Assembly: GCF_003918875.1 (NCBI RefSeq)
Contig: NW_025767079.1
Location: 5,022,001-5,086,000, forward strand
From: Haliotis rubra
Taxonomy: Eukaryota
Length of the DNA stretch: 64,000 nt
Direction of reading: 5' to 3'
Part shown: one piece after another, positions 1 to 64,000 of the stretch
Layout of the letters: each line of letters opens with the position of its first letter
Numbering within the stretch: the first letter of the stretch is position 1
Made by a program: the position numbers and the translations under genes
The notes under the pieces: generated by a model
The model's input: only the letters and a program-made list of their open reading frames with translations
What the model was told of the DNA's origin: nothing
Database searches by the model: none

Positions 1-194
1 TCGAGTCTTGATCCGACAATCCAATGATTTGTATCATGAGCAACGACCCAAAATTAAAACTTTATTTGTTTCAAAATGAGATAATCCTTTCCTAAAACCT
101 GTATTACTGACCGTCACTGTCTTCACTATGAAGACAAAAGACTCATGGCAGATTAAATATAATATGATGACAGGATAATCGGGTAAGACTAAGT

Positions 195-440
195 TAGTGA
201 GTTAAGTTTTACGCCACACTCAGCAACATTTCAGCTATATGGCGGCGGTCTGTAAATAATCCAGCCTGGGCCAGACAATTCAGTGATCAACAGCATGACC
301 ATCGATCTACGCAGCTGGGATGCGATGGCATCTGTCAACCAAGTCAACGAGCCTGATCATAACCACCCGATCCCGTTAGTCGCCTCTTACAATAAGCACG
401 GGTTACTGAAGACCGAATTCTAACCCGGCCCTTCACGGGT
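195..440 (-). mobile_element. SINE family A (non-tRNA structured head), near full length
   Basis: Same ~245-bp sequence recurs at 1128-1360, 3437-3650, 31837-31955, 32216-32440, 48485-48620, 51262-51500 and 52228-52475; tail GCGTAAAACTTAACTCACT. Confidence 0.85.
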
Positions 441-1127
441 GGTAAGACTAGGCTTAGTCTGTGAATGTATGTGATTGTGACAGAAACTAACAACAAAAGG
501 AGGCCTAAGGGTATCCTGAACCCGAGTGAAATCTAGTCTTGCTTATTTAGGGATTTCATATCGCAGAAAGGGGCAGGCGGAGGAGAAGACAATGTGGTTC
601 ACTGACTGTAGGACTAGAATTGGGCGTTCTTTATTTTCGTTTGAGAAGTGTACGTCAGTCTGATCTGGGAACACATTTGACACATAAATGCATTCTCTCC
701 ACACTATAAGTGATCGTTTAACATGAGTCAACCCAGACGCCATGATTCTGTCACAGCTGATCAACCAGCGGCAGTGATTTCAGCTCAAGGGAGCCACAAG
801 TCAGACACATACAAGTTTATAGTTTAGCGGAAGGGGTTCGTGTCTGTATACACGGGGACGAGTCCGTATTCCGCCACAAGAACCGAAACCGTATGTAGTT
901 GTTCCCGTTCAAATTATTAGAGGTGGTACTGCCCATCGCGAAACTAGTTACTGTGTCCGCTTCGTTTCCTATATAACGCAACCACATGGATCTTAAACAA
1001 CTGTTTGCAAGAAAACTACACATCGCGGAATGGATATGTCTCAGGGTACGTTTCTGTATAGTCTGTTTGGGTCAACATTCATTTCATGTGTTTTGATTTT
1101 TCCATGGGAGGTTTAAGAGGGTAAAGT

Positions 1128-1360
1128 GAGTGATTGAGCTTAGTTTTACGCCGCACTCAGCAATTTTCCAGCTATATGGCGACGGTCTGTAAATAATCGA
1201 ATCTGGACAAGACAATCTAGTGATCAACAGCATGAACATCGATGTGCGCAATTGGGAACCGATGAAATGTGTCAACCAAGTCAGCGAGCCTGACCACCCG
1301 ATCCCGTTAGTCGCCTTTTGTGGCAAGCATGTGTTGCTGGAGACCCATTCTACCCCGGAA
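1128..1360 (-). mobile_element. SINE family A copy
   Basis: Aligns by eye to 195-440. Confidence 0.8.
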
Positions 1361-1749
1361 TGTTCTGTCTCCACGTGTTTTTGCAAAATGCGTAAGGAAT
1401 GGAATTTATTTTGCTAAAGCGTCTTCTAACGGCATGTCTTACTAACTCTTTCTGAAAATAGTCAAGTTTGTCCGCTTTCAAAAGTGGAGATTTTGAATTT
1501 CATTGTCTAATGTACCGTGTCAATAAATCGATTGGCTGTGTTTGATGTGACGTCACATTTGCACTGATTTACCCCCGTAAACCTCCCACGGAAATTCAAA
1601 ACAAAATGATGTAAATTTGTTAAGTAACTTTTGGAGACAATCGTTATGAATCTTTTTTCTAGGGTTATTCTGATGTTTTCATTACATTCTGCGTTGAAAT
1701 GAATATTTGATCATGACCCGATTTGGAGTTAGACTGATATTCATCCGTA

Positions 1750-1912
1750 TCATTTTGGCTAGGGTGTGTTTCTGTATTCTGTTTTTGGCTAGAGTGCTTT
1801 TCTGTAGTCTATTTTTGTCAGGGTACGTTTCTATATTCTGTTTTTCGCTAGGGTACGTTTCTGTACTCTTTTTCTGGCTAGAGGACAGGCTGTACTTTTC
1901 TGTAGTGCCCGT
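1750..1912. repeat. ~30-bp tandem repeat (TTTTGGCTAGGGTACGTTTCTGTATTCTGT-like), likely subterminal repeats of a DNA element
   Basis: About 5 degenerate copies; a related unit occurs near 1043-1070. Confidence 0.65.
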
Positions 1913-2621
1913 GGCGACAACGACCATATTTTAGTCTAATTTGACTCCCCGTTACGCTGGTATCTATGGTAACTGCTATTAAATGACTGTAACAACCCTA
2001 ATAAAAACATACAACATGGGTTGTGGTCCAGTGAAGTTGAGGTGTGAGCCCACCTGTGACCGGGTGTAAAAACCTTGGGGTCACCTTTGTGTGCAGTGTG
2101 CTTCGTGAATAACAAAGTTCAAGGTCGGATCGAATTGCCCATATACTGAGTGACAATGATGTTTTCATTTTAAACCCCCAATTACAGCCTTTCGGCAGAC
2201 TGCTTGTGTGTTCCCAGTCCCAAACATAACACTATTCGTCGTGGACACAGATTATGGTTATGGGGATTGCCGATGCTTGTCAGACATATGTGTCAAACTA
2301 ATGTGGCTAGCTAAGCAGACTTTTAGTCGTTCATCTGCCTTTATAAACAGTCAGGATAAGCAAGCGTGAGGGAGCCGGTACACAACGGGAAGAGACCGAA
2401 CATGCCAGAAGAAAGGCAAGCCCGGGAAAAGGAGGGAGGGACACAACAGCCAATCCATTCAATCAGCGGCCAAAGTGTCGGCCTCACCTTTCCCTTGGTC
2501 GTCCATGTCGGACTCTGTGTAAACTGATTGCGCTGCCTCACATAGTTGTACAGCGAGAAAAGAAATGCCCATTTATTCTACTCCACAACGACATCGTGTG
2601 ATTTAAATAGTACCAAGTATA

Positions 2622-2942
2622 TACTGACACACAATAAAAACGCAAAACCAATTTCAAATTTGGAAAAAATAATAAACAACATGATTTGGCTGCAAGTTTT
2701 AAAATACAATTATGTTCAGAATTTCATTGTGTTTCCATTGCATGAAAAATGCAAAAGATCAAAGAAATCAGCCAGAGTTGTATTTTCATGAATTGTCCCT
2801 ATGCCAGGAACACGAAATGGGTTTTAACCCAAATGTGCATATGAATTTCTTGGGCAAACTTAAGTGTGATAAGTGAATTTGTTTCATGATACTTTTTGGA
2901 AAATGACCAAAATGGGTTTTGCGTTTTCAAAGTGTGTCAGTA
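2622..2942. mobile_element. Tc1/mariner-type MITE
   Basis: TIRs TACTGACACAC..AAAACGCAAAACC / GGTTTTGCGTTTT..GTGTGTCAGTA flanked by TA. Confidence 0.8.
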
Positions 2943-2966
2943 TATAACACAGAGACTTTATTTACA

Positions 2967-3137
2967 CTGACTGACTGACTGAGTTTAGTTTTACGCCGCT
3001 TTTAGCAATATTCCAGCAATATCACGGCGGGGGACACCAGAAATGGGCTTCACACGTTGTACCCATGTGGGGATTCGAACCCGGGTCTTCGGCGTGACGA
3101 GCCAACGCTTTAACCACTAGGCTACCCCGCCGCCCCC
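2967..3137 (-). mobile_element. SINE family B (tRNA-Asp-like head), full length
   Basis: A box TAGCCTAGTGGTT and B box GGTTCGAATCC on the - strand; 11-bp TSD CTTTATTTACA on both sides. Confidence 0.9.
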
Positions 3138-3436
3138 CTTTATTTACAGGGCAATGGAAGGTGTGACCGAGACGGAATGTTCTTCAGGTCTCTACACAAC
3201 ACCGACCGCTTCGTTTTTACAAGTACAAGCAAACAGAAGAAAGGCAAGATTTATGCTTGCTCTTTCACCTGGTTCTTTTCTTATGCATTATACTTCTAAG
3301 CACCCTTCAAAGATTTACAAGCAAACGCTTTCGTGTGTCATGATTTACATAAACAGAAGTAGTGGAAGACATTAGAATGTTAATGTTGCATTCTGACTGG
3401 GCACGCAACGAACAAACTACAGCTTCATTGTAGAAT

Positions 3437-3650
3437 AGGTCTATGCTTGTAAGAGGCGACTAACGTGATCCGGTGGTCAGGCTCGCTGACTTGGTTGACA
3501 CATGTCATCGGTTCCCAATTGCGCAGATCGATGTTCATGCTGTTGTTCACTGGATTGTCTGGTCCAGACTCAATTATTTACAGACCGCCGCCATATAGCT
3601 GGGATATTGCTGAGTGCGGCGTTAAACTGAACTCACTCACTCACTCATTC
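3437..3650 (+). mobile_element. SINE family A copy (5' truncated)
   Basis: GTAAGAGGCGACTAAC...GCGGCGTTAAACTGAACTCACTCACTCAC. Confidence 0.8.
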
Positions 3651-3939
3651 ATTGGACTTGACATAAATACATTGACTTGTCAATTTGTTGACATGCATGC
3701 TTACCTAATGACTTCGGGACCCAATCAGACATGCCTGACAAAAGACGGGCTGGTCAAACTGTGAGCCATACTTTTCCAGCAATACTTTAATTACGTAACG
3801 CCAATGGGCCACCGTACGAGATGGTCGCACTGACGGCAATGGTGTAATTTTCAACTGCTTTATGTAAATAGGTTACTAGCCTTGCCCCAAGGCTGCACTG
3901 AATGCTAAGCTCATGGGTGTGTATAAGTCTATCATTTAA

Positions 3940-4351
3940 AGGGTATAGCACCTCTGCGGCACTTCACGCTGTGGCCTATCAGATTTTAATTGATCTACAT
4001 GAAATTTCCCGCTGTGACCTCTGATCGTTTTGTGGTTCCATTTACACCTCGTTAGTTGAAACTGGTTACCTGTCCCTCTGGCGGGGACACCTCACTGTGC
4101 CGCGGCTTTTGTTTAGGTTACTAGTGTACTGAACCATTGGAAACAGACACACAATGGAGGGATTAGTTACAGACTGTTCTAAAAAACGACATAAACAATT
4201 CATGATGGTAAGTATTTTTTGTTGAGGTTTGCTTATAAATGCATTATTGTACATAATGTACATTCAGTGTTGTACATAATACGTGGCCTCCACTCAATTT
4301 CCCTGTGGCCTATGAAATCATAGACAAGTGCCACAAAGGGAAGTTACCCCT
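3940..4351. mobile_element. Non-autonomous DNA transposon with TTAA target site (Kolobok-like)
   Basis: TTAA|AGGGTA ... TACCCCT|TTAA imperfect inverted ends. Confidence 0.5.
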
Positions 4352-6054
4352 TTAAAGAGGCCAAATGTAGAGATAACATCATTATCAGGTAATATGATAC
4401 ACCAGGCCTTATCACCCATACTGCATATCCTGATCATGTTGAACACCACTGCTTGTCACCGTCCATTAAACCATGTGGTCATCCTCATGGGTCTATGAAC
4501 ACGTGGACACTGTTTCTTCAAAGGGGAATTTAGGGTAGGGTAGGGGTAATCCTTGTTTGTTTTCAGCAACCTGATACATTCTGTCTCTAGTTCCACATTG
4601 ACAAGAATCTCTGGAAGGTGGGAGTTGTCATACCTATTAAAGGATAACGCTTTTACTGCTGCTGAGAGATCCTAAAAGATAGGGACTTTTCTAACATTTG
4701 GCCTAGGGCTAGCTAGACAAGGGGTGCAAACCGGCTTCGCCTCAATTTCCTGCTAAGTTTTTCCCACATCGCCTGATGAGCAGACATATGAGAACGCCTA
4801 ATATTCATAATCACTGAACCGTGGAGTCTCACTGGAACAGGCTAAGTTCCCAAGTGTCACTTCTCCCAGCACTCCATTATTTCTTAGAACAACATGAATT
4901 AAACTAAATATGTTAAGTAGCTTTATGTGACTTTGAGATGAATTTAGAGGAGGATATGTGGAAATATATAAGTATACGGTCTTGCTAATATCGTCAAGGA
5001 TGTGTAGAAAGAATTATTGCTTGTAAGAACAATGCTTTGACTAAATTTAATTCCAAATGGAAACCTGACATGTCCATCGTTTGATGAGCGCTTCACTGTA
5101 TATACTTTGAAAAACAATGATATGATATATGTATCTACACCTGCTGAAGTGAAATGAATAAAAAGAATGTGAAAAAAGTAAACAGGTTGTTTACCATTCA
5201 TTTATTTATCCCAGCACTCCATTAATTCTTAGATCAACATAATTTAGCTAAAGAAGTTCAGTAGCTTTATGTGACTTTGACTTATGGAGGAAGATTCAGA
5301 TTACTGGACTATCATCACGCTACAAGAAGGACGCCTACTTCAGGCAACTGGCCCTTGGAGCAAAGACCCTCCCACTTGCACCCCTCAATCAAATAGACAA
5401 TACATGTATTTGGACAGTCGCTATTGCCGAAGCACTCATGGATGAGACGTGTACGAATTGTATGGACTATATAACTTTGACATGGGTGGATGAGGGCCTG
5501 TGGGATAAGCTTGAATGGAGTATGACATGTGTTAATGACTGAAACGGTGTGTTGTATAACTCATCTATTATTGTGATTGAGTGGGGCATGTGTTAATGAT
5601 ATGTTAATGATGAGTATAAAGTATTAAATATATATAAAAAAGGTCAGTTGCATTTTGTCATTCTTTGAACACCCCTCTGATCACTACATGTGGATTCTCC
5701 CATTCCCACTTCGCCTACTCCTTAGTAATCATCCAGGCGTTACATACCCACATTGCCTAAAAGATTTTCCGTACCTGATGGGTTAGCATTAGGCGAAGTG
5801 GGAGGACACCAGTCAAGACAAGCAAACAGTGTAAAGACGCCAGTCTGCTAGAGGGACAGTGTGTTAATTATATTTACGTTCTTTAGAAATCATCATTTGA
5901 ACAATTAGTTATTATTAATAATAAGGGATTTGTGCAATTCTTATAAGTTATGTAAATCTGTATCCACAGAATGTAAACTATGCACGAAAACGTAGCTATA
6001 TGACAAAAGAGTAATCGTGCCTGCCCAAACACGTGGTCGATGTCATACATATTT

Positions 6055-6190
6055 TTAAAGCGTTCGCTCGTCACGTTGAAGTCCTGGGTTAGATTCCTGG
6101 GTATAAAGTGTGAAGCACATTTCCGGTGTCCCCTGCTGTGATATTGCTGGAACATTGCTACAAGCGGCGTAAAACCAAACTCACTCATTC
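6055..6190 (+). mobile_element. SINE family B copy (diverged)
   Basis: AAAGCGTTCGCTCGTCACG...GCGGCGTAAAACCAAACTCACTCA. Confidence 0.75.
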
Positions 6191-6630
6191 CTTTGTCGCC
6201 ATAATGATCTATATTTCTGTCGCTGTACATGACGATACATTTATTAGGAAAAACTGAATATTAATTTTGCGTATAATTTTTTTCTATGCACTTATCCGAT
6301 GTAAAATATATAACAACCGATTTTATGTTTCAGTAACAAGGTAAACGGATTTCAAGATTTCCAGAACTGCAAACTTTACTCAAAGTCACATAAAAGTAAA
6401 GCAGCTACTTGAGAAGACATCAAGGTGAATCGACCATATCCACCAAATCTACCTTGAACCTCTCAGCACGTGACCGGAAGATTGTCTCACATCGTCACTT
6501 CCCATGTTTTGACTACTCGTCTGCTTGTATCTGCTGAGGGCTAAGACGTGTATTGTCTCACGACGTCACTTCCTGTGTGTTGACTATTGTTCTTCTTGTA
6601 TCTACTGAGGGCTTAGGCGTGTATTGGAAA

Positions 6631-6948
6631 CCAAAAAACAATAACAATAACCATTTATTACACTACAACTATATTTAATTCCAAATCTCTGTTACTCTTT
6701 ACCTATTTAATATTTTTTACCATTTTAATTCGGCCTCCCATTCAAATTTCCCTTAATACTCAGTAGTTGTTTTGTTGGGAGGGGGTTTGGAGGGTTGTTT
6801 TTTATGCTTTTTTAATTATTATTTTTTGTAGTAACACCACTCTTTCAAAAATTTCTATTTTTAGTTCCCCCTCATTTCTTATTAAGCGTACTACCCCGTC
6901 GCCGAAATACCTTAGTTGTGCGTGCGACGTTAAAGCAAATAACAACAA
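6631..6948 (+). mobile_element. 5'-truncated non-LTR retroelement 3' end
   Basis: 13-bp TSD CGTGTATTGGAAA (6618-6630 and 6949-6961); tail GCGACGTTAAAGCAAATAACAACAA. Confidence 0.8.
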
Positions 6949-6960
6949 CGTGTATTGGAA

Positions 6961-8661
6961 ATGTACAGGCCAAACGCAGCTACGTGCGAGGTGTGCGGGA
7001 GACGAATGGCCACTGCATTTGCGATGAAGGCTCACCTGAGGATACATACGGGTGAAAGACCCTTCCAGTGCACCCAGTGTGACAAGACATACCTTTCAAA
7101 CGACGCACTAGGCCATCACAAACGGTCAAAACACAAGAAAGCCAACACACAAGGTTATCAACTCAAAGTGTGTCTTTCAAATATCAAGCGGGACGATTTA
7201 AATAAACAAAATAAACATCCAGATAATACGTGGTGCAATAAAGGAAAACAACAACACAAAACTACAAAGGCGGATAGTGAAAAATGGGAGCTCATTGGTG
7301 ATGAGAAGCATGGGACAAGCGAGATAACTCAGTCCGTGTTCGTGATGGACGACCATGTCTTCCCTACTTTCAAAGACACTGAAAAGACTCTGGAATTCGA
7401 ACATTCGGAAGTGAATCGTAGACACGGTGATGAACAGATAAATTTGAATTTTTTGTCTGATAACGTTCCACAACCGTCAGTCGACGTTACCTGTAAGAAT
7501 AACACAGGTCGTCATTTTGAGTTTGAGTCTCGGGATCTGAACACACAACGTTGTAGCAATGACAACGAAGAAGCTATAGTTGGTTCCGCTACGTGCGAGG
7601 TGTGCGGGAGACGAATGGCCACTGCATTTGCGCTGAAGGCTCACCTGAGGATACATACGGGTGAAAGACCCTTCCAGTGCACCCAGTGTGACAAGACATA
7701 CCTTTCAAACGACGCACTAGGCCATCACAAACGGTCAAAACACAAGAAAGCCAACACACAAGGTTATCAACTCAAAGTGTGTCTTTCAAATATCAAGCGG
7801 GACGATTTGAATAAACAAAGTAAACATCTATATAATACGTGGTGCAATAAAGGAAAACAACAACACAAAACTACAAAGGCGGATAGTGAAAAATGGGAGC
7901 TCATTGGTGATGAGAAGCATGGGACAAGCGAGATAACTCAGTCCGTGTTCATGATGGACGACCATGTCGTCCCTACTTTCAAAGACACTGAAAAGACTCT
8001 GGAATTCGAACATTCGGAAGTGAATCGTAGACACGGTGATGAACAGATAAATTTGAATTTTGTGTCTGATAACGTCCCACAACCGTCAGACGACGTTACC
8101 TGTAAGAATAACACAGGTCGTCATTTTGAGTTTGAGTCTCGGGATCTGAACACACAACGTTGTAGCAATGACAACGAAGAAGCTATAGTTGGTTCCGCTT
8201 GGGAATGTAACCGCGGTTCTGATAATGTACCGGAACAGGGTGTTGGTATGCACAAAAACTCAAAGCAGACACTGCAAAATGGAAAGCAAATTCTTAAAAA
8301 GCCTTACAAGTCTAATTCATGTCAAGGGTCATTTGCGATTAAAAAGGGGTTCGAGAAGCACATAATGGCATCAGACTATGAAACAGGAGGTAAGAAACGG
8401 GCGTTTGAATGCGTTGTCTGTGATAAGGTATATGTCAGAAGGTGTACCTTAACCAGACACATGAGAACTCATACCGCGGAGAAGCCTTCCCAGTGTGATG
8501 TGTGTGAAATGAGGTTCTATCGGAGAGACTACATGCTGAATCATATGAAAAGGGTTCATAAGCATGGTAACGATGGCAACGCGGTCCTTTCGGCACACAA
8601 GTTCAAAGTCACCAAGATCTCCCCGATCCAATTCGAAGAAAAAATAATAACCGGTGACTGA
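6961..8661 (+). CDS. C2H2 zinc-finger protein (6 clear fingers in three pairs) with an internal 203-aa tandem duplication; 5' end uncertain
   Basis: CEVCGRRM..LKAHLRIHTGERPFQCTQCDKTY..HHKRSKH twice; CVVCDKVY..LTRHMRTHTAEKPSQCDVCEMRF..HMKRVH; open frame of 568 aa. Confidence 0.85.
   Translation: MYRPNAATCEVCGRRMATAFAMKAHLRIHTGERPFQCTQCDKTYLSNDALGHHKRSKHKKANTQGYQLKVCLSNIKRDDLNKQNKHPDNTWCNKGKQQHKTTKADSEKWELIGDEKHGTSEITQSVFVMDDHVFPTFKDTEKTLEFEHSEVNRRHGDEQINLNFLSDNVPQPSVDVTCKNNTGRHFEFESRDLNTQRCSNDNEEAIVGSATCEVCGRRMATAFALKAHLRIHTGERPFQCTQCDKTYLSNDALGHHKRSKHKKANTQGYQLKVCLSNIKRDDLNKQSKHLYNTWCNKGKQQHKTTKADSEKWELIGDEKHGTSEITQSVFMMDDHVVPTFKDTEKTLEFEHSEVNRRHGDEQINLNFVSDNVPQPSDDVTCKNNTGRHFEFESRDLNTQRCSNDNEEAIVGSAWECNRGSDNVPEQGVGMHKNSKQTLQNGKQILKKPYKSNSCQGSFAIKKGFEKHIMASDYETGGKKRAFECVVCDKVYVRRCTLTRHMRTHTAEKPSQCDVCEMRFYRRDYMLNHMKRVHKHGNDGNAVLSAHKFKVTKISPIQFEEKIITGD
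6979..8196 (+). repeat. 609-bp near-identical direct tandem duplication inside the zinc-finger ORF
   Basis: GCTACGTGCGAGGTG at 6979 and 7588; GCT microhomology at the junctions. Confidence 0.95.
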
Positions 8662-8704
8662 CGTTGACTGAAGGACAAACTGAAATCTGTAGGGCCACTA
8701 GAAA

Positions 8705-9200
8705 TACTTCCTGGCAACAAACCCAGATTCTACACACCAACATCAACCACTGGAAGAAGCGGAAACTTCAAGAAAGCATCGAGATGCAGAGAAAGAAGCC
8801 AGCCATTAACCGGGACCAAGCCATTTACCTTCCCAGTGTATACTCTGTTGTCCTATCATCTCTTGGCTTAATCCGTTCATTGTTATCTTTGTACATTAAT
8901 CCTATCCAATTGGTTTCCTATTATGTTGGTATTCTACATCACTCCACCCCCACTTTTGGATTTGTGTACACAATACATTGTTTTCTTTATGCATTAATCC
9001 AATCGTATTGGCTTCTCAGTCTTATTGACTTCCTATTTGTGTTGTTGGCTATGTAATTATATTGTTATCTTTGTACATTCTCCCTCCTTGCATTGTGTAC
9101 ACATGTTTTATCTATGTATATTAGCTCTGAAACGTCGTGTAAAGTTTAAAAAGAAGTTGTAAAAATGGCATGTATTCATGCTCGTGCAGCTTCTAAATGC
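8705..9200 (+). mobile_element. Penelope-like element 3' fragment (GIY-YIG C-terminal tail)
   Basis: WQQTQILH..HWKKRKLQESIEM..AINRDQAIYLPSVY resembles the PLE ending R-K-x-x-E-x-I-E..N-R-D; remnant CTGAAACGTCG downstream. Confidence 0.65.
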
Positions 9201-9614
9201 ATTTCAAAAACTAGAAATAGGTGAGTTCTTCAACATACTTGGCGAATAAAAGAATTATATATCAAAATGATCTCCGAGATGTGCTTGTTAGGAATCAATA
9301 CTTCTTGCAAAAATAGTTCCACATTAATGATTCACAGCTCTTGAAGGAAGGGTACCTCCTGACCGGATTCTGATTGCATGGCCCTGACCGTGGCAAGTTG
9401 GTAACAGCCTTTTATGGTGCTTGTGCCAAGAATGTTGTAGAAACATTAGAAATGTTTTCATAATTAGTCAATATTTGTTAAAATTCAAATTTCTTTGACT
9501 TAAAAAATTCACCAATTAAACGTTTTGCAGGGTGTTGATCATTACACGACCAATCATGTAAATGACAAATTTAAAAAGAGTATTGTCAAAGAAACATTAA
9601 TATTTGTGATTACA

Positions 9615-9790
9615 CAATGACATTTAGAAAGTGGTCAAATGTAACATATGTTATACTTGGGATACACTTTCTCAGTAAAGTGCAGATTCTAGTACTTGGG
9701 TTGAGTTTCATCGGGAATTCGAACCCCCTGGAGTCAGGCACCTAATCGCCAGCAAACGAAGTCAGCGACCCAACCAGCTCAGCCACCTAT
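9615..9790 (-). mobile_element. tRNA-derived SINE family E
   Basis: B box GGTTCGAATTCC on the - strand; body shared with 23740-23805, 29500-29625 and 40683-40890. Confidence 0.65.
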
Positions 9791-10259
9791 GCAACTGATT
9801 AATTAATTACTTAAATGTAATTGATATACATGATGCAAATACATTTTATGTATCCATCACACGAAACTATCCAATCTGAATGGCAACTGGCCCAAATATC
9901 TGTCAGTTTCAGCTTTCTGGCGACAGATTTGATCAGACAAAAGATATGATGTGAAACAGTATTTACAGTTTTGAAATATCTACAGAATGGAAATTACGAG
10001 TCATTAATACACACAATGCTGATGACTTGAATGTTAGAGTTTATTTCCAGTAAAAGGCCAAATGCCCAACATACATTAACAAAAATACAGTGTCTTCAGG
10101 GGCACAATGATCTTTCAGGAGTGTTTATAACAATCCTTTCATCATTAAATAGACATAAAGCAACATATTTTACAAGTTACATTTCCGTTAGTATTCTCTG
10201 GAAGATAACCCCAAAAATATAAAGTGTAAGGCTTTTAAAGAAATGTTGTAATATACCTC

Positions 10260-10730
10260 TCTAAGAGTTGTGAATGGGATTCACAAAGGAACAATACACG
10301 GAATTCCTCTTCAATATAGGTTAGACCTTTAGTTACATGATGTACCGAATCTTTGATTATAGTTAGTGTTGATATAACACCCAGTTCTTACAGCTATCTT
10401 AAAATTACTACACCTAAATTGTGCTAAAGCAGCTCTAAAATTGGCAGAAAGGTTAAACGGTAAATAACATTCAACATTAATATTGACTTTAAATACCGAT
10501 AATAGTTGCATTTGGAGGAATTACTCAAGGAAGTTACAAGACTGTTTCAAATTATCTTATAATCTTTGTTTGAATAAACTTATAAACATGTTACAGTAGT
10601 AACACATTTAAAACCAAAAATCTAAAAGAAATCTCTTAATTTTTTATGCCCATGTTGTTTAACTGCTATCATCTAATGAGAGGGTAATCTGTCATGGGTA
10701 AGTTGTATTACTCTACACCAATACATGGAT
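10260..10730 (-). mobile_element. Degenerate LINE 3' region, interrupted by the Tc1 element
   Basis: RAALAQFRCSNFKIAVRTG resembles the LINE C-terminal motif (F-R-x-S-x-H-x-L-x-I-E-x-G-R); RT remnant continues at 12230-12620. Confidence 0.55.
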
Positions 10731-10734
10731 CATA

Positions 10735-12185
10735 TACTAGGCACATAAAGAAACTGCATTGTCAAAATATTATCCCAGTTGATAAGTACGATAACAATGT
10801 CAAAGGTACATATAAACTTTAATGGAGGGATCATGAGACCATAACAAGTCGCGAGAATTTCAATTGAAAAGTCAATCACAATGACGTCACGAGTCCACAA
10901 GCCGGACAGGGGTCAGCAACCATGTCACAAGCTCAATAACGGGTATGTCCACCATCGGCATTGAGAACAGCAATCCATCGACGACGCATAGAGCCTATCA
11001 AACGTGCAAGGAAGGCTTGTGGGATGTCACGCCAGATTCTCTCAAGTTCTGTTGCAAGGTCAAGGACGTTATCTGGTGGATGAGGAAGACGGCGTAGACG
11101 TCGATCCAACTCGACCCAAACATGCTCTTTCGGGAAGAGATCCGGTGAATTTGCAGGCCAAGGTAGTAAATCAACGTTGTGGTGTTGCAAGAAATCCATA
11201 GCAACCCTTTCCGTATGAGGGCGGGCATTGTCCTGTTGGAAGGTTAACCAAGGGCCATGATGTTGCAGAAAAGGAATTCCCACAGGTCGAAAGATCTGAT
11301 CCCTGTAGCCCACACCAGTTAAGTTGCCCTGAACAATCACCACAGAAGTTCTTTGGCGTGCTGTTATTCCATCTCAAATCATCGCGGAACCACCACAAAA
11401 GCGATTCCTTTCCAAGACACGGGCCTGTGCATAACGTTCTCCCACGCGCCTATAGGCACGTTGACGTCAATCACTATGGGAAATGTTAAACCTGGACTCA
11501 TCTGTAAAAACATCATTTCTCCACCAAAACAAGGGTCTGCGGACATGATTTCGGCACCACACACGTTGTGTCAGGATAGGCCGTATGGCGGGACGTCGTG
11601 GTCTGATCCCGTGATGACGTAAACGTTGTCGAACTATGTTGGGGTGGATACGGCGAGGTCCTGGGATGGTTCGGCCAGTCATCACTGCAGTCTGACACCT
11701 GTGGTAAAGATGGATCACCCTTATCCATCTGTCCTGTCTTGGCGTTGTTACACGTGGACGTCCAGAATGTGGCAGATCGATGACGTCATTTGTGTTCTGG
11801 TAGCGTTTCACCAGTGCAGAAATGGTGTTCCGGTGGCAGTGGAAATGTGCAGCCACTTGTCGTTGAGACATTCCCCCACGAACCATCCCAATGGCCTCAT
11901 GACGTTGTGCAGACGTGAGCCTTGGCATGCTATGCAGTTGAACGATCGCAAGGGCAGGGGTTGAGCTTTCCAAATCATTTGCTCTGTTTCTCTTTCCCGG
12001 AATGCACGTGCAACAACGTATTACACGTCTCAAGGACGAACCCATTGACGTCACGGAACGTAGCACGTGCATGCATGTTACATACATGTCACTAATCTCT
12101 GAGTTTGAATCCTTATGTATCTACACAGGTTTGATAAATTTCTATTTTAATTTTTTGTATGCACAGTTTCTTTATGTGCCTAGTA
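10735..12185 (-). mobile_element. Tc1/mariner DNA transposon, full length
   Basis: TIRs TACTAGGCACATAAAGAAACTG / CAGTTTCTTTATGTGCCTAGTA; TA TSD; transposase inside. Confidence 0.95.
10933..11928 (-). pseudogene. Tc1-family DD34E transposase, disrupted (in-frame stop and frameshift)
   Basis: MPRLTSAQRHEAIGMV, SGRPRVTT, VFTDESRF, FQQDNARPH, WPANSPDLFPKEHVW, GGHTRY split across ORFs. Confidence 0.92.
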
Positions 12186-12229
12186 TATAATCATGTTGCA
12201 GGGACAATATGCCACATTCACCCAGGGGC

Positions 12230-12620
12230 ATAAAATTTCAATATGACCTATTTATTTTAAGATCCATTTTACAAAAACCAAGCTGTACAGATCCAATACT
12301 TTACAATAAGAAGTTCCCCATATTTCCGAGTCACAGCATAAAATAAGTGTGATCAGTGAATAATGTTTTTTTTTATAAAACTGTACAATTAATGTTTCTA
12401 AATTTCTTTTGATTAACTGATAAAAAGGAACCCCATTAAAATACCACTTTAAAGATCTAGGCCCCTCATTTAAAAAAACAACAACTTTAGTTTTCTTTAG
12501 ATTTACTTTCATTCCTCTTTCTTTACAAAATAATTCAAGGGCATTCATCTATTTTCTGCAGTTGAATATGCATGTCTGAAAGAGCGGAAACATCATAAAA
12601 GATAAACGATATCACCGTTT
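12230..12620 (-). mobile_element. LINE reverse transcriptase fragment
   Basis: NALELFCKERGMKVNLKKTKVVVF and SEIWG; similar fragment at 26850-27320. Confidence 0.7.
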
Positions 12621-12657
12621 AATGAATATACAATGTTTTTTACACATTGTGCAATAA

Positions 12658-13715
12658 CGATTGTAGGACAAAAACCCCTGTGGACAAAAGCCCACGAGGA
12701 CTAAAAAACCTTGGACAAAAACCCCAAACATGTTTTAACTACTGAGTGATTGATTTAAGTGACATGTTTTTTAATTGAATCAGTAATAGAGATTGTCAGT
12801 GACAGGGATTAAGAGGCTTCATTAATTAACTTAGTATTTCGTTGTAAACATTATCAAGGGTGAAGCTTCATTATTGATGAGGATTAACGGACTTCAAGAG
12901 AATAAAGAATGTTGTGAATCAACTTAGTATTTAGATATGTACAAATTATTAAGTATTTCAACTCACTATCATATTACAACTGGTAAAAATATATGCTCCA
13001 CAAACTAAGCAGGCAGTAGCATTCCAGCATGGAGATATTGAGGTGATGAGGTGAGGTGAAATTGGGTTTAACGTCGTACTTGAGACTATTTCGCTCATAT
13101 GACGACATGCATGCGTGTGTATGTGTATGTGCGGCTGCTTGTACCAGCCCAGACTGAAGCTGGTTTTATAGTGCTAGCCCACTGAGATACCATCTCGCAG
13201 TGAATCATGAATACCCAACTCTGACACATTATACTGACTCCGATCCGACCAGTCCTTGTTGTACCCATTAATGCCGAGAGCCAGGCAGGGACCAACAAGT
13301 ACCATATTTTAACGTCTTTTGGCATGACGCGGTCGGGGATCGAACCCGCGACCTTCCGCCCTCCGGGCAGACGCACCACGGAGGCGGTCTGGACATATTG
13401 AAGAATAATAAGAGTGGTGTCAAGTTTAGCTACGAAGGTTCTATACAAAGAAGAGCACTGGAAAGTCATACATTCGCTGGGAGTGTAGCCTTCATACAGC
13501 CTTAATCTGTCATGGGGCTATAAAAACATCTTTGACAGTAATTATAGATATGTATCTACCATATTGTATCATTATGTATCTTCCGTATTGCATTTAAAAC
13601 TATATAGTTTATGCTAATTATCATTGGTGCTCATAATATGTGATGTCGGCTAAATAAAATATTGTTTTTTTTGTCCTGTGGGGGTTTTGTCCAAGGCGTT
13701 TTTGTCCTCACGCCG
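12658..13715. mobile_element. Non-autonomous DNA transposon with GGACAAAA subterminal repeats, containing a SINE
   Basis: Arrays of GGACAAAA at the left end and TTTTGTCC at the right end; TAA on both flanks. Confidence 0.65.
13043..13389 (-). mobile_element. SINE family C (tRNA head, CACCT tail)
   Basis: B box GGTTCGATCCC on the - strand; second copy at 44920-45258; imperfect TSD TGGA(G/C)ATATTGA. Confidence 0.85.
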
Positions 13716-13750
13716 TAATAACATGTAGTAGTTACACTATGTAAAAAACA

Positions 13751-13878
13751 GGTTTGTCCAGATAGACGATGGGCGAGCCGGTGGTTATTGACAGTTGAAT
13801 ATTGTGTCTCAGGCTACGCCCTCGACATATTCGGCTGTCAATCAACACCGGCTCGCCCATCGTCTATCTAAACAGACC
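13751..13878. repeat. Long imperfect hairpin, probable end of a palindromic DNA element
   Basis: AGATAGACGATGGGCGAGCCGGTG pairs with CACCGGCTCGCCCATCGTCTATCT. Confidence 0.8.
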
Positions 13879-14608
13879 TCGAGTGATTGGAAAATCTGCG
13901 CGGGATGTTTTAACTTGAAATCATTCTCTGTCACACCGCCGCGATGTCAAGTCACGAGTGGTATACACCTTACATGGTCACAAATAATTGATGAAGATGA
14001 CAATAATAGACTGCAATGGGATGATACAATCAAAGACATTTTGGGGGGCAAACTGCTGAGTTTATGAAAACTCAATCGGTCGTGTTAGATCGGTTGACTC
14101 TGTTGTCAGTATCGAACACAGACGAAGGTGCAAAGTTTCCTGAACTTTAAAACTATACACTTTACTCAGATCATGAAAAATTATGATGTAGACAAGAGCT
14201 CTCGTTTTAGAATGAAGTAACTACTACAAGGTTTACATTCGATTGAGACTGTTTTATGTACGTGGGAACAGTAGGCGTGGCTTGCTAACCTGCAGTGAGC
14301 CCTATCAGATAGCCGCGGTTAAAGGTTACTTCAAGCCGTGGTGTAACTATTAGATAGACCACGGGTAAGATCAAAGGGACCGCCACCAGGGCGTGTTGCC
14401 GGAGCTATGTGCAATCGGTCACATGACTAAAGTAACGTGATCAAGACAAAATGTCGGCTGTCATTCACAACGCATGTCAGAGTCGCCATATTCAACTGTT
14501 CTGTGCTCGGTTGCGTGTAATAGCATTTATATTTAAAAACTGACATGTTTGTTGAAGTCACTTGATCCCTTTTTCATACCCCTTGTTTATTTTTACAGTG
14601 ATCAACAC

Positions 14609-15073
14609 TGTTCGTAACTACTCGTGTCATTCCGACAAGCCGGATGGCGTCTCTTACCCCTCTCGTGGCCATATTTACGACTGGGACCTGACCTGCCCGC
14701 AAACGGGCATGAAGATGAAAATAGTCTACTGCTATTGCCAAGGAAAGATAACCCTGAATTTCCAAACATGGCTTCTAGGATATCCTAATCCCGTGGGCAA
14801 AACAGCAATACAGGCATCCCCTTTGTAAATATGTTTCAGTGTTTAAAGTTGCTGATCCTTTAAATTAGCTCAAAGTTTATGTTTAAACTGTGCTTTTTGG
14901 TTTGCATAGTTTAGCGAAGTTTCAAAGTTCAACGGTGCCGCCATTTTCATGCTTCGAAATGCGTTTTGCTACGCGCGATTTGATTGGTTTGCCACTATTC
15001 TTGGCAATAATGGCGTGCGATCGGGGTACGAGTCTTCTTGTAGGTCACGGAAAGAAGCGAGTAGTTACGAATG
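14609..15073. mobile_element. MITE with TTCGTAACTACTCG termini
   Basis: TIR TTCGTAACTACTCG / CGAGTAGTTACGAA; flanking direct repeat (TG)ATCAACAC(T); related ends near 25005-25032 and 39220-39278. Confidence 0.8.
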
Positions 15074-15489
15074 ATCAACACTATGAGCATCCTTCTACGC
15101 CATTGGTTGTACGATGACACGCGATGGCCAAGTACCTACAGGAATACACATTGGCATTTAGAAATTGGTCAAATCAGGGATACTTTACAACAGCCGGACA
15201 TCTAATACACTCTGGGTCTCAAAGACAATTGGCTTCTTATACACATGACACTATAATGTTACAAGACATCTAATACACTGTGGTTCTTAAAGATACTTGG
15301 CTTCTTATACACATGAGACTATATTGTTTCGCCGTCGACTCACTCACTCTGGCAGTGAGCAAGAAATATATCTGGTCCTCGGCTGACTTATATTTCCGAA
15401 ATGTACAATGTTATATGCCACAGAACAGTATATGTTTTCAACATTCAACAGTTGAATGAACCTACATGTGTTCACGGTATACAATATAG

Positions 15490-18400
15490 TCTAATGTGAA
15501 TAAGAAGCCAAGTGTCTTTAAGACCCAGAGTGTGTTAGATGTCCGGTAACATTATAGTCTCATGTGTATAAGAAGCCAAGTATCTTTAAGACCCACAGTG
15601 TATTAGATGCCCGGTCCCATTATAGTCTCATGTGTATAAGAAGCCAGGTGTCTTTAAGGCCCAGAGTGTATTAGATGTCCGGTAACATTATAGTCTCATG
15701 TGTATAAGAAGCCAAGTGTCTTAAAGGCCCAGAGTGTACTAGATGTCAAGTAACATTATAGTCTCATGTGAATAAGAAGCCAAGCGTCTTTAGAACCCAG
15801 AGTGTATTAGATGTCCGGTAACATTATAGTCTCATGTGTATAAGAAGCCAAGGGTCTTTAAGGCACAGAGTGTATTAGATGTCCGGTAACATTATTGTGT
15901 CATGTGAATAAGAAGCCAAGTGTCTTTAAGACCCACGGTGTATTAGATGTCCGGAAACATTATAGTCTCGTGTGTATAAGAAACCAAGGGTCTTAAAGAA
16001 GCCAAGTGTCTTTAAGTTCCAGAGTGTATAAGAAGTCCGGTAACATTATAGTCTCAGGTGTATAAGAAGTCAAGTATCTTTAAGACCCAGGGTGTATTAA
16101 ATGTCTTGTAACATTATAGTCTCATGTGTAGAAACCAAGAGTCTTTAAGACCCACAGTGTATTAGATGTCCGGCAACATTATAGTCTCATGTGTATAAGA
16201 AGCCAAGTGTGTTTAGGACCACAGTGTATTAGATGTCCGGTAGTCTCTCGTACAGACCCTGAAGCAAATATATCCAAGAAAGCCCACACAAGTCTAGAAA
16301 ATGTGGCAAGTCTAGATTTCCTCAGCGAAGAAGGTCTCAAGGCTCCTTTTCATTATATTTTATATTTTTTTACTATGAACATTTTTCAGTAAAATATGTT
16401 CATTTCAGAGACTAGTTGTTAGTCTAGATGTCCGGTAACATTATAGTCTCATGTGTATAAGAAGCCAAGCGTCTTTAGAACCCAGAGTGTATTAGATGTC
16501 CGGTAACATTATAGTCTCATGTGTATAAGAAGCCAAGCGTCTTTAGAACCCAGAGTGTATTAGATGTCCGATAACATTATAGTCTCATGTGAATAAGAAG
16601 CCAAGTGTCTTTAAGGCCCAGAGTGTATTAGATGTCCGGTAACATTATAGTCTCATGTGAATAAGAAGCCAAGTGTCTTTAAGACCCTGAGTGTATTAGA
16701 TGTCCGGTGACATTATAGTCTCATGTGTATAAGAAGCCAAGTGTCATTAGAACCCAGAGTGTATTAGATGTCTTGTAACATTATAGTCTCATGTGTATAA
16801 GAAGCCAAGCGTCTTTAAGACCCAGAGTGTATTGGATGTCAGGTAACATTATAGTCTCAGGTGTATAAGAAGCCAAGTGTCTTTAGAACCCAGAGTGTAT
16901 TAGATGTCCGGTAACATTATAGTCTCATGTGTATAAGAAGCCAAGAGTCTTTAAGGCCCACAGAGTATTAGATGTCCGGAAACATTATAGTCTCGTGTGT
17001 ATAAGAAGCCAAGGGTCTTTAAGGCCCAGAGTGTATTAGATGTCCGGCAACATTATAGTCTCATGTGTATAAGAAGCCAAGTATCTTTAAGACCCACAGT
17101 GTATTAGATGTCCGGCAACATTATAGTCTCATCTGTATAAGAAGCCAAGTGTCTTTAAGTTCCAGAGTGTATAAGAAGTCCGGTAACATTATAGTCTCAT
17201 GTGTATTAGAAGCCAAGTGTCTTTAAGACCCAGAGTGTGTTAGATGTCCGCTAACATTATAGTCTCATGTGTATGAGAAGCCAAGTGTCTTTAAGACCCA
17301 GAGTGTGTTAGATGTCCGCTTACATTATAGTCTCATGTGTATAAGAAGCCAAGTGTCTTTAAGGCCCAGAGTGTATTAGATGTCCGGAAACATTATAGTC
17401 TCATGTGTATAAGAAACCAAGTGTCTTTAAGGCCCAGAGTGTATTAGATGTCCGGAAACATTATAGTCTCATGTGTATAAGAAACCAAGGGTCTTTAAGA
17501 AGCCAAGTGTCTTTAAGTTCCAGAGTGTATAAGAAGTCCGGTAACATTATAGTCTCAGGTGTATAAGAAGTCCGGTAACATTATAGTCTCATGTGTATGA
17601 GAAGCCAAGTGTCTTTAAGGCCCCGAGTATATTAGATGTCCGGAAACATTATAGTCTCATGTGTATAAGAAGCCAAGTGTCTTTAAGTTCCAGAGTGTAT
17701 TAGATGTCCGGTAACATTATTGTCTCATGTGTATGAGAAGCCACGTGTCTTTAAGACCCAGATAGTACTAGAAGTCCGGCAACATTATAGTCTCAGGTGT
17801 ATAAGAAGTCAAGTATCTTTAAGACCCAGAGTGTATTAGATGTCTTGTAACATTATAGTCTCATGTGTAGAAACCAAGAGTCTTTAAGACCCACAGTGTA
17901 TTAGATGTCCGGCAACATTATAGTCTCATGTGTATAAGAAGCCAAGGGTCTTGAAGACCCACAGTGTATTAGATGCCCGGTCCCATTATAGTCTCATGTG
18001 TATAAGAAGTCAAGTGTCTTTAAGACCCACAGTGTATTAGATGTCCGGTACCATTATAGTCTCATTTGTATAAGAAGCCAAGTGTCTTTAAGACCCACAG
18101 TGTATTAGATGTCCGGAAAGAATATCGTCTCATGTGTATAAGAAGCCAAGTATCTTTAAGAACCACAGTGTATTAGATGTCTTGTAACATTATAGTGTCA
18201 TGTGTATAAGAAGCCAACTGTCTTTAGGACCCAGAGTGTATTAGATGTCCGGCAACATTATAGTCTCATGTGTATAAGAAGCCAAGGGTCTTTAAGACAC
18301 AGAGTGCATTAGATGTCCGGTAACATTATTGCCTCATGGGCATAAGAAGCCAAGTGTCTTTAAGACCTACAGTGTATTAGATGCCCGGTAACATTATAGT

Positions 18401-19085
18401 CTCATGTGTATAAGAAGCCAAGCGTTTTTAAGCCCCAGAGTGTATTAGATGTCCGGTAACATTATAGTCTCGTGTGTATAAGAAGCCAAGCGTCTTTAAG
18501 AGCCAGAGTGTATAAGATGTCCGGTAACATTATAGTCTCATGTGTATAAGAAGCCAAGAGTCTTTAAGGCCCACAGTGTATTAGATGTCCGGTGACATTA
18601 TAGTCTCATGTGTATGAGAAGCCAAGTGTCTTTAGAACCCAGAGTGTATTAGATGTCTTGTAACATTATAGTCTCATGTGTGTAAGAAGCCAAGTGTCAT
18701 TAAGGCCCACAGTGTATTAGATGTCCGGTGACATTATAGTCTCATGTGTATAAGAAGCCAAGTGTCTTTAGAACCCACAGTGTATTAGATGTCTTGTAAC
18801 ATTATAGTCTCATGTGTATCAGAAGCCAAGCGTCTTTAAGACCCAGAGTGTATTGGATGTCAGGTAACATTATAGTCTCATGTGTATAAGAAGCCAAGTG
18901 TCTTTAGAACCCAGAGTGTATTAGATGTCCGGTAACGTTATAGTCTCATGTGTATAAGAAGCCAAGAGTCTTTAAGGCCCAGAGTGTATTAGATGTCCGG
19001 CAACATTATGGTCTAATGTGTATAAGAAGCCAAGTGTCTTTAAGTTCCAGAGTGTATTAGATTTTCCGTTGAACATTATGGTCTA
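15490..19085 (+). repeat. 68-bp satellite array (about 50 units), built from four ~17-bp subunits
   Basis: Consensus GTGTATTAGATGTCCGGTAACATTATAGTCTCATGTGTATAAGAAGCCAAGTGTCTTTAAGACCCAGA; period 68 (e.g. TCCGG at 16431 and 16499). Confidence 0.97.
16241..16426. mobile_element. Short non-autonomous DNA element inserted in the satellite
   Basis: TAGTCTC..GAGACTA inverted motif; GATGTCCGG duplicated on both sides; another copy near 49555-49710. Confidence 0.75.
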
Positions 19086-19285
19086 GTATGCATTAAGAGC
19101 CAAATGCATTTCAGGTCAAGTTTGAAAAAGATACCCGGTGAAGATAATGGTCGAACCTGTATTTAAGGCCCGGTATTTACAAATGTATTGATAGTCCAGT
19201 GTGTATTGAAGGCCTGGTGTGTATTAGAAGCCAAGTGTATATTTAAGGCCCAGTATGTATTAGTAGTCCAGAATGTACTTACCTG

Positions 19286-19402
19286 GGGCCTTATTCTCGA
19301 AACGTTCGTAGCCCTAAGAATTCTTAACTTTGATCGTAGCCAATGTTTTAAGAATGGGCTTAAGAAGTTCGTAGGGCTACGAACGTTTCGAGAATAGCTA
19401 GC
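19286..19402. mobile_element. Harbinger-like MITE (CWG target), left arm only
   Basis: TATTCTCGAAACGTTCGTAGCCCTA / TAGGGCTACGAACGTTTCGAGAATA; flanked by CTG and CAG; empty site near 44652. Confidence 0.8.
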
Positions 19403-20052
19403 CAGGTGTACAATAGTTACGCAGGATGTATTTGTAATCCAGGGTGTACTAGAGGACCAGTATGAAATGGTATTCAAATGTGTATTAGAGACCAAGTGTA
19501 TAGTGGTGAGCCAGTGTGTAGTAATATATGAAAAGGGTCTTTTGGGTTGAATACTTTCTTGCAGAAGTCGGACAGAAATCTATGAAACTAAATACACGAA
19601 TACGATAGATTTATTCCATAACATACTTTAGAGAAACAAACACACCCCTACAAATCCACACTGCAAACACACAGTAAAACAACTGGAGGCAATTCTCAGC
19701 ACTCATAGTGAGTGAGTGAGTTGGGTTTTACGCCGCTTTCAGCAAAGTTCCAGCCATATAACTAATTCAATCATTCCATTTGTTACACCTGTGGCAGTGG
19801 GGTGGGGGATGGGGGTGCCGAAGATCCAGGTTCGATTCCCTACATGGGTACAATGTGTGAAGCCCATTTCTGATGTCCACCGCCGTGATATTGCTGGAAT
19901 ATTGCTGAAAGCAGTGTACATAATCACTCAGTCAGATCAGTCGAACCTGTCTATTTGGGTGTAAAGTTTAGAAACATGACCACCTATTCCAGACCATACC
20001 TGTATTTATCCTGTATTATAAGATTTTGTTCAAATTATCTAAGTCCTGTTTT

Positions 20053-20804
20053 TCACAGTGAACTGTTAATAAGACTTGTAGCGTACAGCTCAAGTACACA
20101 CTGAAAAACGCTTTCCCCATTTTTCAACATGTCCACACATATGGCGCCTGGCTTAGTTTCATGTTCCCAAAAGTCAAGTTCAATGGCATCTCCAAAATTG
20201 CATTCTTTTCTGTACCACATGAAAGCAGATTTAAGTTTTAACGGTTGTAACCCTAAGCCAGACTGGGTTGTCTGCCCTTTGACTAAACCTTCACAGCAAT
20301 ATTTCAAATAATTGGTAAAATGAACATGATGGTTTGCATCTATGTCGCTGTAAGACACTTGCCCTGCAAACACATTGCTTACACGTGATTGGTCAGATGG
20401 CCTCTCAAGAGCACTGAATCTCATTGGCTCGCCTGTGCACAAGTGCCCGTAGGTACTCTTCCATTGCTGGGGAATCTCGACAGGCTTTTTACTGCTTTTG
20501 TCGAGTATTATTGAATTACTTCGATACTTGACCAGTGGAACTGAACCGGATGTCATCACTGTGTCCATGACAATGGTGCTTTTGCCGACGTTGCTGACGG
20601 TGGTGTCTGTACACAGAGGGGCTTTCACAACAGCTTCGTCATGAAGCTGCTCGCTTAAGTCGATTTTTGCAGTCACTACAAACGCATCAGTTTCACCGAA
20701 AAGCTGGTGAAGGCCGAGAAACGACTTCCCGCCGTCTGTTGGATGTATGAGACAAATCTGGGTTGAATCTATGATGTCCATCACGCTCCATGGATGCGGA
20801 GATG
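20053..20804 (-). CDS. Double-HotDog acyl-ACP/acyl-CoA thioesterase-like protein, copy 1, main (last) exon
   Basis: VSYSDIDANHHVHFTNYLKYC resembles the acyl-ACP thioesterase SDxDxNxHVNNxxY motif; TVSNVGKSTI strand motif; YRKECNFGD; acceptor TTCGCAG at 20805. Confidence 0.85.
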
Positions 20805-20974
20805 CTGCGAATATGAAAGGACAATTGACATTACATTCCCTGTATTCTTTGTCTCAGTTAACCACACAAACACACACACACGCACATACACACGCACACA
20901 TATAACCCATGGAAGACATACAGGGTAATACAAACACGTCCGCCAGCGCCTGCGTGTACGAATTCACACATCTC

Positions 20975-21500
20975 ATCTCGTCATCTCACTGGTAACATCT
21001 AGACTCGACTATTGCAGCTCACCCCTAGAGGGCGCCACCAGAGTTCAGCTGTCGAAGTTGCAACGAGTGCAAAATGCAGCTGCTAGAATCGTAACCCGGA
21101 CCAAACCATCTGAACACATCACTCTAGTACTTAAGCAGCTCCACTGGCTACCCATCCAGCACAGAATAATGTTCAAAACTCTCTGCTTTGATTTCAAGGA
21201 TCTAACTGGTCAAGTGCGGCACTACATAACTGAACTGATTCAGCCATACATCCCTGCGAGAATATAACGATCCAAATACAAGTCACTGCTCGTGATCCCT
21301 CCAGTGAGAACGTCCAGCTACGGGAAGAGAACCTTCAAGTATGCTGCCGCAAAGACATGGAACGAACTGCCTGATTGTTTGAAAAACTGTTCAAATCTAC
21401 ATGACTTCAAACGAAGTCTCAAAACTTATCTCTTTAGACTGTCATATCCAGATGACTAGCTTCAGCTCAAGTGACTATGTTTTTAATTCTGTGCGCTTTG
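20975..21500 (+). mobile_element. L2-clade LINE 3' fragment in the thioesterase intron
   Basis: SRLDYC, LQRVQNAAARIVT, LKQLHWLPI, FKRSLKTYLF motifs; mirrored at 42520-43030. Confidence 0.85.
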
Positions 21501-21618
21501 AGAAGTTACTGTGAATGGAAATAGCGCGGTACAAATGGACTATAATAACATGTTCGCAAGCGTATGTACGCTCGCACGCACGCTCGCTCGCACTCAAGTA
21601 CAACGCGGAATCACTCAC

Positions 21619-21716
21619 CGTTTCCATGGAAGTTGGTATACGCGAGTCCAGGAACGATAACTCTACCACAATTAGTCGCCTTTATTATTCTCTCATACCC
21701 AAGCTGCTTAATAATT
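21619..21716 (-). CDS. Thioesterase copy 1, upstream coding exon (IIKQLGYERIIKATNCGRVIVPGLAYTNFHGN)
   Basis: TTTTCAG acceptor, G|GTGAGT donor; splices in frame (phase 1) to give ..FHGNASPHPWSVMDII..; identical in both arms. Confidence 0.75.
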
Positions 21717-22254
21717 CTGAAAATAGAGACAACACTTGAAAATAGAACATGAATTTATTTCGCAGCCTCTAGTGAAACTGGGGCGGTGGGGTGGTCATTT
21801 CTGGTGTCCCCCGCCATGATATTGCTGGAATATTGCTAAAGGCGGCGTAAAACTAAACTCACTCACCCCTGTGAAACTTAATTCAACATAGATCAATGTC
21901 ATTACACTCCAGTGAAATACTGATTTCTAAGTTTCAAAGGTATATATCTTAAAACTAATAAATACATGTTAGGTCACAAACATGATTTCACATTTCCTAA
22001 CAATGATGATAAGAAAAAAACAATACGATGGAAACAGACTGAGCATGTCCAATCAGCAAGAAATTCAAGTTATCTTTGCCACTTAAAAAGGGACGTTTAC
22101 TTCAGTGCGGTGTATTTGTATGTCTCGTGTTCTGCCTGAGTCAACTTCACTGGAATATCTACCTAAATAATCACACGTAAGTAAGTACAAAATAACTTAT
22201 AGCAGCTTGATCTAAGTCGCCAGGCTAGTGATCCAGCGAGATTGAGGTGCCGTT

Positions 22255-22530
22255 GGTATATGACCAGATGGTGGCCACATGAATACGCGCGAACGCCCAG
22301 TTGCGGGTACATCAACGAGCAGTAAACTTGGACTATGTGTCCCAGTCCACCCAGCTGTGAATGGGAACCTTGTAAGGATGGGAAAGCCACACTAACTTGG
22401 TGCGCCTCGTGCCCCAGTGCCGTTGAGATCGATATCCAATGATCGAGGGATCGAGGGAAAACAAAGCGCCTTTGAGCAGCTGAGCTGGATATCGGCGCCT
22501 TACAAATATTAGTATGATGATGATTATACC
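22255..22530 (+). mobile_element. SINE-like family D (CORE-like CCACCCAGCTGTGAATGGG, ATG-repeat tail)
   Basis: Mirrored, longer copy at 41330-41710. Confidence 0.55.
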
Positions 22531-22549
22531 AGCCCCATGAATTAGTGAG

Positions 22550-22947
22550 TGATAAATAGAGAATCTCACCCAAGTGTCTTCTGATATCAATTATATCAAC
22601 ACGAGTTGATAAAGTTACAAATATACGAGGCTTGCCGGGGATATTTTTACTTTTATCAACGAGTGTTGACATATTTTTGATGTCAGAAGACACGAGGGTG
22701 AGATTCTATTTATCATCCAAAATCACTCTTCATTAATTTTCAATGAAAAATGTACATCTCTGAACATGGTACTGCCATTAGACTTGCAGTGCAGCGATGT
22801 CATAGCATTGTGACGTCATCAAGTACATGACGTCATAGCATTGTCAGGGCATTGTACAAAATCTACTGTCAAAACGATATCTCCTAGGAGATATCGTTTG
22901 ATCTCAAACAAGCGATATCTCCTGTGGAACACAGTTTTTGATGATAA
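22550..22947. mobile_element. Long-hairpin non-autonomous element 1 (Crypton-like), left arm only
   Basis: Hairpin 22551-22714; bounded by TGATAA direct repeats; absent at the paralogous site near 41300. Confidence 0.7.
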
Positions 22948-23344
22948 TATACAATTATAGACTCTTGTAGAGGTCGATGTCGGTTTTTATTGACCTGAGA
23001 AAAACAATATCGACCAAGCTTGCGAGGTCGATATTGTTTTTCTCAGGTCAAAAAACCCCCGATATCGACCTCTACTAGAGTCTATAATCGTTTTATTATA
23101 TAATGAAAGAGAAACGGGTTTTAACATAAACTTTTAATGCACACACTGTGCCATCTATCCGAGTGATCTGACTGGCTGAAAAGCGGGGGAAGCCCCTTCG
23201 TACGGGATTCCTTGTCTATTTTTAGTAACCCAAGTCAATATCGTAATTTATCAGAAAACTCAAGTCAATATCGTGTTTTGTAGTCAATCATGTGACGGTA
23301 TTTTGACCAATCGTGGTACAGGAAAAATACTACCTATATAATAA
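22948..23344. mobile_element. Long-hairpin non-autonomous element 2 (Crypton-like), left arm only
   Basis: Hairpin 22954-23088; ends TATATAATAA; absent from the right arm. Confidence 0.7.
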
Positions 23345-23497
23345 TTAGTTTTACGCCACTTTCAGCAGTATTCAAAGAATATCACGGCGGGGTACACCAG
23401 ATATGGGCTTCACACATTGTACCCATGTGGGGAATCGAATCCGGCTTATCAGCGTCACGATCGAACACTTTAACCACTAAGCTACCCGACCGCCCCC
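23341..23497 (-). mobile_element. SINE family B copy
   Basis: Paralogous to 41147-41315; its tail is split by the hairpin elements. Confidence 0.85.
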
Positions 23498-26400
23498 GCC
23501 AGCAGCCTGAGTCATGAGCCGGTCAACAGCCTGGTATTGGTCAACTTGTCTCTGATGCATCATTGCTGATGAGTTGCGGTATACTGCAGTTAAAGTCATA
23601 AAGCTTGGCCATTAACCGGGGCACGACTCTGGTACCGGGTGGTCATGCTGCTTGACCAATTCTCTCAAGCTGCCGCCAAGCCATTGTTGTACGACTACTA
23701 TCATGTAGATGTACTAACATCATTAACAAAAGGTCAAGTGAAATACACAATGCCATTTAGAAAGTGGTCAAATGTAACATATGTTTTATTTGGGATTACA
23801 CTTTCAAAAAGGTCAAGTTGACCCTCGGATGCAGAGGGGCAATGCCCAACCGAAAGCATAGCCTGACATTCTACTAAAGCTAGGGGGTATTCCCGTGAAG
23901 TAGAATTCTGTTAATACATTCTTGATGTTGGTGTTGTTGTTCTAAGGGATTAAGTCACTGGGTGCTGTAAAATTCTGAACTATGTTGTGGAATATGATTT
24001 GAATTTACTGAGTTTGGCTCACTGAAATTATAACGATACTGATTAATGTGTCCACCCATTCAGTGCAATACAGTACGCTTACATGTCCTACATGTTATAT
24101 AAATACCATCAAGTTACAATGACTAGTATCATTTTCATTATGGCTCATGCACGATTCCAAGTTCGATTACAAGTTACATGTACAGAGTAAACAAGAGGAA
24201 AGCAGAGGAATGGATGTTCTGGCGATGCATCTCTAGAAAATTGAAACTGCTACAATGTCAACCATCGATGCTGTTGTATCAAATTACATTAGAAAACACG
24301 TATTCTGTTGTGTAGACGACAATTCACATATCAATTCTGTCATGAAATGAAATACCTAATGATTTCAATTCACTTCAGTTATCTGTCATCAAAAGAAATA
24401 TTTGATTGTTCTATTTTGCTGTTGTTGTCTGTTGTCAAAAGACGTCAAAGAACAAACAATGTCACGACACTATAGTAATATGAAAACAATAGTTCCTTGA
24501 AAAATGTTCATCGCCAGTTTGTGAGTATTATATACATGATACATATAGCTGAAACTACAGAGGCTGAATAAACGCCAACCATCTTCTATTTCTAATGAGG
24601 ACCATCAACTGGCCACTCCACAATATGGCATTCAGCGCGCCTGTTGACGATCTGCACAGTTGCATTCGCCTTTGCTTGGAAAGCCCTTATTATGTACTGA
24701 TAACATTTACATCAACTACGAATTATCTTTGTAACTGTTCCATAATCACCTTGATATTTGGCCCGTAGTCATATTTCAGGAGTGAAACCTTTGATGAAAT
24801 GTAACTTTCCCCCAGCGGTGTCAGTGGTTTGTTTCGAATCGAGCATCCGACTTGCGTTGAATCATTCGTGACCAAATCGTGTTATTCCGGGACAATCCGA
24901 ATACCATTCGTCACCACTCGTCCCGTGCCGTACCGCTATTCAGCTTGTGCCGGAATAACACAAGTTGGTCACAAATGGCCGAATACTCGCCTCTTATCTA
25001 CCTGCCGGAATGACACGAGTAGTTACGAATAGGCCGTATAACGAGGTCACTGAAACGGGTTATTTGGGACGAATGGCGCTCAACAAGCCTCCGGGAACCC
25101 ATGGGCAAGCGACAGCCTCCGACTGTTTCCGAATGAACGAAGTTGCACCTGTGTAAAGGCGATACTTTTTCGACACAGAATGAAGAGGAGTTCTATCCTG
25201 AATACCATATCAACATTCTCTAACACAACACAAACACATCTCTCACCACATCTATAGTTCTTGTCTAATGCTTAGTCTCTGAATATGTATAATTTTGATA
25301 GTAACAAACAAGACCATTTAAATTGAAAAGGAGCCCCAGGGAGACCAGAGATCCTGAAGCTGAAGAAATCTAGACTTGCTTTATTTAGGGCTTTAGCACT
25401 GCTGAGAGGGCTTGGCAGTAGGGAAAATCATGCGGTTCATGGACTGTGAGACAGGCTAGTATAGTTCCTACCTTTGTTTTGTTTTTTGTTTGTTGTGCAA
25501 CACATAAAGTCTGTACTAACATGCTGTTGTGTCAGAAAGACGTCAAGAATAATTGGCTAAATTCAAAAGACAATTTACCATATGAAATCATTTTTGATGT
25601 TTGATGTGACGGAGATTTGTCTGAATTTAAACAGCAAATAATATCGCTGGTTTCCCTCGGTCATTTAGCTGCGTCGTGAAAAGTCAGTCATCCGTGTGAC
25701 CTTCTCTGGCCGTCAAGCTTGGTTGCCCAAGCGAGATGTACGTTATTTTGAATGGTACCTTTTGAATGACCACTTGTCTACTTGATTCTACTATTTGACT
25801 GATCCATTATAAGAAATACTAGTAGGTATCAGCTTGAGGATTAGTTGTACACTGAACCAGAAATGGTGTTGTTTTAGGCTGTCTAAGATATGGCGGTCTA
25901 AGTTTTGGGAGGTTACCATCAGGGAATATCATGCGAGCACACAGCAAAGCTGTCTAGAAACTCAGACAAAAGCGTGCTAGACAAGCTCCAAACCCGACCA
26001 GTAGGTCTTTACGGAGAGTTGATCATGACTGTGTTTTGTTGTTGTTGAGTGTAAAGGTGTACGTAGGAGAAAGGGTTGTGTAGAGTGAGGCAGCGTAGAG
26101 TAGAGTCATATAAGGTAGTGTAAGTATGACAGACACAGTGTATTCTGTAAGTGTCGATGTTACGAGCGTTAATGAGTGTTGGCAGAGACCATATAATTAT
26201 ATGGTCTCTGGTATGGGATGTACATTTATTACCCACGTGGTCAACGTATGGCATACTAATCTCGTACGTCACACGAGTGTCGTATCGCGTTGACCTGTGT
26301 CGTAACGACTTGACCTGAAATACTAACGATTTGATTGGATAACCGATGACCTCTCAATTAGGTCACATTCTGACGTAACTATTTTTTTCATTCTTAACAA

Positions 26401-26849
26401 ACACGTGAATTCATTCATTCTACAACTTAAATGCATTGTGGGAATGTAAACATCGCGAACGTTGCCGTGTCGCTGTTTAATTGTGAGTCGAACTGAGACA
26501 TTATATCCGTCGAAAAACGTAAACGCAATGTTTCCACCAGTGATGTTAGCCGAATGTAGCAACTCCAAACCAAGAAACGGGGTGCTACGGAGTATATAGG
26601 AGGCTGTACGAGGCGATGACAACTGACATGAATCGTGACATCGGTTGCCAAGGCAGTGACGTCATTACAATATGACGTCATGCAAATATTGTACTACAGT
26701 ACAAAACTCTTACGCAACCTCTTTATGAAACCGGTAAGCCTGGGTTAGATGGGAAGTTTTTTAATTGTATGTATAATTCACTTTGTGCCTGTGACATTTT
26801 TAGCCCACACATATTTATAATATTTATTAAGAATTTATGTACAATTATG

Positions 26850-27320
26850 CAACATGAAGGTGGTAAGGGAATGTCTATTTCCACTGTATTTAATAATGTG
26901 TATGACCTTATGTTTGCTAATGATGTTTCGGCTCTTTCAGAGATGTGTATTCAAGTGCAGAAAAAGGATGACTGCCCTTGAATTATTTTGTAAAGAAACA
27001 GGAATGGAAGTAAATCTTAAGAAAACTAAAGCTGTTATATTTAGAAATTGAGGGCCTAGATTTTATGAAAAGTGGTATTTTAATGGGGAATAATTGGAAA
27101 CTGTCTTTTTTTAAATATAAGGCATTATAGTTTCACCAAAACTTGTTTGGTCCAGAGCACACTTGTGTTTAGCATCTCAAGCCAGAATTAAGCTGAAGGG
27201 ACAACCTGCCACATTCAGTCAGGCCCATAGAATTACAATATGACCTATTTATTTAAAGATACTTTTTACAACAATCAAGCTGTACAGATTTAATACTTTT
27301 ACAATAAGAAGTTTCCCATA
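26850..27320 (+). mobile_element. LINE reverse transcriptase fragments (last part inverted)
   Basis: LMFANDV (xADD-like), ALELFCKETGMEVNLKKTK; similar to 12230-12620. Confidence 0.7.
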
Positions 27321-27436
27321 TTAGGAAAGCTAAAAAAGCTCAGTTCATTACGCCAAATGTCATGACAAGCAGAAATCCCCATAACCCTCCCCAAAGCAAC
27401 CCCTCCCACACTGCCTAGGGATTCTCGCCTGACACT

Positions 27437-29432
27437 TTGTCACGTGCAAATGTCAGGCATACTCAAAAAAGCATATCCCTGATTGCACCATTACATAAGA
27501 ACACCATACTAGTACATTTTGCAGACAAAAGATCAAATGCACTCATAGACAAAGGCGCATCAATCAGCTGTATTAGTCAAAAACTTCTGAACAAAATAGG
27601 ATTAGGTGATGAAAAATTAGGCAAATCCCCCATTCATGAAGTGGTTGGATTTTGAGGCGAGAAACAACACATTTTAGGCACGATACAACTGTCATTTTCA
27701 ATAGGTCATTTAAAACTCTCACACTGTTTTAACGTCTTTGCAAAGTTGCACCATTCCCTTATCTTAGTAATGGACTTTCTTGAACACAACAAAGTTTCAG
27801 TAGACCTTGGCTCTCGAACCGTTTCTATTCATGACGGTTTAACCGTTGTTTCACTTGTACAAGCTAATACAGGTTTAGCTCGTGCATACAAACCATTCAC
27901 CATACCGCCCAGAAGACAAATGAACGTTCCAGTTAGAATTTCACGGAACATAGATGGCTCAGTGCTCTTACTGGAACCCACCCCAAATCTCACGACGCAC
28001 AAGCTGCAAGGTACTACGACGCCAAGGTAAAACCACATTTCGTTTATTAAACCCAACTAACAGCAACATTAGCATATCAGCTTGTACAGTTCTTGCTACA
28101 GTTAGTGAAGTGGACATCAATTCCATTCAAACTTTGCATGAGGCAGATGAGCAAATAGGCATTATGTCTATCTCCAGAACTCTCACCAATCAAGGTAAAT
28201 CTGCCAGAAATATTGACTTTGACCTTTCTTCTTCTGATCTTTCACCTCAACAAAGGAACCAACTAAACAATTTTCTTCAAGACAACAGAGATGTCTTTAC
28301 TGAAAACTGACAAGAACTTGGCAAAACCAGCTTGTACCACCACAAGATAGACACTGGTGATGCGAAACCCATTCGACTCCCGTTTTATAGACAGAATCCA
28401 GTAATTCGAAAGGAATGTGTCAGACAGGTACGGGACATGCTTGATGCAGGTATCATTGAGCCCAGTCGCTCAGATTGGAGAAGTCCTGTCGTCATGGTCA
28501 AGAAGAAATCGGGCGAATATCGATTTGCCGTAGATTTCAGAAAATTGAACAGTGTCACCCAGCCGGAATTCTTTCCTCTACCTCGTTTTGAAGATGTGGT
28601 GGACACTATTGGAGAATCTCAAGCTCGAATTTTCTCCGTTTTGGACTGTGCCAGCGGATTTTGGCAAATACCCATGGACCCCGACACAAAACACAAGTCA
28701 GCATTTATTACACCAGAGGGAGTCTTCCACTGGAATCGAATGCCTTTTTGGGTTGACCAATGCACCCATGTCCTTTCAAATGTTGATGACAGAAGTTCTG
28801 AGAGAGATGAACTGGAGACATGCACTAGTATATGTCGATGACATAATCATCTATTCCAGGAATTTCGGTGAACATCTGAAGCACCTTCAACAGGTGTTCC
28901 AGAAACTCCGGCAGGCAGGACTTACACTAAAGCCGAGTAAATGCAAGTTTGCTGAAAAGAAAGTTACCTATCTTGGTCACTTCTTCAGTAAGGATGGCAT
29001 TGAAGGGGACAAAAACAAAATAGAAGCAGTGAAGAGCATGCCAACGCCAAGAAATCAACAAGAGGTACGACAGTTCATTGGCCTTGCCAACTACTACAGG
29101 AAATTTGTTCAAGGGTTTTCACAAATTGCTGCACCTCTTAACCAGTTGCTGAGGAAAGAGATGGAGTTCAATTGGGATGAAAATTGTCAACATGCTTTGA
29201 TAAACTCAAAATTGCCCTTACATCTGCACCTGTTCTTGTGTACCCAGATGTAACAAAACCATTCATATTAACCACAGATGCAAGCGGGGCCAGTTTAGGC
29301 TATATTCTAGGACAGCTTAATGCCAAAGGAAATGAGCATGTGATTTCCTATGGTGGTAGATCCTTAAATGGAAGTGAAAGGAAATGGACAGTGACGGAAC
29401 TGGAATGTCTCGCTGTATCGGCACTGGTTTGA
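27437..29432 (+). mobile_element. Ty3/Gypsy pol pseudogene (protease-RT-RNase H), no integrase or LTR visible
   Basis: ALIDKGAS protease motif; HHKIDTGDAKPIR, SPVVMVKKK, VDFRKLN, LDCASGFWQI, YVDDII, LTTDAS, ELECLAV; several frameshifts and stops. Confidence 0.93.
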
Positions 29433-29629
29433 CATACAGGTTACGGTCCTAAGAGGAAAATACATAAAAAAGGTTTCACTGTCGCTTGTGACAGCACAAT
29501 CATACACTCAGTAAAGTACAGATTCCAGTATTTTGGGGGGTTGACTCGGCCCCAGACTAGTAGTAGAATCTCTTCTCAAAGCTGGGAAATATAGCATATG
29601 ATCACTGAAGTACAGATTCTAGCACCTAT

Positions 29630-29780
29630 TTGGGGTTAGCCAAGCTGTTAAAGCGTTGGCTCGTCGCGCCGATGACAAGGGTTCGATGGGTACAATGTGT
29701 GAAGTCGACTTCTGGTGTCCCCCGCCGTGGTGTTGTTGGAATATTACTAAAAGCGACGTAAAACCATACTCGCTCACTCA
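29630..29780 (+). mobile_element. SINE family B copy (diverged)
   Basis: Family B body and tail. Confidence 0.7.
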
Positions 29781-30214
29781 ACACAGTCTTGACCCATGGA
29801 ATGACAAGCGAATGGATTTCAATACATGAAATCATTTTAAATATGAAAAAATACCCACATTCAAATAATACAACTTATATATTTATCTATATACCGTATT
29901 GAAGTCAGTAGTCTTATATGTTGCAATTTTCTGCAATCCTTTTGATACTTTCCCTGACCTCAAAGGTCAGGCATTTGTTTGCTTAATTTCCTCTGCGCAA
30001 GACGGACATTATCCGCATATATCAGTGTGTTTAAGGTGTACCGAAATGTGAGCAATGGGAATGTACAGATAACTGGACATGTCGCCTCTTTAAGTCGTCA
30101 TTGGTAATGATGGCCTTACAAAAAAACCATATAAACAATGCAAACATTATGAGAAATACACGTGGAAAAAATGTTGAACATGACGAAAGATTCATTCTAA
30201 CCTTCATCTTATTT

Positions 30215-30303
30215 TTTATTCATTCATTCATTCGTTCATATCTGTATATCTCTCTATTCATTCATTCATCCATACATCCTCCATTCATTCATTCATTCAT
30301 CTA
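30215..30303. repeat. (ATTC)n degenerate microsatellite
   Basis: Seen directly. Confidence 0.7.
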
Positions 30304-30708
30304 TTAGTCTGTCTGTTAAAGTATTTTAGTAAGTCTGGTTTGTCACCGTAATATACACCGGTTGAGTTAAAGTTGGATGACAACAACATGTTGACCTTTG
30401 ATCCAGCGATTAGATATCACGAGCACGATATCGATATGGTTCTAAGTACACCCTGCGTTCTGAAAGATGGACGTAATCCGATATACGTGATATATTGTCA
30501 TCTAATACTCTTATCCCTACTAATTGTACTAGACATGACACAAATAAAATAAAACCCTACCCTTCCTCAACGAATCTCACTCAACCCTGCATTTGCCCTA
30601 CCATACCCATCCCTGGTCAAATAACGCCGCAGGTATCTTTGTGTGTTTTGTCACATGCCATCAGATGGCGGCGGACAACATGCTTATCTATGCACATTGT
30701 CTGGCAGG

Positions 30709-31632
30709 TAAGGCTGGCTATAGATATAGATCACAGAGATCGATAACCGTTAACTGAATATCGATCGATGGTCGATAAATATCGGAGACGTAACTTAGAG
30801 CAGAAATGCCTAGGATATCGAAAGAAATGAATGTACATGTGTTTCACATCACTGGTGGGTTGTGACATTTGTATGGCTGAATGTTAACAAAACAGCGTTT
30901 TAAACATAATGTAGAATCAGACCATGAATAAAGTCCTAAATTTGTATATTGTGAGAAAAAAATAAAACTTTTTTCTATCATAAAAGTTAATGTACGATAG
31001 GGGCACTCCCATTACGCAAACAGGCAGTTCGCAGACGCCTTAAAACAACAACATTTGCAGTGTTCAATGAACAGATTAGCTTCTACCTGTTACCTACACA
31101 TTATAATGGACTAATCAGAATAAAAACACAAGAAAATTGCGACTCTGTTGCTTCATTTAAATCTTATATCCACTTGAAAGAAAAATGTGTACCTAGTTAT
31201 TATTTATATGGAATAAGGAATAAGTTCAATGTTTTGCACACAAGATTAAGATATTTGACGAGTACACTTTATAATGATTTATTTTAAATAAATATAAAGA
31301 AATGATGCATCATGTCAATGTGGCCATGGATGTGAGAATGCTTTTCATAGCTTCATTATCACAACAAAGTTCTTTTTACCCACAATCAAACTTCTCAGTA
31401 ACGAACCTGTTTCAGGCTCACTCAACTCTTCCCACTAGACAGTGGACTGTTCCATTATACCCGTAGGTGTTACCCTATTTAACCTTCTAGTTCACTGTCT
31501 GTCAAATTGGTGTCTGTCAATTGGGAGATAACCGTATTATATATTATCGATAGCACAATTTTCATATAGATAATGTTCAGTGATGTTTCCTATCGACGGT
31601 ATTTCCGATTATCGACCAATTAGCCAACCCTA
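30709..31632. mobile_element. hAT-like non-autonomous element containing a CR1-like LINE 3' fragment (about 31020-31350)
   Basis: Ends TAAGGCTGGCTA / TAGCCAACCCTA; near-matching 8-bp flanks CTGGCAGG / GCGGCAGG; ATCGAT-rich subtermini; HTRLRY motif inside. Confidence 0.5.
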
Positions 31633-31836
31633 GCGGCAGGCGCCTTTTCGCTGGTACCTTGTGTCACGTCTTTCAATTATCCATTCATATTACTCTCACA
31701 GGTTTTTTCCCTTTTTACGCCCCCGAAAAATATAGTCCCGACTGGTTATTCTCTCGCGCTGACATATTGAAGTTTTCACAGCCATGATATATTACCCATT
31801 ATCGTTGTAAACCTCAACAAGGGCCTATATGTTACT

Positions 31837-32040
31837 ACCCGTGAAGGCCCGGACAAGAATTGGTCTTCAGCAAACAATGTTTGTCGTAATAGGCGACTAA
31901 CGGGATCGGATGGTCAAGCTCACTGATTGGGTGACATATGTCATTGTATCCCAATGTGTGAAGGCCATTTTTGGTGTCCCACGCGGTGATATTGCTGGAA
32001 TATTGCGAAACGTGGCGTAAAACTAACCTCACTCACTTAC
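31837..32040 (+). mobile_element. Chimeric SINE: family A 5' half joined to family B 3' half
   Basis: Switch at CCCAATGTGTGAAGG (about 31951-31964). Confidence 0.75.
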
Positions 32041-32215
32041 TTGTTGCTCTTCACAGTGGTCAGCATTCACCTAGCAATATCAACATAGAAATTAATGAAC
32101 TCCAGACCAAGCACACCAGAAGTAAATGCATGCCACTTCCAAAGCCTTTGTAGTATGATGACATAATTACCACGTATCTAGACCTGACCAACAAATCCAG
32201 TTTAGTGTCATTCTG

Positions 32216-32440
32216 ACCCTTGCAGAACCTGGTTAGAATTTATCTTCAGTAACCCATGCTTGTTGTAAGAGGCGACTAACGGGATCAATTGCTCAGGCTC
32301 GCTGACTTGGTTGACACGTCATCGCATCCCAATTGCGTAGATCGATGCTCATGATGTTGATCACTGGATTGATCGATTATTGATTAATATTTACAGACCG
32401 CCGCCATACAGCTGGGATATTGCTGACTGCAGTGTAAAAC
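32216..32440 (+). mobile_element. SINE family A copy
   Basis: Family A head and body. Confidence 0.8.
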
Positions 32441-32982
32441 AATGCACCAGCCAAACAACGGACTGTACGTTACTTGGGTAATCATAAGCAAGATTTGAGT
32501 GGTGTTAAATCACCTGTGAGACAATTGATTGAACGAATATCTGTCTGGGCTAATCTTGAGCAAAAAAATAATCCTCTCCCCCAAACACTTGCCGGCGAAA
32601 GGAAACATTTAACTGACAAGAAATGGTTATTTCAGTGTGATGTTTTAAATTCGGGAATTATGACTGCGTTTTAGACCTTACGTTTACAGTATGTCGGGTT
32701 GTGTTTTCTGTGTATTAATCTTCATTTTGTTTCACTGACGTTTCGGTCAGCTCTAAATTTCAAGAGTATACTTTCCCTTCTTGTCTGGCACATTAACAAC
32801 TTGATGATAATAACAACAATAAATACCTAAAACATTAAACAATTCTTTTATATTATTTCCATGGCATAAGATGTATAATGTACATTCCTATGGATTTCCT
32901 ATGCAATATTTTTTCACAGTTGATAGGTGTACTCTTATTGCACTTGTTTGGACCTTGAAATAAGTATCCGTCCCCTGTAAGG

Positions 32983-33155
32983 CTGACTAGTGACTGACTG
33001 AGTTTGGTTTTACGCCGCTTTTAGCAATATTCCAGCAATATCACGGCGGGGGACACCAGAAATGGGCTTCACTCATTGTACCCATGTGGGGATTCGAACC
33101 CGGGTCTTTGGCGCGACGAGCCAACGCTTTAACCACTAAACTACCCCACCGCCCC
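32983..33155 (-). mobile_element. SINE family B, full length
   Basis: TSD GTCCCCTGTAAGG on both sides. Confidence 0.9.
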
Positions 33156-33855
33156 GTCCCCTGTAAGGACTCATACCGAACCAAAGTAGATCATACATAC
33201 TGTTAACAGATGGATGATGATGAATCACATACTTTAACACCCGTAACGGTATAACATAGTTGTAGCCTCAACCTGAAGGTCAACGTTTCTTTTACCTTGA
33301 TGGACACAAAGTCAATTCTTGGTATCCCCCACCATGCAATGTCCACTGTATTGATGAAACGGGTAAACTGCAGAGCTTCATGTCTCTCTCTTACGGCAAT
33401 AGATATTTTTTCATGTGTGTCAGCTCAGTATCGCTGTTGATCTCATACGGGAAATGGGAAGATACATGTAGTATAAACCGCCAAGAGAGCAAAAATTTTG
33501 CCACGATTTACACAGGTTACATTGAGAACGAATGTATCATACTTGAGTGCGTAAGATGTATGATAAACGTTATATACCTTCAACATATCATGCCTATCAT
33601 ACCCTCCAAAAATCCATTATGCTTTATAATAAAATATGGCCTTGAAAAAGTATTACATTACAAGAAATGTCGCGGTGTAAATTGTCCGATGCACCTTTTT
33701 TACAGTAATTATGAAAGACAATGATCTATGTGAACAGGCTTACTTTTGTACCCTTATGTTATAAAACTGCATAATTACCGACATTTACCACGGGCCTCTG
33801 ACCGACACGTGTGCAGAGAAAGAATAAATGAAAGTTTGGGTAAAATTCAACCCAG

Positions 33856-34860
33856 TCACTTTGAATCGGAAGTTTCCGCACCCGCGAAAGGACGCCATTT
33901 TGGCATTCTGCTCAGGAATTCCTCGTCCTCATCAGAAGGCTCATAAGGTAGAACTCCAGCCAATTGCTGAGCTTCTACAGTAGTTGCGGATGGTGGCAGC
34001 TCAGATACAATTTTGATGCTCATCTCTCTTAGTCTTGGGGCTCTTTCTCTGAAGTAGCTGATACCATTGCATGGCCAGTGTTTTGTGAGCAGCATTTCCT
34101 TGTAAGCTCTCTGCTTCTTTTGAAGCGACACTTCGTCTGCCCATACTGCGGGCGCCATGCAAACAAACACCACAAAGCGCCATCTACCGGGATTCTTTCG
34201 ACGAATTAAGGGCCGAGTATTTGCATGGATAAGCCTGGAATCCCACACTACCATTCCCCCCTTCGGAACCGGAATTCGTTTTCGAAGACAGTTACAACGT
34301 TCTTTAAACCACTCGACGTCATCAGACCGGAAGTTTCGGACACGCCATGTTGGATTTGCTTTACGTTGTTCGACGGCATAGTCACATTCTTCATAATATC
34401 TATCAAAGAAATGATGAGACCCTTCAATGACCTCAAATGTCCAGTCATCCTGCGCACAGTGCTCAAGGTACACAGCTCCTTGGTATCCATGGAGCCCCAT
34501 CCTCGAAGAGTCCTGGTCTACGTGGAGCCAGTCCTGACTTGGAATGTAGAAATCCTCCTCCCCATCTTCTGGAGGACGCCCGATAGCGATTCCATCAAAA
34601 CTTGTCAATAACTTCTCAGTTCCCCATATTTGGGCGAAGACTGGTTTTGCTTTCATGCGCACTGCCCATGTTGGCTCCATATGACCGACTTTGAATTTCT
34701 GTATCAGGGATTTAGTGGTCGGAGGCCACGCCCCTTCAAACCCATTCAACCAATCATCGTACATGCCTCTGTATTTGTCGGCCTGTTCGGTTGTCAGAAC
34801 ATCCTGAATGACAGCGTAGCCCTTGGTCTCAAGATCTTTCCTGTTGCTCTCGGAAAACAT
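33856..34860 (-). CDS. PhyH-family Fe(II)/2-oxoglutarate dioxygenase, paralogue 1 (334 aa, soluble)
   Basis: N-terminal L-E-T-K-G-Y-A-V-I; WLHVDQ (HxD); YQGAVYL; GSH; PKGGMVVWDSRLIHAN (distal His); WRFVVFVCM (2OG Arg); Kozak-like CACCATG. Confidence 0.92.
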   Translation of the reverse strand: MFSESNRKDLETKGYAVIQDVLTTEQADKYRGMYDDWLNGFEGAWPPTTKSLIQKFKVGHMEPTWAVRMKAKPVFAQIWGTEKLLTSFDGIAIGRPPEDGEEDFYIPSQDWLHVDQDSSRMGLHGYQGAVYLEHCAQDDWTFEVIEGSHHFFDRYYEECDYAVEQRKANPTWRVRNFRSDDVEWFKERCNCLRKRIPVPKGGMVVWDSRLIHANTRPLIRRKNPGRWRFVVFVCMAPAVWADEVSLQKKQRAYKEMLLTKHWPCNGISYFRERAPRLREMSIKIVSELPPSATTVEAQQLAGVLPYEPSDEDEEFLSRMPKWRPFAGAETSDSK

Positions 34861-34949
34861 GGTGAAGGTCTGAAAAATTTATTCAATTTATTATTAGGAT
34901 GCCGTCGAACGTCACGGATTCCTGTTTTTACCACTGGTGGCCCAGAAGT

Positions 34950-35090
34950 GGGACGGTGGGGTAGCCTAATGGTTAAAGCGTCCGCTCGTCACGCTGAAGA
35001 CGACGGTTCGATTCCCGACATGGGTACACTGAGTGAAGCCCATTTCTAGTGTTCCCCGCTGTGATATTGCTTGAACACACTCACTCACCT
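34950..35090 (+). mobile_element. SINE family B copy in the predicted 5' UTR intron
   Basis: GGGGTAGCCTAATGGTTAAAGCG..GGTTCGATTCCC. Confidence 0.8.
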
Positions 35091-36148
35091 GCTATTACTA
35101 ACGATTAATATATAAATTAATTATTACAGCTTACATTAGAAAGGTAGCTTATGAATTAGCTATCATTATTAGTATCCTGATAATAGAAATCAATTGGAAC
35201 ACATCGTAGGTAACTTGCATATCTCATAGGTAACCTTTGACATGATATGAACCGATGTTTATCGGGTAAAGGGAAGTAACTCGTTTCGTTTACGTCTTCA
35301 TCCTCATCATTCCAGATTTGTATGAATTAGTATCTGTAAATATTTGTCAAGCAATGTGCTAAGCACACACATACACACGCAGGTAAACAGAACGATACTC
35401 CTCTCGAAATCGCTTGACAACGTATATACGCTAAAAATATACCATCTGTTTGTGTCCCGACGCACCACGATCGTCATATTAGGAAGAAAATGTTTATTTG
35501 TTTGTTTTTTAGACCAAGAAACGAACGCATAGTCTTGGGATATTTGCCAGAGCCATGAAATAGCTACTGTTATCGAATTGTGCCTTGAACCCTTTGACGA
35601 AATCGAATGCCAGGAATCGTGCGCGTTTGAAAAAAAAAACCTTTATACATTATGAGAAGAATAAAGTCTAATGGAGGAAACAAACACTTTTCCCTGAATA
35701 AATTCTCTTCCGCCTTATTTGCTCAGTTACTGAAGTAATAGAAACACGCATGTCTATGTCGAGGGGGACGTGGAATGGGAGAAGGATCTGTCTGCCTCAT
35801 TAGAGATTACTCCTGTCAATTATTACCCAAGAGAAATGAATGCATGAATGAATTAGCAAATGGCCATAGAACACTTGAAGTAACCATTTATGCTTCAGAC
35901 TGTTTAAATTCTTTAAATCAGAATTCAGATAATAAATCATCTGGTTAAGCAGCTGCGCAGCCTACATACATCACACGTTACACTATATACACGATTTCAG
36001 TATCTTAAGTCCATCTATCGTGTCCCTTCTGTGATACTACTCGAATAGCCATACTGTTAGTAATCCTATTTCCTTGTCGCGTTGCTGGTTGCCAAACGTT
36101 GACAGTAACTTTATACAAACTAGCGCACTGATATTAGTGTGGAATAGA

Positions 36149-36210
36149 ACTTACCTTGTGCCTTTTACACGGTCGATACCTGACAGACACAAGTGTCACA
36201 GCGTTTTATA
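36149..36210 (-). promoter_or_regulatory. Candidate TATA box and short non-coding first exon of dioxygenase 1
   Basis: TATAAAA (36210-36204), AAG|GTAAGT donor at 36154, acceptor TTTTTCAG at 34870, 9 nt before the ATG. Confidence 0.55.
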
Positions 36211-39200
36211 TTGTTATCGTGTTATTACACCACGGCTCTCAATTTACCTGGTGGTCTATATTTAGACCGTCACCGATAGCGGAAGAAACCGAGTTGAGCC
36301 GAGAGATTGCACCACCATCGTGAAAGTCATTCGTCACCACACGCCCCTTTCCGTAACCTCCAAGAAGATTCGTCTTGTCCCGGAATAACACGAGTTGGTC
36401 GCAAATGCGTGGAAATGTGTATTCTGCGCATGCGTACCGGTTTCAGAAAGGGGTTGTTTCAAAACGTTTTACAACAATATTTCCAAGTTGGTGGTCACGA
36501 TCAACTCGCGTACTGTAGCATTGAAGGCAGTTTGCTGCGCGGTGGTCGGGGTGTTGTTATGCCCCAAGTCACCCATATCCTGGTAAAGATACCCGCAAGA
36601 GCATAATTCGTCGCAGTCCTGTCCAAACCTCGTATCTGACTTTTATAATGTTTTGAGATAATCGGAAAAAATGTTTCATTTGTTTATGTGCAAACTTAAC
36701 ACAATGAGTTTTCAATCATAACTTTGCATCAATATTTGCAGTGAAACCAAACATGTTTGGCATCTCAATTCCCAAGCGTTAGGTCTGGATGAAAAATACG
36801 AGGTTTTGCATCAAGTCTATTATGAAATAGTATGTTTTGAAAAACAGGTAATTTCACTTAAGGTCACATGCAACCAAAAAATCAAACACAATTAAAACAC
36901 AATTATCACTTCTTCATGACATATAATATGCATTGCTGATTATGAAAAAACAAATAAACAAAATTATAAGCGTATAAACGCAAATCAAAAGTGCAATATT
37001 TTGTACTTGGGTTTACCTCCCAAGGAACGAAGCAGCCGGGATACCGACCCCAGTCAGAGCGGGTGGGTGTGCACTCAAGTGTAGCGGTTGGTTCATTTGC
37101 AGATGCCGCCCCCGCGGCTCATTGTGTGTGTATATATAGAGATGTTTGGTTTTGTAAATACATGCTCATTTTTTGTGTATAACATTTTGCAATCAACAGA
37201 CGTCATAACTTGTCATGTGTTCAAGTATCACACCTGCCTGTCTGTGTAATTACATAATGTGACAGAGACCGAACTCGGGCCATAAATCAATGCATTTTGT
37301 TTATGGTGTATAGCCTGATTGGTGTTACGTTCAAATTGCATGTGGTCAGTGATAGCAGCTGTGTATTGAATATTGTCATTAGAAGACAGGCAGGCAGACA
37401 CACAGGTGTCAATAAAACAAGACATTGAGTTTTGTCTGTGACAACGACATATCTATATCACAGTTAGAAATTGTGTCAACGCTAAATAATGACATTGCTT
37501 TTAGGTATCGAACTGAGAAAGTGACTCGGTAAGAAGAACGTGTGGTGAAATAGACAAATGAAATAATATAAACAGTTTATTTACTGTCATAACATATAAA
37601 AAGCTCGCACCTGTGAGCTATAAACAAAACATTATGAAAATAGCTCACACCAAAGCCTTCACCGAGTATTCACCAGACAGCCCGCTTCCAAGTTGCGCGA
37701 ACCTATTTCACTGAGCGCAGCCCAGCTGTTGAAACCCGTTTTCCGGCGAAATTTTCGACACTTTCATGTACCGCTGTACAGAAATATACGGCGCATCTGA
37801 CGTGAAAAAACATACAAACATATAGGGAGGGGGATAAAAAGGCAGTTGTATATTTCTATCTGCTTTAAGTTTACTTTGAAACTTGTTTTATAACGTGTAT
37901 TTTTAGTAATTCCTCTACTAATGTATCGACCATCTCTTATGCCTCTAAGTTAACACATCTATTGTTAGTTTTTCCCAACGAATGTTGTACATCCCACACT
38001 CATTAACGCTCGTAACATCACGTGACACTTACAGAATACACTTTCTGTCATACTTACACTACCTTATATGACTGATACTCTACGCTGCCTTATAACTCAC
38101 TCTACATAACCCTCTCTCCTACATAACACCATTACACTCAATAACAACAAAACAGAGTCATGATCAACATTGGGACAAGCTGCACTGGCAGGCGAACGTA
38201 GATGATCTCCGTAAAGACCTACTGGCCGGGTATGTATGGAGCATATCTAGCACGCTTTTGTCTGAGTTTGTTGACAGCTTTGTTGTGTGCTCGCATGATA
38301 TTCCCTGATGGTAACCTCCCAAAACTTAGACCGCCATATCTTAGACATCCTAAAACAACACAATTTCTGGTTGAGTGCACAGCTAATCCTCAAGCTGATA
38401 CCTATTTCTAATAATGGATCAGTTCGGTAGAATTCTGCACGTCAGCCCGTCGAGCTAGTCAGACAGTAACGTCTCGGCGTGGTAATTCAAAAGGTACCAT
38501 TCAAAATAACGTACATCTCGCTTGGGTAACCAAGCTTGACGGCCAGAGGTCACACGGATGACTGACTTTTCACGACGCAGAGTAAATGACCCGAGGGAAA
38601 CCAGCGATATTATTTGCTGTATAAATTTAGACAAATCTCCGTCACATCAAACATCATAAATGCTTTCATATGGTAAGTTTTGTTTTGAGTTTAGCCACAT
38701 TATTATTGACGTCTTTCTGACACAACAGCATGTTAGTACAGACTCCATGTGTTGCACAACAAACAAAAACAAAACAAAGATAGGAACTATAGTAGCCTGT
38801 CTCACAGTCCATGAACCGCATTATTTTCCCTACTGCCAAGACCTTTCTGCACTGCTTAAGCCCTAAATAAAGCAAGTCTCGATTTCCTCAGGTTCAGGAT
38901 CTCTGGTCTCCCTGGGGCTCCTTTTCAATTTAAATGGGGTTGTTTGTTACTATCAAAATTATACATATTCAGAGACTAAGCATTAGACAAGAACTATAGA
39001 TGTGGTGAGAGATGTGTTTGTGTTGTGTTAGAGAATGTTGATATGGTATTCAGGATAGAACTCATCTTCATTCTGTGTCGAAAAAGTATCGCCTTTACAC
39101 AGGTGCAACTTCGTTCATTCGGAAACAGTCGGAGGCTGTCGCTTGCCCATGGGTTCCCGGAGGCTTGTTGAGCGCCATTCGTCCCAAATAGCCCGTTTCA

Positions 39201-39896
39201 GTGACCTCGTTATACGGCCTATTCGTAACTACTCGTGTCATTCCGGCAGGTAGATAAGAGGCGAGTAGTTACAAATGTATTCGGCCATTTGTGACCAACT
39301 CGTGTTATTCCGGCACAAGCTAAATAGCGGTACGGCTACGGGACGAGTGGTGACGAATGGTATTCGGCTTGTCCCGGCATAACACCATTGGGTCACGAAT
39401 GATCCAACGCAAGTCGGAAGCTCGATTCAAACAAACCATTGACACAGCTGGGGGAAAGTTACATTTCATCAAAAGGTTTCACTCCTGAAAGATGACTACG
39501 GGCCAAATGTCAAGGTGATTATGGAACAGTAACAAAAATAATTCGTAGTTGATGTAAATGTTATCAGTACATAATACGGGCTTCCCAAGCAAAGGCGAAT
39601 GCAACTGTGTAGATCGTCAACAGGCGCGCTGAATGCCATATTGTGGAGTGTCCGGTTGATGGTCCTCATTAGAAATAGAAGATGGTTGGCGTTTATTCAG
39701 CCTCTGTAATTTCAGCTATATGTATCATGTATATAATACTCAAAAACTGGCGATGAACATTTTGCAATGAACTATTGTTTTCATATTACTATAGTGTCGT
39801 GACATTGTTTGTTCTTTGACGTCTTTTGACAACAGACAACAACAGCAAAATGGAACAGTCAAATATTTCTTTTGATGACAGATAATTACAGTAAAA

Positions 39897-40055
39897 CGAG
39901 TGAGTGTGGTTTTACGCCGCTTTTAGCAATATTCCAGCAATATCACGGCAGGTGACACCATAAATGGGCTCCACACATTGTGCCCATGTGGGGAATCGAA
40001 CCCGGGTCTTCAGCGTGACGAGCGAACGCTTTAACCACTAGGCTACCCCATCTCC
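39897..40055 (-). mobile_element. SINE family B, right arm only
   Basis: Empty site near 24375 in the left arm. Confidence 0.85.
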
Positions 40056-40682
40056 CGGAAGTAAAATGAAATCACCATGCTTCTTTTGATGACATAACTG
40101 AAATGAAATAAAAACATCACGGTTTTTATCTTCTTTTGCGTAGCATTGATCTGTGAATTGCCGTCTACACAACAGAATACGTGTTTGCTAGGGTAATTTG
40201 ATACAACAGCATTGATGGTTGACATTGTAGCAGTTTCAATTTTCTAGAGATGCATCGCCAGAACATCCATCCCTCTGCTTTCCTCTTGTTTACTCTATAC
40301 ATGTAACTTGTAATCGAACTCTCTTAACTGTGCATGAGACATTATGAAAATGATACTAGCCATTGTAACTTGATTGTACTTATACAATATGTAGGAAATG
40401 TAAGCGTACTGTATTACACTGAATGAGTGAACACATTAATCAGTATCATTATAATTTCAGTGAGCTAAACTCAGTAAATTCAAATCATATTCCACAACAT
40501 AGTTCAGAATTTTACAGCACCCAGTGACTTAATCCCTTAAAACAACACCGGCACAACATCAAGGATGTATTAACAGAATTCTACTTCACGGGAATACCCC
40601 CTAGCTTTAGTAGAATGTCAGGCTATGCTTTCGGTTGGGGATTGCCCTTCTGCATCTGAGAGTCCACTTGACCTTTTATAAC

Positions 40683-40851
40683 ATGTTATATTTGGGACTA
40701 CACTTTATTTGTAAAGTACAGATTCTAGTACTTTTGTTGGATTGAGTCCCATCCGGGATTCGAACCCACACCGAATCCCGGATGGGACTCAATCCAACAA
40801 AAGTACAAGAATCTGTACTTTACAAAGAAAGTGTAATCCCAAATAAAACAT
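40683..40851. repeat. ~80-bp-arm fold-back of a family E SINE
   Basis: TACTTTTGTTGGATTGAGTCCCATCCGGGATTCG, loop AACCCACAC, CGAATCCCGGATGGGACTCAATCCAACAAAAGTA. Confidence 0.9.
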
Positions 40852-42094
40852 ATGTTACATTTGACCACTTTCTAAATGGCATTGTGTATTTCACTTGACC
40901 TTTTGTTAAGGATGTTAGTACATCTACATGATAGTAGTCGAACAACAATGGCTTGGCGGCAGCTTGAGAGAATTGGTCAAGCAGCATGACCACCCGGTAC
41001 CAGAGTCGTGCCCCGGTTAATGGCCAAGCTTTATGACTTTAACTGCAGCATACCGCAACTCATCACCAATGATGCATCAGAGACAAGTTGACCATTAGCT
41101 ACCTTTAATACCAGGCTGTTGACTGGCTCATGACTCATGCTGCTGGCGGGTGCGGTCGGGTAGCTTAGTGGTTAAAGTGTTCGCTCGTGACGCCGATAAG
41201 CCGGGTTCGATTGCCCACATGGGTATTATATGTGAAGCCCATATCTGGTGTACCCCGCCGTGATATTCTTGGAATACTGCTAAAAGTGGCGTAAAACTAA
41301 TTATCACTCACTAACTCATGGGTCTGGTATAATCATCATCATACTAATATTTGTATAGCGCCCATATCCAGCTCAGCTGCTCAAAGGCGCTTTGTTTTCC
41401 CTCGATCATTGGATATCAATCTCAACGGCACTGGGGCACGAGGCGCACCAAGTTCGTGTGGCTTTCCCATCCTTACGAGGTACCCATTCACAGCTGGGTG
41501 GACTGGGACACATAGTCCAAGTTTACTGGGACACATAGTCCAACTTCTTTGCACGTTGCTGTACCCGCAACTGGGCGTTCGCGCGTATTCATGTGGCCAC
41601 CATTTGGTCATTTACCAACGGATTCGTGGGTTCTTTTAAGTGCGCAGGGCTTTGTACTGTACACTAGGGGTTGTGACAACACTGAAAGTGTCTGCACACA
41701 AGCTTGTCCCGGCACCTCAAGCTCGCTGGATCACTAGCCTGGCGACTTAGATCAAGCTTCTATAAGTTATTTTGTACTTATACTTACGTGTGATTATTTA
41801 TGTAGATATTCAAGTGAAGTTGACTCAGGCAGAACACGAGACATACAAAAACACCGCACTGAAGTAAACGTCCCTAAAGTGGCAAAGATAACTTGAATTT
41901 CTTGCTGATTGGACATGCTCAGTCTGTTTCCAACGAATTGGGTTTTTTCTTATCATCATTGTAAGGAAATGTGAAATCATGTTTGTGGCCTAACATATAT
42001 TTATTGGTTTTAAGATGTATACCTTTGAAACTTAGAAATCAGTATTTCACTGGAGTGTAATGGCATTTATCTATGTTGAATTAAGTTTCACTGG

Positions 42095-42240
42095 GGTGAG
42101 TGAGTTTAGTTTTACGCCGCATTTAGCAATATTCCAACAATATCACGGCGGGGGACACCAGAAATGGACTTTTCACATTGTACCCATGTGGGGAATCGAA
42201 CCCGGGTCTTAGGCGTGACTAGTGACTACCCCACCGCCCC
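42095..42240 (-). mobile_element. SINE family B copy
   Basis: Paralogous, internally deleted copy at 21780-21868. Confidence 0.85.
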
Positions 42241-42303
42241 AGTTTCACTAGAGGCTACGAAATAAATTCATGTTCTATTTTCAAGTATTGTCTCTATTTT
42301 CAG

Positions 42304-42401
42304 AATTATTAAGCAGCTTGGGTATGAGAGAATAATAAAGGCGACTAATTGTGGTAGAGTTATCGTTCCTGGACTCGCGTATACCAACTTCCATGGAAAC
42401 G
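42304..42401 (+). CDS. Thioesterase copy 2, upstream coding exon
   Basis: TTTTCAG|A..AACG|GTGAGT; in frame with the exon starting at 43192. Confidence 0.75.
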
Positions 42402-43191
42402 GTGAGTGATTCTGCGTTGTACTTGGGTGCGAGCGAGCGTGCGTGCGTACATACGCTTGCGAACATGTTATTATAGTCCATTTGTAAAGCGCTATTTCCA
42501 TTCACAGTAAATTCTCAAAGCGCACAGAATTAAAAACATAGTCACTTGAGCTGAAACTAGTCATCTGGATATGACAGTCTAAAGAGATAAGTTTTGAGAC
42601 TTCGTTTGAAGTCATGTAGATTTAAAAAGTTTTTCAAACATTCAGACAGTTCGTTCCATGTCTTTGCGGCAGCATACTTGAAGGTTTCTCACTGGAGGGA
42701 TCACAAGCAGTGACTTGGATTTGGATCGTAATGTTCTCACGAGATGTAGGGCTGAATCAGTTCAGTAATGTAGTGCGGCACTTGGCCAGTTAGACCCTTG
42801 AAAACAAAGCAGACGAGTTTTGAACATTATTCTGTGCTGGATGGGTAGCCAGTGGAGCTGCTTAAGTATTTGAGTGATATGTTCAAATGGTTTGATCCGG
42901 GTTACGATTCTGGCAGCTGCATTTTGCACTCGTTGCAACTTCGATAGCTGAACACTGGTGGCGCCCTCTAGGAGTGAGTTGCAATAGTCGAGTCCAGATG
43001 TTACCAGTGAGATGACGAGATGCGATGTGTGAATTCGTACACGCAGGCGCTGGCGGCCGTGTTTGTTTTACCCTGTATGTCTTCCATGGGTTATATGTGT
43101 GCGTGTGTACGTGCGTGTGTGTGTGTTTGTGTGGTTAATTGAGACAAAGAATACAGGGAAAGTAATGTCAATTGTCCTTTCATATTCGCAG

Positions 43192-43944
43192 CATCTCCGC
43201 ATCCATGGAGCGTGATGGACATCATAGATTCAACCCAGATTTGTCTCATACATCCAACAGACGGCGGGGAGTCGTTTCTCGGCCTTCACCAGCTCTTCGG
43301 TGAAACTGATGCGTTTGCAGTGACCGCAAAAATCGACTTAAGCGAGCAGCTTCATGACGAAGCTGTTGTGAAAGCCCCTCTGTGTACAGACACCACCGTC
43401 AGCAACGTCGGCAAAAGCACCATCGTCATGGACACAGTGATGAAATCCGGTTCAGTTCCACTGGTCAAGTATCGATGTAATTCAATAATACTCGACAGAA
43501 CCAGTAAAAAGCCTGTCGAGATTCCCCAGCAATGGAAGAGTACATACGGGCACTTCTGCACAGGCGAGCCATTGAGATTCAGTGCTCTTGAGAGGCCATC
43601 TGACCAATCACGTGTAAGCAATGTGTTTGCAGGGCAAGTGTCTTACAGCGACATAGATGCAAACCGTCATGTTCATTTTACCAATTATTTGAAATATTGC
43701 TGTGAAGGTTTAGTTAAAGTGCAGACAACCCAGTCTGGCTTAGGGTTGCAACCGTTAAAACTAAAATCTGCTTTCATGTGGTACAGAAAAGAATGCAATT
43801 TTGGAGATGCCATTGAACTTGACTTTTGGGAACATGAAACTAAGCCAGGCGCCATATGTGTGGACATGTTGAAAAATGGGGGAAAGCGTTTTTCAGTGTG
43901 TACTTGAGCTGTACGCTACAAGTCGTATTAACAGTTCACCGTGA
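43192..43944 (+). CDS. Double-HotDog thioesterase-like protein, copy 2, main exon; +1 frameshift near the C-terminus (ORF stops at 43907)
   Basis: 10 amino-acid differences from copy 1 over the first ~223 residues; G5 run at 43878-43882 versus G4 in copy 1. Confidence 0.8.
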
Positions 43945-44059
43945 AAAACAGGACTTAGATAATTTGAACAAAATGTTATTGCGAGGATAAATACAGGTAT
44001 GGTCTGGAATAGGCGTTCATGTTTCAAAACGTTACACCCAAGTAGGCAGCTTCGACCTG

Positions 44060-44225
44060 AGTGAGTGAGTATTTACACTGCTTTCAGGAATATTCCAGCA
44101 ATATCACGGCGGTGGACATCAGAAATGGGTTTCACACTTTGTACCCATGTAGGGAATCGAACCTGGATCTTCGGCGTGACGAGCGAACGCTTTGACCACA
44201 AGGTTACACCACCCCACCCCACCCA
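44060..44225 (-). mobile_element. SINE family B copy
   Basis: Paralogous, internally deleted copy at 19797-19935. Confidence 0.8.
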
Positions 44226-44849
44226 CTCACTGCCACAGGTGTAACAAATGGAATGATTGAATTAGTTATATTGCTGGAATTTTGCTGAAAGCGGCGTAAA
44301 ACCCAACTCACTCACTCACTATAAGTGCTGAGAATTGCCTCCAGTTGTTTTACTGTGTATTTGCAGTGTGGATTTGTAGGGGTGTGTTTGTTTCTCTAAA
44401 GTATGTTATGGAATAAATCTATCGTATTCGTGTATTTAGTTTGCATGGTTTTTTTTACAAATCTATGCGTTTCAGAGATTTCTGTCCGACTTCTGCAAGA
44501 AAGTATTCAGCCCAAAAGACCCTTTTCATATAATACTACACACTGGCTCACTACTGTACACTGGGTCTCTAATACACGTTTGAATACCATTTCATATTGG
44601 TCCTCTAGTACACCCTGGATTACAAATACATCCTGGGCAACTATTGTAAACCAGGTCTATAGTACGTTCTGGACTACTAATACATACTGGGCCTTAAATA
44701 TACACTTGGCTTCTAATACACACCAGGTCTTCAATACACACTGGACTATTAATACATTTGTAAATACCGGGCCTTCAATACAGGTTCGACCATTATCTTC
44801 ACCAGGTATCTTTTTCAAACTTGACCTGAAATGCATTTGGCTTTTAATG

Positions 44850-45965
44850 CATACTAGACCATAATGTTCACCGGAAAATCTAATACACTCTGTGCCTTAA
44901 GACACTTAGTAGTCCAGAAAGACCGCCTCCGTGTGGTAGTGGATAGAGCGTCTGCCCGGAGAGCGTCATACCAAAAGACGTTAAAATACCTGGTACTTGT
45001 TGGTCCCTGCCTGGCGCTCGGCATTAATGGGTACAACAAGGACTGGTCAGCTCGGAGTCAGTATAATGTGTCTGAGTGGGGTATTCAAGCTTCACTGCGG
45101 CATGGTATCTCAGTGGGCTAGCACTATAAAACCAGCTTCAGTCTGGACTAGTACAAGCAGCCGCACATACACATACGCACGCATGCACGTCGTCATATGA
45201 GCGAAATATTCTCAAGTACGACGTTAAACCCAATTTCACCTCACCTCACCTCACCTCAAAGACACTTGGCTTCTTATACACATTATACCATAATGTTGCC
45301 GGACATCTAATACACTCTTGGTCTTAAAGACATTTGGCTTCTTATACACATGAGACTATAATGTTGCCGGACATCTAATACACTCTTGGTCTTAAAGACA
45401 TTTGGCTTCTTATACACATCAGACCATAATGTTACCGGACATCTAATACACTCTCGGTCTTAAAGACATTTGGCTTCTTATACACATTATACCATAATGT
45501 TACGGATATCTTATACACTCTGGTCTTAAAGACACTTGGCTTCTTATACACATGAGACTATAATGTTGCCGGACATCTTATACTCTCTCGGTGTTAAAGA
45601 CACTTGGCTTCTTATACACATCAGACCATAATGTTACCGGATATCTAATACACTCTGGGCCTTAAAGACACTTGGCTTCTTATACACATGAGGCTATAAT
45701 GTTACCGGACATCTAATACACTCTGGGTCCTAAAGACAATTGGCTTCTTATACACATGAGACTATAATGTTACCGGACATCTAATACACTCTGGGCCTTA
45801 AAGACAATTGGCTTCTTATACCCATGAGATCATAATGTTACCGGACATCTAATACACTCTGGGCCTTAAAGACACTTGGCTTCTTATACACATGAGGCTA
45901 TAATGTCACCGTACATCTAATACACTCTGGGTCCTAAAGACGCTTGGCTTCTTATTCACATTACA
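44850..45965 (-). repeat. 68-bp satellite array (about 11 units), inverted relative to the left array, split by a SINE
   Basis: Reverse complement of the left consensus. Confidence 0.95.
44920..45258 (+). mobile_element. SINE family C, right arm only
   Basis: Matches 13043-13389; B-box region deleted; AAGACACTT duplicated around the insertion. Confidence 0.85.
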
Positions 45966-46100
45966 TTATATTGTATACCGGGAACACATGTAGGTTCATT
46001 CAACTGTTAAATGTTGAAAACATAATAACTGTTCTGTGGCACATAACATTTCGGAAATATAAGTCAGCCGAGGACCAGATATTTTTCCTGCTCACTGCCA

Positions 46101-46265
46101 GAGTGAGTGAGTATGGTTTAAAGCCGCTTTTAACAATATTCCAGCAATATCACGGCGGGGAACACCAGAAATGGGCTTCACACATTGTACCACATGTGGG
46201 GAATCGAACCTGGGTGTTCGCCGTGACGAGCCAACGTTTTAACCACTAGGTTACCCCACCGCCCC
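46101..46265 (-). mobile_element. SINE family B spanning the outer duplication breakpoint
   Basis: Complete here; only the ACTCACTCACT tail is present at 15338. Confidence 0.85.
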
Positions 46266-47268
46266 TTTATAAATACTAGATGCAATATGGCTGAAAGTTC
46301 TCGTTAAAACATTCTCAGCGATTCTCGGTTCATCTATTATCTTTCAGAATGACCAAACGGTTTTTTTTCAATTCAATACACCCAGTAAAATTCGACAATT
46401 AAATTAAGACATAGCAGTTCGGTAATACCCGACACCGCTCTAACACCATATCCCGCCTAATTCCTGCACGGAGCAGTAAGTAATACTAACAAATAACCGT
46501 TAAGTGTGAATCATATACACATACAAAGGCAAGTCCTGTCCCCCAATCCTGTTGCTAATAGATATTTCACATCACCAAATTCTCATAATTGTTTTTAACT
46601 CTTGTCGACTCGTCTGAACACTCTTGTCGGGCTATTCTGAACACTCTTGTCGGGCTATTCTGAACAAACGGTTTGCCATAAACATTTAGTTGTGACCGAA
46701 GTGTCAATGCTTCGATTATCATTTGTTTATAATCGTGTCCACCGCCATACAGCTGGAATGTTGCTGTAAGCAGCGTAAAGCTAAACTCACTCACTCGCTC
46801 AACCGTGTCCAGAAGGTTGATAAACTCTTTCCTCATTCCTGTTACTGAAATTTGCAAATTATGAAAAGTTCAGTAATTAACAGGAACGAGGAAAGAGTCC
46901 TTTGCTCGATAGTTCATTGTATTTGTAAAGAACGATTTGACGTCAACACACTGAAATTCTAACAAGGATGTAACTGACACCAAATTCGGAACCAAAGTAA
47001 GTACTTTCTTCAGACAGAATAATTGTTTTTTATATAATTAAAAATTATATCCATCTATGTACGTGTGTTCATTTTTAGTTTTTCATATAGAATCCAGCGT
47101 ATTTCTCACTTCTCTTTGTCAGAGTATATTACGAAACGATAATGATTCATACGTAGGAACTGTTGTTGTAATACTCTCGGCAAAGTCTTGTTGACCGCCA
47201 TCGATATTCGACGCTGTGCGGAGCTAGGTCAATCGTCATTATTGACAGGTTGTATGAAGCTATGTGGA

Positions 47269-47410
47269 AGTCACGTGACTATCACATGAGTGGAACTATA
47301 TATAACCCCACAGTACTTATGCATGGACACTACGTTATCGATAAACATTCGTTAGGTCGGTGGTTTGACAGTGTTGTGATTCTACTACAAGTTTCTACTA
47401 CAAGGTAAGT
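47269..47410 (+). promoter_or_regulatory. Candidate promoter and non-coding first exon of dioxygenase 2
   Basis: Palindromic E-box AGTCACGTGACT (47269-47280), TATATATAA (47297-47305), AAG|GTAAGT donor at 47405, acceptor CTCTTCCAG at 49903. Confidence 0.6.
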
Positions 47411-48214
47411 TCTGATGTATATAATGAACAGCGTTGTACTAGTTAAATGTTAACTATGTCACTGAAAGTTGTCAGGTTTTTCATAAATCAATATTCCGCC
47501 TCACTGTGAGAAAGGATCCGTGGAGTGTGGATATGGTTATACAGAAATATATCTTCAAGGGGCTAACAAATGCATAGAAATTATTACACAAGCAATTGTG
47601 TCATACGACTTATAACTACGAAACGACTGTGAAATGTTTTATTGCCAGCGAGAGCGAGGACAATACATAATTTTGCACAAGTTTCGTATAAGTCGTATGA
47701 CACACACATGCGTGTGTAATAATTTCTTTATTATCCATTTTATTTATGTACACTTGTGCAGTAAAACACGGTAAGCATGTGACGGCCCTCTTCACTGACG
47801 TCACGATCATTTGTTTAATGACGTCACAGACGACGAAATACAGATGGTTGCTTGGCAAAAGGGATACGTGCACATGTGCACGTATGACACTGGTTATGTT
47901 TCACCATATGGGTAATAAACTCTTATATGTGTTCACCTTAAATACTGCGAGGTGCATAAGGATGTGCAATTTATACAGGGGGGTCGAGGATTTACAACCT
48001 GATTGACATCAAACCTTTCGGTCCGACTGGATATCTGTGAAAGAAAATGCTGAAAAACTGTTTTCGTTATTTATAACTAAAATAATCGTTCACTGGGCAT
48101 GCTAAAGGTTCTGAAAATCTTTGTTGTGGGTAAACAAACAGTGTCTGTCTCTATATCAGATATATTATTTATAATATACAAGTAAACGTAAAAAATTCAC
48201 ACAAATACCCCAGC

Positions 48215-48420
48215 CCCTGGAGATCCGGTGGCTATAATTCGTGTCCAGGCAGTTCGTTCCACAGCGATGGAGCACAAACACTGAAAGAACGCTTTCCATA
48301 AGAGGCTAGTCTATATAAAAAAGGAGTTTTCGATAAGAATTTGCTTTCAGATCGCAGCTGTCTTGGTGGTTTGTAGGGGCTTAGCAGTTCACTTAGATAT
48401 GCTGGTGCCATGCCATTAGG
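48215..48420 (-). mobile_element. L2-like LINE 3' fragment
   Basis: Minus strand reads GMAPAYLSELL and YGKRSFSVCAPSLWNELP. Confidence 0.65.
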
Positions 48421-48869
48421 CTATGTGTTCGTTGAGTCTATTTATTATGTGAGATCTGCTTATGGAACTTGTTTGTTTTGCTTGCTTATTGTTTAATGCC
48501 ACACTCAGCAATATTCCAGCTAAATGGCGGCGGTTTGTAAATAATCAAGTCTGGACCAGTGGACCAGTGATCAACAGCATGAGCATCGATATCGGCATAT
48601 TCACGGGTACTGAAGAACACGGGTAGGGATCAATAAGTGTTTAAATAGATATCAAGACGAATGTTGCTGCTCACGGGTAGACTGGTGTTAACTTTCAGGC
48701 CAAATTTAGGTTTAAGTGGTACCATAATAAACGGCATATTTTCAGCCTGATAGGAACTTGAAATTTGAGCTCTTCTGGATCTGAGAATATATATAATTCA
48801 TACAATTTGTAGACAGAGTTTAGAAAGAATGGAGTTTGTTTGTCTTACAGCCGCTTTGAACAGCATATC

Positions 48870-49263
48870 GCTTTTAACAATATTCCTGCAATATCACGGC
48901 GGGGGACACCAGAAATCTGTTTCACACATAGTACCCATATGGGAGATCGGGCCGGGCCTTCAGCGTGGTGACCGAATGCTTTAACCACTAGGCTAACACA
49001 CCGCCCCCATGACGACATAGATTCATCATGTTTGGTGTAGTGTTAAAACGTTTGGTTACTTCTGAATGTTCGTTGCACTCAGGAGACTAATATTCAAGGA
49101 GTGAATGAGTAAGGTGTTAAGCCGCATTCAGCAATATTCCAGCAATATCACGGCGGGGGATACCAGAAATGGGCTTCACACATTGGACCCATGTGGGGAA
49201 TGGAACCCTAGTCTTCGGCGTAATGAGCAAACGCTTTAGCCACAAGGCTACCCCTCCGCCCCC
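48870..49263 (-). mobile_element. Two family B SINE copies (48870-49008, 49098-49263)
   Basis: Family B body and head. Confidence 0.8.
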
Positions 49264-49923
49264 TCATCTTCAAGGAATATTTACGACCGGTTGTAAATAG
49301 CTGAACCTGGGTCAGACAAACCAGGATTGATAAAGTATGAAAATGACCGCAAATGGAATACGATGACATTCAGTAAAGTCGCAGAACTTGACTACCGGAT
49401 GGCCATATTTATTTACTCTTGTGAGTAGGTGAAAAAGGTTTTGTGTAGCTTTTAGAAATATTCAAGCAATATCACGACTGGAAACAGCAAAAATGGGCTT
49501 CACATATTGTTCCTATCTGGAGAATCTAACCTGATTGTTGGGGGACGCCAGAGGTCATACAGACCCTGAAACAAACATATCCAAGAAAGCCATGCAGGTC
49601 TAGATTATGTCGCAAATCTGAAAATGAAGAAAGTCTCAGGGCCCCTTTTCATCATATTTTTTATTATGAACTGTTTTTTTCGTAAAATATAGAGACTAGT
49701 AGTTAGTCTACCTAGTGGGTAATCAAACCCGGGTCTTAGACGTGATGAGTGGACGCTCCAACCACTAGGTTACCACACCGGGGCTCTTATGACTAACAAC
49801 CATGAGTAATGAGGACCTATACTGTTGCCAAAAATTATAACGACTGCTTCTGAACATAATATGGTGGTAGTAATATGACGGTGCGTTCTCCATTCTCTTC
49901 CAGGTATCCGCTGAGACTGAAAA

Positions 49924-50982
49924 ATGCCGCCCACGGTAGACATATCCGAGCTGGAGAGTAAAGGTTACACTGTTGTGAAAGACGTGATGTCCCCAGACGA
50001 CTGTGACAGGTACATCAACATCTACAGACAGTGGCTTGCACAGTTCAATGATTCGTGGCCAATATCAAGCAACTCTCTGATCCAACGATACCAAATCGGT
50101 CACATGGAGCCTTCCTGGGGAAGCCGCCTCAAGGCCAAGAAGGTCTTCGAGCAGATATGGGGCACTGACCAACTTCTGACAAGCTTTGATGCAGTTGCAA
50201 TTGGGCGGCCACCTGAAGATGGCGAGGAGACGTTTGCCGTCCCTGGAAAGCATTGGCTCCATTGTGATCAGGGAGTAGAGCGAGTTGGGCTCCACGCCTA
50301 CCAAGGAGCCGTGTATTTAGAGGCTGCTGATGAGGATGACTGGACGTTCGAGGTTCTGGAAGGATCGCATGTGTTGCACAGTGATTTCTTTGAAGCTTCT
50401 CCAAGAGCGAAGATGAGAAGCATCACCAACAAGTTCTATGGGCTTACAGATGCAGACGTGGAGTGGTACACTGCGCACAATGGAGTTACACGCCGAAGGG
50501 TGCCAGCACCTAAAGGAGGGATGATCATATGGGATTCAAGACTCATCCATGCAAATGTTCGACCAAAGGAAAACAGACGCAAAACTGGAAGATGGAGATA
50601 CGTTGTGTTTGTTTCCATGGGCCCGACCGTTTGGGCTGGTAAGCAATATCTCAGACAGAAGAAGCAGGCATACCAAGGAATGAGGATGACATCCCACTGG
50701 CCCTGTAATGGGCTGGCAATGTTCTCGTATATGGAAGTAGGTGGGCCCATGGCAATAGACAAGCTACCAATCATAGCCTGCACAGACGATGCTAAACGTT
50801 TGGCAGGGGTTCTGTCCTATCCAGGCCCAAAGAAGGGACCGTCATGGAGGCCTCAATGGGCAGAGGGCAGCAAGGAAGGACATGAGCAGACAAGGTGGCT
50901 GACTCCACTATGGGTGGTACTGGGTGTTGCCGCGATATCCCTTGTCACTGCTCTTTCTGTGAAAAGAACTCTCATGAGATAA
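49924..50982 (+). CDS. PhyH-family Fe(II)/2-oxoglutarate dioxygenase, paralogue 2 (352 aa, C-terminal transmembrane anchor)
   Basis: LESKGYTVV; WLHCDQ; YQGAVYL; GSH; PKGGMIIWDSRLIHAN; WRYVVFVSM; C-terminal LWVVLGVAAISLVTALSV followed by KRTLMR; AATAAA at 51142. Confidence 0.92.
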   Translation: MPPTVDISELESKGYTVVKDVMSPDDCDRYINIYRQWLAQFNDSWPISSNSLIQRYQIGHMEPSWGSRLKAKKVFEQIWGTDQLLTSFDAVAIGRPPEDGEETFAVPGKHWLHCDQGVERVGLHAYQGAVYLEAADEDDWTFEVLEGSHVLHSDFFEASPRAKMRSITNKFYGLTDADVEWYTAHNGVTRRRVPAPKGGMIIWDSRLIHANVRPKENRRKTGRWRYVVFVSMGPTVWAGKQYLRQKKQAYQGMRMTSHWPCNGLAMFSYMEVGGPMAIDKLPIIACTDDAKRLAGVLSYPGPKKGPSWRPQWAEGSKEGHEQTRWLTPLWVVLGVAAISLVTALSVKRTLMR

Positions 50983-51261
50983 TCTGTTGAAAGGACCTGC
51001 AGATGATTATCTGCCATTGACATTTTTAATTAAATGAGAAGTATTGTTTGGACTGTGAGTGGGTTTACGTCACATTAGCATATTTATATACTACTGCATT
51101 GTGATCATGTCACCATGCACGTTCAATATGGCATCTTCTTAAATAAAAAACAAGACGTTAGAAGACGTTAGCGTACTAAAAAAAACAAAAACATTAACGT
51201 TTGGCGAACTACAAAACATTTCTCTCTGTATTGTGAATTCCACTCACGAGTGAGTAAGTAG

Positions 51262-51500
51262 TGAGTTTAGTTTTACGCCGCACTCAGCAATATCCCAGCT
51301 ATATGGCGGCGGTCTGTAAATAATCGAGTCCGGACCAGACAATCCAGTGATCAACAGCATGAGCATCTATTTGCGCAAATGGGAACCGATGACATGCGTC
51401 TGCCAAGTCAGCGAGCCTGACCACCTGATCCCGTTAGTCGCCTCTTACGACAAGCACGGGTTACTGAAGATCAATATTCTAACCCGGACCTTCAAGGGTA
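51262..51500 (-). mobile_element. SINE family A, full length
   Basis: Best-preserved family A copy. Confidence 0.88.
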
Positions 51501-51888
51501 TAAGTAGGTACCATGTCAAAGGAGAAAAAACATAATGCACGAACATATATCAAGTTCATAAATTAACCATTAACCAGATATATTTAGCAAGACGTTAGGA
51601 CCACATACTTGCAACAAAAAAAGAAAGGTTTAGCAAATTACCAAACATTTCCCCGAAGTCCCTTTTCACTGTATTGTGAGTTATAAGTCGGCATGTCATT
51701 GAGGAAACATAGAAGAGTTTCCTCCTGAGTTCTGAACTGCAATTCCGACAATACTAATTCAGATTTCAGCCGGATTTGTATTCAGGACATCTTGTCAGGT
51801 GTTAGTTGCAAGACAGCCATAGCTTCATTGTGAGCCTGAAGACAGACAGTTAAGGACGTTATGTGGTGAAAAAGATCCTGGTTATCAG

Positions 51889-51993
51889 GGTCCCGATCCA
51901 CAAAGCGTTCGTAACGTAACCTGTCGTAACTCTATAGTTTATCATTAGGCTTACGAATGTCTTAGCGCTACGAAGGCTTTGTGGGTCGGGACC
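51889..51993. mobile_element. Harbinger-like MITE (CAG target)
   Basis: GGTCCCGATCCACAAAGC / GCTTTGTGGGTCGGGACC flanked by CAG. Confidence 0.75.
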
Positions 51994-52227
51994 CAGGTGT
52001 CCTGGATTAAATTATATGAGACAATATCTTGACAAGGACTGTGCTCCACGAAATGGAGTATAAAAGAGATCAGTTGGTTATTGTGAAACTGGGGCGTCAT
52101 AACTGTGTTGTTCGTGGTCAACAAGCACGACAAAAAACTAATGGGTGGATGCAAGACCCCTTCGTCAATGATCGTGAGTATTCATATTAACACCATCAAA
52201 GTTTATTTTCTCAGTATTACATTAGTG

Positions 52228-52815
52228 TGTGAGTGAGTTTAGTTTTATGCCGCACTCAGCAATATTCCAGCTAGGCCATATAGCTTGAGGTCTGTAAATA
52301 ATCAAGTCTGGACCAGGCAATCCAGTGATAAAAAATATGAGCATCGATCTAAGCAATTGGGATACGATGACATATGTAAACCAAGTCAGTGAGCTTGACC
52401 ACCTGATCCGGTTAGTCGCCTCTTACAACCAGCATGGGTTACAGAAAGATCAATTCTAACCTGGATATGCAACGGTCTGAATGACATTGAACTGGATTGG
52501 GTTGTCCGGCCTAGATATTTGCAATTGGCTATTGTGTCATCATATTACAAAGGCTTTGGAAGTGGCATGCATTTACTTCTGGTTTGCTTGGTCTGGAGTT
52601 CATTATTTTCTATGTTGATATTGCTAGATGAATGCTGACCACTATGGAGAGCAACAAGTGAGTGAGTGAGTTTAGTTTTACGCCACTTTTAGCAATATTC
52701 CACCAATATCACGGGGGACACCAGAAATGGGCTTCACACATTGTACAGATGTGGGGAATTGAACCAGGGCCTTCAGCATGATGAGTGAAGCTTTAACCAC
52801 TAGGCTACCCCACCA
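52228..52815 (-). mobile_element. Family A SINE (52228-52475) and family B SINE (52658-52815) flanking a segment paralogous to 32030-32220
   Basis: Family matches; inverted similarity to 31960-32290. Confidence 0.8.
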
Positions 52816-55800
52816 CCAAACAAACAAAACAAAACAAAGCAAATTTAGAATTTATTGAACAACTGGAAAAAAGACTGATGATGAGACATACCAAAAAATG
52901 AATCTTCTGAGGCTGCGCAATGCTCTCAAGCTACAATGTCATCAAGGGAGAAAATGCTGGATTGTATTCCTATATTTACAGAAAACAAAACAGGGTTTTT
53001 CAATCATTACATTTTAATATCGAGTGTCCTGGTTAATGAGTCAACAGAAATTCAAGAGTAGACCTCTTAATAATAAATGATGGAAACAGTTTCTGAATCA
53101 TTGATTGTCAAGTACATCAAGACTATCTGTGACATTACAAATACTGCTATAGAAGGAAATTAACCATCAATACTCCATGGGCTTGTACACATTATATTCT
53201 TCACCTGTAGACACATCTGATTCAAATGGGGTGTGGAGGTGTTCTTTTGCAACAATTGAAATGGGTCTGTGTCGACCTATTGATGCTGAAGCATTCCTTC
53301 TCCATGCATGAATGCTTCAGGGAAAAAAACATTCCCTGAAATCAAATGATTTAGTGATTCAATAACTTCAATAATTTAATGTAATTAATTAAAGTGATTT
53401 TTAAAAGCCATTATTATTTTGAGGATGGGAACCTTTTGATGGAATTCTTTCTTTCAGTAGTACATAATGATCGTCATAAGATGTAGCGCTGGATTGTTAT
53501 GACAAACAACAAAAATGTGTTTCCCCAAAAAATTGTTATGTCCTCCTGCACAAACAAATTCTAAATGGTAGTCATAAACTCAATCTATTTGGGGGGTTGA
53601 ATTTAAGAAAGTTTCCTGCAGTTAAACATAGGGATCACAATGTATTTAACCAGTGTAGACATAGTGTTCATCAGTCTGGGCAGTCAATAACCAATAGTTG
53701 GAGGCAAAATAAGGTGGCCCCATTATTTGAGACACTGCTGGATGCATTGGTGAGAAAATATTCTCCACTGGAAAGAAAACTGCCCAATGTATTGATAGAT
53801 GAATGTAAATAATGTATGCAGACTCGTGATGTGTTGACAGTGGAATGAAAGGTCTTGGATAGTAAGTTTGATATCATTGTGCATCAGAATATGTTTATTT
53901 TCTACATTCAGTAACAGAACAGAAACCTTAAAGTTGCTGGACACAAGAGAAAACACATCTACTAAGACTAGAATTCCTTTCTCCCTGATGGCACAGGTAG
54001 CCTTGTCATCAAAGTTGATGTGGCAGAAACAATGATCATGGGCTGGGATCTCAGTTCACACTGGTTATTTTATTAGGTTTGTCAGTACGACATCTGTGCG
54101 TTTGGCTTCCAGTAAAGCGGTCACCATTCAGCGGGGACATGCATCATTTCATGTATTACTCGAACATCAATGTCATGTAACTGGAATACTATTCAAAGTG
54201 GCATTAAACCCAAATCACTCACTCATTGCATCCTTTCCAGTATCCTGATATCAATGAAACCATTTCAGACTGAGAAAGAGTTCAGTTTTATGCCACTTTG
54301 AAAAGTATTTCAGGGCCAATGTGGAATTTGACCCCAATACACGTGTCGAGGGTACAATAAAATAACACAACTCAGCACAATGAATAACATCAACAAAGAT
54401 GATAGGACTTCAAGTTTACCAATCACCACTTCAACATCAAAACGTTTAGAATTAAGTGAACTGGAAGCTTTCTAAAAACACATCATATTTATGAGTAGCA
54501 ATATTTTTAAAATGCATATCTAAATGAAATATCATGATTGGCAAACGTCAGGCAAAATATAGTAATCCAAACATGAATAAATGTTTAAAGATATTTGAAA
54601 ATACTCTTCTATCAAACAATTTGCAAACGCTTTCAATTTGTAAGGCACACTGTACAAAAATAGGAACAATTGAAAATTTCTTTGGGAAGAACCTCATTCA
54701 CAAAATGATTTCATGTATTAAAAGTATGTTCATTAACTGAATGACACAAAACAATACATTACACCCATGTAGTTTCATATCCATACTAAGTTGTTCAAAC
54801 CCATTAAGCCAAATAAGTACATTTGTCCTACTTGCCATAATAAGTTGCCCAAGTGCTTAAAAAATGACAAAGGGGAAATGCTTATTTCAACCACAAATTA
54901 CATCATTTGAGATAGGCAGAAAAACTAAGTCGAAACATCACAAGTAAGATATATTTCATAATAGTTACTTGGCAATCATGTATGCAACCTGCCCTGCTGT
55001 TTTCTAAGAAATCTCTAATGAACACAATACAGGATAGACTATCCAGTAACAGAGATGCTATTAGCCCAAATAGTAGTTTGGCCAGAAACTGATGCAAAAA
55101 TTAGTATTTTGGGGCCAGAATTAGTATTTTTTCCAAAGATATTTCATATTTAATAAAAAATCTATAGATATTCTAAGAACTTGTCATTAACATTGTACTC
55201 ACCTGAATCAGTATTAAGTATCCACATATAGCTAAATACAGAATAAAATGTGGTTGAAATTTATTGTGTATGGTACATATGCTATTTAATAATTTAATTT
55301 AATTTACAGTATTTTTTAAAATTTGTATATTTTTACTGCTATCATAGTCCTGTATTTTGTGTTGTTTTTTAGTAACAAATACGATCGTATGGGTTGGCAT
55401 CTCAGCAGTAAATTAGAAGGGAGTGTTTTTGTAAAGTTAACTTGCAGATGGATCTAGAAGTTTGTTGGCGGGAACTTATGTAGCAGGACATTAAATACAG
55501 CAAAAATAGGACATCCATTTGATGATGTTAAGCTTCAAGATTCACGGCACATTAAAAAAATATTCGGGATTGATGAAATATCTACTCACGTCAATTTTCA
55601 ACATGTTCAACAATATGTGGTGAAAAAATAAATCATGTGAAAAAAACCCATGAGACATCATTTTGCATGATAACAGTACATATTTTTACAAAAATATTAG
55701 GCATCAGTTATTTATTAAAGGGGGCTGTGGGTCAGGGTATTTTGATGAACTAATGTACAGTCATCCCTTGCAATAACGCTCTTCACGATACCATAATCTG

Positions 55801-56759
55801 TGGCTCCCATAAAAAAAAATGTTGGACAGTGATCAAACATCTTCACGTCATTGGAAATAGCAGAGCAACAAATCCACTGTGGCGCTCAGGTTACTCGTGT
55901 TCATAGTGAAATTCAGTGCGGATTACAATAAACAGTGTTCAATGTATGTATCCATGTATTTTTGTTTTTCAGATGCTTAAAAAAATTCAGGATTATCTTG
56001 AATAGTCGCACGAACATCGGAACATCGTAATAACTTATAAAAGGTAACTTTAACATAAAGACATGCCATCAGCCGAGTACTTATGATGTTTGCAGTGATG
56101 CAACACCTCGCGTTACTGTGCAGGTAAACACCGCCATCTGAACATGTATAATGTCAGAAAACACATAATAAAAATGTAATTTTTGGAGTAAAATTTATAT
56201 TTTATACTTATCCTGACTCATGCTCTTTTTGCTTGTCTTCTTCTTCTTGCGAACATAGTGGAACACTTGTATCTCCCTAATTGAAGCTCCCTTCAATTTA
56301 AAATCACTAATTAGTATTCACCACGAGTTACCTCCTTTCCACAAGCGCGGGAACGAGGGCGCCACCCGAACCCATGTGCCTCACTCTCTCCTCATATACT
56401 GAGCCCAACATTTGAATTTACAGGGAAATCCAAAGTGTTATTTGGGGAGGATGGGGAGGGCTGACCTCATGAGTCAGGATAAGTATAAAATATCAATTTT
56501 ACTCCAAAAATTACATATTTTTCCTTATCCTGACTCATGCTCTTTGCTTTGTAGCATCCTAATGAACGGAGGTGGGAATATCTAATACTTTGGATTTTTA
56601 ATAATTAGTGATTTGAACTGTGATGATTGTAATAACCCTATGGGAACTTCATAAAGGCACTGAACTGATGAATTCCTGCTGCTAACTTATCAGCTGCCAT
56701 ATAAAAGGTTATTACCATGTACTTATTATGATAAAGTATATATAACATTAATACAATGC

Positions 56760-58660
56760 TTAAGACTAATAGACTTAAGCTTGTTAATATCTTAGTATAA
56801 ACTCCTAAGAGTTTGTTAGCTAAAATACTTTAAGATATAACATAGTACTAAGCTTAAGATATGATTAAACTTAAGCTAATTATATAATAGCAAACTCTTT
56901 AGAGTTTGTTAGTTAATATACTTATATGATATAGATATAATGCTGAGCTTAAGATATGAATAAGCTTTAGCTACATATATAATAGCAAAAACTCTGTAGA
57001 GTTTGTTAGCTAATATATTTTTATAATATGAGTATAGTACTGTGCTTAAGCTATAATTAACTTAAGCTACATATATAATAGCCAAACTCTGTAGAGTTTG
57101 TTAGCTAATATATTTTTATAATATGAGTATAGTACTGTGCTTAAGCTATAATTAACTTAAGCTACATATATAATAGCCAAACTCTGTAGAGTTTGTTAGC
57201 TAATATATATTTATAATATTAGTATAGTACTGAGCTTAAGATATAATTAACTTAAGCTACATATATATAGCAAAACTCTGTAGGGTTTTGTTAGCTAATA
57301 TATTTTACAATATGAGTATAGTAGTGTGCTTAAGATATAATTAACTTAAGCTACATATATAATAGCAAAACTCCCAGAGTTTGTTAGCTAATATATTTTT
57401 ACAATATGAGTATAGTAGTGTGCTTAAGATATAATGAACTTAAGCTACATATATAATAGCAAAACTCCCAGAGAGTTTGTTAGCTAATATATTTTACAAT
57501 ATGAGTATAGTATTGTGCTTAAGATATTATTAACTTAAGCTACATATATAATAGCCAAAAACTCTGTAGAGTTTATTAGCTAATATGTTTATAGTGTAAC
57601 CATAGTACTAAGCTTAAGATAAGATTAGACTTAAGCTAAATGTATATAGCAAAATAAACTCCTTAGAGTTTATTAACTAATATACTTTTTATGTTTAAAA
57701 CATAGTACTGAGCTTAAGTTATGATGAAACTTAAGCCATATATATATATAATAACAAAACTCCCGGTCGGTTTTGTTAGCTAATACCTTTATAATGTAAA
57801 TATACTGCTTAAGATATGATGAAAACTTAAGCTAATTGTATAATAAGAAAACAACCCTTTAGAGTTTGTTAGCTATGATATAAACCTAGTATTGAGCTTA
57901 TGAAGGAAAACTTAAGCTACATATATAATAGCAAGAACTCCGTAGAGTTTGTTAGCTAATACATGTTATAATGTAACCATAAAGCTTAAAATATGATGAA
58001 ACTTAAGCGAAATATATAATAGCAAAACCCTCTTTTAGAGTTTTGATAGCTAATATACCTATATGATATAAACATAGTACTGCGCTTAAGATATGAATAA
58101 GCTTAAGTTACATATATAATAGCTAAAACTCTGTAGAGTTTGTTAGCTAATACATGTTATAATATAACCATATTGCTTAGAAATATGATGATACTTAAGC
58201 CAAATAGCAAAAAACTCTTTAGAGTTTGTTAGCTAATCTACTTATATGATATAAACATAGTACTAAGCTTAAGATATGAATAAGCTTAAGCTACCTATAT
58301 AATAGCAAAACTCCTTAGAGTTTGTTAGCCAATATATTTTAATAATATGAGTATAGTACTATGCTTAAGGTATAATTAGCTTAAGTTACCTATATAATAG
58401 TAAAACTCCCAGAGTTTGTTAGCTTAATTAACTTAAGCTATGTATAAAATAGCCAAAACTCTGTAGAGTTTGTTAGCTAATGCATTTATCATGTAACCAT
58501 AGTATTACTCTTAAGATATGAATAACTTAAGGTAAATATATATAATAACAAACTCTGTAGAGTTGTTAACTTATATATTGTATGATGTAATAATCATAGT
58601 ACTGTGATGATAAAAGGAACTTAAGTAAATTATATATAGCATGAAGCTATTTAGTATTGT
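56760..58660. repeat. ~95-bp AT-rich satellite (about 20 units) inside the DIRS element
   Basis: ACTCTGTAGAGTTTGTTAGCTAAT at 56991, 57086, 57181 and onward. Confidence 0.95.
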
Positions 58661-58689
58661 TATAAGATAAGTAAAAATCTGTTAGATTG

Positions 58690-59500
58690 ACTTATCTTCT
58701 CCGAGAACTGTCAGCTGTTGTGCGAGGACCATGGGATCAATTGGTGTATACCTGAGACGTCCTCGGTGGTGATATCTCTCAGATAATGGTTTGCAACCAC
58801 CATATCGATTTCCAGAAATAAACCCTCCATTATTTCAATCACATTTGTGTAGAACAATTGTAGAAGTTAGCTATAATATCATGAGTATTAAGCTCATGGA
58901 GGGTCGGAATAGGTCCATCCGCATATGCACGTAGTATGACAGTTCTGATCCAAATGGAGATATAGTACATGAGACTTCACTCTGCGTAAGTTGATGATAG
59001 AGGAAATAATCTGTTGCATTTTTCCTCCTGTTTGGTTTGGTGGAGATAAATTTACAGTGCTCTTGCAGGCCATCTTGATAGAATCATCGATCATGGGGTC
59101 CAAGTATGTCATCCAGGCGTGTTCATAAACCTCACTTGTGAGGTGTTGGAGCACTATATTCATATCCCCAGGTTGGGCGTGAAATTTCCGCTTTATTCTC
59201 CAAACAGAAGTTTAGTAGGTTTACTAACCATCTAGTTGTGTTAGTCGCTTGATGAAATTCAGCTGTAGTCTGAAACGCTGTGGATTTAGATCCACTTGTA
59301 TCTTTCGTCTCAGGTAATTCGCCGCTAAGTCCTTGACGATGTAGGTGCACAACCAGGTGTGTCTGTCCTCGCTGAACTTTATGTAAATTAAAGCCTGACT
59401 GCCGATCCCTCGCCTTAACTTGACAGGGGGAGGTCTCTAACTTGAAGAAAGGCAGTCTAATCATGAATGTTCAGGTTAACTGGACTGTAATGAGGCTTGC
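58690..59500 (-). pseudogene. DIRS tyrosine recombinase remnant
   Basis: Minus strand gives ISIWIRTVILRAY, then NTHDI, WKS, VANHYLRDITTEDVSG and PMVLAQQ across frameshifts. Confidence 0.75.
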
Positions 59501-62500
59501 CTCGCTCACTGATATATAGTTGTCACTTGTGACGTAAGTCTTGAACTGTGAATAGAGATCGACCTCTGTGTAGGTCGTTGTCCCTCATGGTCCAATCAGA
59601 ACAAGGCATTTTGATTCTGTATAATACCAGCTGTGATGTCACCGTGTAGCGGAAAAACCCACCTTGAATAAATTCTTGTCGTCAGAGATATTAGCATAAA
59701 CGCCGGTCTTCACGTGAGCTTCCCGGTTATCCGAAAGTGACCACGTGTTTCGAGGGTTAATGGTAACCGCGAAACCTCCGGTCGCGAAAATATCTCGGCT
59801 CTGTAATTTTATGCTGGGTAGGTTATTTTCCTGGTTGTCGCGGAAAGTAATTTCAGTTTTGAATATAATTCGACTTCCTTATATATAAGGGTATAAACAA
59901 CTTGCAAGTTGTGAGCTTGTAGACTGTATACATGAATGTATCGTCATAATTGTAGAATTAACGTTGAACTTGTTGTACATATTTCTTCTCAGAAACTTTG
60001 ACGATTAAGAGTTATACTCGCTGTAACAAGGCTGCTGTTCAATTTCGATATTGAATTGTCTGCAGATATGCGTAATGATCACGCATGTAGATAATCGTAT
60101 CGTCGTCCGGGATTGTATATTAGCAATTTATACGGAATAGTTAATTTCTGTGAAGATCTATGAAATAATAATAATAATAATACAGCGACGTTCTGTGTTG
60201 TAAATAGCCTGAGCAATTATCTTCGCGAGGGCTTATAGGCGGCATCTGGCATACAGTTGATAATCAACTTATGCGACGCCTTGAACGGACTGACGAGTAG
60301 CTACATATGACGAAAGTGGCTAGTATATGGAAACCTTGGAGGAGACTTCCCTCGTGAACGCGGAGACTTCAGCGAAGTTCTCGAAGTATCCCTTCTAGAT
60401 CTTCTGGGTGAAGTAGACTTGGAGCCACTTAGCTCACGACCATCGCGAAAGGTGTCGAGTCAAAAGCCCGATTAGTATATATATATATATATAAATATAT
60501 ATATGAGCTTGCTTCGTGAACAGCCTCTGTGTTTAACAGGATGTGGATGGCGCTTGCCTAAGTAGGGTCGCATGGATCATCTTATCATATTCGAAAGTCG
60601 TGTTCACGAAGTCTGGTGATAAGTGTCTAATTGATCGTTCTAGATCTATTTAGGCCAGCGAACATACGCCTCGTCATGGATTCATCAGAACCAATATACG
60701 ATTGTAGTTCTTATACTTGATATCGATGATCAACTTGTCTATGGTTTGATCTTCTCGGAGACTTGTGAGGGGAACGTTGATAGTTTCGCGAAGCTCTTTG
60801 TATAGTCCCTCGATGTCCTTCTAGATGATGATGATCTGGATTCAGTTGTCCTTTTCGGCATGCCTTCGAAGCTTCCTCTGCGTCCGGTCCGGGGGAACGA
60901 CGATATGACCTTCGCGAAGGCTTCCGTGATGTCTGATGGTCCGAGTCCACATCTAGGGATGAAACCGCATAAGGTGATGATCTATCCTGCCTTCGCGAAG
61001 TCCGAAGGCGCTGTACATCTAGGTCCTTTCCGCCGGCGAAGGCTGCCGAAAGGCTGTATATCTAGGTCGCCGTCAAGGTGGTCCGTGACTTCCTTAGCGA
61101 AGGTGACATCGCCCTGGCTGCTACGCTGACGGGGGTGCCTCTGGGGTGCTGTCCACGTTGGAGCCTTCGCGAAGGCTCGGACCCTGCTACCGCAGATATT
61201 GGTCCTCCATGATGTTCATAATTTGTCGCATCATGTCTTCTGGGATGGTCTGCGACGAGGTCGTCGGTGCTTTATCTGCGGTGTTAATGGAGGGGTCCAC
61301 CGGAAAATCGTCCGACATCAGTGTAGAGGCATCAGGCTGCATGGTGATCTCTGCTGATGTCGTAGTAGCTGTCACGGTCGCTTTCTTGTGGCGTCGTGGG
61401 GATGATGATCATCAGCTGATCATCGTAGAGGTCCAGGTCATCGGCTGGAACAATCTCGGTTGAGAAAGTCCTAGTAGACTTCGTTGATTTTCCCTCAGAG
61501 GTCGACGCTGCCCTGGGTGCGACGCCTGGCGTTGAGTGTTGGTAATGATGGGACCCTCAGGACGATCATCGCATATCTGCGTTGGTACATCAGGCTGCAT
61601 GCTGATCTGTGCCGACATCGGTCAATCTTTGATGTACATCCGTATGATGACCGGCTGATCATCATACAGGCCCAAAACTTCGATGGGAACGGTCTCGGTT
61701 GTTGAGATGTAGTAGAAAACCCTCTAGTCTTCTGCTGCGCACGATGGGATGTCTGGGGAAGCAGGATGCTTTGGAGATGGCGGACACGCCCCACACCTCT
61801 CCACCACTCTAGCGAACACCACACGGGGGGAGTCGGCCAACAGCAGTAGACTGGCGAGGGTTCCGTGTATCAGTCATACTAGACTCTGCATCACAGCGAC
61901 CTATCTGCTGCGCGCGTGCAAACGCAAAGTAAATATTAATAAAAAGGTAGAATTGGATAAATTAGTACCGCAACTGCAATGTGAATATAATAAACATGGC
62001 TGCCGTACATCATATTAAAGGCGGATCAGCAGCAGCATAAAAACGTAATCTGCAATAGTACAGAATTTTCATCAACGTAATCCACTGAAACAAACACGGC
62101 ACCTCGTGACTAAACTGTAGAAAAACGACTAAATATCAATATATAATCGTTGAAGGATACTAGCTAAACCTCTATAGATGTCTATACGAGGTAACTAACT
62201 AAATATAAAACAAAGGATATAGTGTGTCGGGAGACACAGGCGCTCTCACGTCCAGCTCACTGGGCGAAGAAGGAGAGAGTGAGGCACATGGGTTCGGGTG
62301 ACGCCCTCGTTCCCGAGCTTGTGGAAAGGAGGTAACTCGTGGTGAATACTAATTAGTGATTTTAAATTGAAGGGAGCTTCAATTAGGGAGATACAAGTGT
62401 TCCACTATGTTCGCAAGAAGAAGAAGACAAGCAAAAAGAGCATGAGTCAGGATAAGGAAAAATTGATCTTCCTCAATTTCATTTCATTTAATCAAATTTA

Positions 62501-62918
62501 TTTACTTAAATGATTACTCTCCCCAACTGCTCATTACATTTGTAGATGGCCTGCCCTGTGTCCCTGTACATGTTTTCATAACATGCCTGAAAAAGAAAAA
62601 TAGGCTAAAACACTTTATATTTTACCATATAATTTTTTTCTTGGCCAAATAGGTGTACAATATCTTATGACCTCCCTATAGAGACTGTTACATCTTTGGG
62701 TGACCCTCCCTCACATCCCTCAGAGCCATCGCCACCTCCAATAAATGACAGATACCCAATTAAACATAATTTCATAATACAAAATTCATTACACACAATA
62801 TGGTAAAATGTTTGGAACATGATTGGAATTTTTCATGACAACTACAATCTGATTACAAAACTATTACGAATGTAATATCACATTCCCTATGATTGAGACA
62901 AAAAAACATTCATGGTAT

Positions 62919-63085
62919 ACTGACTGACTGAGTTTAGTTTTACGCCGCTTTTAGCAATATTTCAGCAATATCACGGCGGGGGACACCAGAAATGGGCTTA
63001 ACACATTGTGCCCATGTGGGGATTCGAACCCGGGCCTTCGGCGTGACGAGCCAACGCTTTAACCACTAGGCTACCCCACCGCCCC
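62919..63085 (-). mobile_element. SINE family B, full length
   Basis: TSD TCATGGTATACT; intact A and B boxes. Confidence 0.9.
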
Positions 63086-64000
63086 TCATGGTATACTATA
63101 CACAATACCATACATAATTGGCACTTCATGGAGCTCTTTGCAGTGTTAGGGATTTACATACAAGAGGATAACATTTTTAAAAGGCATACATGCCCTCATC
63201 AAAATACAATGAAGGTTTGTTTTGTTTTTCGCCAAAGAATATGTGGACCAATGAAAAAGATACTTTAATTAAACGGCTCACAAGTATTTGGGTTATGTTA
63301 CAGCAAGTTGGGCATACGTAGGAAGATACCTCAAAATGAAGCTGGCATTTGATGTTTACGATTTTGGTGAAATCCATGTAACACAGGACAAACCAAGGAT
63401 CATAGTAGGAGCAAAGATAGTATTATCTGATCCTGTCATGTGTAAGGGACATAATCCTTCATATGCTCTTGAAGGGATACATATCATGTTTGTGTCCAGT
63501 AGACAGGATCGGCTGGGTGTGTTTGAATCCTTGATTCAACCTGACAAAGATCCATAGCTTCTTGTGGGTTTCACGTGACAAAGTATGAGGTATCGCATTT
63601 GTAGACTTTCCTCAATGTACTTAGACCACAGTGACAAAACTGAAACATTGCGTAACATACAAAATCGCAAGGCCTTGCAAAGAACATTAATTCAGATAAG
63701 ACGTCTGTAGAAAAATAATACATCAAACGACGGTAAATACGAACTCAAAGGGAACACAATAGTTGGTGGTACACACTTCAACTAAAATATGCAGCAAGTG
63801 TCTGGGACCAGTGTCCATTACAAACATAGTTTATTGTATTTATATTAAAATAAAGTTTCGTCTTATGACAGATATTTCTTGTTCACTTTTATGCCAGGTT
63901 GGCCTATTTACCTCTGTGATGTTCATTTCAACACTGAACACATCAAACTCCATTCACTGCCATGTGCCAGCCTTGACTCAAGCACTATTATGCATGCTGC

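Follow-up and report, generated by a model that had tools for sequence, protein, structure and literature searches.

The window analysed here, a stretch of 64,000 nucleotides from Haliotis rubra (blacklip abalone; GCA_003918875.1, QXJH01000004.1), probably belongs to a Haliotis-specific, duplication-prone neighbourhood in which two multi-copy enzyme families are interleaved and most likely act independently on separate substrates. It contains two thioesterase genes, TE-A on the minus and TE-B on the plus strand, together with PhyH-1 and PhyH-2, a pair of PhyH-like dioxygenase genes that lack introns. A preliminary description of this DNA had reported four open reading frames of these two families; all four were found where it had placed them, and both family assignments were right. 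The two thioesterase ORFs, 20053-20784(-) and 43212-43907(+), proved to be the third and last exons of three-exon genes, whose exons were placed by tblastn with P0121 and P0122 and whose GT-AG introns and junctions were read directly. PhyH-1 (P0050; 33856..34860, minus strand) encodes a predicted soluble Fe(II)/2OG dioxygenase of 334 aa and sits in the unique spacer of an inverted duplication, head-to-head with TE-B, with the start codons 4.6 kb apart. PhyH-2 (P0001; 49924..50982, plus strand) encodes a 352-aa protein with a predicted C-terminal tail-anchor helix and lies on the same strand as TE-B, 6.0 kb downstream. The spacer also carries a frameshifted LTR-retrotransposon pol fragment (27437..29432, plus strand) with reverse transcriptase and RNase H, recognized from RVT_1 and RT_RNaseH_2 matches to three ORFs that overlap in different frames. 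We take it to be of the Ty3/gypsy type, and it is outside any pathway. Between 23.8 and 44.8 kb of the window, no additional called genes were found, and the non-genic remainder consists of satellite and retroelement debris.

TE-A (20053..24772, minus strand; coding exons 24772-24750, 21716-21619 and 20804-20053) is intact. Its spliced translation is 290 aa without stop and ends in -SSL, and a contig from the putative RNA run X1 spans exon 3 and runs on into exon 2. TE-B (39492..43907, plus strand; coding exons 39492-39514, 42304-42401 and 43192-43907) corresponds to RefSeq LOC124287171 (P0121, 278 aa) and carries an extra G, with a run of five at 43878-43882 compared with four in TE-A. The resulting 1-bp frameshift costs the last ~17 residues, so that the second hotdog domain lacks its final beta-strand and the protein its -SSL tail. 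Self-blastn and a repeat search showed that the two genes lie in inverted arms of 87-97% identity (19817-25773 versus 44175-38479). The left arm (19817..25773), containing TE-A, extends outward into a 68-bp satellite at ~15.3-19.7 kb, and the right arm (38479..44175), containing TE-B, extends into a 68-bp satellite at ~44.3-46.1 kb. With a coding dS of 0.049 between them, TE-A and TE-B are, on sequence grounds, one gene copied by a recent inverted duplication and so not independent. The ‘two plus two’ gene pattern that had been read into the window was therefore overstated. It is the right arm that aligns collinearly with other Haliotis species. For PhyH-2, dN/dS came to 0.20, and for the thioesterase it lay at 0.30-0.33. 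Apart perhaps from TE-B, every gene is under purifying selection and so encodes a functional enzyme.

Part of this pattern could reflect faulty assembly or a structural variant confined to one haplotype, with a single real H. rubra thioesterase here at the TE-B position, and the TE-A arm and the TE-B frameshift arising from haplotype mis-joining or homopolymer error. The DNA run X10, which carries the same species label, is consistent with this: it has a single exon-3 sequence that matches neither gene and mixes their states (8 of 13 listed differences from TE-A are common to TE-B), its contigs cease aligning at the arm boundaries 24379 and 25773, and it contains just 47-62% of the window's 31-mers. 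The TE-B frameshift also lies in a G homopolymer. However, the arms differ by 3-13%, indels included, and between them lies a unique spacer of 12.7 kb with a gene in it, which is unlike a fold-back read artefact; run contigs prove presence, not absence; and thioesterase copy number varies in other Haliotis species too. We regard an artefact or variant as improbable, and the thioesterase copy number of H. rubra as uncertain.

Both thioesterase ORFs match Acyl-ACP_TE_C (PF20791) above the cut-off of 21 bits (25.6 bits for 20053-20784(-) and 26.2 bits for 43212-43907(+)) and 4HBT_2 weakly, while the N-terminal PF01643 was undetected in the window thioesterases and gave a weak match in only 3 of 76 relatives. 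An AlphaFold2 model built on the 76-sequence alignment (pLDDT 94.4, pTM 0.91) bore out the earlier double-HotDog call: in Foldseek, the top ~44 matches were all FatA/FatB or bacterial acyl-ACP thioesterases, among them 5x04, 2ess, 8qs0, 7hqx, 4gak and 2own (TM 0.62-0.77, best E 4.6e-16), and the family profile matched 5x04 with an E value of 1.2e-10. The abalone protein thus shares the double-hotdog fold of FatA/FatB (PF01643 + PF20791; Umbellularia FatB 5x04, Arabidopsis FatA 9hrr, Bacteroides 2ess), as well as the length of ~290 aa, the D-x-N-x-H that opens the second hotdog domain and a downstream glutamate in Y-R-x-E-C. Its motif D-x-D197-x-N199-x-H201 (D197-A-N199-R-H201) aligns to D-L-D-V-N-Q-H of UcFatB (5x04), where the aligned Asp, Asn, His and Glu residues are catalytic. 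Within the family, D197 and H201 are each conserved in 74/76 members and E242 in 69/76. The FatB Asn position has become Tyr in the family consensus (40/76 members), and the Haliotis copies here retain Asn. Unlike FatA/FatB, this is an animal protein with 11-18% identity to them and an N-terminal domain unrecognized by PF01643, and it has no plastid transit peptide; its family occurs in gastropods, bivalves and Branchiostoma (amphioxus).

The family further differs from FatA/FatB in its C-termini. A PTS1-type end ([SAC][KRH][LMI]) was present in 44 of 156 thioesterase members (28%) versus 0 of 145 PhyH relatives, and the -SSL tail of TE-A is a degenerate form of it. The family therefore looks ancestrally peroxisomal as far as C-terminal motifs can tell, and this would make acyl-CoA a likelier substrate than acyl-ACP; we know of no ACP in peroxisomes. 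Mammalian ACOT8, a peroxisomal acyl-CoA thioesterase of TesB-like hotdog fold, may serve as a functional analogue: it, too, is a hotdog thioesterase with a PTS1 (-SKL type) at its C-terminus, and it presumably acts on acyl-CoA in peroxisomes. The abalone enzyme is nevertheless FatA/FatB-like rather than TesB-like, with the first TesB-type chain appearing at Foldseek rank 45 (TM 0.49).

Against PhyH (PF05721, cut-off 22), PhyH-1 scored 20.9 bits and PhyH-2 22.6 bits, with the alignment covering positions 2-201 of the 213-position model. All 43 aligned relatives match PF05721 at E <= 0.01 (best E 1.2e-10), and some also match the Gig2-like PF07350. H113, H209, R218, R223 and R225 do not vary across the 43-sequence alignment, which includes both window proteins, and conservation of D115 there is at least 90%. 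The proteins thus appear to carry the iron triad His-x-Asp...His together with an Arg for 2OG binding, at positions assigned by motif, not structure; PhyH-1 retains every invariant column, His and Arg positions included. In the HMM match, the H-x-D...H triad and the downstream arginines, they resemble human PHYH (phytanoyl-CoA 2-hydroxylase). Unlike PHYH, they score at the threshold, their CDS are intronless, the family is multi-copy and lophotrochozoan-wide, PTS1 or PTS2 signals were not evident in the termini read, and a predicted tail anchor, read from a C-terminal hydrophobic 19-mer with basic residues after it, occurs in PhyH-2 and in 50 of 145 relatives overall. A PDB sequence search with the PhyH profile returned no match even at E = 10, and no PhyH relative with a known substrate was found. 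The Pfam PhyH family also includes amino-acid hydroxylases, ectoine hydroxylases and halogenases. The premise that PhyH enzymes oxidize acyl-thioesters, from which the preliminary description had started, is accordingly an over-generalization for proteins that score at the family threshold with no sequence relative in the PDB. At 48% identity, PhyH-1 and PhyH-2 are old paralogues. PhyH-1 is a long-branch sister to a Haliotis clade of L006-type and P0039-type sequences, with one closer relative, a single Logan fragment of 83% identity. PhyH-2 is sister to Gigantopelta P0003; its orthologues in H. cracherodii (L003) and H. rufescens (L005), at 85% identity, occupy the corresponding position.

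The linkage of the two families is real and inherited. A thioesterase array is likewise followed by the PhyH-2 orthologue in H. cracherodii, where the array has three tandem copies, and in H. rufescens, where it has two. The thioesterase has a dS of 0.37 between H. rubra and H. cracherodii, and PhyH-2 one of 0.39; the adjacency is therefore older than the split of these species. At a distance of 67-90 kb in H. rubra, beside DDOST, there is a second trio, thioesterase-PhyH-thioesterase, which H. asinina also has; compared between the two sub-loci, the thioesterases share 30% identity and the PhyH genes 46-57%. A head-to-head PhyH/thioesterase pair recurs at both, as PhyH-1/TE-B and in the neighbouring trio, which hints at a shared regulatory region. 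The non-coding flanks are also collinear between Haliotis species, so conserved adjacency is what one would expect anyway and gives no evidence of selection. The 10 kb on either side of the thioesterase in Lottia and Aplysia contained no PhyH gene, and a thioesterase was likewise missing within 10 kb of Gigantopelta's PhyH-2 orthologue; the H. rufescens thioesterase paralogue at the P0123 locus lies between proteasome genes with no PhyH linkage. The synteny expected for a cluster across mollusc genomes thus held at the neighbouring locus and within Haliotis (three or four species), and was absent beyond the genus in the three genera sampled, an outcome that the preliminary description had itself named as refuting a cluster.

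These results bear on the proposal that the locus is a true animal metabolic cluster or ‘gene bundle’, in which a PhyH-like dioxygenase would hydroxylate an acyl-thioester and the linked thioesterase would release the product. The substrate could be an acyl-CoA or, by analogy with carrier-tethered bacterial PhyH-type enzymes, an acyl-S-carrier protein, and the product could come, for example, from algal branched lipids or from a specialized lipid or polyketide. Two non-homologous enzyme families are indeed adjacent, both at two sub-loci and in four Haliotis species, the genes (TE-B possibly excepted) are under purifying selection, and the thioesterase catalytic residues are intact. The PhyH-linked copies form a single Haliotis-only clade of the thioesterase tree (support 91/94), and such a lineage-specific, fast-diverging clade is expected if they were recruited to a new role. 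Moreover, animal clusters and bundles are documented in molluscs, with Fe/2OG dioxygenases among the most often co-occurring domains (PMC11869996, PMC12833800), and product release by mollusc FAS-like polyketide synthases still lacks a known mechanism (PMC10515154). Like mollusc bur-ox, sponge oroidin and octocoral terpene clusters, the locus has adjacent non-homologous enzyme genes conserved among related species (PMC11869996, PMC12833800).

Unlike these systems, the abalone locus is known from genes alone, involves only two enzyme families, lacks a core scaffold-forming gene within the window, and shows its linkage in Haliotis only among the sampled genomes, the homologues in Lottia, Aplysia and Gigantopelta and the paralogous Haliotis thioesterase locus standing apart from it. 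Within Haliotis, its conservation does not exceed background collinearity. The predicted localizations also argue against a coupled pathway, as PTS1-type ends in the thioesterase family, a tail anchor in PhyH-2 and PTS1 in no PhyH relative would place the enzymes on opposite sides of a membrane. Among the putative RNA runs, the set with thioesterase exon 3 and the set with PhyH-2 share only X2 and comprise different runs within study P1, by contig presence rather than levels. Together with the lack of any PhyH relative of known substrate, this leaves a cluster unlikely, with perhaps one chance in a handful or slightly better. From the original pathway inference, the enzyme families and the Haliotis linkage stand, and it is weakened by the gene pattern, the linkage beyond the genus, the predicted localizations and the RNA-run overlap.

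We therefore favour the duplication-prone neighbourhood with separately acting enzymes. In the Haliotis lineage, a thioesterase gene may have arrived among PhyH genes already in place, and local tandem and inverted duplications would afterwards have multiplied the thioesterase-PhyH adjacency. The thioesterase family would probably use acyl-CoAs rather than acyl-ACP, and the tail anchor would put the catalytic domain of PhyH-2-type enzymes on the cytosolic face of a membrane; the thioesterase and PhyH enzymes most likely act separately, on lipid-like or small-molecule substrates.

Two observations run counter to this explanation. One is the head-to-head PhyH/thioesterase pair at both sub-loci. 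The other is the adjacency itself, which involves deeply diverged paralogues and has persisted through heavy local rearrangement, with a tandem arrangement in two species and an inverted one in H. rubra; this also fits selection for co-location.

The window lies on contig QXJH01000004.1 of the H. rubra assembly GCA_003918875.1, with the record position equal to the window position plus 5,022,000. All four ORFs, two thioesterases and two PhyH-type dioxygenases, are present where the preliminary description had placed them, and their family calls hold up in Pfam. The thioesterase ORFs at 20053-20784 (-) and 43212-43907 (+) match Acyl-ACP_TE_C with 25.6 and 26.2 bits (cut-off 21), and the dioxygenase ORFs, PhyH-1 at 33856-34860 (-) and PhyH-2 at 49924-50982 (+), match PhyH with 20.9 and 22.6 bits (cut-off 22). 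Using tblastn, we found two short exons upstream of each thioesterase ORF, and reading the junctions in the sequence gave canonical GT-AG introns. By these two methods, the coding exons are 24772-24750, 21716-21619 and 20804-20053 (-) for the left copy, TE-A, and 39492-39514, 42304-42401 and 43192-43907 (+) for the right copy, TE-B. The spliced TE-A translation runs to 290 aa without interruption and ends in -SSL. TE-B, which is RefSeq LOC124287171 (P0121), has a run of five G against four in TE-A; because of the extra G its protein ends early, at 278 aa, and lacks the final strand of hotdog domain two. Thioesterase homologues in Haliotis measure 278-292 aa. In the putative RNA run X1, one contig runs across exon 3, breaks at the exon boundary and continues in exon 2; the thioesterase gene is therefore transcribed and spliced.

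Comparison of the window with itself revealed two inverted arms, at ~19817-25773 and 44175-38479, with 87-97% identity. Between them, a 12.7-kb spacer contains PhyH-1 together with a frameshifted RT/RNase H fragment of a retrotransposon. TE-A and TE-B differ by a coding dS of 0.049, about equal to the 0.055 between the H. cracherodii and H. rufescens thioesterase orthologues. The four ORFs are real, but a count of two plus two genes, as first described, goes too far: TE-A and TE-B are a single gene and its recent duplicate. A DNA run labelled as the same species (X10) yields contigs with a single exon-3 sequence, in which 8 of the 13 listed differences from TE-A are common to TE-B. That run also shows an 11-nt deletion at 20069-20079, read as an early stop that removes the last eight residues including -SSL, and the -SSL tail is absent from the H. 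asinina thioesterase P0126 as well, so the C-terminal tail is variable. Given the single mixed exon-3 sequence and the deletion, possible explanations are polymorphism in thioesterase copy number and C-terminal tail, or flaws in the assembly. A 68-bp-period satellite extends each arm outward (15300-19700 and 44300-46100), in inverted orientation and with units ~90% identical.

An exhaustive profile search yielded 76 thioesterase relatives, which served as the AlphaFold2 alignment. The resulting model reached a pLDDT of 94.4 and a pTM of 0.91; an earlier run with 7 Haliotis sequences only (pLDDT 58.7) was discarded. The best ~44 Foldseek matches were exclusively FatA/FatB or bacterial acyl-ACP thioesterases (TM 0.62-0.77), with TesB and LnmK scoring below them, and the family profile matched UcFatB (5x04) at E 1.2e-10. 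An NCBIfam scan of the thioesterase returned weak YbgC-type matches alone, and its family alignment diverged too much to be scanned by pattern. The D197-A-N199-R-H201 stretch lines up with D-V-N-Q-H of UcFatB, and Y-R-K-E242-C with the A-E-S stretch of 2ess; D197 and H201 are each conserved in 74/76 family members and E242 in 69/76. The family ranges over gastropods, bivalves and amphioxus; to our knowledge, the FatA/FatB-type fold has otherwise been characterised in plants and bacteria alone. A canonical PTS1 tripeptide is found at the C-terminus of 44 of 156 members, and a relaxed form at that of 75. Judged by these ends, the family looks ancestrally peroxisomal, and this apparent ancestry would favor acyl-CoA, rather than acyl-ACP, as the substrate. 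The -SSL tail of the copies at the window locus reads as a weak variant of the PTS1 signal. The thioesterase N-terminus was also compared by eye with the PTS2 consensus, which its PTS2-like motif does not fit. Canonical PTS1 ends occur in none of the 145 PhyH relatives.

The PhyH-1 and PhyH-2 CDSs have no introns, and they have hundreds of homologues in molluscs, the annelid Owenia and Lingula, several of them in each genome. All 43 aligned relatives match PF05721, and 12 of them also match the Gig2-like PF07350. Invariant positions in this alignment are H113, H209 and three arginines, while conservation of D115 is at least 90%; together, these positions fit an H-x-D...H triad and a 2OG-binding Arg. 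An NCBIfam scan of the PhyH proteins gave no match, nor did a search of the PDB sequence set with the family profile, even at E = 10. With no sequence match among solved structures, the dioxygenase fold is inferred. PhyH-2 and most of the listed relatives of ~350 aa or longer end in a hydrophobic helix and, after it, basic residues, a putative tail anchor, which is absent from PhyH-1 and the ~330-aa relatives. A Nucleocytoviricota contig of a giant-virus MAG from IMG/VR (L011:8001-8699) has a gene for a PhyH-like protein that shares 29-31% identity with PhyH-1 and PhyH-2, and no thioesterase lies beside it at this one MAG locus examined. The nearest neighbours of the PhyH proteins in the protein atlas include one mostly viral cluster.

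The linkage of thioesterase and PhyH genes is real at the genus level and recurs locally. H. cracherodii carries three thioesterase copies on one strand, the first and third apparently frameshifted, with a PhyH-2 orthologue (85% identical) ~6.8 kb downstream, and H. rufescens carries two copies with the orthologue ~5 kb downstream. At a distance of 67-90 kb to the left of the window in H. rubra (L006:1-12823), a thioesterase-like gene (-), a 369-aa tail-anchored PhyH (-) and a thioesterase (+) stand beside DDOST, and the same trio adjoins DDOST in H. asinina (L009). Within each trio, 3.3-3.5 kb separates the PhyH from the second thioesterase, which faces it head-to-head. Non-coding flanks are collinear among the Haliotis species compared. 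Among related genomes, the linkage is found in H. cracherodii, H. rufescens and H. asinina, but not at the sampled loci of Lottia, where the thioesterase sits among kinase, FHA and kinesin genes, of Aplysia, where the 10 kb around the thioesterase has no PhyH gene, or of Gigantopelta, where the PhyH-2 orthologue is flanked by SGL and LRR genes. A thioesterase paralogue of H. rufescens (P0123) is flanked by proteasome genes. For two further thioesterases, the H. rubra paralogue P0127 and P0133 from an array in Bradybaena, searches by exact protein returned no record, and the synteny comparison covers the loci named above.

In the thioesterase tree, all PhyH-linked copies fall within one Haliotis-only clade, with the window-locus thioesterases nested among P0123-type genes and the trio thioesterase sister to all of these. 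In the PhyH tree, Gigantopelta P0003 is the sister of PhyH-2, and PhyH-1 is the long-branch sister of the Haliotis clade holding the trio PhyH. These placements show that the thioesterase/PhyH-2 adjacency was not derived by copying the trio. En-bloc duplication of a thioesterase-PhyH unit was rejected for TE-B/PhyH-2, since the PhyH-2 clade predates the Haliotis-Gigantopelta split and the thioesterase clade is Haliotis-only. For PhyH-1/thioesterase and the neighbouring trio, a single duplication of a head-to-head PhyH/thioesterase pair is possible. Between H. rubra and H. cracherodii, the thioesterase has a dS of 0.37 and PhyH-2 one of 0.39, and the dN/dS values, 0.30-0.33 and 0.20, respectively, point to constrained, functional genes.

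Parts of thioesterase exon 3 occur in putative RNA runs X1-X9 of a public-run index, and PhyH-2 in X17-X28; X2 is the sole putative RNA run with both, and within study P1 the two genes occur in different runs. This contig presence disfavors tight thioesterase-PhyH-2 co-expression, and is weak evidence at most because the contigs have small word shares. The preliminary description had proposed a metabolic cluster, and this interpretation finds partial support only. The linkage stands within Haliotis. It does not extend to the other gastropods sampled and the predicted compartments differ; inheritance together with local duplication in a repeat-rich region explains it most simply. It seems to us unlikely that the locus is an abalone lineage-specific lipid-tailoring bundle, in which fast-diverging FatA/FatB-type thioesterases were recruited beside PhyH-like dioxygenases to share an acyl-thioester substrate. 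Such a bundle might hydroxylate algal branched-chain acids at the alpha or beta position and release them, or release products from thioesterase-less mollusc FAS-like polyketide synthases for later oxidation. Animal gene bundles are a recognised, growing class (PMC12833800, PMC11869996), and the locus is a reasonable low-cost candidate, not yet an example. If coupled, the genes would form a small, tractable, non-canonical bundle, a further case beside the few known from animals, and would provide a first function for two large enzyme families of molluscs that are so far uncharacterised. Adjacency conserved in a single genus, within a freely duplicating region, is no ground for inferring a pathway. 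Even without coupling, two observations are useful: mollusc and amphioxus genomes encode FatA/FatB-type double-hotdog thioesterases, often ending in a peroxisomal signal, and the lophotrochozoan PhyH-like expansion is predicted to be largely tail-anchored. Our literature search for the two families in molluscs and for thioesterase-PhyH clusters in animals found no paper.

Elsewhere in the window, a 568-aa ORF with C2H2 zinc fingers (6955-8661, +) contains an internal 612-bp tandem duplication of 98% identity (6979-7590 versus 7588-8199). Two adjoining ORFs with HTH and DDE_3 domains (10933-12087, -) resemble a broken Tc1/mariner-type transposase. A ~95-bp-period tandem array, with units 75-82% identical, occupies 56700-58430 in an AT-rich stretch (54-58 kb). 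A dispersed 178-nt repeat, probably a SINE-like element, is present in nine copies of 63-94% identity, at 2970-3147 and eight other sites (e.g. 32989, 39891, 49096 and 62919).

What the first reader, a model, noticed from the sequence alone, without database searches (positions are those of the whole stretch)
44476..45965. Satellite apparently born from a dead zinc-finger exon
Seen: after a TTTCAG acceptor, 44476-44547 reads RFLSDFCKKVFSPKDPFHIILHTG. This is a C2H2 finger with the first Cys replaced by Ser (TCC versus TGC) and two residues short. It is followed directly by degenerate 18-bp repeats of the same codons (LLYTGS, LIHTGP, SIHTGL; to about 44790) and then by the 68-bp satellite of four related ~17-bp subunits (CTAATACACTCTGGGTC-like). 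The mirror gradient is at 19581 down to 15490. Inference: the H-T-G linker codons seeded an 18-mer minisatellite that became a 68-bp higher-order unit.
Basis: partly seen in the sequence, partly recalled or inferred. Interest (0 to 1): 0.72.

Follow-up and report, generated by a model that had tools for sequence, protein, structure and literature searches.

The report
Local abalone tandem repeat, finger by chance
A small abalone tandem repeat that grew from an 18-letter unit into a 68-letter unit sits downstream of an ordinary gene and is present twice because the whole block was duplicated in reverse; its resemblance to a dead zinc-finger exon is about what chance gives.

Summary
The letters are as described. 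44476-44547 reads RFLSDFCKKVFSPKDPFHIILHTG. Twelve 18-bp units follow in exact register from 44533, then a 68-bp array at 45258-45961.

The 68-mer is a tetramer of the 18-mer (18+16+18+16). The 18-mer consensus matches its subunits at p 2e-4 to 0.05, so the 18-to-68 step holds.

The "mirror gradient" is not independent. The window (Haliotis rubra) holds an inverted segmental duplication, 15338-26182 against 46112-37993, about 94-96% identical. Each arm carries a thioesterase-like gene and, about 570 bp past its stop, the same array.

Contig depth suggests 5-9 kb of this repeat in the source-like species, and almost none in two relatives. It looks low-copy, young and local, not transposon-borne.

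The zinc-finger origin is not supported:
- Pfam finds nothing.
- In 1.84 billion proteins, no single-repeat match exceeds 10.4 bits, and a non-finger repeat protein scores 10.1.
- A profile built from 56 real fingers gives 9.4 and 11.6 bits, reached by chance 1.3-5.7 times per Mb.
- There are no neighbouring fingers, no parent gene, and no finger at the H. cracherodii locus.

I put finger origin at about 6%. This is an ordinary feature with a neat array-edge gradient.

The parts
37993..46112 (+). Right arm of the inverted segmental duplication
   Evidence: Collinear inverted BLASTN matches to 15338-26182, mostly 94-96% identical outside the arrays
15338..26182 (-). Left arm of the inverted segmental duplication
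43191..43907 (+). Last coding exon of the thioesterase-like gene (H. rubra LOC124287171). Exon 1 is at about 42302-42406. The left paralog is at 20805-20053 and 21718-21614 on the minus strand.
   Evidence: tblastn 100% identity; protein search; Pfam Acyl-ACP_TE_C/4HBT_2
44057..44320 (.). SINE copies between the gene and the array
   Evidence: Many dispersed matches in the window; contig depth about 1e6-1e7 in four species
44443..44475 (+). The 30 bp are deleted and the AG reads AT in the left arm.
   Evidence: Alignment A1. Organism C keeps the segment and the G at 44475.
44476..44547 (+). Finger-like reading RFLSDFCKKVFSPKDPFHIILHTG. Only 44476-44532 is non-repeat sequence.
   Evidence: scored
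19510..19581 (-). Paralogous copy of the finger-like reading (RFLSDFCKKVFNPKDPFHILLHTG)
44533..44809 (+). Degenerate 18-bp minisatellite head. Twelve units lie in exact register at 44533-44748 with mean pairwise identity 57%, followed by units with indels.
   Evidence: TRF periods 18 and 36 at 44669-44756
44810..44909 (+). Transitional, diverged 68-type units in which the 16-bp B subunits first appear
   Evidence: Wrap-around alignment and direct reading
44910..45257 (+). SINE inserted into a 68-mer of the right array only, flanked by an AAGACACTT(A/G)G target duplication
   Evidence: Direct reading; 93.6% identity to 13038-13330; depth about 1e7
45258..45961 (+). 68-bp array, 10.4 units, 91% matches
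45962..46112 (+). Unique distal flank shared with the left arm (15475-15338), ending in (GAGT)3
15475..19110 (-). 68-bp array of the left arm, about 51-53 units, same consensus as the right array except one base. It is interrupted at 16243-16426 by a 184-bp insert.
19120..19508 (-). 18-bp head of the left arm, 93-96% identical to the right head, with a MITE-like insert at about 19286-19402
15193..15330 (+). Two 68-bp units in the opposite orientation just outside the left arm, 96% identical to 18116-18253

Best explanation
This is a non-coding, locus-bound tandem repeat in the 3' flank of a thioesterase-like gene of Haliotis rubra.

Shown:
- A degenerate 18-bp minisatellite (44533-44809) grades into a 68-bp unit that is a tetramer of the same 18-mer. 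Two of its subunits are shortened to 16 bp.
- The homogeneous 68-mers lie away from the array edge. The old 18-mers survive at the edge.
- The gene plus array is present twice, in the arms of an inverted segmental duplication. This explains the mirror image.
- After the duplication the arrays changed independently: about 53 units against 10, a SINE insertion on the right, and a MITE-like and a 184-bp insertion on the left.

Inferred:
- Slippage or unequal exchange amplified a local 18-bp stretch.
- Later a four-unit block with two 2-bp deletions became the unit of amplification.
- Homogenisation was weak at the edge.
- The repeat has no function of its own.
- The zinc-finger look of the 19 codons in front of the array, together with unit 1 of the array, is a chance resemblance.
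For: Repeat anatomy.

Inverted duplication: one search gives the arms, and one search gives 96.3% identity over 1691 aligned bases. Heads are 93-96% identical between arms, while the 18-mers are only 57% alike among themselves. The head therefore long predates the duplication. The two arrays share one consensus; mean unit identity is 0.89 within the right array, 0.87 within the left and 0.87 between them.

Low copy and lineage restriction: summed contig depth over 45294-45977 averages about 1870 in run X1, against 120-245 for single-copy contigs. That is about 5-9 kb-equivalents; the window itself holds 4.45 kb. The figure is about 13 kb in organism B and under 0.3 kb in organisms C and D. SINE bins reach 1e6-1e7. 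The head and flanks sit at 1-2 times single-copy depth.

No transposon hallmarks: the flanks share no direct or inverted repeat. The 18-mer motif occurs only inside the arrays, 47 matches against 0.07 expected.

Finger by chance:
- Pfam finds nothing.
- The exhaustive search of 1.84 billion proteins returns 8 hits at E<=1e-3. All of them arise by summing 3-11 repeats, and the best single repeat scores 10.4 bits (i-Evalue about 9e4).
- Hit number 2 is a non-finger translated tandem repeat scoring 10.1 bits per unit.
- The profile of 56 real fingers gives 9.4 and 11.6 bits. In 9 Mb of Markov DNA, 51 domains reach 9.4 bits and 10 reach 12 bits. Real non-coding DNA here reaches 8.8 bits.
- My heuristic finger score of 17 is reached at 1.4e-6 per six-frame codon, which is 0.18 per 64 kb.

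General background: short repeats giving longer units, and poorly homogenised array ends, are reviewed in PMC5615363.
Against: With the first array unit (IILHTG) held fixed, a random upstream context reaches my heuristic finger score only 1.2e-3 of the time. The juxtaposition is therefore not trivial for a single array.

The top hits of two unbiased searches are mostly C2H2 proteins.

The depth figures come from contigs, and the tool warns they are not copy numbers.

No genome-wide map of the 68-mer in the assembly itself could be made.
Confidence: 0.8

Rival explanations
1. One reading: a pseudogenised single C2H2 finger exon stood here. The codons of its last His-Thr-Gly were the piece that slippage amplified into the 18-mer, so the repeat is a satellite born from coding sequence.
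For: The pattern F-x-S-x2-C-x3-F-x5-F-H-x3-H-T-G holds in both arms. The best hits in the PDB and in 1.84 billion proteins are mainly C2H2 proteins. The conditional chance of the upstream context is 1.2e-3. The T-rich tract and AG in front are ancestral, being present in organism C.
Against: There is no Pfam hit. Single-repeat scores are 10.4 bits or less, equalled by a non-finger repeat protein and nearly equalled by the PvuII restriction enzyme. The upstream part alone and a head peptide alone find nothing.

The profile score is reached 1.3-5.7 times per Mb by chance. That is thousands per genome and of order 0.3-3 at array edges across the roughly 800 windows scanned in this genome.

No second finger is seen in the 156 bp upstream or in the distal flank. 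There is no protein or nucleotide similarity to the real finger gene at 6955-8661. The site lies 569 bp behind the stop of an unrelated gene on the same strand. The H. cracherodii locus has no finger. Organism C has no indel in 44452-44534, so it shares the short spacer.
Confidence: 0.06
2. The two 'arms' are not two loci. They are two diverged haplotypes of one locus that the assembler laid down twice, so the 53-unit and 10-unit arrays would be alleles.
For: In run X1, left-type and right-type contigs sum to 268-327 wherever both are seen. Segments where only one type is seen have 185-245. Organisms B, C and D show one type per site.
Against: The sequences outside both ends of the arms are unrelated to each other. 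An 11.8-kb unique spacer lies between the arms, and there are no Ns in the window. The same depths also fit two loci at 120-165 each, with some converted stretches. The arms differ by three transposon insertions and a 30-bp indel.
Confidence: 0.15
3. The array is the internal tandem repeat of a transposon, as with the Helitron- or MITE-associated satellites of molluscs, and it arrived here by insertion.
For: Many mollusc tandem repeats are transposon-borne (general knowledge; PMC10048060 and PMC5874043 are listed but were not read in detail). SINEs flank the block.
Against: Head, flanks and array sit at 1-14 times single-copy depth, against 1e6-1e7 for the SINEs. The flanks share no terminal repeats. 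The motif is absent from the rest of the window and from the H. cracherodii locus. Nothing was found in the metagenome scan.
Confidence: 0.04

Closest known systems
Satellites whose monomer is built from diverged short subrepeats, or higher-order repeats (for example mouse major satellite from a 9-bp unit; reviewed in PMC5615363)
   Same: A longer unit (68 bp) is made of four diverged copies of a short unit (18 bp). It is amplified as a block, and poorly homogenised older units sit at the array end.
   Different: This one is low-copy (a few kb), euchromatic, next to a gene, and restricted to one locus and to two closely related species. It is not a chromosomal satellite block.
Low-copy euchromatic satellite-like tandem repeats (for example Tribolium, PMC4675708 and PMC10218199; listed but not read in detail)
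   Same: Short arrays lie in gene-rich sequence and vary in length between copies.
   Different: Those families are dispersed at many sites. This one appears confined to one duplicated block.
Coding minisatellites of C2H2 finger arrays (84-bp finger repeats, for example PRDM9; general knowledge)
   Same: The period is a multiple of three, and the repeat reads His-Thr-Gly in one frame.
   Different: The period is 18 bp, not 84. There are no Cys pairs in the units, stops occur in that frame, there is no finger gene at the site, and profile scores are at chance level.
Inverted segmental duplications (palindromic low-copy repeats)
   Same: Two arms of 8-11 kb at about 94-96% identity lie in inverted orientation around an 11.8-kb spacer. 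Each arm carries a gene copy.
   Different: Whether both arms exist in every individual, or in related species, is unresolved. Relatives show one sequence type per site.

Membership tests
C2H2 zinc finger (Pfam PF00096 and relatives) | Four zinc ligands, C-x2-4-C ... H-x3-5-H | tested here: not met
   The first Cys position is Ser (TCC) in both copies. Three of the four ligands are present.
C2H2 zinc finger (Pfam PF00096 and relatives) | 12 residues between the second Cys and the first His | tested here: not met
   There are 10 residues in both arms. There is no indel in organism C over 44452-44534.
C2H2 zinc finger (Pfam PF00096 and relatives) | Profile score above the curated cut-off, or at least above chance | tested here: not met
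   No Pfam family at E<=10. My own 56-finger profile gives 9.4 and 11.6 bits, reached 5.7 and about 1.3 times per Mb in random DNA.
C2H2 zinc finger (Pfam PF00096 and relatives) | Hydrophobic core positions and the H-T-G-E-K-P linker | tested here: inconclusive
   Phe is present at C+4 and C+10, and HTG is present. E-K-P is absent, and the HTG belongs to repeat unit 1.
C2H2 zinc finger (Pfam PF00096 and relatives) | Neighbouring fingers, or a finger gene at the site or at the orthologous site | tested here: not met
   None in the flanks. None in the 23.7-kb H. cracherodii locus. The real finger ORF at 6955-8661 lies outside the duplication and is unrelated.
Satellite DNA with higher-order or subrepeat structure | Head-to-tail array of a unit made of diverged shorter units | tested here: met
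Satellite DNA with higher-order or subrepeat structure | High copy number or long blocks | tested here: not met
   About 5-9 kb-equivalents by contig depth, a rough measure
Inverted segmental duplication | Two arms over 1 kb and over 90% identical in inverted orientation | tested here: met
Inverted segmental duplication | Both copies present as separate loci in one individual | tested here: inconclusive
   Both types are seen in run X1 at several sites, but their summed depth is ambiguous.
Transposon-borne tandem repeat | Terminal repeats or target duplication, and dispersed copies | tested here: not met

The most novel reading that the evidence does not exclude
The 18-bp minisatellite, and through it the 68-bp repeat, was seeded by the His-Thr-Gly end of a pseudogenised single C2H2 finger exon. 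This would be a documented case of a tandem repeat born from coding sequence, with the founder still attached at the array edge.
Probability: 0.06. Interest if true: 0.55.

Novelty: new member of a known kind. Interest (0 to 1): 0.22.

Why it matters
As it stands, this is a clean small example of three known things. A short repeat becomes a longer compound unit. Array edges keep the older units. A segmental duplication carries an array, which then changes length independently in each copy (53 units against 10).

It may serve as a teaching case, or as a length-variable marker in blacklip abalone. It does not open a new question.

It also gives a calibration for this scan. Finger-like peptides of this quality occur by chance about once per 0.2-0.8 Mb of abalone DNA. 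In addition, whole-protein E-values against repeat proteins overstate similarity for short queries.

Tried and rejected
- The metagenome scan for a 25-nt core of the 68-mer found nothing.
- The word-based protein search with the open 62-codon reading of 44403-44588, meant to reach orthologous contigs of other abalones, found nothing.
- The word-based search for relatives of the neighbouring finger gene gave only 2 proteins, too few for a profile. I built the profile later from the hits. Seven of the nine source proteins had been picked by similarity to the relic, so that profile leans in the relic's favour.
- Rfam at E<=1 over 43900-46400 found nothing.
- The literature search found no described abalone satellite of this kind.
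- Coordinate slip: for the left copy, (second protein) and one search used 19488-19580, which is one base out of frame. Those two results are void. replace them, using 19489-19581.
- The 153-codon open frame across the head (44403-44864) was considered as a gene and rejected. It is the stop-free phase of a periodic sequence, it is broken in the left arm, and it has no relatives.
- A foldback-element reading was considered and rejected. The short units lie on the inner side, the arms include a whole gene, and depth is single-locus.
- The organisms of the sequencing runs are coded, so the comparator species cannot be named.

Full report
**What is there**

The window has no Ns. It comes from the blacklip abalone, Haliotis rubra. 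The ORF at 43212-43907 is 100% identical to H. rubra LOC124287171, and an earlier follow-up on another piece of this genome names the same species.

TTTCAG ends at 44475, and 44476-44547 translates to RFLSDFCKKVFSPKDPFHIILHTG with Ser = TCC.

Behind it lies a true 18-bp periodicity. Autocorrelation is 0.42-0.46 at lags 18, 36, 54 and 72. A position weight matrix finds twelve units in exact 18-nt register from 44533 to 44748. No unit lies upstream of 44533, where the background maximum is 12.7 bits.

The first unit, ATACTACACACTGGCTCA, was not used to train the matrix and scores 14.7 bits. It supplies the codons L-H-T-G-S. The C-terminal His-Thr-Gly of the 'finger' is therefore repeat unit 1. 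Only RFLSDFCKKVFSPKDPFHI is non-repeat sequence.

**The step from 18 to 68**

The 68-bp unit (45258-45961, 10.4 copies, 91% matches) has an internal 34-bp period. Identity at lag 34 is 56%, which no shuffle out of 2000 reached. The unit divides into A(18) B(16) A'(18) B'(16).

The head consensus CTAATACACACTGGGCCT matches A at 16/18 (p 2e-4), B (p 2e-4), A' (p 4e-4) and B' (p 0.046). The 68-mer aligns to head positions 44670-44722, including the 2-bp deletion of subunit B. The score is 58, against 16 +/- 2.5 for shuffles.

Between 44810 and 44909 lie diverged 68-type units.

It matches what is known of satellite evolution: short units give longer ones, and array ends are poorly homogenised (PMC5615363).

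**The mirror image**

The copy at 19581 down to 15475 is not a second event. The window holds an inverted segmental duplication, 15338-26182 against 46112-37993. Identity is 96.3% over 1691 aligned bases next to the array.

Each arm carries a two-exon thioesterase-like gene. The array starts about 570-630 bp behind the gene's stop, after a SINE.

The heads are 93-96% identical between the arms, while the 18-mers are only 57% alike among themselves. The head is therefore much older than the duplication.

The two 68-mer arrays share a consensus that differs at one base, and they are not reciprocally distinct. Since the duplication they have diverged in length, about 53 units against 10, and by insertions:
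- a SINE with an 11-bp target duplication at 44910-45257;
- a MITE-like element with perfect 25-bp inverted ends at about 19286-19402;
- a 184-bp insert with an 8-bp target duplication at 16243-16426.

The 30-bp T-rich tract in front of the 'acceptor' is deleted in the left arm, and the AG there reads AT.

**How widespread is the repeat**

I laid Logan contigs of four runs, from four coded organisms, on 42900-46300. SINE bins have summed depth of 1e6-1e7.

- The 68-mer bins average about 1870 in X1, where single-copy contigs have 120-245. That is about 5-9 kb-equivalents. The window alone holds 4.45 kb.
- Organism B has about 13 kb-equivalents.
- Organisms C and D have under 0.3 kb.
- The head and unique flanks sit at 1-2 times single-copy depth.

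These are contig depths and therefore rough. They still exclude an abundant, dispersed satellite, and they point to a young expansion in two closely related species.

The flanks share no terminal repeats. The motif is absent outside the arrays. The H. cracherodii locus, which has three tandem copies of the gene, has no such repeat and no alignable relic. A metagenome scan was empty.

**Is it a dead zinc finger**

Standard searches:
- Pfam gives nothing at E<=10 for either copy or for a longer 47-residue piece.
- A PDB sequence search with the right copy finds only ZBTB20. The whole-chain E-value is 3e-4, but each finger scores 4-7 bits.
- The left copy finds ZBTB38 at E 0.54, and the PvuII restriction enzyme at E 1.1.
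- The upstream part alone and a head peptide alone find nothing.
- The exhaustive search of 1.84 billion proteins returns 8 hits at E<=1e-3, and 7 of them are multi-finger proteins.

Re-running the alignments shows that every one of those scores is a sum over 4-11 repeats. The best single repeat scores 10.4 bits, with an i-Evalue of about 9e4. The second-best hit is not a finger protein at all. It is a translated tandem repeat that scores 10.1 bits per unit. The whole-protein E-values therefore reflect repetition in the targets, not homology.

Chance rates:
- A profile built from 56 real fingers scores the two copies 9.4 and 11.6 bits. The sources were the hits above plus the neighbouring gene, so the profile is slightly biased towards the relic.
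- In 9 Mb of third-order Markov DNA trained on this locus, 51 domains reach 9.4 bits and 10 reach 12 bits.
- Real non-coding DNA of the window plus the H. cracherodii locus reaches 8.8 bits.
- A separate heuristic score gives 1.4e-6 per six-frame codon, which is 0.18 per 64-kb window.

Thousands of equally finger-like peptides are thus expected in a genome I take to be about 1.4 Gb (my assumption, not a tool result).

What remains is the position. With unit 1 held fixed, a random upstream context scores as well 1.2e-3 of the time. Put another way, such a peptide ends inside the first unit of a given array edge with a probability of about 2e-5 to 1e-4. With about 20 arrays per window and roughly 800 windows read in this genome, the expected number of such coincidences is of order 0.3-3. 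Chance is therefore a sufficient explanation.

Against descent:
- There are no other finger remnants in the 156 bp upstream or in the distal flank.
- There is no similarity to the real finger gene at 6955-8661, which lies outside the duplication.
- The site is in the 3' flank of an unrelated gene on the same strand.
- There is no finger at the H. cracherodii locus.
- Organism C has the same short spacer. All its indels lie upstream of 44452.

I put finger origin at about 6%.

**An open point**

In run X1, left-type and right-type contigs both occur at 44578, 44666 and 46025-46045. Some segments show only one type, and the summed depth of the two types (268-327) is close to that of one-type segments (185-245). 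Organisms B, C and D show one type per site, and these are mosaics of left and right states.

This fits two loci with some gene conversion. It also fits, less well, two haplotypes assembled twice. The unrelated sequence beyond both arm ends and the 11.8-kb spacer argue for a real duplication. I could not settle it.

**Verdict**

The mirror is a duplication. The 18-to-68 evolution and the local origin are supported. The coding-exon origin is not.

This is an ordinary, undescribed, locus-specific tandem repeat.

Noticed in passing
window 6955-8661 (+): A real C2H2 finger ORF of 568 codons carries an in-frame 609-bp tandem duplication (6979-7590 and 7588-8199, 98.4% identical) that repeats two fingers. 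The H. asinina relative (P0009, 362 aa) lacks it. This is either a recent internal duplication or an assembly artefact.
   Followed up: partly
window 19286-19402: A MITE-like insert with perfect 25-bp inverted ends (19292-19316 and 19372-19396) lies in the left 18-mer head. It is absent from the right arm.
   Followed up: partly
window 16243-16426: A 184-bp non-satellite insert inside the left 68-mer array is flanked by an 8-bp duplication, CCGGACAT. It is probably a small non-autonomous DNA transposon.
   Followed up: no
window 44910-45257 and 13038-13330: A very abundant SINE with a (CACCT)n tail is inserted into a 68-mer of the right array, with an 11-bp target duplication. A second copy lies at 13038-13330 in reverse orientation. 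No Rfam match was found.
   Followed up: partly
window 15193-15330: Two 68-bp units in inverted orientation lie 8 bp beyond the end of the left arm. They are 96% identical to 18116-18253 inside the array, which suggests a small template-switch copy.
   Followed up: partly
window 44403-44864 (+): A 153-codon ATG-initiated open frame runs through the 18-mers (NTxxWx repeats). It is broken in the left arm and has no relatives in the word search, so it is the stop-free phase of a periodic sequence.
   Followed up: yes
window 31832-32440 vs 51270-52743; ORFs 33856-34860 (-) and 49924-50982 (+): A second set of inverted matches has a different axis from the main duplication. Two PhyH-like dioxygenase ORFs lie in opposite orientation. 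The region has been rearranged more than once.
   Followed up: no
L001 (H. cracherodii) 4713-5499, 12952-13741, 18487-19050; 9306-9694: The related locus holds three direct tandem copies of the last exon of the thioesterase-like gene, and an unrelated 33-bp tandem repeat (11.8 copies, 93% matches).
   Followed up: no
window 44475, 44578, 44666 in runs X1 and X3: Organism B shows only the left-arm states, including the 30-bp deletion. Organism A shows both states at two of the three sites. Copy number of the block may differ between species or individuals.
   Followed up: partly
P0011 (library protein, 163 aa): A translated tandem repeat (22-residue unit, four copies) with no finger domain matches the 31-residue query as well as real fingers do. 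It is a useful warning about whole-protein E-values for short queries against repeat proteins.
   Followed up: yes
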